NCBI GenBank assembly: GCA_013375375.1
Contig: JABXJX010000004.1
Location: 1 to 52,617 of the forward strand
Direction of reading: 5' to 3'
From: Desulfobacterales bacterium
Lineage (GTDB): Bacteria > Desulfobacterota > Desulfobacteria > Desulfobacterales > C00003060
Length of the DNA stretch: 52,617 nucleotides
The notes under the pieces were generated by a model. It was given only the letters and a program-made list of their open reading frames with translations. It ran no database searches and was not told the origin of the DNA. The position numbers were made by a program, and so were the translations under genes. Positions 1 through 52,617 of this stretch are shown piece after piece. Position 1 is the first letter of the stretch. Every line of letters starts with the position of its first letter.

Positions 1-5
1 CAGAA

Positions 6-1229
6 TTGTACGTAGCCTATAATTTGCTCGTGACCCACAAGATACGGCGCCTGGTCGTTGTGGATGATGAAAACCATGTCATTGGCGTGGTAACCCAATC
101 CAACCTGATTGAATATCTCGGCTACGAATATTTTATCGAAGTCAAGAAAGTCTTCGAAGTAATGACAAAAGTCTTGTTCACCATATCCAAAGACATGACT
201 GTGTCCCAAGCCTTGAGCGATATGGCACGTGAGTCCTTAAGTTGTCTGGTTATTGCACAGGATGACCGGCCCGTGGGCATCTTGACCGAGCGCGACGTGG
301 CCAGACTGTTGGTCGATCTCGGCGATATCTGGGAGCTGAAAGTCGAAGAGGTTATGAGTTCTCCGGTCAACACACTGTCAAGGCAAACCCCCGTGCACGA
401 GGTTGCCAGGATCATGCAACAAGAAAAAATTCGCAGAGTGGTGGTGGTCGATGACGACGGTAAAATTGCTGGGTTGGCCACCCAATCCGACATCGTAAAG
501 GGGCTTGAAGGCAAGTACATCGAAACACTCAAGGAGGTTATCAAAGAAAAAGAAGTCGAGATAGAGAACACCTCAAGAGATTTGGCTGAAAAAACTGTTT
601 ATCTCGACAATATTCTTCATTCATCCGTTGACTTAGGCATTGTCGCCACGGATCTGGATTTACGTATCGCCTATTTCAACCCCGGCGCAGAGAAAATCCT
701 GGGATACTCGGCCCAAGAGGTCATTGGCCGGGATGCAAGGGAGATTCACCTCGAGGAAAATGTTGAAATATCTCGATTCGACAGAGTCATTGAAAGCATC
801 CCCAAGGACAAGAAACACGCGTTTAGTTTTGAGCGAGACAGGAAGGATGGGAAACGGTCCATTCGTGCAAGGGTCTCAGGAATATGGGATAAAGAAGAGA
901 TGCTGGTCGGGTTCGTTTTCATCCTTCGAGATATTACCGAGAAAAAGCAGGCCGAGGAGGCACAGCGGGAGAGTGAGCGGCGACTGTATGAAGAACAAAA
1001 GCGCCTGGAAATGCTGGAGCTCGCAAACGAGTTGGCTCTAAACCTGATGGATGAATTGAGAAACCCCCTCACTGCTGTTGGGGGGTATGCAGCGCGCATC
1101 TCTGACGGGGCCTATCCTGAAGACAAACTGAAAAAGTACACAGAACTCATCTTTGAAGAGTCCAAGAGGCTTGACACCGCACTCGAAGAGGCTGTAGCCC
1201 ACTTGAAGGCCGCAGCTGAGAAGGCATAG
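6..1229 (+). CDS. CBS-domain/PAS signal-transduction protein with degenerate HisKA-like C-terminus (5' end probably outside window)
   Basis: Repeated CBS motifs (IRRLVVVD...GVVTQS, VGILTERD), a PAS domain (YFNPGAEKILGYS...RDITEKK) and a C-terminal DELRNPL helix pair. Confidence 0.75.
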   Translation: MYVAYNLLVTHKIRRLVVVDDENHVIGVVTQSNLIEYLGYEYFIEVKKVFEVMTKVLFTISKDMTVSQALSDMARESLSCLVIAQDDRPVGILTERDVARLLVDLGDIWELKVEEVMSSPVNTLSRQTPVHEVARIMQQEKIRRVVVVDDDGKIAGLATQSDIVKGLEGKYIETLKEVIKEKEVEIENTSRDLAEKTVYLDNILHSSVDLGIVATDLDLRIAYFNPGAEKILGYSAQEVIGRDAREIHLEENVEISRFDRVIESIPKDKKHAFSFERDRKDGKRSIRARVSGIWDKEEMLVGFVFILRDITEKKQAEEAQRESERRLYEEQKRLEMLELANELALNLMDELRNPLTAVGGYAARISDGAYPEDKLKKYTELIFEESKRLDTALEEAVAHLKAAAEKA

Positions 1230-1252
1230 GCGGAAGCTTTCAGCAAAGGCGG

Positions 1253-1390
1253 GTCCGCGTGATTCTGCGGCAAAAAAGAAAATCCTGTTAATCCTGTCAA
1301 ATGAAAATAGCCGCTTAAGGCGTCAAAGACCTGTTTTTGGAATCTTTATCGTGGTATATTAGCAGGGTCGGGCTTGGTCCTACCCTAAAA
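1253..1390 (+). repeat. Intergenic repeat family A, copy 1
   Basis: gtccgcgtgattctgcgg...aaagaaaatcctgttaatcctgtc.aatgaaaatagccgcttaa...tcaaagacctgtttttggaatctttatcgtggtatat recurs at about 4071 and 4481. Confidence 0.85.
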
Positions 1391-1420
1391 GGACCTACTA
1401 ACCATTGGAGGAAAAAGGTA

Positions 1421-1711
1421 ATGAACAGAGATGAAATAGTCCTTTCTTTGCGCCGGTTCAAGGAGATGAACCAGGAAAAATATGACATAATCAAAATCGG
1501 CCTTTTTGGTTCAGCAGCCAGAGAGAGTATGATTGAGGAAAGTGATATTGATGTTGTTGTAGAACTAGGGAAACCGGATCTGTTCAACCTCATCGGTATT
1601 AAACAGGATTTGGAAGAACAATTGCACCGCTCGGTGGATATTGTAAGATATCGGGGGAAAATGAACGCATTTCTCAAACGCAGAATAGATAAAGAGGCCG
1701 TCTATGTATGA
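1421..1711 (+). CDS. mntA: Minimal nucleotidyltransferase (MNT) antitoxin
   Basis: GLFGSAAR...SDIDVVV...VDIV motif, 96 aa; ggagg upstream of ATG 1421. Confidence 0.85.
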   Translation: MNRDEIVLSLRRFKEMNQEKYDIIKIGLFGSAARESMIEESDIDVVVELGKPDLFNLIGIKQDLEEQLHRSVDIVRYRGKMNAFLKRRIDKEAVYV

Positions 1712-1881
1712 CAAAGAGCTCGCCGTGGAGATATTGTCCCAGATTTATCAGGCAACACAGACGATTTTGCAGCAGCCACCATTACTTTGAGACGGATGCA
1801 GAGTTAATATACGATGTTTGTATAAATCATATTGATGAGTTGGCACAGGCCATAAACAAAATGATTAAAGAGATATCATAA
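1704..1881 (+). pseudogene. hepT: HepT/DUF86 HEPN toxin, internally deleted and frameshifted
   Basis: ATG overlaps the MNT stop and reads MYDKELAVEILSQIYQATQTIL; another frame continues SHHYFETDAELIYDVCINHI...KEIS*. The middle, including the Arg of RxxxxH, is missing. Confidence 0.75.
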
Positions 1882-1915
1882 TGGTCCTGCACAAGGACTT
1901 TCCAAAATCACCCCA

Positions 1916-2009
1916 TGCAATGGTTGGAGTTTCTGGCGTTACAAGGACAAAAAAGGAGAATGGGTTCCTTTAAAAAATCTAAGAAAATAGTTTTACAAGG
2001 AGGGACAGA
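1916..2009 (+). repeat. 94-bp exact duplicate of the 3' end of the GIY-YIG-RAMA gene (5277-5370)
   Basis: Identical tgcaatggttggagtttctggcg...gagggacaga at both positions. Confidence 0.9.
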
Positions 2010-2064
2010 AGGGGTGTCCCCAACTTTCTCCAGTCCAATTATTTCCAATACGTGAGGGCCAGAT

Positions 2065-2892
2065 ATGAAACTGGATAAGATAGGTATTTGGTCTGAGATC
2101 AAGCTGGACATCATAAAAGAGTATGCCAGTGCTTTTACGACGATAATGAGAAAGCAAGACTGGTGTAGAGGATATGCCTATATTGATGCATTTGCTGGAG
2201 CAGGGGTCCATATCCGACGAAAAACAGGAGAATTAATTCCAGGATCACCATGGAACGCCCTTGAGATTGCCAACCCTTTTACAGAGTATCACTACATAGA
2301 TATTGATAAGAAAAAAACAGAAATTCTTGAGAGGCTGGCTCCTGAAAATTTCAATATAAAGATATACTTGGGAGATTGTAATGAAATATTGGCAAAGAAA
2401 ATATTCCCCACGCTTCAAAATAAAAGCAAAAAGAGAGCACTGTGCTTTTTTGATCCTTACGGTCTGCATCTCTACTGGGAAACCATTATTGAAGCTGCCA
2501 AACTAAGGACTACTGAGATCTTTCTGAACTTTCCCCTTATGGACATGAATCGGAATGTGTTGCATAAAGACCTTATTTCAGCAGACCCTGATCAGATTGA
2601 AAGAATGAATAAGTTCTGTGGCAGTGAAGATTGGCAAGAGATTCTGTACAGGAAGGGAAAGGACCTTTTTGGTGACACATATCAGATGAAGATTGGGAGC
2701 AACGTTCAACTGGGGAAGTGGTTTATGAGTGATAGGCTACAAAAGGCTGCTGGATTTAAATTTGTGCCCGAGCCCGTGCTTATGAGAAACAGCAAAGGTG
2801 GACCTTTATTCTTCTTATTTTTTGCTACATACAATGAAACAGGTAATAAGATTGTAAGTGAAATTTTTAATAAATACAGGAAATACTTGTAA
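2065..2892 (+). CDS. tcmP: Three-Cys-motif partner protein (TcmP), methyltransferase-like fold
   Basis: GIWSEIKLDII.EY, YIDAFAGAG, GSP..AL, GDCN, FFDPYG and EIFLNF motifs. Confidence 0.85.
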   Translation: MKLDKIGIWSEIKLDIIKEYASAFTTIMRKQDWCRGYAYIDAFAGAGVHIRRKTGELIPGSPWNALEIANPFTEYHYIDIDKKKTEILERLAPENFNIKIYLGDCNEILAKKIFPTLQNKSKKRALCFFDPYGLHLYWETIIEAAKLRTTEIFLNFPLMDMNRNVLHKDLISADPDQIERMNKFCGSEDWQEILYRKGKDLFGDTYQMKIGSNVQLGKWFMSDRLQKAAGFKFVPEPVLMRNSKGGPLFFLFFATYNETGNKIVSEIFNKYRKYL

Positions 2893-4043
2893 TGGCTATT
2901 CTAAAGGAGCGCCCAGCTGAGGAGATGGAAGTCGCAAATCGAGTTCGGGAAGAAGGCCTGGCATATTCTCAAGGAGAAATGCAAGAGCCTCTTGTGAGTG
3001 AATTGTGGGCTATCCGTGGTAAGACCAACGAGGTAAGGGTTAAACAAATAGCCAGTCAATCCAAGTTACCTTTGATTTGGATAGAAAAGATACCAGGTGT
3101 AAATGGCGAAAGAGGCACAGAAAAGCTGCGAGTTGAAAGAAGTGTCCTTTTATTGCGCGATAGAATCAGTCCCTTTATTGAACAGTTCCAGCATCCCATA
3201 GGGCGGTGTGCCAAATTCTATAAATTAACAGCCTACAATAGTTGTAATTTCTGGTGCGAGTATTGTTATCTTTATTTGACCTTCCGAACACAGCCTGTTT
3301 CCACCCATTTTATAAACTATGAGAAGATGTATGACGAGATTGAAAAATTTGACAGATCACGCATACCAAAATCCTTAAGAGTCTTAAATCTTGGTGAACT
3401 TGGTGATCCTCTGGCAGTAGACTACATTACGGGCTTTGCAAAACAAATTATTCCCTTCATGCCTGAACACGCACCACGTACACGATTGCTGTTTCTGACA
3501 AAAAGTGACTGTGTGGATGAGATTTTAGGGCTTGACCACGAAGGGCAATCAATTATCTCGTTTAGTGTAAATACTGATAAGGTCTTTGAACAGTTAGAGC
3601 ACAGGACGCCTTCTCCTGAATCCCGGTTGGCGGCTGCGGCAAAAGTCCAGCAGGCAGGCTACGAAGTGCGCTTGAGAATTGATCCTGTCATCTTCTATTC
3701 TACCTGGGAGAAGGACTACACATCACTGGTTGATAAGATATTTCAATTTGTGCAGCCTACAAGGATAACGATAGGTGAATACCGACCTTCTAATGGGCTC
3801 GCCAACCATATAAGCTCGCGGTTTCCCGAGTCTGCTTTATTGAAGGTCAACAAAAGCCTGGTTAGAGAAGGAAAAAAGCTTCGATACCCTAAGAATTTGA
3901 GGATCAAGATGTTCAGAACAATCATAGACGCAATAAAAAAGCATAAAAGTGATATTGATATCGCTTTATGCAAAGAGCAGCCACAAATATGGAAGGCGCT
4001 CGGTTTAGGGATGAAAGGGCTATCATGCAACTGCGTTAAGTAG
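2892..4043 (+). CDS. Radical SAM protein, spore photoproduct lyase (SplB)-like
   Basis: CNFWCEYCYL (CxxxCxxC), GELGDPL, FLTKS, SFSVN, E..TPS..SRL.AA, RIDPVI and LCKE motifs; coupled to tcmP (TAATG). Confidence 0.8.
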   Translation: MAILKERPAEEMEVANRVREEGLAYSQGEMQEPLVSELWAIRGKTNEVRVKQIASQSKLPLIWIEKIPGVNGERGTEKLRVERSVLLLRDRISPFIEQFQHPIGRCAKFYKLTAYNSCNFWCEYCYLYLTFRTQPVSTHFINYEKMYDEIEKFDRSRIPKSLRVLNLGELGDPLAVDYITGFAKQIIPFMPEHAPRTRLLFLTKSDCVDEILGLDHEGQSIISFSVNTDKVFEQLEHRTPSPESRLAAAAKVQQAGYEVRLRIDPVIFYSTWEKDYTSLVDKIFQFVQPTRITIGEYRPSNGLANHISSRFPESALLKVNKSLVREGKKLRYPKNLRIKMFRTIIDAIKKHKSDIDIALCKEQPQIWKALGLGMKGLSCNCVK

Positions 4044-4070
4044 ATGGCGAGGTGGTGTCGCCACAATAGT

Positions 4071-4181
4071 CTGCGTATGTCTGCGGCTGTCTGCGGCAGA
4101 AAAGAAAATCCTGTCAATCCTGTCGAATGAAAATAGCCGCTTAAGACCTCAAAACACTTATTTTTGGAATGTTTATCTTTG
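4071..4181 (+). repeat. Intergenic repeat family A, copy 2
   Basis: ctgcgtatgtctgcgg...aaagaaaatcctgtcaatcctgtcgaatgaaaatagccgcttaa...tttttggaatgtttatc. Confidence 0.8.
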
Positions 4182-4209
4182 AATCCAAATTGAGATTGGA
4201 GCAGAAATA

Positions 4210-4398
4210 ATGAAACCGAAAAAGTTTGAAGTAAAAATATACTACTCATGCTTTTGCACTTATCAGATTGAAGCAAAAAATGAGGCAGAAGCAATTATAG
4301 GAGGCAGGAATCGACAAATTGATAGTATTGAGCTATTATCTAACCTTGAAAATTGGAAAGAAGCTGATACAGCGGAATTAAATGACTATGAAGGGTAA
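4210..4398 (+). CDS. Small hypothetical protein (weak resemblance to DpnD/PcfM-type proteins)
   Basis: 62-aa ORF with ggag RBS and pattern KFEVKI......IEAKNEAEAI. Confidence 0.45.
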   Translation: MKPKKFEVKIYYSCFCTYQIEAKNEAEAIIGGRNRQIDSIELLSNLENWKEADTAELNDYEG

Positions 4399-4401
4399 GA
4401 T

Positions 4402-4461
4402 AGGGTCACATCTTAAAAATTAAGTTTAGCCTTCAACCTTTAACATTTAAGATGTGACCCT
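4402..4461. repeat. REP-like hairpin, 16-bp perfect inverted repeat
   Basis: AGGGTCACATCTTAAA ... TTTAAGATGTGACCCT; the left arm recurs at about 38825. Confidence 0.85.
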
Positions 4462-4480
4462 GCGTGCTCCTCTAGACAGA

Positions 4481-4641
4481 TGTCTGCGTATGTCCGCGTG
4501 ATTCTGCGGTAAAGAGAATAAAAGAAAATCCTGATGATCCTGTTAATCCTGTCGAATGAAAATAGCCGCTTAATGCATCAAAGACCTGTTTTTGGAATCT
4601 TTATCGTGGTATATCAAAGGTGGGGCTTGGTCCGATCCTGA
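4481..4641 (+). repeat. Intergenic repeat family A, copy 3
   Basis: Near-identical to 1253-1390, including gggcttggtcc. Confidence 0.85.
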
Positions 4642-4661
4642 AAATCCGGAGGAACAAATAA

Positions 4662-5351
4662 ATGGCAAAACAGAAGCAGCTAGTTCTTCAACATCTTGAA
4701 GATATATCCTGGAAGGTTTTGGAAGAGTATCCAGGGGTCGTCAAAGAGATGATCCGTAAAAAATCGGGTGTCTATGCCCTATATCGTAGGAACAAATTGT
4801 ACTATGTGGGCCTTGCTAGCAATCTTATGGGGCGGTTAAAAACCCATCTTAAAGATAGGCACCATGGCTCCTGGGAAAGATTCAGCGTATATCTGACAGT
4901 CCGTAATGAGCATATGAAAGAACTTGAATCTTTACTCTTGCGTATCGTTAATCCAAGCGGCAACAAACAAACCGGAAAATTTGCTAAGTCAGAAAACCTC
5001 CGTTCAACTCTCAATCAGAAAATCAAGGAGAACGATGCTGATCGGAGAGCATTGCTCATAGGTGGCCATGTTGCCCGTCGACGCCGTAGGTCTAAGATAA
5101 AGAAAGGGGAGGGGATCAAATCGCTTGCGGGAATAGTGGATCGTAGAATAAGCCTGAAAAGAGTGTATAAGGGTAAGGTATTCAAGGCATCTCTTCGAAA
5201 AGATGGTACCATCAGTTTTAAGGGAAAGGTTTATGAGTCTCCAACTGGAGCTGCCAGGAAAGTAGTCGGTCGGACTTGCAATGGTTGGAGTTTCTGGCGT
5301 TACAAGGACAAAAAAGGAGAATGGGTTCCTTTAAAAAATCTAAGAAAATAG
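4662..5351 (+). CDS. GIY-YIG nuclease fused to a C-terminal RAMA domain
   Basis: SGVYALY...YYVGLA.NL..RL..H...E.LE..NP.GN; C-terminal DGTI...YESPTGAA......NGWSFWRY. Confidence 0.8.
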   Translation: MAKQKQLVLQHLEDISWKVLEEYPGVVKEMIRKKSGVYALYRRNKLYYVGLASNLMGRLKTHLKDRHHGSWERFSVYLTVRNEHMKELESLLLRIVNPSGNKQTGKFAKSENLRSTLNQKIKENDADRRALLIGGHVARRRRRSKIKKGEGIKSLAGIVDRRISLKRVYKGKVFKASLRKDGTISFKGKVYESPTGAARKVVGRTCNGWSFWRYKDKKGEWVPLKNLRK

Positions 5352-5428
5352 TTTTACAAGGAGGGACAGAGGGGAGCATTCTATAGTCCCCCTGGTTCGG
5401 GTCGACGGTCGATTGAACGGAGATACTT

Positions 5429-7597
5429 ATGGCGAGGAAAAAGAAACCAAATTTGAAAAAAGAAACAAGTAATGGAGCCAATCTGGGTTTTGAAAGCCAG
5501 CTCTGGGCCGCGGCAGACAAGCTGCGTGGCCATATGGACGCTTCCGAGTATAAGCATGTTGTGCTCGGACTAATTTTTCTGAAGTACATTTCCGACGCCT
5601 TTCAGGCAAAATATCAGGAGTTGGAAGCGACGAAGGAGGCCGATTATACCGACCCTGAAGACCGCGATGAATATGCGGCTGCCAACATTTTCTGGGTACC
5701 CAAAGAGGCCCGCTGGGAGAAACTCCTTGCAGGGGCCAAGCAGCCGACCATTGGCAAACTCATTGATGACGCCATGGTCGCTATTGAAAAAGAGAACCCA
5801 AGCCTTAAAGGTGTTTTGCCCAAGGATTATGCCCGCCCATCTCTAGATAAACACCGTCTCGGGGAGCTTCTCGATATTATTGGAAAGATCGGCCTTGGTG
5901 ATAAGGCGGCCCAATCAAAGGACATCCTCGGCCGGGTATACGAGTATTTTCTTGGCCGTTTTGCCGCGGCTGAAGGCAAAGGCGGGGGTGAGTTCTATAC
6001 GCCCCAGTGTGTGGTGAAACTCCTGGTTAGAATGATCGAACCCTATAAGGGTAGAGTTTATGACCCTTGTTGCGGTTCTGGGGGTATGTTTGTTCAAAGC
6101 AGGCGGTTTGCTGAGGAACATAACGGAAAGCTCGGAGATATCTCTATCTACGGTCAGGAATCCAACCCTACAACATGGAAGCTGGCCATGATGAACATGG
6201 CTATACGAGGTATTGACGCCAATCTGGGCGGCCGGCATGCGGACAGCTTCCATAACGATCTGCACAAAGACCTCAGAACTGACTTCATTCTCGCAAATCC
6301 GCCCTTCAATATGAGCGACTGGGGTGGTAAACGTCTGCGCGAAGACGTCCGATGGAAGTACGGAATCCCTCCCATTTCGAATGCCAATTTCGCTTGGGTA
6401 CAACACTTCGCCTACCATCTGGCACCGAACGGATTTGCTGGGTTCGTTCTTGCTCAGGCCTCCCTTTCATCTGAGTCCCAAATAGAAAATGAGATCAGGC
6501 GCAGCATTGTAGAGGATGATTTGGTTGATTGCATTGTAACGTTGCCAGGGAAGCTCTTCTATACGACCCCCATACCCGTATGCCTATGGTTTCTCGCAAG
6601 GAAGAAGAACCACGCCAAGTTCAGAAACCGGTCAAAAGAAATCCTTTTCATTGATGCAAGTGCTCTAGGGATGCCAGAGTCCCGCACACATAGCTATTTA
6701 AGCGATAGCGATATCGAGCGAATTGCAGAGGCATACCATCAGTGGCGTTCAAAAGATGGACAGTATGAGGATCATAATGGGTTTTGCCGTTCCGTTCACA
6801 CCGATGATGTACGCAACGGCGGCTACAGTCTGTTTCCTGCGAAATATGTCGGAGTGGTTCACGTAGACGACGCCATTTCTTCCAGAGAGTTCTCGAAAAA
6901 CCTTCTTCAGAAATGGGATGAATATCTACGGTGCCGCGAAAAGCAGCATAGTGTCGCCCGACAGGTTGACAGTGCCATGCACGTTGCAGTCAGGAAACAA
7001 CGGATCATACGCCCTTCGAAATACATCAATATCAAACTCGATGACATTCTGGAACGGTCAGACGAAAGGCTAGGAAGTCGTCCAGAACCAGAGATACTTA
7101 CTTGCACAGAACGAGCTGGTCTCATTTTCCAGAAAGAGCGTTTTGCTAAACGTGTCGCTACGAAGAACACTAGTAAGTACAAAGTGGTGCGTAAAACTGA
7201 CATTGTCTACAATCCCTACTTACTTTGGGCAGGAGCCATTGACCAATGTTGGATTGTCGACATAGGTATTACATCACCAGCGTACGAAGTATTGCGTGTG
7301 AGAGATGGTTTCAATGCCACCCTCGTAGGCGCTCTGATTAAGAGTCCAAGAATGATCAAGACCTACAACGGCATTTCTGTCGGGACAGTACAGAGGAGAA
7401 GAAGATCACCTGTCGAAAGGTTCCTAGATCTGGACGTAGTAATTCCATCGCTTAATGACCAGAAACGTTTCAGTGAATTGAGCACCGCTATACAGAACGA
7501 GAGGCTTTTGCTCAGGGAAACTGCTCAGTGCATAGATGTGGTTCTTCTGGACCTGTGCAAATTTTGGCTCCTGTACAATGGAATACAGGAAGCGTAA
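5429..7597 (+). CDS. hsdM: Type I R-M N6-adenine methyltransferase fused to a single HsdS-type target recognition domain
   Basis: [26 protein letters not shown] and NPPF motifs; C-terminal KLDDIL...[13 protein letters not shown]...GITSPAYEV...[13 protein letters not shown]. Confidence 0.9.
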
Positions 7598-7627
7598 GCC
7601 GAGTGTCTCGCAACAAAGGTGAGGAGC

Positions 7628-10600
7628 ATGATTGATGGTTCTGTCAATGAGTCGGCTTTAGAACGAACCACTCTCGACTGGTTTTGGGGCATGGGTTGGC
7701 AAACAGCTTTTGGACCGGACATAAGCCCTGATGGTCTAGCCTGTGAACGCGAGAATTACGACCAAGTCTTGTTCGTTGGACGACTTTTTACTGCTCTTGA
7801 AAACATCAACCCGAACATCCCCGCAGATGCCATTGATGAAGCCGTTCGCAAGATCACGCGCACCGAATCTCCCAGCCTGATTGAGAACAACAGACGCTTT
7901 CATCTCATGCTCACCGATGGCGTGGATGTTTCCTACATGCAAGACGGCCGCGAGGTACACGATAAGGTCTGGCTGCTGGACCTTGACGACTTGGAAAACA
8001 ACGATTGGCTTGTTGTCAACCAGTTTACCGTCATTGAAGATCGCAGGAACCGCAGGCCGGACATTGTGGTGTTTGTCAATGGCCTTCCCCTGGCGGTTAT
8101 TGAACTCAAAAACCCGGCAGATGAAAAGGCGACCATTCGCCAGGCATACAACCAGTTTCAAACTTACAAGAAAGATATCCCAGCACTATTTGGCTTCAAC
8201 GAAGTGTTGGTCATTTCAGACGGCCTTGAGGCCCGGATGGGGACGCTTACAAGTGGCTGGGACCGTTTCATGCCCTGGCGGACTATTGAAGGTAAAGAGG
8301 TTGCGCCAAAGGGCTCTGTCGAGCTCGAAGTTCTCTTGAAGGGTGTCTTTGAGAAGCGGCGTTTTCTTGATCTAATCATGAATTTTGTAGTCTTTGAGGA
8401 CGATGGGGCGACTATCATGAAAAAGGCGGCGGCATATCACCAGTTTCATGCTGTTAACAGAGCAGTGGACTGCACTCTGTCAGCCTGCGGTATTGAGGCA
8501 CAACCCAACCAATTATATGCACGCTTTCCTGCCATGGATGAACAGAACCCCTTTGAGGTGAAAGAACCCTTTGCACTGTATGGTCAAAACACGGATCATT
8601 TCGGTGGGCGGCGTATCGGGGTGATCTGGCATACCCAGGGGAGCGGAAAGAGCCTCTTGATGGCGTTCTTTGCAGGGAAGGTGATCCGCCATCCGGCCAT
8701 GGAAAACCCCACTCTGCTGATGATCACTGACAGAAACGATCTGGACGACCAGCTTTTCGGCACTTTTTCCGGCTGCAAGGACCTCTTGCGCCAGACCCCT
8801 GTGCAGGCTGAAAGCAGGCCACACCTGCGGGAACTCCTGAAGGTCCCTGCCGGTGGCGTGGTGTTTACCACCATTCAGAAATTCATGCCGGATGCTAAAG
8901 GCGACCAGTACCCGGAGTTGTCGCCGCGGCGGAACATTGTGGTCATTGCCGACGAAGCCCACCGGAGCCAATATGATTTTATTGACGGTTTTGCCCGTCA
9001 CATGCACGACGCGCTGCCGAAAGCATCCTTCATTGGATTTACAGCCACGCCTATAGAAAGTACGGACAGAAGCACCCCCGCCGTATTCGGGGATTATATC
9101 GACAAGTATGATATTCTCCAGGGTGTTGAGGACAGGGCCACGGTCCGGATCTATTATGAAGGGCGACTGGCAAAAATTGAGCTGCGCGAACAGGAAAGGC
9201 CGAAGATCGATCCGGAGTTTGAAGAAATTACCGAGGGGGAGGAAGAATCCGAAAAGCAGCGCTTGCGCACCAAGTGGGCCGCACTTGAGGCGATGGTGGG
9301 CACAGAGAAGCGAATCGGCCTTGTTGCCAACGACCTGGTAAATCACTTTGAGAGTCGGCTGGCCGTGATGGATGGAAAGGCGATGATCGTGTGCATGAGT
9401 CGCCGCATTTGCGTGGACATGTACAATGCTATTGTTAAGCTTCGTCCGGATTGGCATGCCGACGATGATGACAAGGGGATGGTAAAGATCGTTATGTCCG
9501 GCGCGGCATCCGACAAAGTGGACTGGCAGCTCCATATCCGTAACAAAGCGCGCAGGGAATCCCTGGCAAAGCGGTTTAAAGACTCCCAGACCCCTTTCAA
9601 ACTGGTGATTGTCCGTGATATGTGGCTCACCGGGTTTGACTGCCCGTCGCTTCATACCATGTATGTGGATAAGCCAATGCGAGGTCACGGCCTGATGCAG
9701 GCGATTGCGAGAGTCAATCGTGTTTTCAAGGACAAACCCGGCGGCTTGGTGGTGGATTACCTGGGGCTTGCCGACCAGCTCAAACGTGCACTGGCGGACT
9801 ACACTGAGGCAGGCGGCAGGGGTAAGGCGACGGTCGACCAGGAAGAGGCTGTAGCTGTTATGACGGAAAAATACGAAATCGTCGTCTCCATGTTCCATGG
9901 GTTTGACTATGCTGTGTTTCTTCATGCTGAACCGTCGCAGCGCATAGCGGGCATTGCCGCTGCCATGGAGCATATCTTGACCCTGGAAGACGGGAAAAAG
10001 AGATATCTTGAAGCTGTAACGGCCTTGTCAAAGGCTTTTGCTTTGGCTGTGCCACGTGAGGAGGCGATTAAGATTCGCGACGATATTGGTTTTTTCCAGG
10101 AAGTCCGGAGCGGCCTGGCCAAGGCAACCGTCGAGGGGGCCAGCAAGACGCCTGAAGACCTGGACACGGCGATTCGACAACTCGTGTCCCGTGCCGTGGC
10201 TCCGGATGGGGTCGTGGACATATTCGCAGTCGCAGGGCTCAAAAAGCCCGATATATCTATCCTGTCGGATGATTTCCTTCAAGAGGTCCGGCAGCTTCCG
10301 CACCGGAACCTCGCCGTTGAATTACTCCGAAAGCTCCTGAATGACGAGATCAAGGTACGATCGAAAAAGAATGTAGTTCAAGCGAAGTCTTTTGCCGAGA
10401 TGCTGGAGAAATCAATACAGAAGTATCAAAACCGGATGATTGAGGCGGCTCAAGTTATTGAGGAGTTGATCGAATTAGCCAAGGAAATGCGCGAGGCAGG
10501 AAAGCGCGGAGAAAAACTCGGTCTGACAGAGGATGAAATTGCGTTCTATGATGCATTAGGGGTCAACGACAGTGCTGTAAAGGTGTTAGGGGATAAGACG

Positions 10601-10816
10601 CTTAAGACCATCGCACACGAATTAGTGGAGGCTGTTCGCAAAAGCGTCAGTGTTGATTGGACCGTTCGAGAGAATGCGCGAGCTCAGATTCGCGTAATTG
10701 TTAAACGCATTCTGCGCAAATACGGCTATCCCCCCGATAAGCAGGAGAAAGCGACACAGACTGTTTTGGAACAGGCAGAAGTTCTTTGTCACGACTGGAT
10801 GGAAAAAGCGGCATGA
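7628..10816 (+). CDS. hsdR: Type I R-M restriction subunit
   Basis: [20 protein letters not shown] nuclease motif, [37 protein letters not shown]; aggag before ATG 7628. Confidence 0.95.
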
Positions 10817-10858
10817 AGGAGTCGAACCGAAATAAGAGTGTGAAGATTGGAAATGTCC

Positions 10859-11008
10859 ATGGGCGGGAGATTTGGAAAATATGGTGATGCCAAGCGAAAG
10901 TCAAAGATTCGCAAAACCCGCCTCAGGACAGCTGCCCCTTACAATGATGATTTTACCCCTGAAAATGGGCCTCTAAGGCTTCAAAACACTAGGATATTAC
11001 TAGGTTAG
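10859..11008 (+). CDS. Basic junction micro-ORF, divergent copy (MGGRFGKYGDAKRKSKIRKTRLR...)
   Basis: First 23 codons align with the copies at 18811, 24046, 29018 and 30912. Confidence 0.45.
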   Translation: MGGRFGKYGDAKRKSKIRKTRLRTAAPYNDDFTPENGPLRLQNTRILLG

Positions 11009-11071
11009 CTTGACCCGACTCTAAAGAATCCTACAAAGTATATACAAGCCAAAACTCTTTACATATTTTTC

Positions 11072-11102
11072 TTGACACACACAACATGTTGTGGTTTACA
11101 CT
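11072..11102 (+). promoter_or_regulatory. Possible sigma70 promoter with perfect 14-bp palindromic operator
   Basis: TTGACA at 11072, CACAACATGTTGTG at 11080-11093, then an imperfect -10 (TACACT, long spacer). Confidence 0.4.
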
Positions 11103-11449
11103 TTATTTGTACACAATTAAGAAACCCCGCTTGTTGCAGTCCAATTACAACAAACAGGGTTTCAGTAAAAGATACCGGGTGAAACCCCGGCAGAATAAGT
11201 AAGCTGGTTACTAACAAAGGAGCGACATTTTGTCAACCCCTTTCTTCAGACCCAGCCCAACAACACGTTTCCCCGGCATCTTTTAATCCAACCGGGGAAG
11301 GGTGTGTCCAAGATGTGCATCTAATCAGTTTTACACGTAAAATCATTCGGTTAAGGTTTCTGCCAGGATAATTATGGCCTGGTAGCATGGTATTAGTTTT
11401 CTCAAACTCTGCCAGGAGTGGAGAGTATTCTAATAGGGGGATTATTGAA

Positions 11450-11758
11450 ATGCAACAAACACTAACTGCTCTCGAAAGCTGGACTTGGTATTCATTCGAC
11501 GAATACAATCTGTCTCTGGTTCCTGCAGTTTCCGGTGTCTATTGTTTGGGAGTGAATAATGGAATCATCTACATCGGTTGTTCCGCTGATCTCCACGATA
11601 GACTGACTGACCACTACTACACCAGCGACCCTTGCATCGGTCAGGCTACTCACTTCGCAATCGAGCCTTGTACAAACTACAAGGAGAGGGAACGCGAACT
11701 GCTGGAATGGTTCCGTTCAAAATACCACAGATTACCGGAATGTAATGACCGGATTTAG
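11450..11758 (+). CDS. Small stand-alone GIY-YIG nuclease
   Basis: VPAVSGVYCL...IIYIGCS.DL.DRL.DH...ERELL..F......P.CN. Confidence 0.75.
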   Translation: MQQTLTALESWTWYSFDEYNLSLVPAVSGVYCLGVNNGIIYIGCSADLHDRLTDHYYTSDPCIGQATHFAIEPCTNYKERERELLEWFRSKYHRLPECNDRI

Positions 11759-11823
11759 AGCTAACCACTAACCGGGGCCTTGCGCTGAAGCAGGGCTCCG
11801 CCCAAAATTACAGGAGACTTAGA

Positions 11824-12156
11824 ATGGCAAATCAATACAAGTACGGAACGGACAAAGAACAGAAAGTTGCCCGAAGCTTGAGATCGAGTGGCGCGAAGGT
11901 TAACGTAAGCAAAGGGAGCAGAGGCTCCGCCGACATCAAGGCCACCTTTAAGACCGGGACGAAATGGAATGTCCAAGTCAAGGCCACCAGGAGCGGAAAG
12001 CCCTCCCAGCCGAGTGCACACGACCTCGGGCGGCTGAAGCAGAGTTCAACCAAATCCCAGGCCACGCCAGTGGTTGCAAATGTGACGCCAGGGGGCATCC
12101 AATACAAGTCAGCCCGTTCAGGAAGAACTCTTAAGCCGTCTACCAAGAGAAACTAA
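11824..12156 (+). CDS. Hjc-like PD-(D/E)XK nuclease, very basic
   Basis: G..KE.KVA..L...G..V..S.GS.G.AD...VQVK pattern of archaeal Holliday-junction resolvases; aggag RBS. Confidence 0.65.
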   Translation: MANQYKYGTDKEQKVARSLRSSGAKVNVSKGSRGSADIKATFKTGTKWNVQVKATRSGKPSQPSAHDLGRLKQSSTKSQATPVVANVTPGGIQYKSARSGRTLKPSTKRN

Positions 12157-12283
12157 CATTCAACCAGGGCTCTTCGCGGCGGGTCCCCGACCGTTAAGGG
12201 ATGCTATTATGTATGAGACCACGAACAAACGCGCGGGGTAGCTCTTGTAATTGGACAAAAGGGGATAGTTGAGGTCAATCAAG

Positions 12284-12344
12284 GGGTCAAGTCTCCGTTT
12301 GACTCTTGCTGGGTTCTATCAAAGGTCAAACGGAGACTTGACCC
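12284..12344. repeat. REP-like hairpin, 20-bp perfect inverted repeat, left boundary of the CBASS module
   Basis: GGGTCAAGTCTCCGTTTGAC ... GTCAAACGGAGACTTGACCC. Confidence 0.9.
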
Positions 12345-12459
12345 TCTATTATTTTCTGCTTGACAGGAGGGACTATAGGATGTCCCCAAGTTCATCTGGA
12401 AACCGTTTACCGAGCTTTTTCGCTCTCTAAGTTTGGAGGGTTGCCTGCAGGAAGACACC

Positions 12460-13413
12460 ATGAGTCCAGCCAGACACAAATTAACGAAGTACTTTGCCGC
12501 ATTCTTTAAAAGAGTGAACCCCTCTCCGACCTATGAGGAAATAGCAGCCAGAGCTCATTCTGAGATTAAGGGTTTGATTGAAGACAAGGACGGCCCTGCT
12601 GGCGATCTCCAAATCAGATGCTTTCTTCAGGGGTCATACAGGCGAGAAACGGCAATCCACACAATCAACGATGTGGATCTGGTAGCCCACTGTCGTTTGT
12701 CCCACACATCTTCTGCCAATCAGAACACTCGGGATCAGATCTTCAGGGCAGTTGCCGATGCCATCCTTGCCAACAATAGGTATAAAGACAAGGTCAAGTA
12801 CCGAAAGCGTAGCATATGCATAAAAGTCATGCTCGAAGGTATAAAGGTGGAAGTTCTTCCCACGATTCGAGTTCAAGGAAAGGCTTATGAATATGAGCCG
12901 TTTTACATGTTTCAGCCAGAAGAGAATGAGAACATAGATGGCTTTTGGAGAAAAGGATTCGCACGATATCATCAGAGCCTCTGTACAGAGAAGAACGCCA
13001 GTACATCTGGTCTTTTTGTTCCAATGATAAAAGTATTCAAGCACCTTCGCTTTGTAGAATCTACCGTTTCTGAAAACGAAGCCGTGTCGTTTCATATCGA
13101 GTGCCTTCTCTATATACTGAAGAACTCTATCTATTCGGGAGCACCGTGTGAGTGTATTGAGGCGGTCCTAAAGGCCGTAGCCGGCTTTACCCCGGACAAG
13201 GCAGAACATTCGGGCATACGAAGTCCATGCAGGGACAAAAAGCTGTTCGATCCTAATGAATGGACCATCACCTCCTACCGAGAATTCAATCAAGCCGCTG
13301 CTAAGTGGTACGGAATTGCTGCGTATGCCAATGATCAAAATGACAAGGAAGAGGCAATACGAGCCTGGAAAGAGCTGTTGGGGGACAGCTATTTCCCGAG
13401 GGATCCCAAATGA
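12460..13413 (+). CDS. CD-NTase (cGAS/DncV-like, SMODS) cyclic oligonucleotide synthase
   Basis: FLQGSYRRETAI...NDVDLV, third acidic residue in VEVLPT, SFHIECLLY, C-terminal AW.ELLG..FP. Confidence 0.9.
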   Translation: MSPARHKLTKYFAAFFKRVNPSPTYEEIAARAHSEIKGLIEDKDGPAGDLQIRCFLQGSYRRETAIHTINDVDLVAHCRLSHTSSANQNTRDQIFRAVADAILANNRYKDKVKYRKRSICIKVMLEGIKVEVLPTIRVQGKAYEYEPFYMFQPEENENIDGFWRKGFARYHQSLCTEKNASTSGLFVPMIKVFKHLRFVESTVSENEAVSFHIECLLYILKNSIYSGAPCECIEAVLKAVAGFTPDKAEHSGIRSPCRDKKLFDPNEWTITSYREFNQAAAKWYGIAAYANDQNDKEEAIRAWKELLGDSYFPRDPK

Positions 13414-14375
13414 ACGTTTTCAAGATATTGTCGCTAGACGGCGGAGGGATGAAAGGGGTTTTTTCGGCAGCATTTCTTTGTGCCTTGGAGGAGAAGCTTG
13501 GCAAGAGGACGGCCGACTATTTTGATCTCGTAGTTGGCACGTCGACCGGAGGAATAATTGCCATCGCTCTTGGTCTTGGGATCTCTGCAAAGGATATTCT
13601 GGATTTTTACATGTCAGAAGGGAAACATATCTTTGGGAATAACGGATTCGTTCAAAGAGCAATCAAAGGTATCAGGGGTCTGGTCTCACCAAGACACGAT
13701 GTCAGACATTTGGAAAATGCATTGAGAAATCATTTCGGAGATAAGCGTTTGGGACATTCGAAAACCAGACTGGTTATCCCTTCGTTCAATCCCGCCACTG
13801 GTGATGTGTATCTTTATAAAACTGCACATCATTCAACCCTAAAAGAAGACTACAAGAAGTTGGCAAGGGAGGTGGCAAGGTCCACGTCGGCCGCTCCAAC
13901 ATATTTCTCTGGGAACAAGATCGGTTTGCTTACTCATCTAGTGGACGGAGGTTTGTGGGCCAACAATCCATCAATGGTTGCCGTCACTGAGGCCATCGGA
14001 TTGTTAGGGCGCTCTCCGGAAGAACTGGCTCTTCTTAGTGTGGGGACATCTTCTTCACAATTGTCTGTTCCAGAGAAGACTAGATCTTCGGGCGGTCTCC
14101 TCAGGTGGGCATGGACAATGAAAGATTTGTTCATGCATGTCCAGTCTATTACTGCACACAAACAAGCTTCTAACGTTCTTCGCCGTAGTGGCAGATATGT
14201 CAGGATAGCGCCCATCGGATCCGACTTGAGCATACGTATGGATGACCCTAAGGAAGCTTTAACACTAATTCCTTTTGGGGAGCGTGCTGCTCGAAATAGC
14301 CGGTCTAAAGTAGAGAACATGTTCTTCGCGGCACGGGCTCCCGAATTTGTCCCAGAATACACACTGACTTTATGA
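13410..14375 (+). CDS. capV: CBASS patatin-like phospholipase effector
   Basis: LDGGGMKG, GTSTGG, SAAPTYF and DGGLWANNP motifs; ATGA overlap with the CD-NTase. Confidence 0.9.
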   Translation: MNVFKILSLDGGGMKGVFSAAFLCALEEKLGKRTADYFDLVVGTSTGGIIAIALGLGISAKDILDFYMSEGKHIFGNNGFVQRAIKGIRGLVSPRHDVRHLENALRNHFGDKRLGHSKTRLVIPSFNPATGDVYLYKTAHHSTLKEDYKKLAREVARSTSAAPTYFSGNKIGLLTHLVDGGLWANNPSMVAVTEAIGLLGRSPEELALLSVGTSSSQLSVPEKTRSSGGLLRWAWTMKDLFMHVQSITAHKQASNVLRRSGRYVRIAPIGSDLSIRMDDPKEALTLIPFGERAARNSRSKVENMFFAARAPEFVPEYTLTL

Positions 14376-14429
14376 GATTTGGAGATTCCTGTTCGCATAT
14401 CATACTAGGAAAGAAAGGAGGCATGAGCC

Positions 14430-14603
14430 ATGGTATACGATCCTCACAGCGCTGACAAGGCTCTAGATGACCAAGAAGATTTCGACGAAATCGTCGAAAT
14501 TGATGAAGACGGAAACATTTACAAACCAGGTCGAGCTCCCCGTCGCTATGGTAAAAAACCTACCATATTAAGAGATCCAGAAGGGGAATACTGTACAGAG
14601 TAG
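14430..14603 (+). CDS. 57-aa acidic peptide, candidate conjugation substrate (below ORF-track cutoff)
   Basis: AAGGAGG 8 nt upstream; MVYDPHSADKALDDQEDFDEIVEIDEDGNIYKPGRAPRRYGKKPTILRDPEGEYCTE*; stops 6 nt before the E2 gene. Confidence 0.7.
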   Translation: MVYDPHSADKALDDQEDFDEIVEIDEDGNIYKPGRAPRRYGKKPTILRDPEGEYCTE

Positions 14604-14609
14604 GAAGAC

Positions 14610-15041
14610 ATGGTTAGATATCAAACAAACAAAGAGCTGATATTCATGGGCTCGGATTTGTCCCGACCAAGGATGACCGTTGAGCGAGAGAAAATGGACT
14701 ACCATTTTCCAAAATTCGGTTTCTACGGCAGTTCCGGAAAGGTCAAATCCGTTAGAGGATACTTGAGTACAAGCTACGGCAATTCCTATTTCGTGAGGAT
14801 AGACATCCCGGAAGTATATCCGTATGTCCTGCCCGAAGTATCATTGCCTTATGAATACCTACCATCGGGATGTCCCCACAAGTTTTCTGAGGATCGTATA
14901 TGTGTCATGAAAAACGATCAATGGTCCTCAACTTTGTCTCTAGCTTTCTTGGTAGGAAAAGCAGCTATCTGGTTAAATAAGTATGACTCTTGGAAGCGGC
15001 GCGGTCAAACTCAATGGCCGGGGAAGGGACAATCACATTGA
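14610..15041 (+). CDS. Stand-alone prokaryotic E2/UBC-like enzyme
   Basis: IP..YP...P.V...PH......ICV....W......WL.KY..W......WPG....H, with putative catalytic Cys in RICVM. Confidence 0.8.
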   Translation: MVRYQTNKELIFMGSDLSRPRMTVEREKMDYHFPKFGFYGSSGKVKSVRGYLSTSYGNSYFVRIDIPEVYPYVLPEVSLPYEYLPSGCPHKFSEDRICVMKNDQWSSTLSLAFLVGKAAIWLNKYDSWKRRGQTQWPGKGQSH

Positions 15042-15892
15042 CAGAAGAAAACAGATCGTCACTCGACTACAGCCGAATCAACTACCTTCTCAATCCTAAG
15101 GAATTCAAAGACGTTCGTGTCACTGTAGTTGGCTTGGGTAGTGGTGGTGCGCCTGCGGTTGACCACTTAACAATGAATGGTGTTCGTATCTGGGAATTGT
15201 ATGATCCTGATACTCTTGATTCGGTCAACCTTGTCAAGCATCCGAGAATGCGAAAGGACCTAGGGCGAACTAAGGTTGAAATACAGAAGGAGTGGATACT
15301 TGATCGAAACCCTCAGGCAATAGTCGAAACCTACGTTGAAGATGTCATACTCTCAGAGAACTTTATCGATTCCGTTCGTCGCTCTGACCTAGTCTTATGC
15401 TGCCCGGACAAGAAGAGCGTTAGAGAATTTGTGAATGATCAGTGCGTCTCTCAACAAGTACCGTTCGTGACGGCCTCCGTATTCCGAACCGGCATTGGCG
15501 GCGAAGTATATGCCTATATTCCTGACCGAACTGGCTGCTACAGATGTCTTCAGCTTTTCTCGCTTGTAAACGAGTTCAACTTGTCAGACGATTCGTTAGG
15601 GTTGACGTCTGAGGAAGAAGAGCGAATATATGGCCTTGGTGAAAAGGACTTTCATGCCTCTGGGTTATCTATTGACATTCAAACGATTGCTCTAATTCAG
15701 GCTCGAATGGCTTTGTCTGTAATCCTTCCCAATTCCTGTACTTCTTTGCCAAAGGTCAAAGGAAATTGGATTATTTTCGGGAACAGACCGGCCAAACATA
15801 TTTTTAGATATCATCTCGAAGTAAAAGAAATGTTACTGAAACCTCAGAAAACGTGCAATTGCCAGCGTAAAGATCCTGCGGAAGGAGACTAA
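15038..15892 (+). CDS. ThiF/E1-like adenylyltransferase
   Basis: VVGLGSGG, DPDTL...NLVKH, G.TK, GCYRC and C-terminal CNC; TTG start overlaps the E2 stop. Confidence 0.85.
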   Translation: MTEENRSSLDYSRINYLLNPKEFKDVRVTVVGLGSGGAPAVDHLTMNGVRIWELYDPDTLDSVNLVKHPRMRKDLGRTKVEIQKEWILDRNPQAIVETYVEDVILSENFIDSVRRSDLVLCCPDKKSVREFVNDQCVSQQVPFVTASVFRTGIGGEVYAYIPDRTGCYRCLQLFSLVNEFNLSDDSLGLTSEEEERIYGLGEKDFHASGLSIDIQTIALIQARMALSVILPNSCTSLPKVKGNWIIFGNRPAKHIFRYHLEVKEMLLKPQKTCNCQRKDPAEGD

Positions 15893-15893
15893 G

Positions 15894-17000
15894 ATGGGAC
15901 TTAGAGCCAGAAATAGGGAAACGAGACAGGCTGTTGGAAGTGTTTCAGTCGAGATATACGAAGCTGTACTCAATAGAATTCAAAGTACCATTGGAAAATC
16001 TGATTTTGAGGAAGGGGGCAAGCTCCTAGGGCGCTTACGAAATGACGGCAGGAATCTGTTAATTACCGTTGAAAGCTATATCGACTCAGGTCCCGGCGTG
16101 AGTCATTCGGCTACTCACCTACACCCAAATGGAGAGTATCAGGAAAGGGCATTTCGTCTTGTTGAGGCATTCGACTCGGAGATCGAGCATTTGGGTTCAT
16201 GGCACAGTCATCATTGCAACGGACTCCCAGAACTGAGTAATGGAGATATCAGTGGATATATTAGAAGTGTGAATAACCCCCAGTACAACCTTGACTATTT
16301 CGTTGTGATTTTGATCAATGGCTTGGTTCGCGGTAACCTTGAGAAACGATACTTTCTTTTTGAGCGACATAAGCTGAATGAATATATTGAACTTTCTGAA
16401 GGTCGCGATGTGAAAATCATTCACAGAACATCTCAACTTGACCCCATATTGGCTTCTGCAGAGAGCCTTTCGAACTCTCGAAGAAGGCAAGTTGGTCAGC
16501 ATTTCTCTGTTCAAAAGGAGAGGGAATTGCCACCCCAGAAATCCGTAAATCCATTAAACAAAATTCGACTGGAAGACAAGGAATGGATAATCGCCAGGTT
16601 TCCAAACGCTAAATTAAGTCGAAGCAAAGCGGACGGTTCTGTTTATTGGAATTGGTTCATATGGCGAGAACCAGGAAGGCTCCAGGTTAGTTTTAAATAC
16701 CCTACTGAGGCGACGATCCCGACTCCGGGGACGGCCTATCTTGAAATCCGTTTTCGTGACGAAATTCTTGTCTCAGAAGACATCGCACTGGACCGGAATA
16801 GATTTGGCCAAATTCAAAACCGTTTAAATTCTGCTGAGGCGAATTTGAAGATTAAATTCCAGAAGAACACGACCAAGACCGACGTTGTTAAGGGGACAAC
16901 AGGGACATTTTATCGAAAGATCGGGGTCAAACCTACACATTTGACAAGAAATAAGGGTCAAACAAGGGGTCAGACCTACACATTTGACAAAAAGGGATGA
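15894..17000 (+). CDS. JAB/MPN metallopeptidase with C-terminal E2/RWD-like domain; tail runs into repeats
   Basis: EEGGKLLG, SGPG, LGSWHSHH....ELSNGD; second domain RLEDKE.I..RFP...W...F.YP; last ~30 codons are repeat-derived. Confidence 0.8.
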   Translation: MGLRARNRETRQAVGSVSVEIYEAVLNRIQSTIGKSDFEEGGKLLGRLRNDGRNLLITVESYIDSGPGVSHSATHLHPNGEYQERAFRLVEAFDSEIEHLGSWHSHHCNGLPELSNGDISGYIRSVNNPQYNLDYFVVILINGLVRGNLEKRYFLFERHKLNEYIELSEGRDVKIIHRTSQLDPILASAESLSNSRRRQVGQHFSVQKERELPPQKSVNPLNKIRLEDKEWIIARFPNAKLSRSKADGSVYWNWFIWREPGRLQVSFKYPTEATIPTPGTAYLEIRFRDEILVSEDIALDRNRFGQIQNRLNSAEANLKIKFQKNTTKTDVVKGTTGTFYRKIGVKPTHLTRNKGQTRGQTYTFDKKG

Positions 17001-17392
17001 GGAGTTGAATTTGGGAACTCCTTTTCCAGTTTATAAGTAATCCTTTTAGGGACGGTTCGTGATGGCAAGAAGAAGGGTCTCGAAAGAGCAAAGTGCCGCG
17101 CGGAGTTCAAACGGAAGAGCACTAAAAAAAGGATCAAATCGGCCCCAACTGTGTAATTTCGGGAAAAGTTGGGGACGTTGGAAAAGTTGGGGACGTTGGT
17201 AGGTTTTGAAGGTTATCGGGGGAGTTTGAGGAGGCCCTTTAGTTTTACAGTTTCCAAGTAATCCTTTTATAGCAGGTTCATGAGGGCAAGAAGAAGGGTC
17301 TCGAAAGAGCAAGGTGCCGCGCGGGGTTCAAACAGAAGAGCGACAGAAAAGGATCAAATGTTGAAATATCATGGACGTTCCGGAGTTTTCCC
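16923..17392. repeat. Composite junction: tandem GGGGTCA ends, two family B linkers and duplicated GGGGAC ends
   Basis: ggggtca(a/g)acctacacatttgacaa at 16923 and 16966; gcaagaagaagggtctcgaaagagcaa.gtgccgcgcgg.gttcaaac.gaagag twice; ggaaaagttggggacgtt twice. Confidence 0.85.
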
Positions 17393-17411
17393 AACCGTTA
17401 GGAGAAAATAA

Positions 17412-17795
17412 ATGAATAATGAAGAAGTAAGGGGATATTTTGATCAATACTGGAAACATTCATCAGTATTAAGAAATTGGTTTGTTGCGTATGGGATAGG
17501 TGCATTGGCGCTTGCGATTTATAATAAGGGTATATTTTTTTCAAATCCAGAAGACAAAAAAGTATTTGTTAGTTTAATTGTATGGGGAATATCTTTACAG
17601 GTTCTTCTTACGTTTCTGAACAAAGTTATCCATTGGTTTGTTTATTATGGAAAAAATTTAATAGAATTCCAAACGACATGGCGCTACAAAATATCATATA
17701 AAATTTCAAAATGCTTTATTATTGACATCATTGTTGATTTCTGCACTATGATTCTTTATGCTCGGGCTTTATGGATTTTTACTAGCAATTTATAA
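17412..17795 (+). CDS. AT-rich small membrane protein
   Basis: 127 aa with about 3 hydrophobic segments; aggag RBS. Confidence 0.6.
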   Translation: MNNEEVRGYFDQYWKHSSVLRNWFVAYGIGALALAIYNKGIFFSNPEDKKVFVSLIVWGISLQVLLTFLNKVIHWFVYYGKNLIEFQTTWRYKISYKISKCFIIDIIVDFCTMILYARALWIFTSNL

Positions 17796-17799
17796 ATTA

Positions 17800-17976
17800 A
17801 CTCCTAATCGGGTTAAGGCAAAAAGTCTGTTGTGCTATTGGGCGGTAAGAGACCTTGATATTGGTACGGCTCAAATAGCAAGGCGATTGAATCTCTCATT
17901 GGCAGGGGTGAGCCAGTCGGTAAAGCGAGGAGAAACAATAGTACAACAAAAGGGCTACAATCTCATCGATCCTTAA
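17800..17976 (+). mobile_element. C-terminal HTH remnant of an IS200/Y1 REP-associated tyrosine transposase (RAYT-like)
   Basis: RVKAKSLLCYWAVRDL.....IARRLNLS..GVS.SVKRGE resembles the C-terminal HTH of deltaproteobacterial Y1 transposases; followed by an aagggcgtcccc end motif. Confidence 0.6.
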
Positions 17977-18067
17977 GCCTAAAACTGTAAATGTGGAAAT
18001 GTAAAGGGCGTCCCCAAACTTCTACGCCGTTTCGAACCAATTTAGACGTGTTGTATGACGGCCGCTC

Positions 18068-18152
18068 AAGAGAATGGGGTCAAACCTTGATCAGTGATTA
18101 ACATACCGAAGGTTTGGGCTTGATCACAAATCAAGGTTTGACCCCATCTATC
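18068..18152. repeat. 85-bp REP-like hairpin element, identical to 26041-26125
   Basis: 18-bp perfect IR ATGGGGTCAAACCTTGAT/ATCAAGGTTTGACCCCAT. Confidence 0.9.
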
Positions 18153-18232
18153 GCCATCTATCAGACAAAGGGCAATATAAAGGTGGATACTTATTAAATG
18201 CCTATAGACTAGCCTATTTTTTTGCTGATTAC

Positions 18233-18760
18233 ATGAAATTCCTGCTTAATAAACCAAAAACAACAATCCATGTGGAAGATTTAAAACGAATCAGTGAATA
18301 CTTTGAACTTATAAAACAGGTTAAGGATTCATATTCAAATCTGTATCGGTCATTTCGATCATTCGAAGACTTAAAGACCATTCCAGATATGTCAGACCTT
18401 AAGGTGCTTGGCTATTTCTCCATTATCGAAGCACTAATAACCCATGCACCGAAACTCGCTGAGCCAATGGACTCATTAAATCATCAACTTAGAACCAAAG
18501 TGCCACTACTAAGAAAACGATTCGAAAGGGAGATTAGTTACCAAGACTATTTTGAGCGCGCGAAGGAGGAGAATATTTGGACAAAGCTCTATCAATTTAG
18601 AAGCTGCATCGCTCATGGTGCAGAACCAAACTTTAGTAAGGACCTAAATGTCCTGCGAACCTGTAATGATATCTCACTTTTTCTACAGGAATTGACAAAG
18701 TTGTTGCTTATTTATACTTTGAAGGACCCTGGGTTTGTTTCCGATCTGAAAAAGTGCTGA
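18233..18760 (+). CDS. ApeA-like HEPN domain protein, probably 5'-truncated
   Basis: YFSIIEALITH...KLYQFRSCIAHG (RxxxxH); the frame stays open upstream into the hairpin, with no RBS at ATG 18233. Confidence 0.65.
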   Translation: MKFLLNKPKTTIHVEDLKRISEYFELIKQVKDSYSNLYRSFRSFEDLKTIPDMSDLKVLGYFSIIEALITHAPKLAEPMDSLNHQLRTKVPLLRKRFEREISYQDYFERAKEENIWTKLYQFRSCIAHGAEPNFSKDLNVLRTCNDISLFLQELTKLLLIYTLKDPGFVSDLKKC

Positions 18761-18810
18761 CTTGGGACATTAAAAACCTTGGGAACGTTGTTGACTATAA
18801 GGAAGTGTCC

Positions 18811-18972
18811 ATGGCAGGTAGATTTGGAAAATATGGTGATTTAAAGCGCAAGGAGCGCTTGCGCAAAAACCGCCTCAGGCCGCCTGGCCTTCAACAGCGG
18901 GGAAAGAACAAACCCTTAAAAGGGTCTCGAAAGAGCAAAGTGCCGCGCGGAGTTCAAACAGAAGAGTGCTAA
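18811..18972 (+). CDS. 53-aa basic junction micro-ORF (MAGRFGKYGDLKRKERLRKNRL...)
   Basis: taaggaag upstream; same-length copies at 24046 and 29018. Confidence 0.55.
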   Translation: MAGRFGKYGDLKRKERLRKNRLRPPGLQQRGKNKPLKGSRKSKVPRGVQTEEC

Positions 18973-19185
18973 AATACCCGCAACTGTGTAATATCTACAC
19001 ACTGTTCCCCTCAAATTGTAACATTTCGTTACAGTATCTCCTTGGGGCTGGCCGGCCCCTTGTAAAAACAAAAGATCACCCCCGCAAATCCTTGACAAAA
19101 CAGCACCTCGCTGATACCCAATCCCTGATATTGCCAATGATCCATTAACCCGAATTATAGGGGGTGCCATGCACTGATTCCCAAG

Positions 19186-19217
19186 ACCCTGCTTCTCAAA
19201 AAGAGATGCGGGGTTTT
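19186..19217 (+). terminator. Possible intrinsic terminator hairpin
   Basis: ACCCTGCTTCTC-AAAAA-GAGATGCGGGGT followed by a short T run. Confidence 0.35.
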
Positions 19218-19326
19218 GTGATTTCTGCTACTCATGCTTTCAGCTTAACTTTTATTTTTAGGTTTGACCCCTATTGTATTACCGGTGATGCACGACGATT
19301 GGGTCAGAGAGAAAGGAGATGACGAC

Positions 19327-19872
19327 ATGTCAATGAATTACGAAGAACTCGATGAAACAACTCGCGACATAATGCTTTCCGAGTTTGAGTCTGAAGAGGC
19401 TGGTGGAACTCCGTATCGTAGCAAAGCACTATCGGACCGTGGCTTGAAGGTTTTTCCGCAGCTTATGAGAGATGCCATACGGAACGGAACAGAGTCCACC
19501 TTGGCCAACTCACTCAACGATGCGTCGCTGTGGGAGCCAATGGAGACGTACGTACGCGACGGTGTATCTCGTCAGCGAAAACGCAATGTTCGACAAGCAT
19601 CGGAGAGACTTGCAACGACTGAGTTCAGCACATGGTATGTTCGCGGCCTAGCGCGGCGCTTGTTGGATGAGGGAGTGACATCCTGCCGAGTATACCGCGG
19701 TGCACAACCGAAATGGGAACCGGGCGAATGTGCAGAGCACGAGGGCCGCATCGTAGATGTTAAAACTATCTATGACAATCATCGCGTCAGATACTGGCCG
19801 GAACCGGGAGACAAGGAAGCCTTTTCCATTCCCTTTGGTCCGGGTTGTCACCATGTGATCAAACGGGCCTGA
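19327..19872 (+). CDS. Hypothetical protein with possible distant MuF/phage-head-morphogenesis-like C-terminus
   Basis: aaaggaga RBS; ERLATTE...C..HEG...IPFGPGCHHVI. Confidence 0.6.
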   Translation: MSMNYEELDETTRDIMLSEFESEEAGGTPYRSKALSDRGLKVFPQLMRDAIRNGTESTLANSLNDASLWEPMETYVRDGVSRQRKRNVRQASERLATTEFSTWYVRGLARRLLDEGVTSCRVYRGAQPKWEPGECAEHEGRIVDVKTIYDNHRVRYWPEPGDKEAFSIPFGPGCHHVIKRA

Positions 19873-19926
19873 CAAGTCGCTCAAGTGGACTCGGACAAGT
19901 CGAGCCTCTGAGCTTGGGCGCTATGT
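19867..19926 (+). other. Degenerate integron attC-like site (60 bp)
   Basis: GCCTGAC (R'', contains the stop) - GCTCAAG - GGACTCGG/TCGAGCC - CTGAGC - GCTATGT (R'). Confidence 0.45.
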
Positions 19927-19966
19927 GTAAAAGTGAGTTAGCCCTAAACCAAAAAGGAGATTCATT

Positions 19967-20194
19967 ATGGAACGATACAAAAATCTAGGAGGTAATTCTG
20001 GGGTTTCAGCCTACGAAATTGGAGATGATTCAATAAAAGTTGAATTCAGTGACAACGCTCTCTACCTGTATACCTACGCAAGCGCTGGGAGCCATAATAT
20101 CGAGCAAATGAAGAATTTAGCGCTTCAGGGGCATGGGCTAAATAGTTTTATTAACACTACTGTACGGAAAGGATATGCGTCAAAATTGAGGTAG
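19967..20194 (+). CDS. KTSC-like small protein
   Basis: S.V.AY......I.VEF.D..LYLY.......G.GLNSFIN; aaggag RBS. Confidence 0.65.
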   Translation: MERYKNLGGNSGVSAYEIGDDSIKVEFSDNALYLYTYASAGSHNIEQMKNLALQGHGLNSFINTTVRKGYASKLR

Positions 20195-20237
20195 ATTAGG
20201 ACCACTTCTAATCGAAGAGGACAATGGGGAGGACAAT

Positions 20238-20356
20238 GGTGTCAGACGCACAATTGACGAATTACTATTGCCCTCATAATAGTAGAGCCAATCGGGGCTT
20301 CGCTACATTTATAGCAATGTTGAATTCAATTTTATCAGATGTGTAGTTCTGACACC
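20238..20356. repeat. REP-like element with GGTGTCAGA/TCTGACACC ends
   Basis: Inverted ends, preceded by a tandem gaggacaatgg duplication. Confidence 0.55.
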
Positions 20357-20549
20357 GTTATTTTCTTGGAAGCTACAGCGAATCCGGTAATCCGGTGGGT
20401 TGGAAGTTATTCAGAATGGACAAGCTTACCGGACTAGAGATCACAGAAGAAACTTTTGCAGGGCCAAGACCACAGTACAATCCCGACGATAAAGCAATGG
20501 CTGAGATTTACTGCTGCCTTTAATAGACTCAGAAGAGCCTGGTCTTAAT

Positions 20550-20688
20550 GGGCTGTTGCCCAAATCGATATTTGTGGGATTCTTGTCAAATCCTCAGCAT
20601 ATTGTCAATTCTAACTTCTTGAATTCATTATAGCCCAACTTTTGCCAAAAAGGCTTTTGTTGTCGAAATTGGGTTTGGGCAACAGCTC
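20550..20688. mobile_element. MITE-like element, 15-bp terminal inverted repeats
   Basis: GGGCTGTTGCCCAAA ... TTTGGGCAACAGCTC (14/15). Confidence 0.55.
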
Positions 20689-20806
20689 GCTAACATTTGA
20701 CAATCTCGTCTTTGCCCCTGAAGGATTTGACCTGCTCTGATTCCCCTTCGTTTTCATCGAAGACACAATGGTTACTTATTAGGCGGTATTGTTTTTCAGT
20801 GAAATC

Positions 20807-21271
20807 TTAAGAGACTACTAATGGTGAGAAAAAGCTCCAATTGATGTCTAATTCTATATCAGTCGGCGGTTGGATTTCTTCAAAGCTGCTTCTGTTATTG
20901 CATATCGGGTAACACCCAAAGATCTTGAGGAAGTCATTGATGAAGTAGTTTTCAAGTTCTTCTATGGATTTTTTCCAGAATGATTTCACAATTTCGAAAT
21001 TAAGGTATGTAAATGATACAGGATAGTTCTGGGCATAATTAAAGACAGCAGGATTTCCAACCCCTGATATATGATCCTTGAGCCTGCCTCCGATGCTGTA
21101 TTGCTTTGAATCGCTTTTTCCGATATAGATAAGCCTGGACTGCCCGAATGGATATGGAATTTCTATCTCATCCGTATATATGAGGTACAGGCCTATGTAT
21201 CCCTTCAATGGATTTATGGCTATCGGTGTAAGCTTGTATGAGCGCGGGAAGGTAATTTTTTTGGTTTTCAT
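20807..21271 (-). CDS. GIY-YIG nuclease
   Basis: IGLYLIY...LIYIGKS......RLKDH...ELE..FI..F...FG.YP.CN. Confidence 0.75.
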   Translation of the reverse strand: MKTKKITFPRSYKLTPIAINPLKGYIGLYLIYTDEIEIPYPFGQSRLIYIGKSDSKQYSIGGRLKDHISGVGNPAVFNYAQNYPVSFTYLNFEIVKSFWKKSIEELENYFINDFLKIFGCYPICNNRSSFEEIQPPTDIELDINWSFFSPLVVS

Positions 21272-21374
21272 GATAACTTGCTATAATTATATGTGATTAT
21301 ATGCCTTGTCCTTATTTTCGATACCTTTTTAAAACGGAAAACAAACCCATCAAAGGAAAAAAGGAGCTGATAAA

Positions 21375-21575
21375 TTGTCAGAAAAGAGTATAAAACCGGG
21401 TGAGGAGATAGTCAACGAATTCTTCGAAAGACTCAGGGATGAAAATGGCTTAGATGAGAAAACACGAGATGCCTTATATAAGCTCTATAAACAAGGGATT
21501 TTCAGGAAGACACAGGTAAAGAAGGCCCTGGATGAAATAAGGGGAGAGGCCCTTGGGGAAGAAGATGCCGACTAA
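21375..21575 (+). CDS. Small helical protein coupled to the downstream ATPase
   Basis: aaggag RBS, TTG start, 66 aa, overlaps the ATPase start. Confidence 0.6.
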   Translation: MSEKSIKPGEEIVNEFFERLRDENGLDEKTRDALYKLYKQGIFRKTQVKKALDEIRGEALGEEDAD

Positions 21576-23976
21576 ACTGAAGAAGATTAAGATTGAGGGA
21601 TTCAGAGGAGCCAGGTTTCCTCTCGAATTGGATTTTACCAAGAACGCCAAATCGACGGGGATTTACGGGGATAACGGCGGAGGGAAAAGTACTATCACCG
21701 ACGGCATCGAATGGTTTTACACTGATAGGGTAGACCACGTATGGAAAGAGGATTGCAAGCAGGAATGCCTCAGGAACACTCGCTTCCCGGATGACAAGGA
21801 CGCTGTTGTAAAGATGGAGTTCAGTGACGACAAAATCAGCTCAGATAAAAGCATCTCTTCTAGTTTCAAGAGCAAATTTTCCAACACTTCCCAAGACTTC
21901 AAAGATTATTTGGCGCAATCTGGAAAGGAACGGCTGTTCCTCAGATATGGAGATATACTCAGATTTATTCTTCTGACTAAAGGGAAAAAGCGTACTGAAA
22001 TGATGAACATCATCGGCTACAATGCTGTCGTTGATGTCAGAAACACATTAGTAACGGCATGCAATGATATCCAAAGAGACTCTAGATATCTTCAGGTGAA
22101 AGGGCAGATTACCAAGAATGAAGCGGATCTTATGCAGCACTTCAATCAGCTAATAACGGAGGAGAATGAGCTTTATGAAGTTGCGAACGAACTGGTTGAA
22201 CCTTTGAATATAGGAATCCAAGTTGCTGATAAGCAATCCTTCAAGCAATCCATGGAAAAAATCCAGACCACTTCCGATAAAGAAAAGCTGAAAAGGAGTA
22301 CGAAATTATCAGATTTCAAAAAAGCACTAGAAGATATGAAAAATCAGATGGACAAAACTGAGGACTATGACGAATTCCTCAAAGCCTATTCCGGCATACT
22401 CAAAGACAAAGAGAAAATAAAGAAGATAGGCCTGGGAGAGCTTTTGGAAAAAGGTCAGAAAGCCATAGAGGACCAGATAACAGGAGAAAACACTTGCCCG
22501 CTTTGCCTCAGCGAAATCGACGCTTCTAACGTCCTTCAGCAAGTCGCAGAAAGGATACAGGAGCTAGAGGAAATCAGCAAGGAGGTCGATGAGACAAACA
22601 CAAAGAAAGGCTCAGCCCTAGCTAACCTAAGAAACATTAAGAGTGCTGTCGCTGAAGCGGAAAGAAAAAAGCTAGATGATGACCCTGACTTCCAAACAAT
22701 AATAGGCATAGTCAAAGAGTTAAACCAGGCAATGGACGAAACGATAAAAGATACAGAACAAAAATTCCAGAAGATGGAAATACTCCAAAAAGACCCCGAC
22801 ATGTTTGAGAAAAAGTTTGACGCTGCCAAAAAGGAAATAGATGAGCTGCTCCCAAAGATTCAGGAAAAGATAGACGCTCTGGCAGAGACAGACGCGCAGA
22901 AACGCCAGTACGAGGCATATGGAAAACTGAGAGACTTGGAAAGGATATTTGAAGAAAACAAGACACTGTCAAGAGAGCTGGAGATCTTCGAAAAGCAAAT
23001 TGAAACGCTGACTAAAATAAAGGATGACTTCATCCAAATTCAAGCCACGGTTCTCCAGGACGCGCTTGACGCAATATCTGGAGACGTGGACACTTTCTAC
23101 AATATGATAAATCCTGAGGAGGGCGTAGAAAACATCAAGCTCAAACTGATAGGAGAGGAAGGAGTAGAGGTCCAATACGACTTCCACGGAAAGCAAGAGC
23201 ATCCTCCCCTCAAGTACCTGAGCGAGTCACACCTCAACTGCCTCGGCATATGCTTGTTCCTAGCTTCGGTCAAGCTGTTCAACAAAGAAAACAAGTTCTT
23301 CATCTTGGATGATGTTATCACAAGCTTTGACAGCGACCACAGGATACCTTTTCTGAGACTGTTGCAGGAACGTTTTTTAGATTATCAGGTGGTCCTGCTT
23401 ACCCATGAAAAGTTCTGGTATGAATTGATAAATGCGGAAATGAGACAGTTCGGCTGGCTTTTTAATGATGTCAGCTGGTCCATAGAAGACGGAATAGAGC
23501 TGCAGCAAAGCGTGGTAAGCGTAAAGGACCGGATAGGCTACAAACTTAGTCTGGGAATATTAGATGTTGGGAATGATCTTAGAAAACTACTTGAACAAAT
23601 TTTGAAAGAGGTATGCTGCAACCTAGAAGTCAAGGTAAGCTTCAAGTTTAACGATGAAAACGAGCGGAGGATGGTGGGCGAGTTGCTGAGCGAGCTGCGT
23701 GCCAGGCTGAATAAGCAAAAATGCGATATAAAAGACCATCCTGTCCTGAAAAGGCTGGCAACATCGTCACGCTTAACGGCCCACACTTCACATGACTCGC
23801 CACCATTTGAATCAAAAGGCGACATCCAACAAGTCCAGAAAGATATAGAGGAATTCGAGAGTCTTTTCCTATGCCAAAACTGCGGAAAGTACGTATCGCT
23901 GCAATATAAAGATGAGCCTGGCAAAAAAGTGAAATGCAGGTGCGGAGACAAAGAGCTGGAATGGGCATTCGCTTAG
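21565..23976 (+). CDS. SMC/Rad50-like ATPase with zinc hook and C-terminal HEPN-like/Zn-ribbon region (RloC-like architecture)
   Basis: GFRG, GDNGGGKS, coiled coils around CPLC, LSESH, ILDDV, LTH; C-terminal LRKLLE...AHTSH...CQNC...CRCG. Confidence 0.8.
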   Translation: MPTKLKKIKIEGFRGARFPLELDFTKNAKSTGIYGDNGGGKSTITDGIEWFYTDRVDHVWKEDCKQECLRNTRFPDDKDAVVKMEFSDDKISSDKSISSSFKSKFSNTSQDFKDYLAQSGKERLFLRYGDILRFILLTKGKKRTEMMNIIGYNAVVDVRNTLVTACNDIQRDSRYLQVKGQITKNEADLMQHFNQLITEENELYEVANELVEPLNIGIQVADKQSFKQSMEKIQTTSDKEKLKRSTKLSDFKKALEDMKNQMDKTEDYDEFLKAYSGILKDKEKIKKIGLGELLEKGQKAIEDQITGENTCPLCLSEIDASNVLQQVAERIQELEEISKEVDETNTKKGSALANLRNIKSAVAEAERKKLDDDPDFQTIIGIVKELNQAMDETIKDTEQKFQKMEILQKDPDMFEKKFDAAKKEIDELLPKIQEKIDALAETDAQKRQYEAYGKLRDLERIFEENKTLSRELEIFEKQIETLTKIKDDFIQIQATVLQDALDAISGDVDTFYNMINPEEGVENIKLKLIGEEGVEVQYDFHGKQEHPPLKYLSESHLNCLGICLFLASVKLFNKENKFFILDDVITSFDSDHRIPFLRLLQERFLDYQVVLLTHEKFWYELINAEMRQFGWLFNDVSWSIEDGIELQQSVVSVKDRIGYKLSLGILDVGNDLRKLLEQILKEVCCNLEVKVSFKFNDENERRMVGELLSELRARLNKQKCDIKDHPVLKRLATSSRLTAHTSHDSPPFESKGDIQQVQKDIEEFESLFLCQNCGKYVSLQYKDEPGKKVKCRCGDKELEWAFA

Positions 23977-24045
23977 TTTAAGGGAGAACTTAGGAGCTGT
24001 TCTTGACCACGCTGAATAAGTCTGATGCGAAGATCGGAAGTGCCC

Positions 24046-24207
24046 ATGGCAGGTAGATTTGGAAAATATGGTGATTTAAAGCGCAAGGAGCGTTTGCGCA
24101 AAAACCGCCTCAAGCCACCTGTTCCTCAGCAGCGAGGAAAGGACAAACCTTTAAAAGGGTCTCGAAAGAGCAAAGTGCCGCGCGGAGTTCAAACAGAAGA
24201 GCGATAA
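24046..24207 (+). CDS. 53-aa basic junction micro-ORF
   Basis: Paralogue of 18811; followed by a family B linker and a ggatgtcccgg end. Confidence 0.55.
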   Translation: MAGRFGKYGDLKRKERLRKNRLKPPVPQQRGKDKPLKGSRKSKVPRGVQTEER

Positions 24208-24296
24208 AAAAGAATCAAATGTTGAAATATCATGGATGTCCCGGACGTTTCCAAACTCATTATTTCTGATCCGACCCTGTTAGTTCTCGAGGAGGT

Positions 24297-26063
24297 TTGA
24301 AGATGAGAATTCGCGCAATCCATGCAGAAAGTATCCCGCCCGTTCAAGTCTTCTCCGTGTCTGAATTGTCAGACACCATAGTAATTGCAGGCCCAAATGG
24401 AGTTGGAAAGACTCGATTGATAGAATCATTACTGAAGTATTTCAGAGCGCCGCAAAAGGTCACGAATATAAAATTGGAACTTGAAGCAACGTGCAAAGAA
24501 GAAGCTGATGCGTGGGGGAAAAAGACTTTGGAAACGCAGAATCCGGAAGATACTCAGAAGTTTACGGTGACTCTGCAGCGAAATCGTCAACGTCGCAAGT
24601 GGAGAAGTAGCATTATTCTATTTGAAAGTGACAGAACTATCCAGAAAATACAGCCTTTTCACTTCACCTTCGATTTGGCAGACCCGTACGAGGAAAGTAT
24701 CGGCTGGGACGTCACATTCGGTTATATGCGCAATAGATTTCAAGATACTTTGCATTCAATATTCAGAAAAATAGAACATCAGAAACAGAGTATCGCCTCA
24801 AGAGCTATTGAATTAAAGAAACAGGGTAAAGAGATAATGCATCTCAAATTCGAAGACCCGATGGAACCATTTAAGGAGGCATTTTCCAGATTATTGCCAG
24901 ATAAGAGTCTGTTAGACCCTTCACCCAAAAAGCAGACTTTAGAGTACGAGTTTGAAGGGGGAACCTTCGACGTAAAAGCTCTTAGCTCAGGCGAAAGAGA
25001 GGTAGTCAATATCGTATTCGACTTCCTATTAAGAAGCCCTGAACACTGTATAGTGTTTTTCGACGAACCGGACCTACATCTGCATCCTGAGTTGATTCAT
25101 AGCTTGATTGATACGCTTGGATCTATAGGAAAGAACAACCAATTTATTTTATGTACCCATTCGGCACATATCATAACAGCCTCTTTGGATAACTCAGTCA
25201 TTTTCTTATCCCCAAACAAAGGAGATAATGAGAATCAGGCAATGGTCATAGACGAGAACGATGAGACAAACAGGGCTCTGAAACTTCTTGGACATTCCAT
25301 AGGCATAATCTCTTTGGGAAGAAGAATTGTATTCATAGAAGGACAAAATGCGAGTTTGGACAAACAAACATATGGAACAATTGTCAAAAATAGATTTCCA
25401 AGCCTCGTTTTAGTTCCAGGTGGGGGTCGAGATACGATTGTAAGCTTTTCAACAATAATGGAAAATATTCTTTCCAAGACGCTTTGGGGCGTAGACTTTT
25501 TCATGTTGTGTGATAGAGATGCCATTCCTTTTCATGAGCCTGGTAAAGATATCGAGGCACTATCTCGAGGCCGACTGAGATTGCTCAGCAAGTACCATCT
25601 CGAAAACTATTTCTTGGATGAGGCTATCTGGGCCAGTATTTTCTCTTCAATGGAGCCGGAGGAATCGTGGTTAGTTTCTTCGGATGACATATACGAGTTT
25701 TTTAAGGCAACTGCCAGAGAGTTTCTTTCATATGTCACCGCCTTATCAGTTGCAGGAAGTTTACGAAAGATTGTTGGCAATCTTGATATTATGCCTAAGA
25801 ACTGTCACTCTAAGTCGTTGGACGAGCTATTGCCAATTATTCTACAAAAGAGGCAGGAAGAACAACAAAGAGTCGAAGATATTTTGAGATCAGAAGAAGT
25901 CTCTGAGTTAACTAAACAGACATACGACAGACTGAATCAGAGTATTGAGGATGACACAGCATTATGGAAAAATGAAATTCCGGGAAAGCCGATACTGCAT
26001 GCATTTGCCAGCAAAGCAAAGATTCCTATTGGCAGGGCCAAAGAGAATGGGGTCAAACCTTGA
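24297..26063 (+). CDS. ABC-type ATPase fused to TOPRIM-like (OLD/DUF4435) nuclease; C-terminus clipped by hairpin
   Basis: GPNGVGKT, LSSGE, FDEPDLHLHP, CTHS; FIEG....D, GG, CDRD, LENY; final ENGVKP* is encoded by the 26041 element. Confidence 0.8.
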   Translation: MKMRIRAIHAESIPPVQVFSVSELSDTIVIAGPNGVGKTRLIESLLKYFRAPQKVTNIKLELEATCKEEADAWGKKTLETQNPEDTQKFTVTLQRNRQRRKWRSSIILFESDRTIQKIQPFHFTFDLADPYEESIGWDVTFGYMRNRFQDTLHSIFRKIEHQKQSIASRAIELKKQGKEIMHLKFEDPMEPFKEAFSRLLPDKSLLDPSPKKQTLEYEFEGGTFDVKALSSGEREVVNIVFDFLLRSPEHCIVFFDEPDLHLHPELIHSLIDTLGSIGKNNQFILCTHSAHIITASLDNSVIFLSPNKGDNENQAMVIDENDETNRALKLLGHSIGIISLGRRIVFIEGQNASLDKQTYGTIVKNRFPSLVLVPGGGRDTIVSFSTIMENILSKTLWGVDFFMLCDRDAIPFHEPGKDIEALSRGRLRLLSKYHLENYFLDEAIWASIFSSMEPEESWLVSSDDIYEFFKATAREFLSYVTALSVAGSLRKIVGNLDIMPKNCHSKSLDELLPIILQKRQEEQQRVEDILRSEEVSELTKQTYDRLNQSIEDDTALWKNEIPGKPILHAFASKAKIPIGRAKENGVKP

Positions 26064-26125
26064 TCAGTGATTAACATACCGAAGGTTTGGGCTTGATCAC
26101 AAATCAAGGTTTGACCCCATCTATC
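26041..26125. repeat. 85-bp REP-like hairpin element, identical to 18068-18152
   Basis: Exact sequence match. Confidence 0.9.
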
Positions 26126-26128
26126 CAT

Positions 26129-27523
26129 TCACATGCCCCCCAGTTTAAGTCGGTCAAAGTATTCCTGCATACTACCCTCTTCTTTTCCATAGCGAGATAT
26201 TTCGTCTAAATGAGAGAGAATTCCCCTCAATGACCATACTACATAGTTTCTTATGCTCCTCACAGTAACCCAATCTTTATCCCAGTCAATGACCTCTCCA
26301 CTGTGTATTATTTTACATCTTAGACGGTATGCTTTTTTGAAATCCTTTTTGCAGCTGTATCGCTCATCAGGATGTGGTGTCATTAGTAAGGCTACATTCT
26401 CAGCTAAATCATCTGCTGCCCCTCTGAAAGGATCAGGGCCAGTCGCCAACAAAGTTTCCAAGCCTATGAACAAACTTACAACCTCGTCTGTTGAGTCATC
26501 TTCCAAGTGAGACTTCAAAAACCAGTCAAGACAACGTCTTATTTTGCCTCTGATACGATTCTTGTCAATTCCCTGAAGTAGAGAGTTGTATTGTTCCAGA
26601 TAGCAAGACTTCTTAAGGGCTTCCAACGTCTCAGTATCGATAATGAATGCTTCTCTTGCCAAGTCTATTGTTGACCATAAAGTGGAAAACTCTACGGCAC
26701 ATCCTTTGTCCTTTTCTCCCCACAAATAATACCTCTGTATCCCACTTTTGTTGCCTTTGAATGCTCCACTTGGCTGAACTGCCTTGGTTTTAATCTCAAA
26801 TTCTTTGTTTTTTACATTAGAAAGAAAGTGTCGGCAGAAAACCAGAAATGCAAAGACCTGTTTAAACTCTGCCAAAGCCTTGTAGAAAACCAAGGATTTT
26901 TCGTCTTTGTGATGGTATCCAGATGCTTCCGTGGTAAGAGCTACATGATCTAGGTTTTTTGAGATTACCTCTTCTCTACTTTGCTCTGTCGTCCCAAGCA
27001 AAGTTATTGCAGGTTGAGGTCTAATCGTATCGGGGAAGTCTTCGCTGAAAAAGAACGTAGATTTAGAAAAATGCACATTGCCGATTGTCAAAATGTCAAC
27101 ATCGGTCAACTCAATTAGATTGGTTAGAAGTGAAATCTTATAATTCCCCTGTAATTCATTGACAATCCTCTTAAATTCGTCAATCAAAACAGTGATCATG
27201 TCATCATCCAAATACTCATTCAGTGCTTTAGTTATCTCTGGGTTCTTTTGTTTTATTTCTTCGTAAGCCTTTTCCGTAATAGCTGTAAAGATGCTATGCG
27301 CTGTGTCAACATTAATGTTCTCGTTTAGTTTCTTTTCGTTTCCCAACACAAACAGTCTCAACCCTAATCCACCGTTGAAATAGTCGTTGGTATACTTGAG
27401 GCCACCTCTGAAACTATAAAGGTCACCTGCCTTATGATCGAGAGATTCTTGCGGGCCAATCCAGGAAAGTGCGCTCATAAGGTAAATTCTGAAGTTCTTC
27501 TCAAAATCGCCTGACAGTTTCAT
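26129..27523 (-). CDS. ApeA-like HEPN domain protein
   Basis: LFIGLETLL...LAENVA...KAYRLRCKIIHSG (RxxxxH). Confidence 0.75.
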   Translation of the reverse strand: MKLSGDFEKNFRIYLMSALSWIGPQESLDHKAGDLYSFRGGLKYTNDYFNGGLGLRLFVLGNEKKLNENINVDTAHSIFTAITEKAYEEIKQKNPEITKALNEYLDDDMITVLIDEFKRIVNELQGNYKISLLTNLIELTDVDILTIGNVHFSKSTFFFSEDFPDTIRPQPAITLLGTTEQSREEVISKNLDHVALTTEASGYHHKDEKSLVFYKALAEFKQVFAFLVFCRHFLSNVKNKEFEIKTKAVQPSGAFKGNKSGIQRYYLWGEKDKGCAVEFSTLWSTIDLAREAFIIDTETLEALKKSCYLEQYNSLLQGIDKNRIRGKIRRCLDWFLKSHLEDDSTDEVVSLFIGLETLLATGPDPFRGAADDLAENVALLMTPHPDERYSCKKDFKKAYRLRCKIIHSGEVIDWDKDWVTVRSIRNYVVWSLRGILSHLDEISRYGKEEGSMQEYFDRLKLGGM

Positions 27524-27627
27524 ATTGCCTTCGTGGGGTATCTTCAGCTTAGATTAGTGGTTTACCGAGTTTACCGTGAAATCCTAATGGCTTGTACCAC
27601 AGAACAAGCTTATTGGCAAGAGTAAGA

Positions 27628-27856
27628 GGGGTCAAGTCTACGTTTGACTCTTAGTCAGGAAGGGGAGTGAGAGCCGGTTCACGAGGCCAGAAAGTAGAAG
27701 ATAGAGGAATTGAGCGTTGTAGCGGAGCTATGGAGCCTCAAAGTGGCAAAAAGGGCGGATCGGCGTCCATTTGGCACTTAATTTCCATTTGGTCTTGACT
27801 TTTTGGTAGTTTAGGGGGAAAGGTCAGGTCTTCATTCTTGACAAAAAGGGATGAGA
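27628..27856. repeat. Composite junction with two GG(G)TCA ends
   Basis: ggggtcaagtctacgtttgactcttag (also at 38623 and 40700); ggtcaggtct...ttgacaaaaagggatgag (also at 16966). Confidence 0.75.
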
Positions 27857-27864
27857 GTGCGGCT

Positions 27865-28518
27865 TTAGTGTTGCAGTGGCACGAACGGCCCCCTATGCGT
27901 CTTCATGAGAGCATGAATATAATAAGATTTCTTGGAATCACTTTCTAAGCTTAATGTCATTAACTTCTTCAGGCCCTCAAAATTGGTGGTGCTATTTTGT
28001 GAGCAATAGACAAACAACGTTCCTTTTGGTGATTCTTTGATAATCTTGTTTGCAAGGCAATAGGAGTTGGATTCAAAGCAATAGAAAGTGGCAATCTCTT
28101 GGAAATGGACGTTCCTGTATGTATGATCCCTACAGAAATTACCCTGGATAATACTTGCAGGGACCTTTCGAATGATTCCCATGGCCTGAAGTCGGCCAAT
28201 ATTTTGTCTAGCGACGTTTACAAGTCTGGGATCGTATTCAATCCCTAAGGATGGGATGCCAAAACAGGATGTGGCAAGGGCAACGATCCGGCCGTCAGCT
28301 GATCCAGCATCACAAAGAAGCTTTGAGCAGTCCAGCAAGCCGGATAACTTGAGTTTATGCAGGCCTTTGGCTGCGATACGAAGATCGCTTGCAACAAAGG
28401 GCTGGCCAATAGCAGTTAACCGATTGTATATGTTTTGATTTTTGATTCGAGTCTCAGCTTTATCAAAATATGAGACAAGTTTTTGCAGGCATGATTCCAT
28501 GTACAGCGAGACTGCCAT
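27865..28518 (-). CDS. Class I SAM-dependent methyltransferase (DOT1-like)
   Basis: LCDAGSADGRI, SLGIEYD and IIQGNF motifs. Confidence 0.65.
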   Translation of the reverse strand: MAVSLYMESCLQKLVSYFDKAETRIKNQNIYNRLTAIGQPFVASDLRIAAKGLHKLKLSGLLDCSKLLCDAGSADGRIVALATSCFGIPSLGIEYDPRLVNVARQNIGRLQAMGIIRKVPASIIQGNFCRDHTYRNVHFQEIATFYCFESNSYCLANKIIKESPKGTLFVYCSQNSTTNFEGLKKLMTLSLESDSKKSYYIHALMKTHRGPFVPLQH

Positions 28519-28740
28519 GGCTGAAACCTTTTAGTCCCTTAGTTGTTTGTGTATCTGGAGCCTACTTTATAATCGGGCAATTTCTGTTCCAAAACCGTGG
28601 ATGAGATCTGTTTTGACCAATAACCAATTGTTATTGTATGAAATTTTACGTTGGTTGTAGTTGCATTGAGACGAGAAACTTCTGGCCCAAGGGAACAATT
28701 TGAACCACAAAGACTTGCGGAAGGAACAATTTGGCCCTGT

Positions 28741-29145
28741 TAGGCAGGTAGTATTATGAATATGATTGACTGTCCCCGGTGCGGGCAGGGAATATCAGAC
28801 CAGGCAAAGTCATGTCCGCACTGCGGCTTTAGTGTCGCGGTGGCACGAGCAGGACACTATTTGGAGGGATTTCAGAAGCTCCACCCAAAGGTATACAGGG
28901 CGCTTAAATATCTCTTCATAGTTGTCATATTTGGTGTTGTTTTCTGGTTGCTTACACGGCGCTAATAAAGAAGGAACTTCGGAGATCCGGAACGTTATTG
29001 ACTATAAGGAAGTGTCCATGGCAGGTAGATTTGGGAAATATGGCGATTTAAAGCGCAAGGAGCGTTTGCGCAAAACCCGCCTCAGGCCGCCTGGTCTTCA
29101 ACAGCGGGGAAAGAACAAACCCTTAAAAGGGTCTCGAAAGAGCAA
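28741..29145 (+). repeat. About 400-bp direct repeat, copy 1 (zinc-ribbon gene + micro-ORF)
   Basis: Near-identical to 30660-31039. Confidence 0.9.
28756..28965 (+). CDS. Zinc-ribbon membrane protein, copy 1
   Basis: CPRC...CPHCG plus C-terminal TM helix. Confidence 0.7.
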   Translation: MNMIDCPRCGQGISDQAKSCPHCGFSVAVARAGHYLEGFQKLHPKVYRALKYLFIVVIFGVVFWLLTRR

Positions 29146-29179
29146 AGTGCCGCGCGGGGTTCAAACAGAAGGGCGCTAA
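29018..29179 (+). CDS. 53-aa basic junction micro-ORF
   Basis: Paralogue of 18811 with mostly synonymous changes. Confidence 0.55.
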   Translation: MAGRFGKYGDLKRKERLRKTRLRPPGLQQRGKNKPLKGSRKSKVPRGVQTEGR

Positions 29180-29351
29180 AAAAGGATCAAATGTTGAAAT
29201 TTCATGGACGTTCTGGATTTTCCCTATAAAAATAAAGGGTTAACCCGGTACGATTTTAGGGCCGAGGAGAGAATCACAGAGAAGTTACGACAGTATTAGC
29301 CCAACCAATAATTATCTTGACTTTAAAAATTATCGGGTTATAATACAACCC

Positions 29352-30605
29352 ATGATTGAAAGAAAGATATTTTCGGACCTCGTAAAACACCTCCCAAAGA
29401 AAGAAATCAGCATCATAATCGGGCCTCGACAAGCCGGCAAAACTACCCTTATGGAATTGCTCAAGGAACACCTTGATAGAAGGGGTGAGCACACGCTATA
29501 TCTGAATCTTGACATCGAATGGGACAGGCCTCATTTCGAATCGCAATCAGCACTGGTCAAGAAGATTGAATTAGAATTGGGCAGGAAGAAGGGGTTCATA
29601 TTTATTGATGAGATTCAACGGAAAGAAAACGCCGGTCTTTTCCTAAAAGGACTCTTTGATCTCAAAGTGCCTTATAAGTTTATTGTGTCCGGCTCAGGGA
29701 GTCTCGAATTAAAAGAAAAAATTCATGAATCTCTTATAGGCAGAAAGCGTTTATTTGAGTTGACAACGATTACTCTTGAAGAATTCGTAAATCATAAAAC
29801 TGATTATAAGTACAAGCAGAATCTTTCGAAATTTTTTGAAATAGAAAAAGACAAGGCCGGTCAATTATTAATGGAGTATATGAATTTTGGCGGATACCCG
29901 CGAGTGATTCTGGAGTCGGAGCAAGATGAAAAAGTTCAAATAATAGATGAAATTTATCGGAGCGTACTTGAAAAGGATATCGCCTATCTTCTAAAAGTGG
30001 ATAAAACCGAAGCGTTCAGCGGGCTTATTAAAGTCCTTTCCAGTCAAATCGGAAATCTCATCAATTACTCCGAGCTGTCATCCACGCTTAATGTTTCATA
30101 TCAGACGCTAAAGAAGTATTTATGGTATTCCCGGAAAATATTTCTCTTAGAACTCGTTTCTCCTTATGCCGGTAATGTTAGAAAAGAAATCACACGATCC
30201 CCGGTTGCGTACTTTTGGGATCTGGGACTCAGAAACTATTCCTTGGGCCTTTTTGGTCACTTGAATAGCCCCTCGGAATGCGGATTTGTTTTTCAGAATC
30301 TAATTTTTCTCTTGCTTAAAGAACAAACAAAACTCGGTTCGACCAAGCTAAATTTCTGGCGAACAAAGGACAAAGCTGAAGTTGACTTCATAATACAACG
30401 GGCAAAGACCGTCACTCCGATAGAAGTCAAGTTTAAGTCATTGAGGAAAGAAGAGGTTCCGCGTTCCCTGCGCAGCTTTATTGAAAAGTATCAACCTCAC
30501 GAGGCATTTGTTATCAATCTTGATTTTTATAAGAGAGTCAGAATTGGCAAAACCAAACTTGTATTTCTCCCCTTTTATGAACTGCTCTTCAAAAAATTGC
30601 TCTGA
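29352..30605 (+). CDS. AAA_14/DUF4143 ATP-binding protein
   Basis: GPRQAGKTT, IDEIQ, SGS, GGYP, YFWDLGLRN, EVDFI...PIEVK. Confidence 0.85.
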   Translation: MIERKIFSDLVKHLPKKEISIIIGPRQAGKTTLMELLKEHLDRRGEHTLYLNLDIEWDRPHFESQSALVKKIELELGRKKGFIFIDEIQRKENAGLFLKGLFDLKVPYKFIVSGSGSLELKEKIHESLIGRKRLFELTTITLEEFVNHKTDYKYKQNLSKFFEIEKDKAGQLLMEYMNFGGYPRVILESEQDEKVQIIDEIYRSVLEKDIAYLLKVDKTEAFSGLIKVLSSQIGNLINYSELSSTLNVSYQTLKKYLWYSRKIFLLELVSPYAGNVRKEITRSPVAYFWDLGLRNYSLGLFGHLNSPSECGFVFQNLIFLLLKEQTKLGSTKLNFWRTKDKAEVDFIIQRAKTVTPIEVKFKSLRKEEVPRSLRSFIEKYQPHEAFVINLDFYKRVRIGKTKLVFLPFYELLFKKLL

Positions 30606-30659
30606 CGGTGTGCTCTGAAAAGCAAGGGGAACTTTGTAAGGGAGACAGGGTCACAAAAA

Positions 30660-31039
30660 TAGGCAGGTAGTATTATGGGTATGATTGACTGTCCCCGGTG
30701 TGGGCAGGAAATATCAGACCAGGCAAAGTCGTGCCCGCACTACGGCTTTAGTGTCGCGGTGGCACGAGCGGGACACTATTTGGAGGGATTTCAGAAGCTC
30801 CACCCAAAGGTATACAGGGCGCTTAAATATCTCTTCATAGTTGTCATATTTGGTGTTGTTTTCTGGTTGCTTACACGGCGCTAATAAAGAAGGAACTTCG
30901 GAGAAGTATCCATGGCAGGTAGATTTGGAAAATATGGTGATTTAAAGCGTAAGGAGCGTTTGCGCAAAGCCCGCCTCAGGCCGCCTGGTCTTCAACAGCG
31001 GGGAAAGAACAAACCCTTAAAAGGGTCTCGAAAGAGCAA
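30660..31039 (+). repeat. About 380-bp direct repeat, copy 2
   Basis: Matches 28741-29145 with a small internal deletion before the micro-ORF. Confidence 0.9.
30675..30884 (+). CDS. Zinc-ribbon membrane protein, copy 2 (fourth Cys changed to Tyr)
   Basis: CPRC...CPHY. Confidence 0.6.
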   Translation: MGMIDCPRCGQEISDQAKSCPHYGFSVAVARAGHYLEGFQKLHPKVYRALKYLFIVVIFGVVFWLLTRR

Positions 31040-31064
31040 GGCCTCAGGAGGGGGACGGAAATGA
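30912..31064 (+). CDS. Basic junction micro-ORF with altered C-terminus
   Basis: MAGRFGKYGDLKRKERLRKARL...KSKASGGGRK*. Confidence 0.45.
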   Translation: MAGRFGKYGDLKRKERLRKARLRPPGLQQRGKNKPLKGSRKSKASGGGRK

Positions 31065-31104
31065 TCATGACTATTGACAATAGAATAACTGGGAGGCAGC
31101 CAGC

Positions 31105-33411
31105 ATGGCATCTGTTATTCAGTATCATGAAGGAATCAGCTCGGTTGCCGTAATCGGCAACTATTTACCCCGCCAGTGCGGCATTGCAACATTCACTACT
31201 GATCTTGTTGAGGCCTTATCGAGAGAAGCCCCCGACATAAACTGCTGGGCGGTTGCCATGAATGACAAACCCGAGGGGTATGCGTATCATGAGAAAGTGC
31301 GATTTGAGATCAACCAGAACAAACTTGCCGATTACAGTGTCGCATCGGAATTTCTCAATATCAGCCAGATTGATATTGTCTGCGTGCAGCATGAATATGG
31401 AATTTTCGGCGGACCGGCCGGTAGCCATCTCCTGAAACTTCTTGGAGAGCTTCGCATGCCGGTCGTGACAACGCTGCATACAGTCCTGAGAGATCCAGCC
31501 CCGGAATATCGTGAAGTCATGCGCAAGCTGTGTGATCTGTCCAACAAGCTGATCGTGATGAGCCGGAAGGCATTTGATTTCCTCGAAGATATCTATGCCG
31601 TGCCGGAGGAGAAAATTGCCTTTATCCATCACGGCATTCCGGATACGCCTTTTATTGATCCCAACTACTACAAAGATCAGTTCGGCGTGGAAGGCAAAAA
31701 GGTGCTTCTCACATTCGGCCTGCTTTCTCCAAAAAAGGGCATTGAAAATGTGCTGCAGGCGCTTCCGCTGGTCATCAAGAAACACCCTGATGTTAGCTAT
31801 ATTATCCTGGGAGCAACACATCCGCATATCTTGAAGGCGCATGGGGAGGAATACCGAATCAGCCTGCAGCAGCTCGTGCGTAAACTCGATGTCAGCGATC
31901 ATGTCATTTTTCAAAACCGTTTTGTTGAACTGAAAGAGTTATGTGAATATCTCGGCACCGCTGACATATATGTAACCCCCTATCTTGAAGAGGCCCAGAT
32001 CACTTCCGGGACGCTCGCCTATGCCATGGGCACCGGCAAAGCCGTCATTTCAACCCCGTACTGGTATGCGACCGAGATGCTTGCCGAAGGACGTGGAAGA
32101 ATTGTTCCATTCAGAAACCCTGATGCCCTGGCGGAACAGATCATCGACCTTCTGGACAACGAAACCGACCGGCATACGATACGCAAAAAAGCCTATACAT
32201 TCTGTCGCGAGGCGATCTGGAAGGAGGTAGCCCGAAGATATCTCGAGGTTTTCAGCGAGGCTAAGCTCGAACGTTCCCGGCACCCCCGCCCACGACACTT
32301 ATACATTGAAAACATCAAATCCATCACAAATTTCGAGCTCCCGGAAATGAAGCTTGATCACCTGAAAACCTTTACCGATGATACGGGCATTTTGCAACAT
32401 GCCACCCATACCATCCCCGATCGCAACCATGGCTACTGCATTGATGATAATGCCAGAGCGCTGATGGTTGCTGCCATGGGCCGGAAATACCTGCCCGCAG
32501 ACGGCATGTCCTTCGATTCTCTCAGCAGCCACTATCTCAGCTTCATACAGTATGCCTTCAATGTCGAAACGGGGCGGTTTCGTGATTTTATGACCTATGC
32601 AAGGCAATGGACTGAGGAAGTGGGATCCGAGGATGCTCACGGCAGGGCTCTCTGGGGCCTTGGCAAGGCTGTGGCTTTTCTTGACAATCCCGGACAGCTG
32701 GCAATGAGCACGACCCTCTTCAAGCAGGCGCTGAAGGCTGTCGAGCACTTTGATGCGCCCCGAGCCATCGCTTTTGCCCTGGTGGGCATTCATGCCTATT
32801 TGTATAAATTTTCCGGCGACAGTGAAGTGCGCGGAGTTCGAGAAATCCTTGCAGATAGGCTTTTCAATAAGTTCACGAACAATGCAACAGAAAGCTGGCC
32901 ATGGCTTGAAAGCACCTTAAGCTATGCCAACGGCAAGCTGCCCCATGCCCTGCTCCTGTCCGGCCAATGGATGCAGCGCAGTGATATGATCGATAAGGGG
33001 CTCATATCCCTTAAGTGGCTGCTCACCACCCAGACCGAAGACAACCACTTTGTGCCGATCGGCAATAAAGGATGGTATGAACAAGGCGGCCCCAGGGCTC
33101 GTTTCGACCAGCAGCCCATCGAGGCTAATGCCATGATCGAGGCCTGTGTGGAAGCCTTTAACGTCACCCGGGACAAAACATGGATCGACAGTGCGGTTAT
33201 GTGCTTTAACTGGTTTCTCGGACACAACGATCTGAATATGCCGCTCTATGATCCCAAGACCGGGGGCTGCCGCGACGGTCTGATGGCTGACGGCATTAAC
33301 CAGAATGAAGGGGCCGAGTCGTCGCTTGCCTGGCTGCTTTCGCTTATAGCCTTGCAAAAGCTTTATGCCGACGAGATTTTAAAACAATCATCGTCCCAAT
33401 CAACCGGTTAA
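31105..33411 (+). CDS. GT4 glycosyltransferase with C-terminal six-hairpin glycosidase-like domain
   Basis: YLPRQCGIATFT, QHEYGIFG, FGLLSPKKG, TSGTLAYA; GYCIDDNARAL, FDQQPIE, NQNEGAES. Confidence 0.85.
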   Translation: MASVIQYHEGISSVAVIGNYLPRQCGIATFTTDLVEALSREAPDINCWAVAMNDKPEGYAYHEKVRFEINQNKLADYSVASEFLNISQIDIVCVQHEYGIFGGPAGSHLLKLLGELRMPVVTTLHTVLRDPAPEYREVMRKLCDLSNKLIVMSRKAFDFLEDIYAVPEEKIAFIHHGIPDTPFIDPNYYKDQFGVEGKKVLLTFGLLSPKKGIENVLQALPLVIKKHPDVSYIILGATHPHILKAHGEEYRISLQQLVRKLDVSDHVIFQNRFVELKELCEYLGTADIYVTPYLEEAQITSGTLAYAMGTGKAVISTPYWYATEMLAEGRGRIVPFRNPDALAEQIIDLLDNETDRHTIRKKAYTFCREAIWKEVARRYLEVFSEAKLERSRHPRPRHLYIENIKSITNFELPEMKLDHLKTFTDDTGILQHATHTIPDRNHGYCIDDNARALMVAAMGRKYLPADGMSFDSLSSHYLSFIQYAFNVETGRFRDFMTYARQWTEEVGSEDAHGRALWGLGKAVAFLDNPGQLAMSTTLFKQALKAVEHFDAPRAIAFALVGIHAYLYKFSGDSEVRGVREILADRLFNKFTNNATESWPWLESTLSYANGKLPHALLLSGQWMQRSDMIDKGLISLKWLLTTQTEDNHFVPIGNKGWYEQGGPRARFDQQPIEANAMIEACVEAFNVTRDKTWIDSAVMCFNWFLGHNDLNMPLYDPKTGGCRDGLMADGINQNEGAESSLAWLLSLIALQKLYADEILKQSSSQSTG

Positions 33412-33422
33412 CATAAAGGGTT

Positions 33423-33574
33423 GATGAACTCGCAAAAAGTCGTCAATTGGACGGCACAGTAAAAAGCTCCAGATGCAAGGCGCGCTAGTCTTGAGGAATG
33501 AGGTCCGCCTCAGGCGGATCGCAATGACGAAAGATGAAGCGCAACGCCGCAGATGGACTTTTTACGAAGCCGTA
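33423..33574. mobile_element. MITE-like element with flanking direct repeats
   Basis: GATGAACTCGCAAAAAGT ... ACTTTTTACGAAGCCGT; taaagggtt at 33414 and 33573. Confidence 0.65.
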
Positions 33575-33587
33575 AAGGGTTTTAGAT

Positions 33588-34610
33588 ATGCGCATTGCAG
33601 TGCTCTCGCCGATTGCCTGGCGCACGCCGCCGCGACACTACGGTCCGTGGGAGAGCGTGGTCTCCCTTTTGACCGAAGGGCTGGTATCGCGAGGCTATGA
33701 TGTTACCCTTTTTGCGACCGGTGATTCAAAAACAAGCGGCAAGCTGCATGCCGTTTGCAAGCAAGGCTATGAAGAAGACCGCTCTGTGATGCCAAAAGTA
33801 TGGGAGTGCCTGCACATTTCGGAACTCTTTGAGCATGCTGAAGATTTCGATATTATACATAACAATTTTGACTTTTTGCCCTTGACCTATACCGGCCTTA
33901 TCACCACCCCGGTCGTTACCACCATTCACGGCTTTTCATCGCCCGGGATTCTGCCGGTTTATAAAAAATACAACCGCAAGGTGTTCTATGTTTCCATCAG
34001 CGATGCCGACCGGTCGCCGGAGCTTGACTATATAAAAACCATCCATCACGGCATAGATATAAAGCAGTTTGATTTTCAGCCTGAGCCGGACGATTACCTG
34101 CTTTTTTTCGGGCGCATTCACCATGACAAGGGTGCCAGAGAGGCCCTTGAAATTGCCAGGGGCTGCAATAAAAAGCTGATATTGGCGGGAATCATGCAAG
34201 ACGAAGCCTACTATCACCAGTACGTCGAACCGCACCTGGACAACCGAAATGCGGTCTACGTCGGTCCCGCCGGGCCGGTGCAGCGCAACCAGCTGCTTGG
34301 CAAGGCATACGCGCTTCTGCACCCCATAAATTTCAATGAGCCTTTCGGCCTGTCCGTTATTGAGTCCATGGCCTGCGGCACCCCGGTGATCGCCTTTAAC
34401 AAGGGGAGCATGCCCGAGTTGATCGAGCATGGCAAAAACGGCTTCCTGGTTTCGGGCTGCGAAGAGGCTGTTGAACATGTAGTCAGGATAAAGGATATAA
34501 ATAGATCGGACTGTCGCCGGACGGTCGAAGACCGCTTTACCGCAGACAGTATGGTCGAGAAATATATAGACGTTTACACACAGGTGCTTGAAAAGGCACC
34601 TAAGTATTAG
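33588..34610 (+). CDS. GT4 glycosyltransferase
   Basis: PPRHYG, GRI...KG, EPFGLSVIESMACGTPVI. Confidence 0.9.
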   Translation: MRIAVLSPIAWRTPPRHYGPWESVVSLLTEGLVSRGYDVTLFATGDSKTSGKLHAVCKQGYEEDRSVMPKVWECLHISELFEHAEDFDIIHNNFDFLPLTYTGLITTPVVTTIHGFSSPGILPVYKKYNRKVFYVSISDADRSPELDYIKTIHHGIDIKQFDFQPEPDDYLLFFGRIHHDKGAREALEIARGCNKKLILAGIMQDEAYYHQYVEPHLDNRNAVYVGPAGPVQRNQLLGKAYALLHPINFNEPFGLSVIESMACGTPVIAFNKGSMPELIEHGKNGFLVSGCEEAVEHVVRIKDINRSDCRRTVEDRFTADSMVEKYIDVYTQVLEKAPKY

Positions 34611-34691
34611 CTGACAGCCAGGTGATGCTCCACGCGGTCCCGATGAATCGGGACAGGGCATGCGCGGCACGCTCCAGGCAATCAAAATTGA

Positions 34692-34832
34692 GGGTGCCTC
34701 TAAAAATTAGGATACCGGCCCGAGTTCAAGGCATGCGAAAATTTTAACCGCAGGAATACTCATAGTATTTCGAGGATTACAATTTGAGCATAACGCAGAA
34801 ATCGAGTTGATAGACAATTTTTAGAGGTGGCC
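34692..34832. mobile_element. MITE-like element with possible TTGA target duplication
   Basis: GGGTGCCTCTAAAAATT ... AATTTTTAGAGGTGGCC flanked by ttga on both sides. Confidence 0.65.
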
Positions 34833-34862
34833 TTGAGCATCGATAATGATAAGGTGCAGGAC

Positions 34863-35807
34863 ATGAACAGAAAAGACCCCCTTGTGAAGCGATATGACGG
34901 GAACCCCATCCTTACCAGGGATGACGTCCCCTACCCGGTAGCCACTGTTCACAATGCCGGGGTTATTAAACACAATGACCGGTATATAATGCTTTTCAGG
35001 TCACATCTCCACAACGGCCGCTCTGTAATCGGCCGGGCTGAAAGCGCAGACGGTTTTTCCTTTTCTGTTCATCCCGAGCCGTTCCTTGTGCCGTCACACG
35101 ATGGCAGCATATTTGCCGAATACGAAGAGTTCGGGGTGGAGGACCTCCGCATAAACCCCGTGGATGGCGAATATCTTCTTGCCTACAATGCATACTCCCG
35201 GCATGGGGTGCGCATAGCACTTGCCCGGACAAAGGACTTTAAGAACATTGAGCGAATCTCGCTAATAACCCAGGCCGACCTTCGCAACGTCGTCATTTTT
35301 CCTGTAAAGTTCGGTAGCCGGTATGCGCGTCTTGACCGGCCGCATTCCGAAATCTCACCCTGGTCTATCTGGATTTCCTATTCCCCGGACCTGGTTCACT
35401 GGGGCGATTCACGGGTGATTATGAAGCCGGTTCCCTATCACTGGGATGAAATGAAAATCGGGCCCGGCGCACCGCCCTTCAAAACCGACAAGGGCTGGCT
35501 GCATATTTACCATGGAGTCTTTAAGACTATGGCCGGGGCGGTGTATCGCCTTGGCGCGGCCCTGCACAGTCTTAATGATCCGGCAAGAATCATCGGCGTT
35601 TCCGATCACTGGATACTGCAGCCCGAAGATCCCTGGGAGGTGAGCGGCTATGTGCCCAATGTTGTTTTTACCTGCGGCGCCGTTCCTGAAGACGACGGTA
35701 CGGTAAAAATATACTGGGGCGGTGCTGATACCGTCATGTGCGCCGGCACGGCAGTGATTGATGACCTGGTGCAGTTATGTCTGACAGATACCAGGTCAGC
35801 GCTGTAA
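34863..35807 (+). CDS. GH130 glycoside hydrolase/beta-mannoside phosphorylase
   Basis: NPIL, HNAG, GVEDLRI, KIGPGAPP, GYVPNVVF, YWGGADT. Confidence 0.9.
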   Translation: MNRKDPLVKRYDGNPILTRDDVPYPVATVHNAGVIKHNDRYIMLFRSHLHNGRSVIGRAESADGFSFSVHPEPFLVPSHDGSIFAEYEEFGVEDLRINPVDGEYLLAYNAYSRHGVRIALARTKDFKNIERISLITQADLRNVVIFPVKFGSRYARLDRPHSEISPWSIWISYSPDLVHWGDSRVIMKPVPYHWDEMKIGPGAPPFKTDKGWLHIYHGVFKTMAGAVYRLGAALHSLNDPARIIGVSDHWILQPEDPWEVSGYVPNVVFTCGAVPEDDGTVKIYWGGADTVMCAGTAVIDDLVQLCLTDTRSAL

Positions 35808-35859
35808 GAAAGCAAAGGGACATTTTCAAATCAACATATTCATCAAGGAGTCATGTCTG

Positions 35860-37338
35860 ATGCCAGAAAAAATACTATCGCGTCCAAGAATCAAACGTAA
35901 AAAGACAAGAATTGAGGGGGACGCTTCACGCGTTATAACCCGCACTCATATTCCCCACGGCGCGCATCGCATACCCAAAATCATTCAACGCATAGTGGAC
36001 TTGCCTGACACGACGGCCGAAGATCTTCTTGCACAAATAATGCTTGATTTTTCCGGGCGGCACAAAGACATCAGACGAGTTTTTGAGCGTAGCCTGAATG
36101 AGGTAAGAGATCATGTTCCTCGGGATGCCGTGCTCAGCGGGACCAAAAGGGCTCTCATCGGGGCCTATTTTACGATGGAGTACTCCATTGAATCGGCTGC
36201 CCTTTTTAACCCGTCAATCGTCCTCCACCCTGATCAAAGCCATCTGGACAAAGGCAGCTTGCGCTTTATCATGAGCCTGAGGGCAATCGGCGAAGGTCAT
36301 GTTTCCTCTATTGTATTTCGCAGCGGCGTCCTTGACCGGGACAATACGTTTATCTTCGACCCGACCAGCGATTATGTCGAAAGGCCGGACGCCCGTTTAA
36401 ATCCGGTTTACGACCGGCACCTCTTCCAGCTGAAGCTCGACGAAATGGAGGCCTCCAATGGCATAACAGCTCGTATTCTTGACCAGTTACCGGAAGATTT
36501 CACCTATGATGATTTAAATGAAAAAATCCGAGCGCTTCGCGAAAGACCCATTTCCTCTGAGGCGCGCCAAAACGCAACCTTCGAAATCATGTACTGGCTT
36601 GCCAATTCCAATTATGAGATGAATTTCCGACCCGATCACAAAATATCCGAACGGGTTATCTTTCCAGTTTCGGAAAACGAAAGCAGCGGCATTGAAGACG
36701 CCCGGTTCGTGCAATTTCTTGATGACAACGGTGAGGGCACCTATTATGCGACCTATACGGCTTATAATGGTTTTACAATCCTCCCGCAGCTGATTGAAAC
36801 AAAGGATTTTATCAAATTTAAAGTTATGACGCTCAACGGCAAAGCCATACAAAACAAGGGGATGGCTCTTTTTCCTCGTAGAATTGACGGCAGCTACGTT
36901 ATGCTCTCGCGCCAGGACGGTGAAAATAGTCATATCATGTTCTCAGACAATATCCATTTCTGGCAGGAGTCAGAAATCATCCAGGAGCCAACATGGCCCT
37001 GGGAATTCATTCAGATCGGCAACTGCGGCTCACCGCTGGAAACCGATAAAGGCTGGATTGTGCTCACCCACGGTGTCGGGCCCATGCGGCAGTATTGCAT
37101 CGGCGCCATGCTGCTTGATCTTGAAAACCCGGCAAGAATCATCGCCCGCCTTGAAGAGCCGTTACTTACCCCACGCGAGGAAGAGCGCGAGGGGTATGTC
37201 CCCAATGTCGTCTATACCTGCGGCGCGATTTTCCATCATGACGACCTCGTCATCCCCTATGGCATGTCTGATATTACATGCGGCATAGCAACTGTTAAAG
37301 TAAGCGAATTGATTAACTGCATGCAAACGGTAGCTTGA
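35860..37338 (+). CDS. GH130-family protein with N-terminal extension
   Basis: EYSIESAALFNPS, GIEDARFV, NKGMALFPR, IGNCGSP, GYVPNVVY. Confidence 0.85.
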   Translation: MPEKILSRPRIKRKKTRIEGDASRVITRTHIPHGAHRIPKIIQRIVDLPDTTAEDLLAQIMLDFSGRHKDIRRVFERSLNEVRDHVPRDAVLSGTKRALIGAYFTMEYSIESAALFNPSIVLHPDQSHLDKGSLRFIMSLRAIGEGHVSSIVFRSGVLDRDNTFIFDPTSDYVERPDARLNPVYDRHLFQLKLDEMEASNGITARILDQLPEDFTYDDLNEKIRALRERPISSEARQNATFEIMYWLANSNYEMNFRPDHKISERVIFPVSENESSGIEDARFVQFLDDNGEGTYYATYTAYNGFTILPQLIETKDFIKFKVMTLNGKAIQNKGMALFPRRIDGSYVMLSRQDGENSHIMFSDNIHFWQESEIIQEPTWPWEFIQIGNCGSPLETDKGWIVLTHGVGPMRQYCIGAMLLDLENPARIIARLEEPLLTPREEEREGYVPNVVYTCGAIFHHDDLVIPYGMSDITCGIATVKVSELINCMQTVA

Positions 37339-37367
37339 TGATCTTGGGGGACTAGTCCTTTTACTAT

Positions 37368-37624
37368 GGGGGACATCTTTAGTTTTCCAGTTTCCAGGCA
37401 ATCCTTTTAGAGCCGGTTCTTGATGGCAAGAAAGTCGAAGATAGAGGCACCTGGGGAAGCCCCGTGCGGAAGCACGGGGAGGCTTCACATTCGGCATTGT
37501 AAGTATGTCGAACAAGTTTGAAGAATGACTAAAATCCATCCTTTTGGGAGGAGATTTTCTTATGGGGAAAGTTTGGGGACGCCCTTTAGTTTTACAGTTT
37601 CCAAGAGGTTTGACCCCATCTATC
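37368..37624. repeat. Composite junction (GGGGAC ends, family B linker start, TTTGACCCC end)
   Basis: ggggacatctttagttttccagtttcca..aatcctttt; ggggacgccctttagttttacagtttccaag; aggtttgaccccatctatc. Confidence 0.7.
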
Positions 37625-37647
37625 TAAATGAAAAAGGAGACGGTTAA

Positions 37648-38610
37648 ATGATCGAGGAGATTACCGCGCAAGAGCTTAACACAGAAAACTTCATCGATGA
37701 GAAGGTTAAAGAAATCCAACAAGTTGTTAGGGACGGAATGGCGATCAATGCACTCTCGGGAGGCGTCGATTCATCCACGGTCACGATGCTCGGCCATCGC
37801 GCCCTGGGGGACCGCCTTAAGACCGTGTTTATCGAAAACGGTCTTATGCGTGAGGGAGAGTCCGAAAAGGTTGTCGGTCTTTTTAAAAAGCTTGGGGTCA
37901 CGGTTGACGTTGTCGATGCACAAAAAGAATTCTTTGCCGCACTCGAAGGCATCACGGATCCGGAAGAGAAGCGCGAAGCGATTACCCAGGCTTTTTACCG
38001 AGACGTATTCGGACGCCTCGTTAAGGAAAGTGGCGCACAACACCTTCTCCAGGGAACCATATTGACCGATATCGACGAAACCGTCGCAGGGATAAAACGG
38101 CAACACAATGTCTTTGAGCAGCTCGGAATCGACCCGGAAGAGGCTTTTGGCTATCACATCATCGAACCGCTCATTCAGCTTCGCAAAGACGGCGTTAGAA
38201 AAGTTGGTGAGGCTCTGGGGCTCCCGGCAGAGGCCTTTGACCGCATTCCATTCCCGGGTCCGGCACTCGCGGCACGTGTGATCGGTGAAATAACCCCGGA
38301 GCGCATCGAGACGGTTCGAAAGGCAACCGTTGTGGTCGAACGGTTGCTCAAGGACACGGGTGCATTCCAGTATATGGCGATCCTGCATAAAGACCGTCTG
38401 ACCGGCATGCGTGACGGATTGCGTGATTTTGGTCAGCAGATCGAGGTGCGTTGCTGGGAGAGTATCGACGCGCGGGTCGCAACACCGACACCGCTTTCTT
38501 TCAAAATCCTCGAGGAACTCGCCAGCGAGATTATCCGCGATGTGCCAGGTATCGTCAGTGTCACGTACAACATAGCCCCGAAACCCCCTTCAACGATCGA
38601 AGCGGTCTGA
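37648..38610 (+). CDS. guaA: GMP synthase ATP-pyrophosphatase subunit, stand-alone (no GATase domain)
   Basis: ALSGGVDSS, DPEEKR, LLQGT, IK.QHNV, PFPGPALAARV, KPPSTIE. Confidence 0.85.
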   Translation: MIEEITAQELNTENFIDEKVKEIQQVVRDGMAINALSGGVDSSTVTMLGHRALGDRLKTVFIENGLMREGESEKVVGLFKKLGVTVDVVDAQKEFFAALEGITDPEEKREAITQAFYRDVFGRLVKESGAQHLLQGTILTDIDETVAGIKRQHNVFEQLGIDPEEAFGYHIIEPLIQLRKDGVRKVGEALGLPAEAFDRIPFPGPALAARVIGEITPERIETVRKATVVVERLLKDTGAFQYMAILHKDRLTGMRDGLRDFGQQIEVRCWESIDARVATPTPLSFKILEELASEIIRDVPGIVSVTYNIAPKPPSTIEAV

Positions 38611-38622
38611 CAGTAACGTAAA

Positions 38623-38850
38623 GGGGTCAAGTCTACGCTTGACTCTTAGTCAGGAAGGGGAGAGAGACCCGGTTCATGATGGCAAGAAAAAGGGTCCCGA
38701 AAGAGCAAAGTGCCACGCGGAGTTCAAACGGAAGAGCGATAAAAAAGGATCAAATGTTGAAGAAACAAGAGGGGTCAGACCTACACATTTGACAAAAATC
38801 AGTTTCTGTCAAGGCAAGAAGAACAGGGTCACATCTTAAATATTAACTAT
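38623..38850. repeat. Composite junction with three GGGTCA ends and a family B linker
   Basis: Ends at 38623, 38771 and 38825; linker gcaagaaaagggtcccgaaagagcaaagtgcc. Confidence 0.8.
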
Positions 38851-38964
38851 CTTTTAAGGAGTGCAGATAAGGCTATTTGACCACTACTGGCATGTCTGGG
38901 AAACGTTGAGCAATGCGAAGGGCTTGCTTGGCCCGATCTTCGATAATCTACGAGAGGTGCTGGT

Positions 38965-39615
38965 TTGAAAAAGGGTGAACGTTATGATGTCTCCGGCCTA
39001 ATCGAAGCACAATATGAGCCGGGTTCTAACAATACGGTTCTTAGGAATCTTTTTGGAATTATTGATCCACATGAGATGGATCGGGTGGAGGTAAGGTCGT
39101 TAGCTAAAACAACGGATATTTTCATTCGAGAATATGATCAGGAGCATCAGTTTAGCGCGACAGATATTTGCAGCTTTCATAAAACATGGCTAGGTGAGAT
39201 ATATGAATGGGCCGGCAGATATCGTAACGTAAACATAACCAAAGATGATTTCACATTCGCAATGGCTGCTCAGATCCCTAAGCTAATGGAGCAATTTGAA
39301 CAGAACCAGTTGGCCCGATATACGCCTTGCATATTCAAAAATCGGGAAGAAATTATTAAGGCGCTGGCAGAGGTCCATACGGAGCTGTTGTTGATTCATC
39401 CTTTTCGGGATGGCAATGGAAGAGTTGCGCGACTATTGTCCACGCTAATGGCATTACAAGCAGGACTGCCACTTTTAGATTTCAGTTTAATTGGTGAGCA
39501 CGGGAAACAGGAATATATTACAGCGGTACAGGCGGGCATGAATAGAGATTACCAGCCCATGGAAGCTTTATTTTCAGAGATCATTGAGAAGTCGCTTTCT
39601 GCTTCGGTGGGGTAA
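38965..39615 (+). CDS. fic: Fic-domain AMPylase toxin
   Basis: YEPG...VLRN, YEWAG..R.V.I.K and canonical HPFRDGNGRVAR. Confidence 0.9.
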   Translation: MKKGERYDVSGLIEAQYEPGSNNTVLRNLFGIIDPHEMDRVEVRSLAKTTDIFIREYDQEHQFSATDICSFHKTWLGEIYEWAGRYRNVNITKDDFTFAMAAQIPKLMEQFEQNQLARYTPCIFKNREEIIKALAEVHTELLLIHPFRDGNGRVARLLSTLMALQAGLPLLDFSLIGEHGKQEYITAVQAGMNRDYQPMEALFSEIIEKSLSASVG

Positions 39616-39781
39616 CAATAGGAATGCTGGTCACAACCTCAGTGACTGTATCGACGACGGGCCAAACGCTATCACCGGTTTCAATCGCTGTAGAGCTCGA
39701 AACATTAGTAATCAGAGAGTCGCGGTATTTCTCCGAGTCCTGTAGATAGCGGTTAGTTTCGATTAATGACTTTTTACGCAT
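39581..39781 (-). CDS. Putative Fic antitoxin (VbhA/FicA-like helix)
   Basis: 66 aa containing NVSSSTAIETG, similar to the (S/T)xxxE(G/N) inhibitory motif. Confidence 0.55.
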   Translation of the reverse strand: MRKKSLIETNRYLQDSEKYRDSLITNVSSSTAIETGDSVWPVVDTVTEVVTSIPIVTPPKQKATSQ

Positions 39782-40084
39782 AATACAATAAGATCCTTCT
39801 TGGGTAATAACCTCACATATAAATATATAACCTTTCCGGAAAAATATAAAGCCTTTTTATGGTTTTGGGGGTCGGACCACGCCAATTGGTTGAAATGGTT
39901 TTGAAATCGTTGTAAAAAGGGGAGGTTTCTTGGCCTTAGAGGGGCGTTTTCGATAGCAAAAAGCGCGTTCTAAGCGGAGTTGACGATGGGAGTCTTTTCC
40001 TTACAGCCGCACTTCTGACCCCAAAATGGGGGCTCTAAGGTCTGAAAACAGTTATTTTTGGCATGTTTTTGATGATAATTCAGC

Positions 40085-40726
40085 ATGATAGCATGGTCCG
40101 ACCCTAAAAGAATGACAAACCCTAATATCGCATGGTTTCGGTTTTACGAAGAATTAAATGATTTTCTTCCGGCTGATAAAAGAAAAATTGCATTCCCTTA
40201 TAAATTTTCCGGCAGTCCATCAGTAAAGGATGTTATTGAAGCAATCGGCGTGCCGCACACAGAAGTTGATCTCATCCTGATCAACGGCAATTCAGTGAAA
40301 TTTGACCATAAACTTTCTCATGGCGATCATATCTCGGTTTACCCTGTTTTTGAAAACCTGGACATATCTCATGTCACCCGGCTGAGGCCAAAACCCCTGC
40401 GCAAAACCCGTTTTATAGTGGATGTGCATCTCGGCAGGCTGGCACAACTGCTTCGTATGCTCGGTTTTGATACTCTTTACAAAAACAATTACAAAAATGA
40501 AGAGATTATTACAGAAGCGCTTACGCAAAAACGAATTATCCTGACGCGTGACCCTGGTCTTTTGAAAAACAGGTCCATAACACACGGCTATCTGATAAGG
40601 GGAACAGATCCCCATGAACAGGCTCGTGAAGTGATCTGCCGGTTTGATCTGTATTCACAGGCAAAACCGTTTATTCGATGCAACTCGAGACAAAATAAAG
40701 GGGTCAAGTCTACGTTTGACTCTTAG
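40085..40726 (+). pseudogene. Mut7-C ubiquitin/PIN RNase protein, truncated within the zinc ribbon
   Basis: FRFYEELNDFL, SVKDVIEAIGVPHTEVD, DVHLGRLA.LLRMLGFD, ILTRD; ends PFIRCN then repeat-encoded KGVKSTFDS*. Confidence 0.8.
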
Positions 40727-40770
40727 TGGTAAACTGGGGGAGTGGTAAACTGGGGGTCAAATCTTTAAAC
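40700..40770. repeat. Two GGGGTCA ends with a 16-bp tandem duplication
   Basis: agtggtaaactggggg at 40725-40740 and 40741-40756. Confidence 0.8.
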
Positions 40771-40792
40771 GTTAGAATTTGAAAGGAATCAA

Positions 40793-41968
40793 ATGATGGA
40801 ACAGATAAGGGCACTTAACGTAGCCATTGTGGGTGGTGGTCCTGGGTGTAAGGCGATCATGGATATGATATTTGCCGAAAAACTCAGCCAGCTTCAAATG
40901 AAGCTCATTGGCGTCGCGTGTACCAATCCTGAGGCTGTGGGCTACCGTTACGCCCAGGAAAAGGGAATTTTTACAACAAAAGATTACCGTGACCTGTACA
41001 AGCTAAAAGATCTTGATATGATTATCGAGCTGACGGGTCGTGAACAGATAGCCAATGAGATCTTTGAAACCATACCACACCACGTCCGAGTGATGGACCA
41101 CGTTACTGCCCGTCTGTTCTGGGATATCTTTCAGATTCAGGAAGAAAGAATTGACGAGCGCAAACGGACCGAGGGGGAGTTGAGGAGACACCGCGACCAT
41201 TTGGACGAGTTAGTCAAGGAGCGGACTGCCGAACTAATAACAGCCAACGAACAACTTCAACGGGAAATCATTGAGCGCAAGCAGCAGGAGGAGCAGGTTA
41301 AGCAGAAAACGGAATTCCTGAATTTAGTCTTGGAATCCTTACCCCATCCCTTTTGTGTTATTGATGCCTCTGATTACACAATCAGGGTAGCGAATTCTGC
41401 TGCTTATATGGGGCGTTTATCAAAAAACATAACCTGTCATGCCTTTTTACACAAGAGCACAAGATCATGTGGAACGGAAGGACATCCCTGTCCACTTGAA
41501 ATAGTAAAGCAGACCAAACAACCTGTGACGGTAGAACATCTCCACTATGATAAAGATGGAGATCTCAGAAATGTTGAAATTCATGCATACCCAATATACG
41601 ACAGCGAGGGAAATGTCTCCCAAATGATTGAATCCTCGTTGGACATCACCCAACGCAAGCGGGCGGAGGAGGAAAGAGAAAAACTTATTGAAGAACTTCA
41701 AAATGCACTTGCCAAAGTCAAAATATTGAGTGGCTTGCTGCCTATTTGCAGTTCCTGCAAAAAAATACGTGATGACAAAGGCTATTGGAATCAGATAGAG
41801 GCTTATATTAGGGACCATTCTGACGCTGAATTTAGTCACAGTATTTGCCCTGAATGTGCGAAAAAACTTTATCCCCAACTTTACGAAACGGAAAGAATGA
41901 TGGGACAGGATCAAAGAAGCGGGCTTGACCGGAGAAGCGGTAAAGAGCGAAGAACCGCTGGTTCATGA
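40793..41968 (+). CDS. Rossmann-like/coiled-coil/PAS sensory protein with C-terminal Cys-rich domain
   Basis: VAIVGGG, PAS (C......CP...DITQRK), LLPICSSCKKIRD...SHSICPEC. Confidence 0.75.
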   Translation: MMEQIRALNVAIVGGGPGCKAIMDMIFAEKLSQLQMKLIGVACTNPEAVGYRYAQEKGIFTTKDYRDLYKLKDLDMIIELTGREQIANEIFETIPHHVRVMDHVTARLFWDIFQIQEERIDERKRTEGELRRHRDHLDELVKERTAELITANEQLQREIIERKQQEEQVKQKTEFLNLVLESLPHPFCVIDASDYTIRVANSAAYMGRLSKNITCHAFLHKSTRSCGTEGHPCPLEIVKQTKQPVTVEHLHYDKDGDLRNVEIHAYPIYDSEGNVSQMIESSLDITQRKRAEEEREKLIEELQNALAKVKILSGLLPICSSCKKIRDDKGYWNQIEAYIRDHSDAEFSHSICPECAKKLYPQLYETERMMGQDQRSGLDRRSGKERRTAGS

Positions 41969-42022
41969 TTTCATTATTTTGAGCAAAGGGAGCGGGGTCA
42001 AATTTTAGCCTTTAGCTTTTTT

Positions 42023-42421
42023 TCAATCGACTTCAAAACCAAGCTCCTTAAGCTTCGTGGCTAATGCATGTGGGCTAAATGGTTTCAGAAGGTAATCATC
42101 ACACCCTAAGTGAGCACAACTCATAACAGTATCTGGATCTGAATGCGCAGTTACCATCAATATTTTTACCTGCTTGCGCCCTGGAACTTTGTTTTCTTCT
42201 TCTATCCTCCTGATTTCAGACAAGACCTTTTTTCCGTCCATTTCAGGCATAGTGATGTCAAGGGTTATCAGGTCAAATGGCCTCCAGTTTTCCCAGGCAT
42301 TTTTAAAGGCGGTTATTGCTGCACTCCCGCGTTCAACTACCTCACACTTCCCAAACTTGCCCAACATCTTTTTCATCTTATTTCTGCTAACAAGTTCATC
42401 ATCAACAACAAGAATTCTCAT
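42023..42421 (-). CDS. Single-domain response regulator (CheY-like)
   Basis: ILVVDD, LDITMPEMDG, MVTA, YLLKP. Confidence 0.9.
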   Translation of the reverse strand: MRILVVDDELVSRNKMKKMLGKFGKCEVVERGSAAITAFKNAWENWRPFDLITLDITMPEMDGKKVLSEIRRIEEENKVPGRKQVKILMVTAHSDPDTVMSCAHLGCDDYLLKPFSPHALATKLKELGFEVD

Positions 42422-42444
42422 CTTACTGCCCCGCTTTTTTCGGT

Positions 42445-45066
42445 CTACCTTCTACCCTTAGCATAAACCTCTAAGCGATGAAACTCTTTTTCAAGTCTTT
42501 CGAGGATCTCAATGCCTTCTTCTAAGACACCTGATTTTCCGATATTTTCAAGTTCATAAGCAATCCCGGAAAGCTCATTAGCAGTCAGGTTTGCCGCACC
42601 GCCTTTAATGGAATGTGCCTCTGTGTTGACTAGCTCGGCATCCCCATCGGATATGGCCTGGCGGATGGTTCCTATCTGAGCCTTGCCATTCTTTAGAAAA
42701 CCCTCCAGGATCTCCATCAAAAATTCCTTGTCCCCCTCGAATTCCTCTAAAGCCTCTTCGAAATTCATTGGGGCATCCTCTTCTATGATTTCACCCTTTG
42801 GTTGGTCCTGCCCGGACTCTTGCCTTGATCCCGATTTTGACCTCACCCACTTGTCCACCATGGCCAAGAGGTCTTCCCTCCTCAAGGGCTTGGAGATATA
42901 GTCATCCATTCCCGCCTCCACGCACCTTTCTCTATGGCTTTTCGTGGCGTGTGCCGTCATAGCGACAATCGGAACCCTTTGCGATCTGGCTGAAAGCTCT
43001 ACGTCCTGCGCTTTTTTTAGCTTTGCCTCCAAATTCCGGATTGTCGTTGTCGCCTCATATCCGTCCATCACGGGCATCTGTATGTCCATCAGGATGAGAT
43101 CGTAATGTTTCCGTTTATACGCGTCCACTGCGTGCTGGCCGTCCTCCGCCAAATCGACTCGATACCCTGCTCCATTTAGATGTCTTACGGCCACCTGCTG
43201 ATTGGTCGGGTAGTCCTCGGCTAAAAGGATATGGACCTCTTTCTTATGCTCCGCGGTTATGGTATGTTTGCAAACCAGTTTCGGGACAGCTTGCGCCTCC
43301 TCTTCCGTGGAAATACCCAAAACCGATACAATCGCATTACGAAAATCATCCCATTTAATCGGCTTGGTCAAATACCACTCAATTCCCATATCGCTGCATC
43401 TTTTGCCGTCTCTCTTCCTTCCAACGGGGATGAGAGCTATTATCGGCACTCCTTTCAAAGTCTCGTTTGCCCTGATTTCTCTGACCAGATCAAAACCGCT
43501 CATCTGAGGCATATCAATATCCGTCAAAATCAAGTTGAAGGGGACTTTTGATGAAACAGACTCCCTGAGAATGGATAGGGCCTCTCTCCCGCCAGGCGCC
43601 TCCACAGGTAGGCAGTTCCAGGACCTGAGATACTCCATCAGGATAAATCGGCTGGTCCGGTTGTCATCCACCACCAGGACCCTAAAATCACTCAGATCAA
43701 GCTCTTCTCTTGCCAGAATAGCTTCCTGACCTGTTTCTTTGGTAAAGACTGCGGTAAACCAGAAAGTGCTTCCCTTCCCTTCCTCGCTCTCTACACCAAT
43801 GTCGCCTCCCATCAGTTCTGCCAACTGTTTGGATATGGTGGTCCCCAACCCGGTCCCTCCGTATCTCCTGGTAGTTGAGCTATCTGCCTGGGTGAAGCTT
43901 TCGAAGATTGCTGTCAGTTTGTCTTTTGGTATCCCGATGCCTGTATCCTTCACCGAAAAACGGATCTTAACCCTGTCTCCCAGGTCTTCAGCTATCTCTG
44001 CCTTGATGTATATCTCGCCCTTGTGTGTAAACTTCAGGGCGTTTTCCGCCAGATTTTTCATTATCTGTCCCAGGCGGCCCGGGTCGCCAGTTAGCCTGCA
44101 TGGAATGTCGGGAGATAGAAAGCAGACAAGATTAAGCCCTCTTTGTTCTGCCCTGATTGCAATAGCGTCAGCCAAATCCTCAAACGTGATTTTCAGGTCA
44201 AATGGAATCTTCTCAAGCTCTAACTTCCCAGCCTCTATCTTGGAAACATCAAGAATGTCATTGATAATACTCCGCAAGAAGTCGGCCTCTGTGTTAATTG
44301 TATGAAGGATGCCCCTCTGATTATGATCAATGTCAGCCTCCATAGCCAATTCTGTCATGCCGATGATCCCGTGTATAGGTGTCCTTATCTCATGACTCAT
44401 ATTGGCCAGAAACTCGGTCTTGGCCCGACTGGCTGCTTCGGCGACTTCTTTGGCGCGTTTTAGCTGTTGAGTCCTTTCTTTTACCTGTTGTTCAAGTTCA
44501 AGATTATATGCCCTGATTCTTTGATAGAGTATGGCATTTTCAGCTGTCAGAGAAGTGTTCAACAGGGCTATGGATAGTAGATCCAAGGCCTCGTGATTGA
44601 TCTGCTCCCGGCTCATGGAAAGTTGCCCCAGGAACATTCCCAGGACACGGTTTTCGGTGGCAAGAGAATGAAGGAGAATATCTCCCTCATTTTCTATTCC
44701 CAGTGTATTAACTATTACAGGTGCAGTCTGGCGCAAGGCCCAGGAAAATGTCCCATTCTTTATCTGGAGCTCCGCCTCTTTTTCCGCTTCAACGCGCAAG
44801 TGCTGCGGGTAGACGTATTCACAGGCCAGTTCAATCAAGTCGTCTTTAAAGAGGAAAAAGCCGGCCAGCTTGAACTCAATCAGTTGTGAGATATGTTCGA
44901 GGTTTTCTATTAAGACAGTCCTGACGTCATGTTCTATGTTAATCTTTTTCTGGAAGAAAACTATCGAACGAACAGTTTTAAGGGAAGAATTGACTTTTCG
45001 GTTCGCTTCTTCTAGGTATGCGATCCTATTTTGAAGGTTTTCTATACTAATCTTGTCCATATCCAT
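42445..45066 (-). CDS. Hybrid histidine kinase with two receiver domains and Hpt
   Basis: [29 protein letters not shown], two REC domains, AHSIKG. Confidence 0.92.
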
Positions 45067-45106
45067 GCTTACCTACAAATTCTTTATTTGAAAGTTTTCA
45101 ATACCG

Positions 45107-45976
45107 TTACTTTTTAACCAGCATGAAGTCGGCTATGTTTTCAAACTGCTCATGCATTTTTTCCATAGCAAGCTCCAGCACGCTCATCTTCAAGCCGAGA
45201 CGTTCCCGCACGTATGGATTCAAGGGTGGAATGAACTGCTCCCCGCTGGAGCCGAGGCCGCTTGCATGTGTGATGATATCGGCGACATGAACCACATCCG
45301 CAAGGCTGGAAAACTGGCCCTGACTTTCCGTGTCGTGGTGGAACCCCACGGCATTCACAAGCGAGGATGGAAGATGCCAGTGAAGCATGAGCTGTTTCCC
45401 CACCTCTGCGTGCGTAAACCCGAATACGGCTATTTCCGCTTCGGTCACCAAGCAATTTTGCTCTTTCACCATCGTGAAGACATCATTATATTGTTCAGGG
45501 CAACTTTCCAGGAGTACCATGCGACCGATATCGTGCATCAGTCCAGCCACGAAGAACCTCTCCGGGACCTCCTCCCTTTTATAGATGGCCAGTACCCGGC
45601 CCGCTATTCCGCACACCACACAGTGCTTCCAGAAATCCTGCACACTCAAGGAGGCGTTATTGCCCAGCCCTTTGAACATGTTTAACAGGGACGTACCGAC
45701 CGCAAGCTCCCTCAGCTGCCTGAAACCTATGATGGTTACAGCCCGGGACACCGTCTCGATCTTGCCTGGAAAGCCGTAAAAGGCAGAATTGACCAGCCCG
45801 AGCAGCTTGGCAGTGAGGACCTGGTCCGCTGATATCACCCTACCGAGATCGGCAGCACAGCTCCAGGGGTCGTTTAAGATCTCCGTTACTTTGGTAACCA
45901 CGGTCGGAATACTCGGGATGCTCTTCAGCCCGCGTATTACTCTATCTATCGCGATCTCATCCGGTTTCTTTTTCAT
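45107..45976 (-). CDS. HDOD domain protein
   Basis: DQVLTAKLL.LVNSAFYG, FWKH, GLMHDIG, HAEVG...W.LP......HH. Confidence 0.9.
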   Translation of the reverse strand: MKKKPDEIAIDRVIRGLKSIPSIPTVVTKVTEILNDPWSCAADLGRVISADQVLTAKLLGLVNSAFYGFPGKIETVSRAVTIIGFRQLRELAVGTSLLNMFKGLGNNASLSVQDFWKHCVVCGIAGRVLAIYKREEVPERFFVAGLMHDIGRMVLLESCPEQYNDVFTMVKEQNCLVTEAEIAVFGFTHAEVGKQLMLHWHLPSSLVNAVGFHHDTESQGQFSSLADVVHVADIITHASGLGSSGEQFIPPLNPYVRERLGLKMSVLELAMEKMHEQFENIADFMLVKK

Positions 45977-45977
45977 T

Positions 45978-46307
45978 TCACAAGCTGTGTATTTTCCTTT
46001 TCTTTACCAGTCTGTATATCTCGGCTATGAGAGGGTCTTCCATGTTGGTCTTTTGGAAGAGATTTGCCAGTTCGCGTTCTATGAGCACGTTTGTTTCCTC
46101 GGCTATTAAATCTGGTCCTTTCTCTTCCAGGCTGGTCGGGCTGATACCTACAATCTTCGCCTCTGTTACCCCCCAGGCCTTTAAGGCCATGAGATGCTTT
46201 TCAGTTAACGTGATGCCGGCATCGATCAGCATAGTTCCCTGGAAGTTGACGACACCCTCCTCCAGTACCATGCCTGCTTGAATATCGTTGATGTTCAAAA
46301 TCCCCAT
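45978..46307 (-). CDS. Hypothetical protein (HD-GYP N-terminal-like) upstream of HDOD
   Basis: I.AGMVL...V....G.MLI.AG..LT......LKAWG. Confidence 0.6.
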   Translation of the reverse strand: MGILNINDIQAGMVLEEGVVNFQGTMLIDAGITLTEKHLMALKAWGVTEAKIVGISPTSLEEKGPDLIAEETNVLIERELANLFQKTNMEDPLIAEIYRLVKKRKIHSL

Positions 46308-46848
46308 CGGATATATCGCCCCCTGCCGACCCCTAAACAATTTCAAATTTCTCGGATAACCAACTCTTGTAATCCGTTTAACGACAAAACCTTTTGCCAA
46401 AACAGTATAAATAATGATAAAATGTAGCACGTTTCATGCCAGCTCGTTTCTGAGGCAGAATTCCAAAAAATAATGGTCTGTTATGGGATATCGTGAGAAT
46501 TGTAGGTGGGTTATGAAACAGAGGTTTTTTAAAGCGATTACCCTGGGTGTCAGAAATCTGACGGTAATTTTCAAACGGCCCAGGGTTTTTGGGGAGCAGG
46601 GAAAAAAATGGGGACATCCTTTAGTTTTCCAGTTTCCAAGCAATCCTCTTAGAGCAGGTTCATGATGGCAAGAAGAAGGGTTTCGAAAGAGCAAAGTGCC
46701 AGAGGGTGTTCTTATGAGTTGTGTAGTACGTAATGTTGCAAAGCTATGTTTGGCAGGATGTATGGGGTTTTTCATAGGCTTCGGTAGTTTCGGATATGCA
46801 TCAGAAAAGGGTTCCCATTATACAGACGCAAAAAAAGGAGAGGTAACA

Positions 46849-47322
46849 ATGACCCTGACAATCACATCCCCGGTATTCTCACACAACGGAAAGATTCCCA
46901 TGCGTTATACCTGTGACGGTGAGGATGTTTCACCTGCCCTGGAGTGGTCTGGCCTACCCGAAGGAACTAAGAGTGTTGTTCTGATTGTAGACGATCCCGA
47001 TGCTCCTGACCCTGCCGCACCTAAAATGACGTGGGTGCACTGGGTACTTTATAATATCTCTCCCGGTGCCCCTGGGTTGTCGGAAGGTGTGAGATCGAAG
47101 GATCTTCCCGAGGGAACTAAAGAAGGGCTCAACGACTGGAAACGGACTGGATACGGCGGACCCTGTCCGCCAATCGGCCGTCATCGTTACTTTCACAAGC
47201 TCTATGCCCTGGATGTTGTTCTTCCAGATCTGGGTAAGCCGACCAAAGGAGAGCTTGAAAAGGCAATGGAGGGACATATTCTCTTGAAAGCAGAATTAGT
47301 CGGAACTTACCAGCGCTCTTGA
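46849..47322 (+). CDS. YbhB/YbcL (PEBP, Raf kinase inhibitor-like) protein
   Basis: YTCDG.DVSP.L.W, DPDAP, WVHWV, YGGPCPP.G.HRY; may start earlier with a signal peptide. Confidence 0.9.
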   Translation: MTLTITSPVFSHNGKIPMRYTCDGEDVSPALEWSGLPEGTKSVVLIVDDPDAPDPAAPKMTWVHWVLYNISPGAPGLSEGVRSKDLPEGTKEGLNDWKRTGYGGPCPPIGRHRYFHKLYALDVVLPDLGKPTKGELEKAMEGHILLKAELVGTYQRS

Positions 47323-47408
47323 TAAGCCCATGGATGTCACGGAGTTTCCGCCCGAACGACCCGGCCGGGATAGATAGATAATAAAGAAAGGAATTTCAGG
47401 AGGTAATT

Positions 47409-48338
47409 ATGGAAAAGGATTTTCATTTCTATGTAACCTATGCCTTGGCGAACAAGGCGGGGTTCAGCAACGACGATTCATATATTATTGCCTATTCCTC
47501 TCAGTACGTAGACGACAATAACGAAAGTCAATATCCCAGGAAAGACGGTCCACCTCAATTTCCATTCGGCATAAAGGTTGACGGCGGATTCTTCCGCCCC
47601 ATTATGACGCAGTCCATGTCCGTGAAATCTCTGGTGTATGAGATTCAAAAGTTTGTTTATGTCCCATTTCATTTCCTGCCTGGCGACAATAATCAGCCAA
47701 TTAACGGAGGCTATAACAAGTACGCCACAACCCCTGACTCCCAAAACGCCCGGAAACTTCTGAAAACTGCATTCGCCACCCGCGATCTTTACAGGATTGG
47801 AATTGCCGTCCACACATTCGCCGACACATGGTCGCATCAGAATTTTACAGGGTATGAGGAAGACTGGAACTCGGTTTTCCACTGGCGCAATCCGTTTCGA
47901 GCTTTAACTCCGAATATCGGCCACGCTGATGTTGGTCACTTGCCGGATGAAATATCCGCGACCTGGAATGATTACCGCCTCGACAAGCCGCATCGGAAGA
48001 GAAACAATCATAAAACAGCGCTTCAGGCCTGCAAGCGCATTTTTCAGGAATTGAGAACCGCACGAAAAGGCGATACTTACTGGACGTATGTAGAAAAGGA
48101 CTTCAGGAGAATAATCAATTCTGAAGATTACGACGACAGAGTCAATAAGGTTAAAGAAGTTCTGGACAAACCGGACCTCAGCTACAAAAGAGATCTGTGG
48201 GTTGATGAGGCCGTCAAAGACCGAGAAGGAGAAGCTTTAGAGGCCTCTGCAAACTTTGAAAACACCCACTGGCATAAATTTCAGTTAGCTGCCAGAGCCC
48301 ACCTGGCGATGGTTATGGATATGTTAAAGGGCTATTGA
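47409..48338 (+). CDS. DUF6765-like putative zinc-dependent hydrolase
   Basis: MEKDFH.Y.TY.LA, SQYVDD, PFHFLPG, GIAVHTFADTWSHQNF, IGHA. Confidence 0.65.
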   Translation: MEKDFHFYVTYALANKAGFSNDDSYIIAYSSQYVDDNNESQYPRKDGPPQFPFGIKVDGGFFRPIMTQSMSVKSLVYEIQKFVYVPFHFLPGDNNQPINGGYNKYATTPDSQNARKLLKTAFATRDLYRIGIAVHTFADTWSHQNFTGYEEDWNSVFHWRNPFRALTPNIGHADVGHLPDEISATWNDYRLDKPHRKRNNHKTALQACKRIFQELRTARKGDTYWTYVEKDFRRIINSEDYDDRVNKVKEVLDKPDLSYKRDLWVDEAVKDREGEALEASANFENTHWHKFQLAARAHLAMVMDMLKGY

Positions 48339-48348
48339 ATGAAACAAG

Positions 48349-48408
48349 GGTGTCAGACCTGCACATTTAACAAAAATCAGTTTCTGTCAAAAGTGTAGGT
48401 TTGACACC
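48349..48408. repeat. REP-like hairpin, rightmost junction
   Basis: GGTGTCAGACCTGCAC ... GTGTAGGTTTGACACC; loop matches the 38771 copy. Confidence 0.8.
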
Positions 48409-48672
48409 ATGCCCTTCGATGATCCTCTCCCATTCCCCCGAGGTGAGAGGTAACAAGAAACCGCTTTCTCTCCTGGGCTTTATTGTGTAGGGGGAAGGAA
48501 AGACGAGAGGAAGCGATTGGTGTTGTTTTTGGTATAAACCTTTGATATTCGTGAGGTGAAACTATAACAGGCCAAGGGACGTTGGCAGGTAAAAAGTAGA
48601 AAACAGAGAACCTGTTTGCGTAATGGTAATATCCCGATGTCTTAATTTATCATATTGTAAAGAGGAGGAGAG

Positions 48673-48987
48673 ATGAGTGACATGAGACTTATTACCTGCA
48701 TAGTGCAGAAGGGTAGGGGTGATAAAGTTATTAGTGAGGCAATCAAGGTCGGTGCCCAGGGTGCCACATACTTTACCGGCAAAGGAACCGGGATACGCCA
48801 GTCCCTCGGGATTAAAATAATCCCGGAAAAGGATATTGTTTTCATTGTTACCAAGGGCGAGCAGACCGAAATTGTTTTTGAATCGATGAAAAAAAGCGGC
48901 AACCTGCTTAAATCGGGGCAGGGGTTCGTCTATGTAACCAAGATTGAAAATGCCTTTGGTTTTTTAGAGGATTACCAAAAAAGTTAG
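48673..48987 (+). CDS. P-II family signal transduction protein (non-canonical)
   Basis: LITCIV.......V......GA.GAT...G.GTG......PEK.IV.IV...G.GFVYV; gaggag RBS. Confidence 0.8.
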   Translation: MSDMRLITCIVQKGRGDKVISEAIKVGAQGATYFTGKGTGIRQSLGIKIIPEKDIVFIVTKGEQTEIVFESMKKSGNLLKSGQGFVYVTKIENAFGFLEDYQKS

Positions 48988-49031
48988 GGGGAGAGAAGGG
49001 GACGTGGAGATGAAGAAAGGAGGTGACTGGA

Positions 49032-49142
49032 ATGACTCGTGCTTGGTATGAAAATCCTAAAATTATCCTGCTCATAGTTCTTATAGTTCTTTCTCCGGGC
49101 ATTGCTAAGATTGTCACATCTATTGTTAAGGCTATTTTCTAA
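49032..49142 (+). CDS. 36-aa single-TM small protein (below ORF-track cutoff)
   Basis: Perfect AAAGGAGGTGA RBS; MTRAWYENPKIILLIVLIVLSPGIAKIVTSIVKAIF*. Confidence 0.55.
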   Translation: MTRAWYENPKIILLIVLIVLSPGIAKIVTSIVKAIF

Positions 49143-49711
49143 TTTAGGCTCAGGTAGGATCGAAAACGTTCAATGTTCTTCGGCCCTATGCCTTTTACGC
49201 GCTGCAATTCATTGTACATCCTGAAAGGCCCGTTCAATTCCCTGAATTCAACAATCCGTTGTGCCAGGCCATGACTTATTCCGGGGATTATGGCAAGGTC
49301 CTCAACATTGGCTTTATTTAACTCGATAGGAATACCCAGGACCAGCCTTTTGCCTGTACTGATGGAAGTGATGCTTAGTGTGGTACTTTTAAGCTCTAAA
49401 CGCGTGCCTGTATCAAGGGTATTGTCCGGCATGTGAAATAAGAGACGATGTTCATCGATCGGGCCGCCGGCTTTTTGGATGGCCTGGTATGGAGTGGGGG
49501 GGTTGTCGAATAAGTAAATACCGGCGTTCTTTACATCTCCTTCGACCTCAATAACATATTGATAATCAGGGCCGGTTGTTGGGTTGTTGCCGGAAGATTT
49601 GAGGGTCGGCAAAAACGGATGAAACGGCCTGGATAGTCCGATAAAGAAAATAGCGAGCCCAAGTATGAGTGCAACGACTGTCTGGTCTTTACTAAAGAGT
49701 TTCAATATCAC
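49139..49711 (-). CDS. comEA: ComEA-like helix-hairpin-helix DNA-binding protein
   Basis: N-terminal TM, SLBB (V.GDV..AG.Y), LN.A..EDL..IPGI...A.RIV..R...G.F....L.RVKGIG. Confidence 0.85.
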   Translation of the reverse strand: MILKLFSKDQTVVALILGLAIFFIGLSRPFHPFLPTLKSSGNNPTTGPDYQYVIEVEGDVKNAGIYLFDNPPTPYQAIQKAGGPIDEHRLLFHMPDNTLDTGTRLELKSTTLSITSISTGKRLVLGIPIELNKANVEDLAIIPGISHGLAQRIVEFRELNGPFRMYNELQRVKGIGPKNIERFRSYLSLN

Positions 49712-50932
49712 TTATGTAGAATCTAATCCAAACACTTTGTGAAGAATCCTGACCGCTAATTCCGTGTATTTTTCTTCAATAACACATGAAATCTTTATTT
49801 CCGAGGTGCTGATCATCATAATATTGATATTTTCTTTTGCAAGGGCAGTAAACATCCTGGCCGCCACACCCGAATGGCTTCGCATACCAACGCCGATAAC
49901 CGATACTTTGGCAATGTGTTCGTCTCCAAGCACCTGTTCGGCGCCAACCGATTTAGCCAAATCTGTCTGCATGGCCATGGCCCTTGGATAGTCGCTCTTT
50001 GCTACGGTAAACGTGAGGTCGGTCAATCCTCCCTTGCGCGTATTTTGTATAATCATGTCCACGACGATTCCGGCCTCTGCAATGGTTGTGAAGATTTTCG
50101 AGGCAATACCCGGCCTGTCCGGAACCTTGCTCAAGGTGATACGTGCCTCGTCTTTGCTGTATGCAACACCCGATACCACGAGCCGTTCCATATCCTCTTC
50201 TTTTTCTTCCACAACCATGGTTCCTTCCTCCTCTTTAAAAGACGACCTGACGTGAATGGGCACATTAAACTTCTTGGCAAATTCTACGGCACGAATTTGT
50301 AATACCTTGGCACCCAGGCTGGCCATCTCCAACATTTCGTCGTAGTATATCTTGTCAAGCTTCCTCGCCTTTTTGCAAAGATTGGGGTCCGTGGTGTAGA
50401 CCCCGTCCACATCCGTGTAAATCTCGCACACATCGGCCTTTAGCGCTGCCGCCAGGGCTACGGCGGATGTGTCGGAGCCACCCCTGCCGAGGGTGGTAAT
50501 ATTCCCTTTCTGGTCACGGCCCTGGAAACCCGCGACAGCCACGATCTTTCCCTGGCCGAGCAGTTCCCTGACGCGGTCGGCCCGTATTTCTGCGATGCGG
50601 GCCCGCCCAAATGCCCTGTTGGTTACGATTTCAGCCTGATAACCCAACAGCGATCTGGCTGGATAGCCCATCGATTCCAGCATGATGGACAACAGCGACA
50701 CCGTGGTTTGTTCGCCCGTGGCCAGCAAGACGTCAAGCTCTCGCGTATTAGGATCATCGGCTATCTCATGTGCCAATTGGATGAGACGGTTTGTTTCGCC
50801 GGCCATGGCTGAAAGTACTACCACCACGTTGTTTCCGGCGCCGTGAACCTTGATGATCCGTTCGGCAACCTTTCGGATCTGGTCCAGGTTTGCGACCGAG
50901 GTGCCGCCATATTTTTGAACGATCAGTGCCAT
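49712..50932 (-). CDS. lysC: Aspartate kinase
   Basis: [27 protein letters not shown], two ACT domains. Confidence 0.97.
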
Positions 50933-50938
50933 TAGTCT

Positions 50939-51415
50939 TTACTCAAACATACATTTCTCTATCAGATCCACGGCATTTTGTCCACATCCTGTGAGGTGGA
51001 GGTCTCTGGTATGGTTATCAACAATGGAAATCAAGATAAAGAGCCGTTCATCCGGGAGCATTTCCATCATCTTTTCGGCCCACTCAATAACCATAACATC
51101 ATGACGTCCCATAATCTCGTCCAGCCCGATTTCATCCAGTTCGACCGGGTTTTCTATGCGATACAGGTCCGCATGAAAGAGACGAAACCGTCCGGGATAT
51201 TCATTTATCAGGGTATAACTCGGGCTCGTTACATAAAGGTCCTTTGGCACCTGCAGGCCCCTGGCAATCCCCTGGGTAAGACAGGTTTTGCCGCTCCCCA
51301 GTTCGCCGCTCAGGGCAATTATTGATCCATCGGTCAAATACTTGCCGAGAAACTCTCCCAAGCGAGCCGTTTCTTCAGGAGAATGTGATATGAGGTGATG
51401 TTCCTTGGTCTTCAA
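50939..51415 (-). CDS. tsaE: tRNA t6A biosynthesis ATPase
   Basis: GELGSGKT, VTSPSYTL, HADLYR, IEWAE. Confidence 0.95.
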   Translation of the reverse strand: MKTKEHHLISHSPEETARLGEFLGKYLTDGSIIALSGELGSGKTCLTQGIARGLQVPKDLYVTSPSYTLINEYPGRFRLFHADLYRIENPVELDEIGLDEIMGRHDVMVIEWAEKMMEMLPDERLFILISIVDNHTRDLHLTGCGQNAVDLIEKCMFE

Positions 51416-52617
51416 AGGGTTCTGATAAATGCGTTAGGAAGGGAAGGGCGACCGGAAACCGGCTTGTCCAATCCCCTGATTTGTTCGGGAAGAATCTCAA
51501 TGACATCCGAGGCGAGAAATCCCACCGGACCCATGCTTTGTGCAAGGGAATCGGCCGCACAGCCATGTAAATAGACCCCCGCATTCACGGCTTTACCAAC
51601 AGGCATACCCTGGACGACAAGACCTGCAATCATTCCCGTGAGCACATCTCCCATGCCGCCTGAAGCCATGCCCGGATTTCCCGAGGGGTTAATAAAGACA
51701 TCCCCGTCAGGATAGGCAACAATCGTTTTTGCTCCTTTTAAAACTAAGTAGACCTTGTGGGTTGTTGCGAAATCGCGGGCCTCACTGATCCTGTCTTCCT
51801 GGACCTGCGAGGGCGTTTTTCCAGTAAGTCTTGCCATCTCGCCCGGATGAGGCGTCATCACTACAGGCACTTTCAGGCCTTTCAAACACTTTAAGCCCCC
51901 AACAAGACTGTTGAGGCCGTCCGCGTCAATAACTACTGGTACGGGAGATGTTTGGATGAGTTTTCTGACCAGATTGTGTGTTGACTTGACAGTGCCGAGC
52001 CCAGGGCCGATTGCCAGCCCTTTCTTCCCCTCCAACAGACTCATAACCCTGTCGTAAGCGGACAATCCAAGGGTTTGGTCGGCATTTTCGGGCAACGGTA
52101 CGGTCATCACCTCGGTTAGCTGCGATTCCATGGCCGGGTTGAGGCTCTTCGGGACCCCAAGGGTTGATAGTCCTGCACCCACGCGCATGGCCGCGCGGCT
52201 TGTCATGATTGCCGCACCGGTCTTGCCGGGTGATCCGCCTATGACCAAAAGATGTCCGGTAGTACCCTTATGACTTTGCAGCGCCCTTGGCATAAAACAG
52301 GCCTTTATCATTTCTCGAGTCAGGAGATAATGTTTCGGGCCCACTTCATCGACAACAGCAGGCGGGATTCCTATATCGACAATCTCTAATGTGCCGACAA
52401 ATTCCGTTCCAGGCAACATAACATGACCGATCTTGGGTAACCCGAATGTTACGGTCACGGTTGCCCTGATGCAGCAACCGCGTGGTTTGCCGGTATCCGA
52501 GTCAAGGCCGGACGGGATATCTACAGCAATGATCGGTTTTTTAAGCGTATTTAAGAACTCTATCATCTCTTTGAAGAGTCCCCGGACATCGGATTTAAGG
52601 CCTGTGCCGAGCATGGC
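51412..52617 (-). CDS. nnr: Bifunctional NAD(P)HX epimerase/dehydratase (5' end outside window)
   Basis: AVDIPSG, HKG..G, IGPGLG, IDADGL, TPHPGEM, LKG, GGMGDVL.G. Confidence 0.93.
   Translation of the reverse strand, partial: AMLGTGLKSDVRGLFKEMIEFLNTLKKPIIAVDIPSGLDSDTGKPRGCCIRATVTVTFGLPKIGHVMLPGTEFVGTLEIVDIGIPPAVVDEVGPKHYLLTREMIKACFMPRALQSHKGTTGHLLVIGGSPGKTGAAIMTSRAAMRVGAGLSTLGVPKSLNPAMESQLTEVMTVPLPENADQTLGLSAYDRVMSLLEGKKGLAIGPGLGTVKSTHNLVRKLIQTSPVPVVIDADGLNSLVGGLKCLKGLKVPVVMTPHPGEMARLTGKTPSQVQEDRISEARDFATTHKVYLVLKGAKTIVAYPDGDVFINPSGNPGMASGGMGDVLTGMIAGLVVQGMPVGKAVNAGVYLHGCAADSLAQSMGPVGFLASDVIEILPEQIRGLDKPVSGRPSLPNAFIRTL

Follow-up and report, generated by a model that had tools for sequence, protein, structure and literature searches.

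The 52,617-nucleotide stretch analysed here (the window; Desulfobacterales bacterium, assembly GCA_013375375.1, contig JABXJX010000004.1) carries a type I R-M system, CBASS, AAA-type ATPases, a toxin-antitoxin pair, Fic, Mut7-C, a glycosyltransferase/GH130 operon and PEBP, with short hairpin motifs lying between these modules. The question raised by this locus is whether the motifs are joints that brought the modules together, or repeats that came to rest between them.

The motifs themselves are real. The sequence GGGGTCARRYCT occurs 14 times in the window as against 0.01 expected from shuffled sequence, a count of 14 being reached in 0 of 100 shuffles, and 51 times in the whole genome (2.18 Mb). 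At all 18 positions where a GG(G/T)GTCA-type end had been claimed, the motif or its reverse complement is present, at 19261 and 37606 in the TGACCCC form. When families were defined by genome-wide clustering of the head plus 24 nt, 13 of these 18 sites fell in families with at least three copies. Separate support comes for site 20238 from an inverted partner at 20356 and for site 27822 from its alignment to family 3, while sites 19261, 37606 and 41994 consist of an 8-12 nt head only. The second proposed type of end, GGGAC/GTCCC, held for six of its 11 sites, which are terminal-repeat heads (12376, 17170, 18005, 37370, 37575 and 46610), and failed for the other five: 17372, 24234 and 29205 belong to a longer repeat, being its conserved tail CATGGAYGTY, 47330 is a tail motif of that type, part of which is also conserved beside the PEBP gene in a relative, and 2011 is a short, unrepeated palindrome.

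Most of the claimed sites are members of multi-copy, almost purely intergenic families (12-25 of 14-27 copies are intergenic; a greedy ORF map assigns 87% of the genome to coding sequence). Genome-wide there are 76 copies in seven families, with 3-27 copies per family, 30 of them paired (at most 260 nt apart) and 46 single; these numbers are an undercount, as 52 copies lie outside the window, 11 of them no more than 300 nt from the end of a contig, and the genome is a fragmented Desulfobacterales-like bin of 197 contigs and ~2.2 Mb that is 87% complete. In the window (Table 1) copies cluster at 16923-17212, 37369-37617 and 38623-38848. As single-stranded DNA the palindromic doublets fold far better than shuffled sequences (z about -3.7 to -10.2), copies of the F repeat do not (z +0.2 to +1.4), and a small internal hairpin (GTCAAG...CTTGAC) is found in family 2 only. 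It is true, as had been remarked, that no motif occurs after 49 kb, which carries little weight because only 3.5 kb of core sequence lies there.

Table 1. Repeats and repeat-derived elements in the window (z, single-stranded DNA fold against shuffles; arms, length and identity of the inverted arms)
Feature	Positions	Strand	Remarks
Family 9 terminal repeat (AGGGTCACATCTTAAA...), inverted doublet	4402..4461	.	22-nt arms, 91%; z -6.46
Family 2 repeat (GGGGTCAAGTCTnCnnTTGACTCT), inverted doublet	12283..12345	.	25-nt arms, 92%; z -10.17; cognate transposase gene G000:C115:8617-9609
Family 8 head (GGGGACATCCTATAGTCCCTCC), single copy	12364..12387	-	3 copies in genome
Family 3 (GGGGTCARACCTACACATTTGACA), two tandem single copies	16923..16989	+	overlap final codons of ORF 15894-17000
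Composite repeat F, copy	17004..17139	+	no hairpin fold
Family 6 heads (GGGGACGTTGG...), two in tandem	17172..17212	+	second head matches repeat flanking transposase gene G000:C64:3298-4263
Repeat F, full copy	17213..17395	+	degenerate family 5 head, ~60 nt to ATGAGGGCAAGAAG, core shared with G, tail CATGGACGTTCCGGAG
Transposase remnant and 3' terminal repeat	17806..18020	+	family 5 repeat; head at 18015, minus strand
Family 1 (GGGGTCAAACCTTGAT...), inverted doublet	18074..18147	.	z -8.59; cognate transposase gene G000:C144:23775-24740
Repeat G, copy	18782..19017	+	holds conserved 53-aa basic small ORF (18811-18972)
Family 3-like heads, loose inverted pair	20238..20356	.	
Repeat G, copy	24003..24256	+	small ORF 24046-24207; ends in tail CATGGATGTCCCGGAC
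Family 1, second inverted doublet	26047..26120	.	26041-26125 = 18068-18152 (100%), direct repeat enclosing 7.9-kb segment
Family 2 single head joined to partial F-like segment	27628..27745	+	
Family 3-like single copy	27822..27845	+	GG lost from head
Repeat G, copy	28989..29224	+	~480-nt unit with 69-aa zinc-ribbon gene 28741-28985; unit repeated at 30660-31039
Repeat G, truncated copy	30892..31039	+	stops 20 nt short of block 31059-37348 (92-95% identity to relatives)
Mixed cluster, F + family 5 + family 1 pieces	37369..37617	.	F copy with family 5-like head (37369-37490); second family 5 head (37575-37605); family 1 head, minus strand (37606-37617)
Three-family cluster (families 2, 3, 9)	38623..38848	+	family 2 head and F core (38623-38760); family 3 (38771-38794); family 9 (38825-38848)
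Family 2 single (40700) and family 1-like single (40753)	40700..40776	+	
Left part of repeat F, family 5-like head	46609..46711	+	core truncated; breaks off exactly where 95% identity of PEBP gene to G008 starts (46702)
Tail motif CATGGATGTCACGGAGTTTCC after PEBP gene	47329..47350	+	~19/22 like tail at 17370 (by eye)
Family 3, inverted doublet	48349..48408	.	z -3.65; final repeat before conserved genes

A profile search with PF01797 (Y1_Tnp) gave six matches above cut-off in the genome (E 2.6e-14 to 2.6e-12), none of them inside the window. These are the intact RAYT-type genes that the sequence-only reading had suggested seeking elsewhere (320-337 aa), and all six are bracketed by an inverted pair of one of the window's repeat families, the 3' copy overlapping the stop codon, which bears out the proposal that the hairpins are HUH/Y1-transposase ends. 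The gene on contig C115 has the family 2 repeat on both sides (at least 24 nt identical), with the 3' copy spanning the last codons and the stop, and its product combines Y1_Tnp with Bac_DnaA_C (residues 237-300, E 2e-12); the domain scan covered this protein, the other five being aligned or compared only. The HUH triplet H64-Y65-H66 and Y123, which we take to be the catalytic residue, are invariant in the four transposases aligned. A search of genome contigs found 568 relatives. At 50 of the 66 loci with both flanks, in other organisms, there is an exact inverted repeat of at least 11 nt, and 39 of these 50, counted by eye, contain GGTCA or GTGTCA.

The suspected RAYT remnant also proved genuine: it is the truncated 3' end of a TIRYT-type element, with the last ~55 codons of the C-terminal HTH and the family 5 3' repeat. 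It is 90% and 94% identical to copies on contigs C99 and C138 of the same genome, 90-96% to copies in the relative G008 and 89% to one in G012. With a TIRYT profile the longer copy at G008:C61 gives E 3.4e-5, and the remnant's own frame gives E 4.1 in the same register. It is a 5'-truncated copy of a deletion-derivative MITE of ~270 nt. The unit 17223-18020 places transposon-type 5' and 3' ends around an unrelated 127-aa ORF.

The repeats are terminal inverted repeat copies of several families of TIRtrons, standing single, as doublets or clustered, a TIRtron being a RAYT-like Y1/HUH transposase gene with a C-terminal DnaA-like helix-turn-helix and inverted repeats headed GGGG(T/A)CA. Concerning their position, we consider it probable that the hairpin motifs are TIRtron-derived, MITE-like repeats whose dispersed copies have been accumulating in permissive accessory DNA. 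Judging from their family, the TIRYT transposases would mobilise short ends in trans. The window would be a patchwork of defence and accessory modules gained by horizontal transfer, and the hairpin repeats and their non-hairpin companions F and G would pile up in its long, weakly constrained junctions. The repeats are found between modules since operons offer no space between their genes. The junctions are marked by the repeats, but nothing in our tests indicates that the repeats created them. Incidentally, copies 60-480 nt long and 85-100% identical could provide a substrate for homologous recombination.

The distribution of the copies is strongly uneven. The window holds 24 of the 76 family copies in 2.4% of the genome, that is 2.51 copies per kb of intergenic DNA versus 0.18 elsewhere. 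Outside the window, 7 of 21 toxin-antitoxin or accessory loci lie within 2 kb of a copy, versus 5% for random places. Copies are also found beside ordinary genes (UvrB, MscS, YceG, ArsA-like, ABC ATPase, sigma-54 regulator, AMP-ligase), and intact TIRtrons are likewise beside housekeeping genes. F, G and terminal-repeat elements lie between small cargo modules at G000:C138:3200-5700, and between cargo modules, co-oriented with the genes, at G008:C294:1-12.3 kb. Within the window, two blocks are 92-95% identical to other species, and at three of their four ends the neighbour is a copy of F or G no more than 20 nt away. Passive accumulation can give such enrichment, association and flanking patterns, although it does not predict them.

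The same patterns could be read as the work of active joints, with TIRYT enzymes cutting and rejoining single-stranded DNA at the repeat heads, and cargo segments moving as cassettes into an array without an integrase. The ~14-fold enrichment at module junctions, the toxin-antitoxin loci associated with copies elsewhere, the like arrays in C138 and G008:C294 and the foreign ORF between both element ends would all fit, as would the PEBP gene, which lies between the F left part headed GGGGACATCC and an inverted tail motif and whose identity to G008 ends inside the tail. However, the inverted match around PEBP is only ~9-10 nt, the junctions mix at least seven families, often with three adjacent, in place of one att-like site, and most junction copies are singlets with no same-family inverted partner across the cargo. 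There is no strand rule genome-wide, singlet orientation being 17 versus 16 outside the window (10 versus 3 inside), and copies and intact TIRtrons adjoin housekeeping genes. Moreover, six of the modules have homologues in relatives (17 loci), whose borders lack window repeats by BLAST (nine borders also by eye), a search that would miss bare heads shorter than ~25 nt; it gave one 81-nt match, ~900 nt from a module (G010:C23). The breakpoints at hairpins that the sequence-only reading anticipated in relatives therefore did not appear, and none of four tests (families, orientation, relatives' borders, housekeeping neighbours) supported its claim that recombination joints assemble an integron-like array. 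That reading had named two observations that would speak against it: breakpoints without motifs are what we found, whereas the other, an even spread of motifs, is not. On balance we regard active joints as improbable. An equally doubtful variant is that islands of defence and toxin-antitoxin genes in this Desulfobacterales lineage draw on a common "junction kit" of TIRtron ends and their derivatives. The kit may comprise single and paired terminal repeats, the left part of F including its 5' repeat and start region, the G unit and the inverted tail motif, and cargo may lie inside or between transposon-end units, to be moved or swapped either through recombination between the units or through cutting of single-stranded ends by TIRYTs. 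If true, it would be a Y1-transposase-based counterpart of the integron.

A further explanation, which we find rather unlikely, takes the repeats as portable homology: RecA-dependent recombination between copies of F, G, D6 or the doublets would duplicate, delete or swap modules, including Campbell-type insertion of circles bearing one copy. Suitable pairs exist: the 85-nt direct repeats (100%) enclose 18153-26040, the ~480-nt ones (28741-29224 versus 30660-31039, 89-97%) enclose the AAA_14 gene, and direct repeats of 140 nt and 98 nt surround two different cargos at 1253-2013 and 4482-5374 (1253-1392 and 1916-2013 versus 4482-4643 and 5277-5374, 96-99%), the toxin-antitoxin cargo at 1399-1895 matching relatives over its own length only. 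Yet no recombinant form was seen. In the one metagenome run holding the window, the joints prove to be contig cross-links whose shorter side measures 23-56 nt, which other repeat copies predict, and many repeats, being shorter than 40 nt or less than 85% alike, are poor substrates for homologous recombination. It is very improbable that the hairpins are kept for a role in RNA or DNA, as terminators, stabilisers of mRNA 3' ends or insulators, as proposed for classical REPs. Stable hairpins do lie downstream of co-oriented operons and 10 of 13 window singlets share the gene direction, but no terminator-like site was found at the scanned hairpins (the only match near one, at 37355, has a weak stem of 7 bp), they are not followed by a T-run, singlets, which are unable to fold, exceed doublets (46 versus 30), and outside the window there is no orientation rule. 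Chance matches or an assembly artefact, finally, have next to no probability: three of the 18 sites are only an 8-12 nt head and the bin is fragmented, but the shuffles, the recurrence of the same families beside intact genes, both in other species and on other contigs, and an independent assembly of one run that covers the stretch with 0 differences effectively refute them.

Accumulation of TIRtron-derived repeats in permissive DNA thus remains our preferred reading. This sediment Desulfobacterales-like genome illustrates clearly, and with several families, the little-studied TIRtron/TIRYT class, and since every transposase can be matched by sequence to a repeat family of its own, specificity is directly testable. 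As the copies crowd in defence and toxin-antitoxin DNA, the reverse of REP-poor acquired DNA, they could mark variable islands in this lineage. Cargo moving or swapping by means of the repeats, if true, would add a new way in which defence genes are shuffled, but the present data do not show it.

The locus resembles integrons and CALINs in that co-oriented accessory and defence genes are parted by short structured repeats. In contrast to them, there is no IntI and there are at least seven families of sites rather than one; the tyrosine recombinase profile (PF00589) has five matches in the genome, none on this contig, and a Pfam scan of ~50 window ORFs gave no recombinase. Unlike attC bulged hairpins, the doublets are near-perfect palindromes headed GGGGTCA (by eye), and F and G do not fold; an Rfam search of the window gave no match. 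The repeats do not travel with modules in relatives, and many of the "cassettes" are multi-gene operons, at least one with its own promoter-like sequence (29316-29344, by eye). IS200/IS605 elements and their MITEs use Y1 chemistry on single-stranded ends, with deletion derivatives mobilised in trans and occasional cargo. Here, however, the ends are inverted repeats in place of an asymmetric pair of left and right hairpins, tnpB is absent, and carriage of cargo is suggested by two loci only.

REP/REPIN-RAYT systems, reportedly described by Nunvar in 2010, Bertels & Rainey in 2011 and Ton-Hoang in 2012, are closer: non-autonomous short repeats, with inverted doublets flanking one Y1 gene, spread through intergenic DNA. 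The heads here are nevertheless GGGGTCA or GGGGAC, with no GTAG/CGTC tag, the units are not self-palindromic REPs of 20-40 nt, there are 3-27 copies per family (an undercount, given contig ends and 87% completeness) and not hundreds, and the protein is about twice as long as a RAYT, with an HTH tail. The distribution is also reversed, repeats crowding acquired DNA, whereas recently acquired DNA in Pseudomonas is described as "REP deserts" in the relevant part of PMC3390384.

The closest match is with TIRtrons and their TIRYTs, outlined in PMC3733652 (Di Nocera et al. 2013, BMC Genomics 14:522) with a GGGGWSAS head and repeats as singles, dimers or clusters; most TIRYTs are placed in TnpA_REP subclass 2.1, with Bac_DnaA_C/HTH tails, in the corresponding section of PMC6006769 (Quentin et al. 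2018). The likeness extends to a ~320-aa Y1/HUH transposase with a Bac_DnaA_C-type HTH tail, a gene between terminal inverted repeats whose 3' copy overlaps the gene end, several paralogues in one genome, each with its own repeat family, and copies dispersed as singles, dimers and clusters. Of the heads, GGGGTCAG fits GGGGWSAS and GGGGTCAA, GGTGTCAC and GGGGACGT are each 1-2 bases off; compared with the strict consensus, most heads here end in A (GGGGTCAA) or read GGGGACGT. The portions of PMC3733652 and PMC6006769 on which we draw report no link of TIRtrons to defence islands or cargo. What sets the present case apart from TIRtrons as published is the presence of six intact paralogues together with deletion-derivative MITEs in a Desulfobacterales-like bin of ~2.2 Mb, and a ~14-fold concentration of the copies in a defence and accessory contig.

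Both motif types of the window are real, repeated sequences. Every site at which the sequence-only reading placed GG(G/T)GTCA (first type) or GGGAC/GTCCC (second type) bears the motif; GGGGTCARRYCT occurs 14 times in the window against 0.01 expected, and GGGGACRYCY eight times against 0.63, with two of the eight inside genes. Clustering of every repeat head plus 24 nt across the genome bin (Hamming distance of at most 4, at least three copies per family) gave ten families, almost wholly intergenic in a genome that is 87% coding by a greedy ORF map; the window carries 24 copies, from families 1, 2, 3, 5, 6, 8 and 9. The doublets (inverted pairs of heads) at 4402, 12283, 18074, 26047 and 48349 form strong single-stranded DNA hairpins, and three first-type sites consist of a head only. 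The second-type sites comprise six repeat heads, three tails of a longer repeat, one site with the same tail motif (47330) and one that is unrepeated (2011). The 36 copies of family 0 (GGGGTCATGATGTCTTTTCT...) are spread over 21 contigs; all are intergenic and most form inverted pairs, spaced by about 90 or 185 nt, and the 87%-complete bin yielded no cognate transposase gene for the family.

The proposal that the hairpin motifs are ends of HUH/Y1 transposases is right, and intact genes of this kind exist elsewhere in the genome: a genome-wide Pfam search for Y1_Tnp detected six, of 320-337 aa, and none inside the window. The one protein scanned contains Bac_DnaA_C besides Y1_Tnp, and the HUH triplet and conserved tyrosine are kept in the four transposases aligned. 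Each of the six genes is flanked by an inverted pair of a single repeat family, with the last codons and stop of the transposase genes encoded by the 3' repeat. Since the families bracketing these genes include both motif types, both are transposase ends. This design is widespread: the genome contigs searched contain 568 relatives of the transposases, the nearest in Desulfobacterales and Desulfobacteraceae MAGs, and 50 of the 66 relatives' loci with both flanks show an inverted repeat that is exact over 11 nt or more, 39 of these repeats containing GGTCA or GTGTCA (counted by eye).

When the six transposases (TIRYTs, encoded between terminal inverted repeats) were compared with the window by tblastn, nothing significant was obtained, and a remnant at 17806-18020 was detected by way of DNA repeats. 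It has 90-96% identity to multi-copy sequences in three other contigs of the bin (C99, C138 and C141) and in two related genomes (G008 and G012). According to the alignment, the full element of about 270 nt has a repeat at each end, 5' and 3', and between them a start region joined directly to the last ~55 codons; the copy in the window is without the 5' end. A profile built from the six TIRYTs matched a longer copy, in G008:C61, with E 3.4e-5 (profile positions 231-300), and the remnant's own frame with E 4.1 only, in unchanged register; the homology of the remnant thus rests on the chain through the G008 copy together with the terminal repeat.

Two longer companion repeats that occupy the junctions, F and G, have a common core and both finish in CATGGAYGTY..., whose reverse complement, to our eyes, may resemble a degenerate GGGGACRTCC head. 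F, in six full or partial copies, has a head of family 5 or family 2 at its start and extends to ATGATGGCAAGAAG; G has five copies with a 53-aa basic ORF, open in most copies compared across species. An attC-like folding of F and G was rejected, as they are not hairpins (z -0.95 to +1.41), and so was a role of the left part of F as a mobile promoter, a sigma-70 scan having found no site, though promoters of this phylum may differ. This small Lys/Arg-rich ORF (Table) also occurs in G008 and G010; no Pfam family covers it, and a search of 5.8 billion proteins gave only 16 close relatives, each of them 'hypothetical' or without a name. Other repeats are present as well. The MITE-like one, with many further copies in relatives from the genus and order, is missing at the orthologous spot between two glycosyltransferase genes in G008:C146, which makes it an insertion polymorphism; the same G008 contig has 36 nt in place of the 240-nt stretch around the ~80-nt repeat.

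The window is one entire contig (C131) of a 2.18 Mb bin of 197 contigs, and its DNA is present in one run only, labelled marine sediment metagenome. Pfam scans showed a mosaic (Table), and searches of the window for Rfam families and tRNAs gave no matches. The 722-aa HsdM has ~240 C-terminal residues without assignment, and the Pfam scan recognised no separate HsdS ORF in this type I system. The CBASS-like operon had no nucleotide match among the 20 relatives searched; its final ORF extends into two family 3 copies at the 3' end. The N-terminal part of the PAS protein has dozens of paralogues at 71-84% nucleotide identity across all genus genomes searched, at least four others being in the bin.

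Positions of window features, transposase genes and family 0 examples (window genes assigned by Pfam; C-numbers, contigs of the bin, G000)
Feature	Position	Remark
CBS-PAS-HisKA protein	6-1229	
MNT/HepT-like toxin-antitoxin pair	1337-1881	
Two-gene module with SPL-like radical-SAM protein	2065-4043	
GIY-YIG/RAMA protein	4662	
Type I R-M HsdM and HsdR	5429-10816	
CBASS-like operon	12433-17000	SMODS, patatin, ThiF-type E1, weak JAB
AAA-type ATPases, several	21553, 24297, 29352	
Glycosyltransferase (GT)/GH130 operon	31105-37338	
PP-loop ATPase, Fic, Ub-Mut7C, PAS protein, two-component cluster	after GT/GH130 operon	cluster on minus strand
PEBP, DUF6765	after minus-strand two-component cluster	
P-II-like, ComEA, aspartate kinase, more conserved genes	from ~48.7 kb	
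Lys/Arg-rich small ORF	18811-18972, 24046-24207, 29018-29179, 30912-31064, 10859-11008	~50 aa (MxGRFGKYGDxKRK...), five copies
MITE-like repeat	33418-33594	~155 nt, at least 22 copies in the bin, 85-100% identity
~80-nt repeat	34721-34802	six other copies in the bin, 80-86% identity
PAS N-terminal part	40782-41180	first ~130 codons of a 391-aa protein; large paralogue family
Promoter-like sequence	29316-29344	TTGACT...TATAAT, the AAA_14/DUF4143 gene's own (by eye)
Intergenic 72 nt	48420-48491	right after last doublet; 96% identical to G008:C312:3475-3546
Transposase	C115	flanked by family 2
Transposase	C144:23775	flanked by family 1
Transposase	C144:26100	flanked by GGTGTCAC variant of family 1
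Transposase	C185	flanked by CTTTACTATTAACT subfamily
Transposase	C64:5483	flanked by family 3 variant
Transposase	C64:3298	flanked by family 6, GGGGAC type
Family 0 examples	G000:C96:9390-9573; C144:18135-18320	

The window holds 24 of the 76 copies of its seven families, or 2.51 per kb of intergenic DNA against 0.18 elsewhere, in a comparison where the families are partly defined by the window copies and family 0 has no copy in the window. Outside it, 11 copies lie at contig ends, indicating that repeat-rich DNA is under-assembled, and the neighbours of copies and of whole elements include UvrB, MscS, YceG, an ArsA-like ATPase, an ABC ATPase, a sigma-54 regulator, an AMP-ligase and a beta-CASP nuclease. 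Seven of the 21 PIN/ParE/PhdYeFM/NTP_transf_2/DUF4143/AAA_21 loci outside the window are within 2 kb of a copy, compared with 5% of random places, in a sample that is small and includes kin loci that are not independent. F, G and terminal repeats also lie between small cargo modules at C138:3200-5700 and between co-oriented modules, including a TIR-domain protein and a Panacea-type antitoxin, at G008:C294:1-12.3 kb. A strand rule was rejected: singlets (lone heads) outside the window are oriented 16-17 vs 17-16 relative to local GC skew and gene direction, and thus have no replication-linked bias.

From the hairpins between modules, the sequence-only reading had inferred a platform of joints that assemble an integron-like array without an integrase. 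The repeats and their transposase stand, and the integron-like assembly is unsupported. Genus relatives have 70-88% identity in shared genes, and 17 of their loci were fetched for six modules (SPL, two; MNT/HepT, three; GT/GH130, four; PEBP, three; AAA_14/DUF4143, four; PP-loop gene, one). By BLAST these loci matched the window in the module genes only, with two exceptions: in G010 an 81-nt repeat match lies ~900 nt from the SPL module, and loci collected for the gene at the left flank (1-1229) gave two matches, 28-35 nt long, to a hairpin at 37455-37491. At nine borders inspected by eye, homology is lost within ~10-45 nt of the end of the ORF or operon, and the flanks in the relatives are mutually different and without window repeats; in G008:C146 the GT operon is preceded by GGGTCA-type heads at a distance of 130-270 nt. 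The repeats therefore do not travel with the modules. At the comEA-adjacent site, where the contigs of relatives mostly end, the sequence available in seven relatives, from a few hundred to 6,600 nt, contains no junction repeats, and the neighbours differ in each.

Some junctions could still be taken for active cassette joints. The GT/GH130 block (31059-37348; 92-95% to G008, G006 and G009) lies between a truncated G, 20 nt before its start, and an F, 5-20 nt beyond its end, and the PEBP block (46702-47338; 95% to G008) begins at the end of a truncated F and stops within the tail motif. As the conserved genes at 49.7-52.6 kb have only 72-83% identity to other species, the sequences suggest a recent interspecies exchange of the PEBP gene and the GT/GH130 operon. 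Several modules are flanked by direct repeats. Segments 1253-2013 and 4482-5374 have a common left flank of ~140 nt and right flank of 98 nt (96-99% identity) around different cargo, MNT/HepT and GIY-YIG/RAMA, respectively; the left flank is a repeat, 'D6', also found at 4069-4177 and in C187 and C97, the right one (99%) corresponds to the RAMA gene's 3' end, and the match of the toxin-antitoxin cargo (1399-1895) to relatives is confined to its own length. A ~480-nt direct repeat (28741-29224 and 30660-31039), with a 69-aa zinc-ribbon gene and G, surrounds one AAA_14/DUF4143 gene, and at 17223-18020 both element ends enclose a foreign 127-aa ORF. However, besides the absence of the repeats from module borders in relatives, the contig has no recombinase, the junction repeats do not belong to one site family and they follow no strand rule, so that active integron-like joints are improbable. 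The contigs of the only run with this DNA contain no credible joined form: the shorter side of each joint there is 23-56 nt long and the positions joined bear repeat copies, and we read these joints as probably other repeat loci and not excision products, which speaks neither way. The junction features also fit MITE-like elements that would insert and decay in permissive DNA, with ordinary homologous recombination in addition.

The element class itself is already known. The repeat-bracketed Y1_Tnp genes of the bin have the same arrangement as the published TIRtrons, which were named together with their TIRYTs by Di Nocera et al. 2013, in which the heads fit GGGGWSAS and copies are single, dimeric or grouped (PMC3733652). 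In Quentin et al. 2018, 20 of 26 TIRYTs fall in TnpA_REP subclass 2.1, with Bac_DnaA_C/HTH tails (PMC6006769); our literature search returned Y1_Tnp with Bac_DnaA_C in that paper and its preprint only. The same search, which did not cover supplementary files that may list relevant TIRtron loci, returned no paper in which REP, RAYT or TIRYT repeats are connected with the assembly of defence islands. What is unusual is the concentration in defence and toxin-antitoxin DNA: acquired DNA of Pseudomonas is described as poor in REPs in PMC3390384, whereas the window repeats show the opposite, being crowded in such DNA.

Follow-up and report, generated by a model that had tools for sequence, protein, structure and literature searches.

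The window considered here is the whole analysed stretch of 52,617 nucleotides of a Desulfobacterales bacterium (assembly GCA_013375375.1, contig JABXJX010000004.1), and the locus of interest lies in a defence island with a type I restriction-modification (R-M) system and a CBASS. Six genes follow one another on the + strand. These are a CD-NTase, the CBASS cyclase (12433/12460-13413; 317 aa from the ATG at 12460, in an ORF open from the TTG at 12433), a patatin-like phospholipase effector resembling CapV (13410-14375, 321 aa), a 57-aa peptide that is a candidate modifier (14430-14603), a stand-alone E2 of the UBC fold (14610-15041, 143 aa), a stand-alone E1-like adenylating enzyme of the ThiF/MoeB type (15014-15892, 292 aa from the ATG at 15014) and a JAB/JAMM metalloprotease with a C-terminal domain (15894-17000). 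The cyclase and patatin ORFs overlap by 4 nt, 6 nt separate the peptide from the E2, the end of the E2 gene and the start of E1 share 28 nt read in different frames, and a single nucleotide lies between E1 and JAB. An earlier note had described this order, with the last four genes tightly packed; all six ORFs are confirmed, and the PADLOC run that it proposed matches cyclase, phospholipase effector, E2, E1-E2 and JAB models in the window. A perfect 20-bp inverted repeat with a 21-nt spacer (arms 12284-12303 and 12325-12344, the right one also flagged as a hairpin) lies some 115 nt ahead of the ATG of the cyclase and may serve as an operator or as a terminator for the preceding gene. A 108-nt repeat present in two direct copies (17022..17350, family D1 of the repeat search) marks the downstream boundary of the operon.

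The first two genes constitute a minimal CBASS. The cyclase matches Pfam SMODS (4.8e-15), the PADLOC cyclase model (1.5e-27), NCBIfam CBASS_cyclase_b (1.1e-19, under the model cut-off) and, in the PDB, the CD-NTase 9sa5 (3.5e-9) and the CdnE-type 6e0k (1.7e-7), and it carries the GS...DVD active-site motif. Its C-terminus is short and reads ...LLGDSYFPRDPK, as given in the earlier note. In a comparison of 12 listed cyclase tails, 10 of them distinct, the last residue is A, K, E, Q or S and stands 4-6 residues past a conserved LLGDxYF. The patatin matches Pfam Patatin (1.1e-28), the PADLOC phospholipase effector (1.3e-95) and NCBIfam CBASS_lipase (2.3e-77, 260 bits against a cut-off of 200), and contains the motifs GGGxKG, GTSTG and DGG.

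The peptide gene is preceded by a Shine-Dalgarno sequence, AGGAGG, 9 nt ahead of its ATG. Its product has an acidic N-terminus with a first motif, EIVEIDEDGNIY, in which EIDExG is invariant across the family, and a second motif, ILRDPEGEY, followed by a variable three-residue tail, CTE. Thirteen homologues of 54-58 aa share 65-93% identity, a further 93 relatives occur on metagenome contigs, and no family match is found in Pfam, PADLOC, NCBIfam or PHROG. Of the ten pairs compared, eight show saturation at synonymous sites (pS 0.74-0.96) and the two most similar, window/L004 and L017/L021, give 0.14 and 0.47, while pN stays at 0.07-0.26; by this pattern of substitution, the peptide is a true protein under purifying selection and not a chance ORF. 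Lys43 is invariant in the aligned family, as is LRDP.GEY (36/36), and the peptide stops exactly at the Tyr of GEY in 17 of the 36 aligned sequences, the other 19 having 1-5 unconserved extra residues. The GEY tail is also found on proteins of 115-450 aa. Lone homologues of the peptide occur on phage contigs, within packaging modules (L063, L077, L084).

Each of the three enzymes retains its catalytic features. The E2 matches its PADLOC model (8.1e-7), and in the family alignment His90 and the catalytic Cys98 are invariant; 31 of 37 members match UQ_con weakly and 9 of 37 match Prok-E2_B, homologues carry the precomputed Pfam tag PF26395, which we take to be the CBASS E2 domain, and the modelled E2 of a relative is closest in structure to UFC1 (Z 8.8), CBASS CdnG-E2 (8hsb_B, Z 7.9) and Cap2 (Z 6.6). 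The JAB protein matches its PADLOC model (1.5e-12, residues 16-164), and its JAB domain (about 16-180) has an intact JAMM motif (Glu39, His104, His106, Ser115, Asp118); its AF2 model (pLDDT 82.4) matches an Rpn11 homologue (Z 16.3) and Cap3 (9ild_A, Z 15.3, rmsd 2.5 over 141 residues). A conserved alpha+beta domain (about 217-330) and a disordered tail complete this last gene. The earlier label "JAB-E2-like" is not supported, since this domain aligns with the E2 family at an hhalign probability of 5% and its structural matches are middling, with no E2 fold among them.

The E1 matches Pfam ThiF (7e-29) and positions 173-401 of the 431 in the PADLOC E1-E2 model (1.7e-22); its nucleotide and zinc motifs are intact (GLGSGG, Asp132, four zinc-type Cys), and no crossover-region Cys is conserved throughout the family alignment. 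Against the PDB its profile matches ThiF (3.4e-21), MoeB (2.4e-19), MccB (2e-18), Cap2 (8.7e-7) and PaaA (1.7e-6). MccB adenylates a peptide C-terminus, which also suits the activation of the peptide tail proposed below. The matches to MccB and PaaA, together with a short peptide as substrate, would fit a RiPP-like precursor, as in MccA/MccB and PaaP/PaaA, whose C-terminus E1 activates for a chemistry other than conjugation while JAB trims it. We consider this very unlikely: ThiF and MoeB score above MccB, genes for export or immunity are missing from the cassette, the surroundings are those of a defence island (type I R-M and CBASS), the identical tail is borne by proteins of up to 450 aa, and an E2 with a catalytic Cys is not known to act in RiPP routes.

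In 81 related loci, collected with the peptide as bait, peptide, E2, E1 and JAB travel as a single cassette. The E2 starts within 150 nt of the peptide in 70 of the 74 loci with at least 300 nt downstream (in L050 it is frameshifted), E1 is found in 56 of the 58 that extend 1000 nt or more downstream and JAB in 41 of the 44 that extend 1900 nt or more, although the choice of bait means that these counts cannot exclude E2/E1/JAB sets without peptide. The four genes diverge in step between the two clades of the family. That E1 and E2 are separate genes, as first noted, is borne out in the window and in 65/65 related loci, where the E2 closes with its own stop codon. One might suspect that an ordinary Cap2 only looks split, through an assembly or frameshift artefact, and that the peptide ORF arose by chance, given the overlap in different frames and a best PADLOC match of E1 to a 431-aa E1-E2 model; this reading, which had next to no probability, is refuted by the separate stop codons, by the recurrence of the 28-nt overlap in several related loci and by the conservation of the peptide at saturated synonymous sites. 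Of the 65 loci whose upstream sequence reaches 600 nt or more, 14 have a CD-NTase, accompanied or not by patatin, ahead of the cassette and 44 have a metallo-beta-lactamase (MBL) there, so that such an enzyme directly precedes it in 58/65; some cassettes, such as those of L018, L020/L022 and L055, have neither. This distribution supports a self-contained, separable module, one of the two possibilities raised at the outset, a separate unit joined to a minimal CBASS.

Several patterns point to the tail of the peptide. In-frame peptide-E2 fusions occur at 8 loci and in 5 database proteins of 191-196 aa, and in all of them the E2 portion starts 1-3 residues past GEY. A second protein of 115-135 aa, encoded 3' of JAB, ends in K(K/S)(T/N)ILRDPxGEY (8 listed loci and L091), and in three of those loci the motif sits within a methyltransferase fusion. 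Most cyclase-linked relatives have this second GEY-tailed protein, in the place taken by the 108-nt repeats in the window, and the window lacks it, so that the local operon may be incomplete; none was found in the organism's own genome either, which is 87% complete. Finally, the x of LRDPxGEY covaries in charge with the JAB residue R124 (window numbering), six positions past the zinc-ligand Asp: where x is E (26 loci), this position is R/K in 25, and where x is K, 4 of the 5 loci have E there, a pattern that comes down to roughly two independent events when mapped on the JAB tree. The x of the second carrier falls in the same charge class. An AF2 model of a natural peptide-E2 fusion (pTM 0.88), built with only 9 paired rows, forms three strands from peptide residues 11-40 (pLDDT 80-90), and its best structural match, over model residues 15-183, is 7nvk, UFC1 with an E1-derived binding peptide; the model suggests that the peptide docks on the E2.

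Covariation and predicted docking would equally suit recognition without transfer, that is, a pseudo-substrate regulator that is never conjugated and whose tail is bound by JAB and/or E2, silencing the cassette, or the cyclase, until a phage infects. On this view the lone homologues in phage packaging modules would act as mimics, leaving the system switched off. This we find improbable, as an intact E1 and the E2 catalytic Cys are kept alongside the peptide in every clade, loci such as L020 have no other candidate substrate, and natural peptide-E2 pre-proteins suit a released modifier better than an inhibitor. Unlikely too, if less so, is the retention of the canonical logic, in which the cyclase (the MBL in relatives) is conjugated and the peptide is an accessory adaptor or a lysine-bearing acceptor. 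The CD-NTase is the Cap2 substrate in type II CBASS, Lys43 is invariant, the predicted docking is adaptor-like, and in canonical relatives the cassette always adjoins an enzyme gene whose product is the substrate, so the enzyme placed directly upstream in 58/65 loci could have this role here. However, the cyclase tails run to just 4-6 residues and differ in the last one, MBL tails are variable too, the loci without either enzyme do not fit, and this reading leaves unexplained the variable stretch past GEY, the fusions with their junction at GEY, the second carrier and the JAB covariation. These same four features, with the synteny of the cassette, its intact enzymes, the fusion model and the short cyclase tails, support the earlier proposal that the cascade acts on the peptide, whose tail looks like its substrate. 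The reading that we favour, by a little over even, is a minimal CBASS with a four-gene conjugation cassette in which the peptide replaces the ubiquitin-like modifier.

From the observed gene content, active-site residues, synteny, tail and fusion patterns and covariation, we infer the chemical steps and their target as follows. The CD-NTase would signal to the patatin lipase. JAB would recognise LRDPxGEY and cut past the Tyr, removing the variable extension (CTE in the window) or, in relatives, freeing the peptide from the E2 fusion or the GEY-tailed domain from the methyltransferase fusion. The ThiF-type E1 would adenylate the exposed C-terminal carboxylate, and the activated peptide would pass to Cys98 of the E2, possibly directly, given the lack of a crossover cysteine common to the whole E1 family. 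The E2, for which motif 1 (EIVEIDExG) is probably the docking element, would move the peptide onto a target lysine, and JAB may also reverse the mark. Candidate targets are the upstream enzyme (the window cyclase; the MBL in most relatives) or a phage protein; modification of the cyclase would prime or restrain it, like cGASylation. Against this scheme, a C-terminal Tyr would be unprecedented in an E1 substrate, where Gly or Ala is usual, and in V. cholerae cGAS the bulky C-terminal residue of G436E abolished function. JAB could instead cut after Gly52, EY being a conserved prime-side dipeptide. If the scheme is right, the peptide would represent a type of protein tag new to bacterial immunity.

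A literature search found no published description of this architecture, which resembles type II CBASS and 6A-MBL yet fails defining features of both. Pup and MccA are short, lack a beta-grasp fold and have an enzymatically activated C-terminus, as proposed for the peptide; Pup is ligated by PafA instead of E1/E2, the E1-like MccB works on a peptide, MccA becomes a nucleotide antibiotic, and neither an E2 nor a JAB is known in either pathway. Type II CBASS (CD-NTase, effector, Cap2 E2-E1 fusion and Cap3 JAB; operon type 6b of Iyer et al. 2006) shares with the window one operon with CD-NTase, patatin, Cys-bearing E2, ThiF-type E1 and a Cap3-like JAB (Z 15.3), and the window system, like it, probably regulates or complements cyclic-nucleotide defence. 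In contrast to it, the window family has separate E2 and E1 genes (65/65 loci), an extra conserved domain in JAB, a cyclase without an extended conserved tail, a conserved C-terminal motif borne by an additional peptide gene, and an E1 profile nearer by far to ThiF/MoeB/MccB than to Cap2. The short type II CBASS of Serratia (CdnG-E2) also places a stand-alone E2 of about 150 aa beside the CD-NTase, and its E2 is among the closest structural matches (8hsb_B, Z 7.9), but it has no E1, JAB or peptide, and the cyclase tail is the substrate there.

The 6A-MBL system (operon type 6a) consists of an E2-E1-JAB triple fusion, cap2_3, and an MBL-fold protein. An MBL-fold gene likewise stands directly before the cassette in 44/65 relatives' loci, and E1, JAB and MBL give weak NCBIfam matches to 6A-MBL models, far under the cut-offs (39.8 bits against 320; 40.9 against 220); unlike that fusion, the family has three separate enzymes and a peptide, and the window has a cyclase and a lipase instead of the MBL. 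In type I Bub, the JAB domain of BubCD cuts the BubAB Ubl-E2 pre-protein (PMC11601596). There, too, the modifier gene directly precedes the E2, is sometimes fused to it and shares the operon with a JAB peptidase, and BubAB offers a parallel to the peptide-E2 fusions and a precedent for release of a modifier by cleavage at its conserved C-terminal residue. The Bub E1 and E2 lack catalytic Cys and use oxyesters, whereas Cys98 of the E2 is invariant in the window family and its modifier, of about 50 aa, ends in Tyr. Bil (BilABCD) differs in its ISG15-like beta-grasp BilA with a C-terminal Gly, its multidomain E1 (BilD), its gene order and the absence of a cyclase or MBL partner, but has the same separate modifier, E2, JAB and E1 genes, and a similar anti-phage conjugation logic is possible.

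The operon occupies positions 12433-17000 of the window and consists of six open reading frames, all on the plus strand, which read CD-NTase, patatin, peptide, E2, E1 and JAB and either overlap or stand 1-54 nt apart. The six-gene arrangement that the earlier note had proposed for this stretch is borne out by ORF calls together with Pfam, PADLOC and NCBIfam matches. The first gene encodes a CD-NTase cyclase (Pfam SMODS, 4.8e-15; PADLOC cyclase, 1.5e-27), which matches NCBIfam CBASS cyclase models, all under their equivalog cut-offs, and whose nearest solved chains are the CD-NTase 9sa5 and the CdnE-type 6e0k. The second encodes a patatin lipase (PADLOC effector, 1.3e-95; NCBIfam CBASS_lipase, 260 bits for a cut-off of 200) that qualifies as a predicted CBASS effector of the nucleotide-activated type. 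These are followed by an ORF for a 57-aa peptide, preceded by a good Shine-Dalgarno site, an E2 of 143 aa (PADLOC E2, 8.1e-7), a ThiF-type E1 (Pfam ThiF, 7e-29) and a JAB protein of 368 aa, in which the first 165 residues form the JAB domain (PADLOC, 1.5e-12).

A type I restriction-modification system stands immediately upstream of the operon in the same island, with the methylase HsdM at 5429-7597 and HsdR at 7619-10816. The defence-island stretch (4662-10816) also includes a GIY-YIG/RAMA protein, and a radical SAM gene resembling spore photoproduct lyase lies at 2892-4043. An inverted repeat whose 20-bp arms match perfectly across a 21-nt spacer (12284-12344), about 115 nt 5' of the cyclase start, is possibly an operator or a terminator. 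Additionally, a repeated element of 60-190 nt (10839-10900, 17022-17129, 17243-17350, 18791-18987 and 24026-24222) stands between the gene cassettes of the island, namely behind hsdR, behind the JAB gene and in two further places; the copies at 10839-10900, 18791-18987 and 24026-24222 open a small ORF that reads M.GRFGKYGD.KRK...

The peptide is a genuine protein and a conserved one. A protein search retrieved 13 homologues of 54-58 aa with 65-93% identity, and a pattern scan of metagenome contigs yielded 93 relatives, with 80 loci retained. One extra locus, from a Desulfobacula MAG, brought the total to 81; it came from a scan of genome contigs with patterns particular to the relatives found behind a CD-NTase or patatin (the cyclase-linked clade), a scan not informative on those found behind a metallo-beta-lactamase-fold gene (the MBL clade). 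Between homologues, pN ranges from 0.07 to 0.26, while pS is saturated in eight of ten pairs (0.74-0.96) and is 0.14 and 0.47 for the two pairs most alike. Across 36 aligned peptides the invariant positions are E23, I24, D25, E26 and G28 in a first motif (motif 1), K43, and a tail reading L47-R-D-P-x-G-E-Y54, so that the conserved end is Tyr and not Gly. No model in Pfam, PADLOC, NCBIfam or PHROG covers the peptide: there was no match below E 0.019 among the PHROGs, no usable match in the ESM Atlas and none to peptide queries among cultured phage and plasmid records. As this case shows, small ORFs within defence operons are missed by family libraries. Nor does any protein of the operon match the ubiquitin-like families of Pfam, PADLOC or NCBIfam, and the peptide, seen as part of a modelled peptide-E2 fusion, is a helix with three short strands and seems to lack the size that a complete beta-grasp requires.

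The 81 loci, all of them gathered with the peptide as bait, were compared with the proteins of the window. E2 starts within 150 nt of the peptide in 70 of the 74 loci that have at least 300 nt of sequence 3' of it, and the other four comprise a frameshifted E2 (L050), two phage contigs (L063 and L077) and a short contig (L023). Among loci long enough to judge, E1 is present downstream in 56 of 58 and JAB in 41 of 44. Because the peptide served as bait, these counts speak for a dependence of the peptide on the enzymes, and not for the reverse. From the side of the enzymes, an E2 profile run against 401 genomes of the phylum recovered the source genome of the window and one distant match (29% identity) in the genome G364, where the gene order is JAB-E2-E1, no peptide motif is found (L086 and L087) and the operon probably represents another E1/E2/JAB family. 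The same profile found nothing among viral contigs and 261 clusters in a protein collection (proteins only, without genomic context), and a search for JAB in 60 relatives gave a single weak match, in the genome G028.

The earlier note had also described E1 and E2 as separate genes, and in the window they are indeed separate ORFs in different frames. Such a split could in principle result from a frameshift in a fused Cap2, but E2 ends at its own stop codon in all 65 related loci and an identical 28-nt E2/E1 overlap recurs in many of them, which rules out the frameshift and makes the division genuine. The upstream partner was judged in the 65 loci with at least 600 nt of upstream sequence. A gene for an MBL-fold protein of about 250 aa (Pfam Lactamase_B, 3.1e-10) lies directly 5' of the peptide in 44 of them, a CD-NTase, a patatin or both are found upstream in 14, and the remaining seven have neither type of partner. 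The identities of peptide, E2, E1 and JAB drop together from the cyclase-linked clade to the MBL clade, the pattern that a co-inherited unit would show. In many MBL-type loci a divergent set of three genes lies upstream; their products are a ParA-like P-loop protein of about 580 aa that contains TPR repeats, a zinc-ribbon HTH protein resembling MqsA, and a third protein of 125 aa (for instance L031:2250-4848, minus strand, with equivalents in L049, L064-L068, L071, L080 and L081); this set may be a regulator or a toxin-antitoxin module of the MBL-type system. Proteins of 220-300 aa that form one family and are predicted to lie in the membrane are encoded 3' of JAB in MBL-type loci.

The enzymes of the cassette retain their key residues. 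His90 and Cys98 of E2 are invariant in 37 of 37 sequences. In E1 the invariant positions include G40, G42, S43, G44, G45, D132 and R137, which cover the nucleotide-binding Gly motif and the catalytic Asp, and the only invariant cysteines of the family alignment are C130 and the zinc-type C175, C178, C281 and C283; the crossover region holds no invariant Cys, and Tyr206-Gly207 is invariant there. In Bub systems the modifier is linked to a tyrosine of the E1 as an oxyester. The peptide may be transferred directly to E2, bypassing an E1 cysteine; Cap2 can do without its E1 Cys in vitro. By profile, the E1 is closer to ThiF, MoeB and MccB, the last of these a peptide-activating enzyme, than to Cap2. 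Runs of a predicted E1-peptide complex, without folded controls, scored 0.63, 0.01 and 0.02 and weigh on neither side.

The JAMM residues of JAB are likewise invariant, and its model superimposes on the Cap3 chain 9ild_A with Z 15.3 and an rmsd of 2.5 over 141 residues. The protein extends about 200 residues beyond the JAB domain, among them a conserved alpha+beta C-terminal domain. The label JAB-E2-like, previously attached to this gene, finds no support, as an E2/RWD fold obtains an hhalign probability of 5% and the structural matches are middling and not to E2s. The best matches of residues 217-337, taken from the model of the whole protein and not from the domain folded alone, are DR_1245 (Z 9.1), an actin-capping subunit and secretion-chaperone-like folds.

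The tail of the peptide bears the marks of a processed end. The peptide stops at Tyr54 in 17 of the 36 aligned sequences, and in the other 19 it continues for 1-5 unconserved residues, as would be seen with a removable pro-peptide. Moreover, peptide and E2 form a single in-frame fusion in eight loci and five database proteins, the E2 part beginning 1-3 residues past GEY. In type I Bub operons, a modifier-E2 pre-protein is cut by the JAB domain of the operon after the last residue of the modifier (PMC11601596); the natural peptide-E2 fusions resemble such a pre-protein and may be cleaved as well. A model of one natural fusion reaches an overall pLDDT of 86.8 and a pTM of 0.88, with three strands in peptide residues 11-40 (pLDDT 80-90) and a junction at pLDDT 63. 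Its best match is 7nvk, UFC1 with an E1-derived binding peptide (Z 8.8, rmsd 3.4, 128 aligned residues, model residues 15-183), followed by the Leishmania UFC1 homologue 3kpa (Z 8.1) and a CBASS CdnG-E2 (Z 7.9), with Cap2 lower (Z 6.6). This resemblance is taken to mean that motif 1 would dock on E2.

In the cyclase-linked clade, a second protein encoded after JAB has the peptide's tail at its own end. It measures 115-135 aa, lies directly 3' of JAB (L006:8756-9163, L009:10546-10893, L010:10590-10970, L020:4286-4654, with which L022 is grouped, and L091:664-1020) and consists of a hydrophobic N-terminal helix, a coiled-coil-like stretch, a hairpin and a K(K/S)(T/N)ILRDPxGEY end. In other loci of the clade (L007:7156-8247, L015:4473-5831 and L021:4136-5431) and in the database protein P0149, a SAM-methyltransferase-like domain is joined behind the GEY-tailed one, and in the three loci the tail is internal, immediately before the methyltransferase domain. 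In further database proteins the tail module comes last, after unrelated N-terminal domains. The second protein was not found in the window or in the rest of its genome; at the position where relatives encode it, the window has a pair of 108-nt repeats. P0149 and L021 have a copy of motif 1 (E..EID..G) directly past GEY, in reversed order with respect to the peptide. In two Desulfobacula-type loci (L003:9420-9954 and L005:1763-3352) the JAB gene is shortened to about 159 aa and followed by a transposase-like ORF, and the remaining part of JAB and the second GEY-tailed gene lie on a separate contig, L091.

The variable residue x of the tail follows a position of JAB located six residues past the zinc-ligand Asp118. 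Where x is E, JAB has R or K in 25 of 26 loci, and where x is K, JAB has E in four of five; Q pairs with Q and R with N. The adjacent JAB column tracks x similarly, and the x of the second carrier belongs to the same charge class as that of the peptide. This covariation corresponds to about two independent changes on the JAB tree and is thus suggestive, not statistical proof. No column of E2 tracks x, and one column of E1 does so in a way that is uninterpretable.

In type II CBASS the activated C-terminus is that of the cyclase itself, and in Bil and Bub it is that of a ubiquitin-like protein. Here the tail, the fusions, the second carrier, the covariation, the intact enzymes and the fusion model make the peptide look like the substrate of the cascade. 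The alternative, conjugation of the cyclase, appears unlikely from the short and varied tails of the sequences: the cyclases listed for the cyclase-linked clade, 12 sequences of which 10 are distinct, stop 4-6 residues past a conserved LLGDxYF, their last residue being A, K, E, Q or S. The tails of the MBL proteins are similarly variable. The earlier claim that the window cyclase lacks a Gly/Ala tail agrees with these sequences. With the peptide as substrate, the E1 would act on a C-terminal Tyr, a novelty among E1 substrates; cleavage after Gly52 instead is possible.

Lone homologues of the peptide also occur on phage-like contigs (L063:7986-8129, L077:4651-4797 and L084:3239-3361), all ending in ILRDPEGEY and none with E2, E1 or JAB near the peptide gene. 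L063 and L077 have terminase and portal matches, with the peptide gene downstream of the terminase in L063 and flanked by the genes for terminase large subunit and portal in L077; in L084, an IMG/VR contig, the neighbouring ORFs are terminase-sized and portal-sized as judged by size alone. It can be speculated that the phage peptides serve to decoy the cassette, or that they are the model imitated by the host peptide. A joint reading of all these features, which is offered as a tentative and rather doubtful one, would see in the peptide a bacterial tag of about 50 residues with a non-ubiquitin fold, whose Tyr-terminated LRDPxGEY tail would be exposed by JAB, activated by the ThiF-type E1 and passed by the stand-alone E2 to targets. 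The cassette would be portable, plugging into a CD-NTase or an MBL enzyme, and the set of second GEY-tailed proteins, methyltransferase fusions included, would also be tagged. The lone phage peptides next to terminase and portal genes would then saturate the cascade as decoys, or else the host peptide would imitate an assembly factor of the phage, with conjugation then poisoning packaging.

To our knowledge, bacterial immunity has three known routes of E1/E2 conjugation, namely type II CBASS, Bil and Bub. If the peptide is indeed conjugated, a free-standing conserved peptide some 50 residues long would represent a missing intermediate, placed between the tail of an enzyme and a ubiquitin-like protein dedicated to the role, and the range of E1 substrates would be widened, since the C-terminus here is Tyr. 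What the cascades modify is, as far as we know, still an open question for type II CBASS and 6A-MBL, and a taggable peptide would provide a simple handle for finding such targets. The two unrelated partner enzymes, together with the phage-borne homologues, make this a tractable case of modular immunity and possibly of mimicry.

In comparison with known systems, the operon shares with type II CBASS a CD-NTase, an effector and a JAB/JAMM peptidase (Cap3), whereas the E2 and E1 that Cap2 joins in one polypeptide are separate genes here and the cyclase clade has no conjugation tail of that type. 6A-MBL has a triple E2-E1-JAB fusion, cap2_3, in place of three separate genes, and its model NF058523 gives the window E1 39.8 bits and the JAB protein 16.1 bits for a cut-off of 320. 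Its partner is an MBL-fold protein, absent from the window operon although present in 44 of 65 relatives; the MBL protein of locus L031 scores 40.9 bits with the NCBIfam 6A-MBL model, for a cut-off of 220. The modifiers of Bil and Bub are beta-grasp proteins ending in Gly, unlike the peptide with its conserved Tyr end, and the E2 of Bub has no catalytic Cys and works by oxyester chemistry, in contrast to the invariant Cys98 found here. In the literature passages covered, which concern type II CBASS, Bil, Bub, 6A-MBL and a 2006 survey, no account of a peptide-E2-E1-JAB cassette or of an LRDPxGEY tail was found, although operon tables for CBASS, Bub and 6A-MBL might list such an architecture. 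That survey, by Iyer et al. 2006, defined operon types 6b and 6a, today's type II CBASS and 6A-MBL, which the CD-NTase and MBL settings of the cassette echo; in both types the enzymes are fusions and a peptide goes unmentioned (PMC1779556). The system would work like the accessory cascade of type II CBASS or 6A-MBL and like the modifier pathway of Bub or Bil, yet it departs from defining features of each.

Follow-up and report, generated by a model that had tools for sequence, protein, structure and literature searches.

A conserved small gene with a Gly-Glu-Tyr tail beside the split E2, E1 and JAB genes of a CBASS operon: a candidate tag or docking partner

Described conjugation systems and the operon in the window

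The conjugation machinery of type II CBASS is described as working on the signalling enzyme: Cap2 and Cap3 act on the C-terminus of the CD-NTase (Ledvina et al., 10.1101/2022.03.31.486616; Jenson et al., PMC10097602). In canonical systems this terminus is given as Gly or Ala, and exchange of the C-terminal Gly for bulky or charged residues is reported to abolish the conjugation of cGAS by Cap2 (PMC10097602). In the parts of these and a related report that treat conjugation, the CBASS, Pycsar and lactamase pathways all conjugate the signalling enzyme itself and encode no ubiquitin-like protein, or Ubl (PMC10097602; PMC11601596; 10.1101/2022.03.31.486616). Cap2, as well as ATG7, carries a catalytic cysteine between the zinc knuckles of its E1; in Cap2 this cysteine is described as dispensable in vitro, where the E2 cysteine can substitute (Ledvina et al., 10.1101/2022.03.31.486616). 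In the 6a operons a lactamase gene is paired with a gene in which E2, E1 and JAB are fused, the E2 part having a conserved His and Cys; such operons usually consist of two genes, and the passages that describe them mention no small protein (Iyer, Burroughs and Aravind 2006, PMC1779556). In type I Bub, by the account in PMC11601596, the modifier is made fused to the E2 (BubAB) and is released by the JAB peptidase.

We examined a stretch of DNA of 52,617 nucleotides (the window), whose plus strand carries, in this order, genes for a CD-NTase and CapV, a 234-nt gap with a small gene, and genes for an E2, an E1 and a JAB peptidase (Table 1). The presence of CD-NTase, CapV, E1, E2 and JAB in one operon resembles type II CBASS, as do the adenylating ThiF-type E1 and the JAB protein, which belongs with the trimming and reversing peptidases and is like Cap3 in structure. 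There are also differences. Cap2 is an E2-E1 fusion, whereas the E2 and E1 of the window are separate genes; the window's E2 keeps the canonical UBC His, Cys and Trp that the E2 of Cap2 is described as lacking (10.1101/2022.03.31.486616); its E1 is without a conserved crossover-loop cysteine; its CD-NTase ends in Lys, not Gly or Ala; and the operon contains an extra conserved small gene, whose product we refer to by its Gly-Glu-Tyr (GEY) tail.

Comparison with 6A-MBL operons is similarly two-sided. Relatives of the small gene lie in operons of lactamase, E2, E1 and JAB at 52 of 81 loci, with the 6a-like E2 His and Cys, but the three enzymes of these relatives are separate and the GEY-tailed gene stands between lactamase and E2; the lactamase loci are a split version of the 6a operons. 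The window operon itself has no lactamase gene, having a CD-NTase and CapV instead, and its E1 (2.2e-10) and JAB (0.0031) match the NCBIfam model 6A-MBL_cap2_3 far below the family cut-off, with a score of 39.7 bits against 320. As in our locus, the E1 and E2 of Bil and Bub are separate and go with a JAB peptidase; both pathways also have a modifier gene of their own, a part that the small gene would play here, and BubAB is paralleled by nine natural peptide-E2 fusions. The Bil and Bub modifiers are beta-grasp proteins, however, whereas our peptide has about 50 residues, shows no beta-grasp in its model, ends in GEY rather than Gly and is found with modules of CBASS or lactamase type.

The ThiF-like enzymes MccB and PaaA adenylate short ribosomal peptides at a C-terminus other than Gly. 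They show that an E1-like enzyme can have so short a substrate, and the window's E1 matches both by sequence (MccB, E 3.9e-11; PaaA, 1.9e-4), but they are enzymes of antibiotic biosynthesis and have no E2 or JAB partner. Pup and UBact resemble the peptide in being small and acidic, with a disordered N-terminus and a proposed C-terminal conjugation. The preliminary description had proposed disorder of the Pup/UBact type; this did not hold up, as we found no sequence relation in Pfam, NCBIfam, PADLOC or the PDB, and the middle of the peptide is predicted to form a small beta-sheet (pLDDT 66). Pup is conjugated by a glutamine-synthetase-like ligase, not by E1 and E2; Pfam finds no Pup-type ligase in the window operon, where the neighbours are E2, E1 and JAB. 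The peptide is Ubl-like in being encoded beside E1, E2 and a deconjugating peptidase at 75 of 81 loci. In place of the Ubl C-terminal Gly it has an invariant Gly52, yet a conserved Glu-Tyr follows, and the natural ends are mostly at Tyr54. In its workings the system resembles type II CBASS, 6A-MBL, Bil and Bub, yet it lacks defining features of each.

Table 1. Features of the window and of related loci (positions are those of the sequence named in the second column)
Feature	Sequence	Position	Strand	Basis or remark
Defence island around the operon, with the Ub-Mut7C gene further on	window	5429..10816; 11387..11758; 21553..26063; 40085..40726		
CD-NTase (SMODS)	window	12433..13413	+	SMODS 4.8e-15; PADLOC cyclase 1.5e-27; C-terminus ...SYFPRDPK
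CapV patatin-like phospholipase effector	window	13410..14375	+	NCBIfam CBASS_lipase 2.3e-77, above cut-off
Shine-Dalgarno-like AAGGAGG	window	14415..14421	+	8 nt before ATG; direct sequence reading
GEY-tailed peptide gene	window	14430..14603	+	57 codons and stop; homologues, synonymous-codon pattern
Inverted repeat inside the peptide ORF	window	14479..14500		9-bp stem; terminator-like on minus strand
Motif A, residues 20-31, EIVEIDEDGNIY	window	14487..14522	+	predicted beta-hairpin, predicted E1-docking strand
Motif B, residues 42-54, KKPTILRDPEGEY	window	14553..14591	+	basic patch, last strand, invariant tail
Cys-Thr-Glu extension, candidate pro-peptide	window	14592..14600	+	unconserved; missing from most relatives
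Stand-alone E2, 143 aa	window	14610..15041	+	PADLOC E2 models; alignment; weak UQ_con match for relatives
Stand-alone ThiF/MoeB-type E1	window	14990..15892	+	GLGSGG; CxxC...CxC; start TTG 14990 or ATG 15014
JAB/JAMM peptidase, 368 aa	window	15894..17000	+	catalytic motif intact, residues ~15-180; extra C-terminal domain
Extra domain of JAB protein, residues ~220-330	window	16551..16880		alpha-beta-alpha, confidently modelled
127-aa ORF after the operon	window	17412..17795		small-membrane-protein-like; no family match
Stand-alone cassette (peptide, E2, E1, JAB, tail-bearing second protein)	L018/L020	1881..4651		
Second tail-bearing gene	L004	8750..9160		
Second tail-bearing gene	L005	7117..8244		
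Second tail-bearing gene	L007	10531..10890		
Second tail-bearing gene	L008	10590..10967		
Second tail-bearing gene	L013	4413..5828		
Second tail-bearing gene	L018/L020	about 4271..4677		
Second tail-bearing gene	L019	4103..5428		
Lone peptide homologue, phage contig	L075	4651..4794		
Lone peptide homologue, phage contig	L061	7986..8129		
Lone peptide homologue, phage contig	L083	3113..3364		

From their conserved motifs, the E1, E2 and JAB enzymes look active. His90, Cys98 and Trp105 are invariant in the alignment of the E2, whose relatives make up 254 clusters and carry the precomputed Pfam assignment PF26395. The E2 and E1 genes are in separate frames in the window and in 40 aligned related loci. 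At either of its two possible starts the E1 gene overlaps the end of the E2 gene; of these starts the ATG is more likely, since the relatives align from there. Across a 40-row alignment the E1 retains GLGSGG, the Asp region and two zinc knuckles, with no conserved crossover-loop cysteine between the knuckles, and among solved structures it is closest in sequence to ThiF, MoeB, SAE2, MccB and UBA5. The residues of the JAB metal site (E39, H104, H106, S115 and D118) are invariant or nearly so in the alignment, and the JAB domain superposes on Cap3 (9ild_A; Z 15.0, rmsd 2.5, 141 aligned) and also on Rpn11.

Beyond its catalytic part the JAB protein carries an additional domain that is kept in both CBASS and lactamase loci, followed by a disordered end (residues 330-368). 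Structural matches to this domain are mid-range only (VIA), namely DR_1245 (Z 8.9, rmsd 5.4, 107 aligned) and the secretion chaperone SicP (Z 6.8), and Foldseek on the JAB protein matched the JAB part alone and gave no fold name for the C-terminal domain. It may be a peptide-binding domain.

The small gene, its product and its neighbours

The small ORF begins with an ATG and ends with a TAG (14601-14603), its product is MVYDPHSADKALDDQEDFDEIVEIDEDGNIYKPGRAPRRYGKKPTILRDPEGEYCTE, and it occupies the space between the CapV and E2 genes. The preliminary description had proposed an unannotated ORF with an AAGGAGG ribosome-binding site in this gap; direct reading of the sequence confirmed the ORF, and homologues mark it as a real gene. 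The product, at 57 aa, is shorter than the 60-aa default minimum for listing ORFs, which fits the absence of the gene from the ORF track. We found no description of a GEY-tailed peptide in the literature, where a mention is possible in supplements or in van den Berg et al. 2024, a study reportedly cited for 6A-MBL operons.

Conserved homologues had been named in advance as one test of this ORF, and they were found, as 13 database proteins and 81 related loci. The former, recovered by a word-indexed protein search, are 54-58 aa long and 65-93% identical to the peptide. By back-translated motif scans we obtained one locus from species genomes, in a Desulfobacula MAG, and 93 relatives from metagenome contigs; 80 of the latter were retrieved and, together with the genome locus, form the set of 81 loci used throughout. 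A profile search of 1.84 billion representative proteins returned 129 matches at E<=1e-3 and 28 at E<=1e-10. Sorted by reading their sequences, about 85 of the 129 are small and carry the motif at their C-terminus or close to it; matches of 337-6971 aa were set aside as unrelated repeats, in which the acidic hairpin part alone aligned, in several stretches.

Among 64 distinct DNA versions of the gene, the invariant Leu and Arg residues are each spelt with six codons, and Gly and Pro with four. This use of all synonymous codons argues for selection on the peptide rather than on the DNA. By these comparisons, the ORF is a real, strongly conserved small gene. Its distribution is sporadic: there is one copy in its own 2.2-Mb MAG and none in 400 other genomes sampled from the same phylum.

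The peptide matched no family of Pfam, NCBIfam, PADLOC or PHROGs. Among PDB sequences nothing related came out below E 0.08, and the ESM Atlas held no neighbour of use. The operon DNA had no nucleotide match among phage records, and tblastn found none for a phage-type copy in phage records or for the window's peptide in plasmid records. A promoter/terminator scan of the region stayed at chance level, with 8 matches where 9.7 were expected and 8 where 6.5 were. The inverted repeat inside the ORF, which has its source in repeated acidic codons, was discounted because such matches are at chance level in this region.

The peptide has a pI of 4.4 and divides into two halves, with 12 acidic and 1 basic residues in positions 1-30 and 4 acidic and 7 basic in positions 31-57; these counts agree with the acidic N-half and basic linker that had been noted earlier. 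Twelve residues are invariant in an alignment of 66 sequences (E23, I24, D25, E26, G28, K43, L47, R48, D49, P50, G52 and E53), and Q15, E20, T45 and Y54 are nearly so, Y54 being present in at least 90%. Conservation centres on two motifs: motif A, an acidic hairpin (EIVEIDENG) with the consensus E-[IV]-[IV]-E-I-D-E-x-G, and motif B, with the consensus K-x-T-[IV]-L-R-D-P-x-G-E-Y and the tail LRDPEGEY. AF2 on the 66-row alignment gave a weak model (pLDDT 66, pTM 0.38) with one helix and two or three short strands but no beta-grasp; the N-terminus is disordered, strands are placed at residues 20-24 and 45-49, and the tail is loose from residue 50. With 57 residues, about 19 of them disordered at the N-terminus, the peptide is probably too short for a beta-grasp.

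We next took a census of the C-terminal ends in 78 copies, recognised by motif pattern in 82 sources. The gene ends directly after GEY or GEF in 42 copies; 1-5 further unconserved residues follow GEY in 25, including the window's CTE, and 14 residues in one. In nine copies (L026, L027, L034, L043, L045, L048, L049, L050 and L052) the reading frame continues into the E2, and in one it runs off the contig. One residue replaces the stop/start overlap in the peptide-E2 fusions, which fall into two sequence groups and so probably stem from two fusion events; a cluster of fused 192-aa proteins (P0236) has 30 member sequences. Distant relatives retain G-E-Y even where RDP has decayed, with A-E-Y in one. 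A conserved core that ends at GEY and is followed by 0-5 unconserved residues, or by the E2 in frame (9/78), agrees with the processable-looking C-terminus suggested in the preliminary description. Of the two cleavage sites suggested there, the one within PEG/EY is still possible, Gly52 being invariant in the 66 sequences and replaced by Ala in one distant relative, whereas GEYC/TE has lost its footing, in that Cys55 is unconserved and most relatives end at Tyr54. Ubiquitin ends in LRLRGG, and L47-R48-x-x-x-G52 has the same spacing, which speaks for a reactive end at Gly52, once Glu-Tyr is taken off; that most of the genes end at Tyr54 favours Tyr54 as the mature end.

To survey the neighbourhoods, we compared the ORFs at the 81 loci with the proteins of the window and with an HMM built from seven Pfam-verified lactamases. 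All 81 loci were recovered via the peptide, so that linkage to the E2 is counted from the peptide side only. On this count a split-module E2 comes directly after the small gene, or is fused to it, at 75 of the 81 loci, and the E1 gene and then a long JAB gene follow the E2 wherever the contig extends. The other six comprise two contig ends, a frameshifted fusion (L048), a short contig with a shortened copy of the peptide (L021) and two phage contigs (L061 and L075). Where the distance was measured, the stop codon of the small gene shares one base with the called E2 start in 31 of 67 cases; outliers in this distance are artefacts, as the E2 starts were taken as first-start calls.

The gene upstream is much more varied. 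It encodes a metallo-beta-lactamase at 52 of the 81 loci, a CD-NTase at 8, CapV at 4 and both CD-NTase and CapV at 3; 8 contigs begin too soon to tell, and 6 loci have other neighbours, among them L018/L020. Lactamase_B of Pfam matched in eight of nine loci checked, and did not match the L033 candidate. L018/L020 is a stand-alone cassette, with neither CD-NTase nor lactamase and with housekeeping genes (Bax1-I, zinc-ribbon) preceding it. Since the upstream partner varies while the E2 stays, the peptide is part of the E2-E1-JAB module rather than a companion of the cyclase. In at least 75 of the 81 loci the small gene is thus a core component.

Possible roles of the peptide

If the peptide belongs to a conjugation module, the question arises of what that module conjugates. 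None of 12 related CD-NTase tails ends in Gly and two, with identical sequences, end in Ala, the others ending in K, E, Q or S; the last residue of the window's CD-NTase is Lys. The C-terminal tails of the metallo-beta-lactamases are unconserved in related loci. By sequence, then, the usual conjugation substrate, the CD-NTase end, looks unfit here, and the tail of the peptide is the sole conserved C-terminal element that recurs in all three contexts. The window's CD-NTase does end in PRDPK, as had been pointed out, but the proposal that RDP is a docking motif shared with the peptide fared poorly and we regard it as weak: PRDP occurs in 4 of 12 CD-NTase tails and in no metallo-beta-lactamase tail.

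We modelled the complex of E1 (40-row alignment), ATP and peptide (66-row alignment). The scores were 0.59, 0.69 and 0.67 (median 0.67), whereas none of three controls rose above 0.00. Among solved complexes 58 of 80 come up to that mark, and among mismatched pairs 2 of 110; these counts hold roughly here, since our runs used their own alignments and a riding ligand and the calibration had neither. Agreement between the runs extends to at least 39% of contacts, with a partner pLDDT of at least 46. The confident interface joins peptide residues 21-28 and 30 to E1 residues 190, 193-194, 257-258 and 279-287; residues 279-287 form the strand just before the second zinc knuckle, and 190-194 lie just after the first CxxC. 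We take this face to be the side of the adenylation domain where the ubiquitin-like partners of ThiF and MoeB sit. The model supports docking of the motif A hairpin on the E1. Residues 44-57 of the tail lie outside the confident interface, and because the tail is not placed, the model speaks for E1 binding and not for adenylation.

The most likely explanation, in our view, is that the peptide is a short tag without the ubiquitin fold, or a docking partner, of E2, E1 and JAB. The more specific reading, that it is a fold-less ubiquitin-like tag of about 50 residues, trimmed by JAB, activated by E1 and serving the split E2/E1/JAB in a CBASS operon, we consider evenly balanced between true and false. 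In such a scheme the motif A hairpin would join the C-terminal sheet of the ThiF-type E1 as an added strand, and the flexible LRDPEGEY tail would reach the adenylation site. JAB would first trim whatever follows the conserved core, CTE here and the whole E2 in the fusions, and might also remove Glu-Tyr, exposing Gly52. The new C-terminus would be adenylated by the E1, and the acyl group would pass straight to Cys98 of the E2, the E1 having no conserved crossover-loop cysteine; the dispensability of the E1 cysteine in Cap2 makes such a direct transfer plausible in the window's module. From the E2 the peptide would go to a target lysine, possibly on the CD-NTase or on a phage protein, and JAB would also reverse the conjugation. 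Our results bear on the reality of the gene, its conservation and synteny, the pattern of its C-terminal ends, the intact catalytic motifs of all three enzymes and E1 binding in a passing model; that the peptide is adenylated and forms a thioester, where it is cut and what it is joined to are the parts of this scheme that we infer.

We favour the tag because of the linkage to E2 at 75 of 81 loci, the way in which the peptide follows the module, and the C-terminal pattern of a processed modifier; the lack of a Gly-ended CD-NTase, the intact enzyme motifs, the E1 binding model and the LRLRGG-like spacing point the same way. Several observations count against it. Most copies end in a bulky Tyr, which by analogy is unfavourable, bulky replacements being those that abolish conjugation by Cap2. 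If Gly52 were the mature end, the near-invariance of Glu53-Tyr54 past the cut would be unusual for a pro-peptide. The weak model predicts no beta-grasp and the complex model leaves the tail outside the confident interface, and the in-frame E2 fusions fit a permanent appendage of the E2 just as well.

The main alternative is that the peptide is a non-covalent subunit or regulator of E1 and E2 (an adaptor, a pseudo-substrate brake or a specificity factor) that is never adenylated or conjugated. The hairpin would then bind the E1 and LRDPEGEY another site, and the real substrate would have to be sought elsewhere, for instance in the CD-NTase, the lactamase-fold protein or a membrane-anchored paralogue. 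The confident contacts of the model are those of motif A on the surface of E1, with no tail; the nine in-frame fusions to the E2 N-terminus (of 78 copies) are what one expects of subunits of one complex; motif B is also found internally, ahead of a methyltransferase domain, in L005, L013 and L019; and a C-terminal Tyr is odd for an E1 substrate. Such a partner, however, leaves unexplained why 42 of 78 copies stop exactly after GEY and why residues beyond are unconserved, and under this reading the CBASS, lactamase and L018/L020 loci offer the module no plausible substrate that ends in Gly or Ala. We regard it as a tenable but tentative alternative. Less is to be said for the peptide as an acceptor, whose Lys43 would receive the C-terminus of the CD-NTase or lactamase-fold protein as a priming target for 'cGASylation'. 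Lys43 is invariant in the 66 sequences, and the conjugation targets of type II CBASS are described as not settled (PMC10097602), but the C-termini of the CD-NTases and lactamases here are neither Gly-ended nor conserved, the module exists without either enzyme in L018/L020, and neither the conserved end with its variable extensions nor the E2 fusions are accounted for; an acceptor role is improbable. Least probable of all, to the point that we give it hardly any credence, is that the ORF is a leader or coupling element that tunes the expression of E2, E1 and JAB while its peptide has no function. The strong ribosome-binding site, the 6-nt gap to the E2 gene in the window and the 1-nt stop/start overlap in 31 of 67 relatives would suit such an element; yet it is the amino acids and not the codons that are kept over 64 DNA versions down to 43% identity, lone homologues on phage contigs have no E2 downstream, and a specific interface with the E1 is predicted.

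Returning to the tag, we also considered a wider form, in which the peptide would stand for a new class of Ubl: a shared hairpin-plus-tail modifier of about 50 residues ending in Gly-Glu-Tyr, matured by JAB and conjugated by the split E1 and E2, would serve CBASS, lactamase and stand-alone loci alike, with a membrane-anchored, tail-bearing paralogue and with phage decoys, copied from the peptide, that jam the host's E1. This we find possible but doubtful.

With either a tag or an obligatory E1/E2 partner, this CBASS/lactamase branch would carry a dedicated component: in the one case a very small modifier without the ubiquitin fold, which would shift the species that should be sought as the conjugated product. 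For annotation, the gene is a case of a core component that lies below common ORF cut-offs. The peptide would also be a minimal, easily synthesised substrate for E1/E2/JAB chemistry, and the natural peptide-E2 fusions and lone phage copies are ready-made tests of processing and of counter-defence.

Phage copies, a second tail-bearing gene and the surroundings of the operon

Lone homologues of the peptide, ending in or near LRDPEGEY, are present on three phage contigs, with no E2, E1 or JAB in the retrieved stretches. The phage genes found with them are terminase large subunit and portal on L075, terminase on L061, and terminase and head-tail adaptor on L083. Among viral contigs, the first alignment recovered none and a phage-type alignment recovered one (L083). 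These homologues may act as decoys against the module of the host, or the host gene may have come from them.

In eight related loci a second gene follows JAB, and its product ends in ...RKKTILRDPxGEY, the same tail as that of the small peptide (Table 1). The product consists of a hydrophobic helix, a long helix and a hairpin, and then the tail; in L005, L013 and L019 the frame runs on from this module through a motif-A-like stretch into a SAM methyltransferase domain. The window has no second tail-bearing gene, and the 127-aa ORF after its operon is unrelated to the tail-bearing second protein of the relatives.

The operon of the window is set in a defence island, with genes for the HsdM and HsdR of a type I R-M system, a small GIY-YIG/T5orf172-like ORF and two AAA_15/SMC-like ATPases. 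Further along the window there is a gene for a Ub-Mut7C and Mut7-C RNase protein, a true beta-grasp fusion that is unrelated to the operon.
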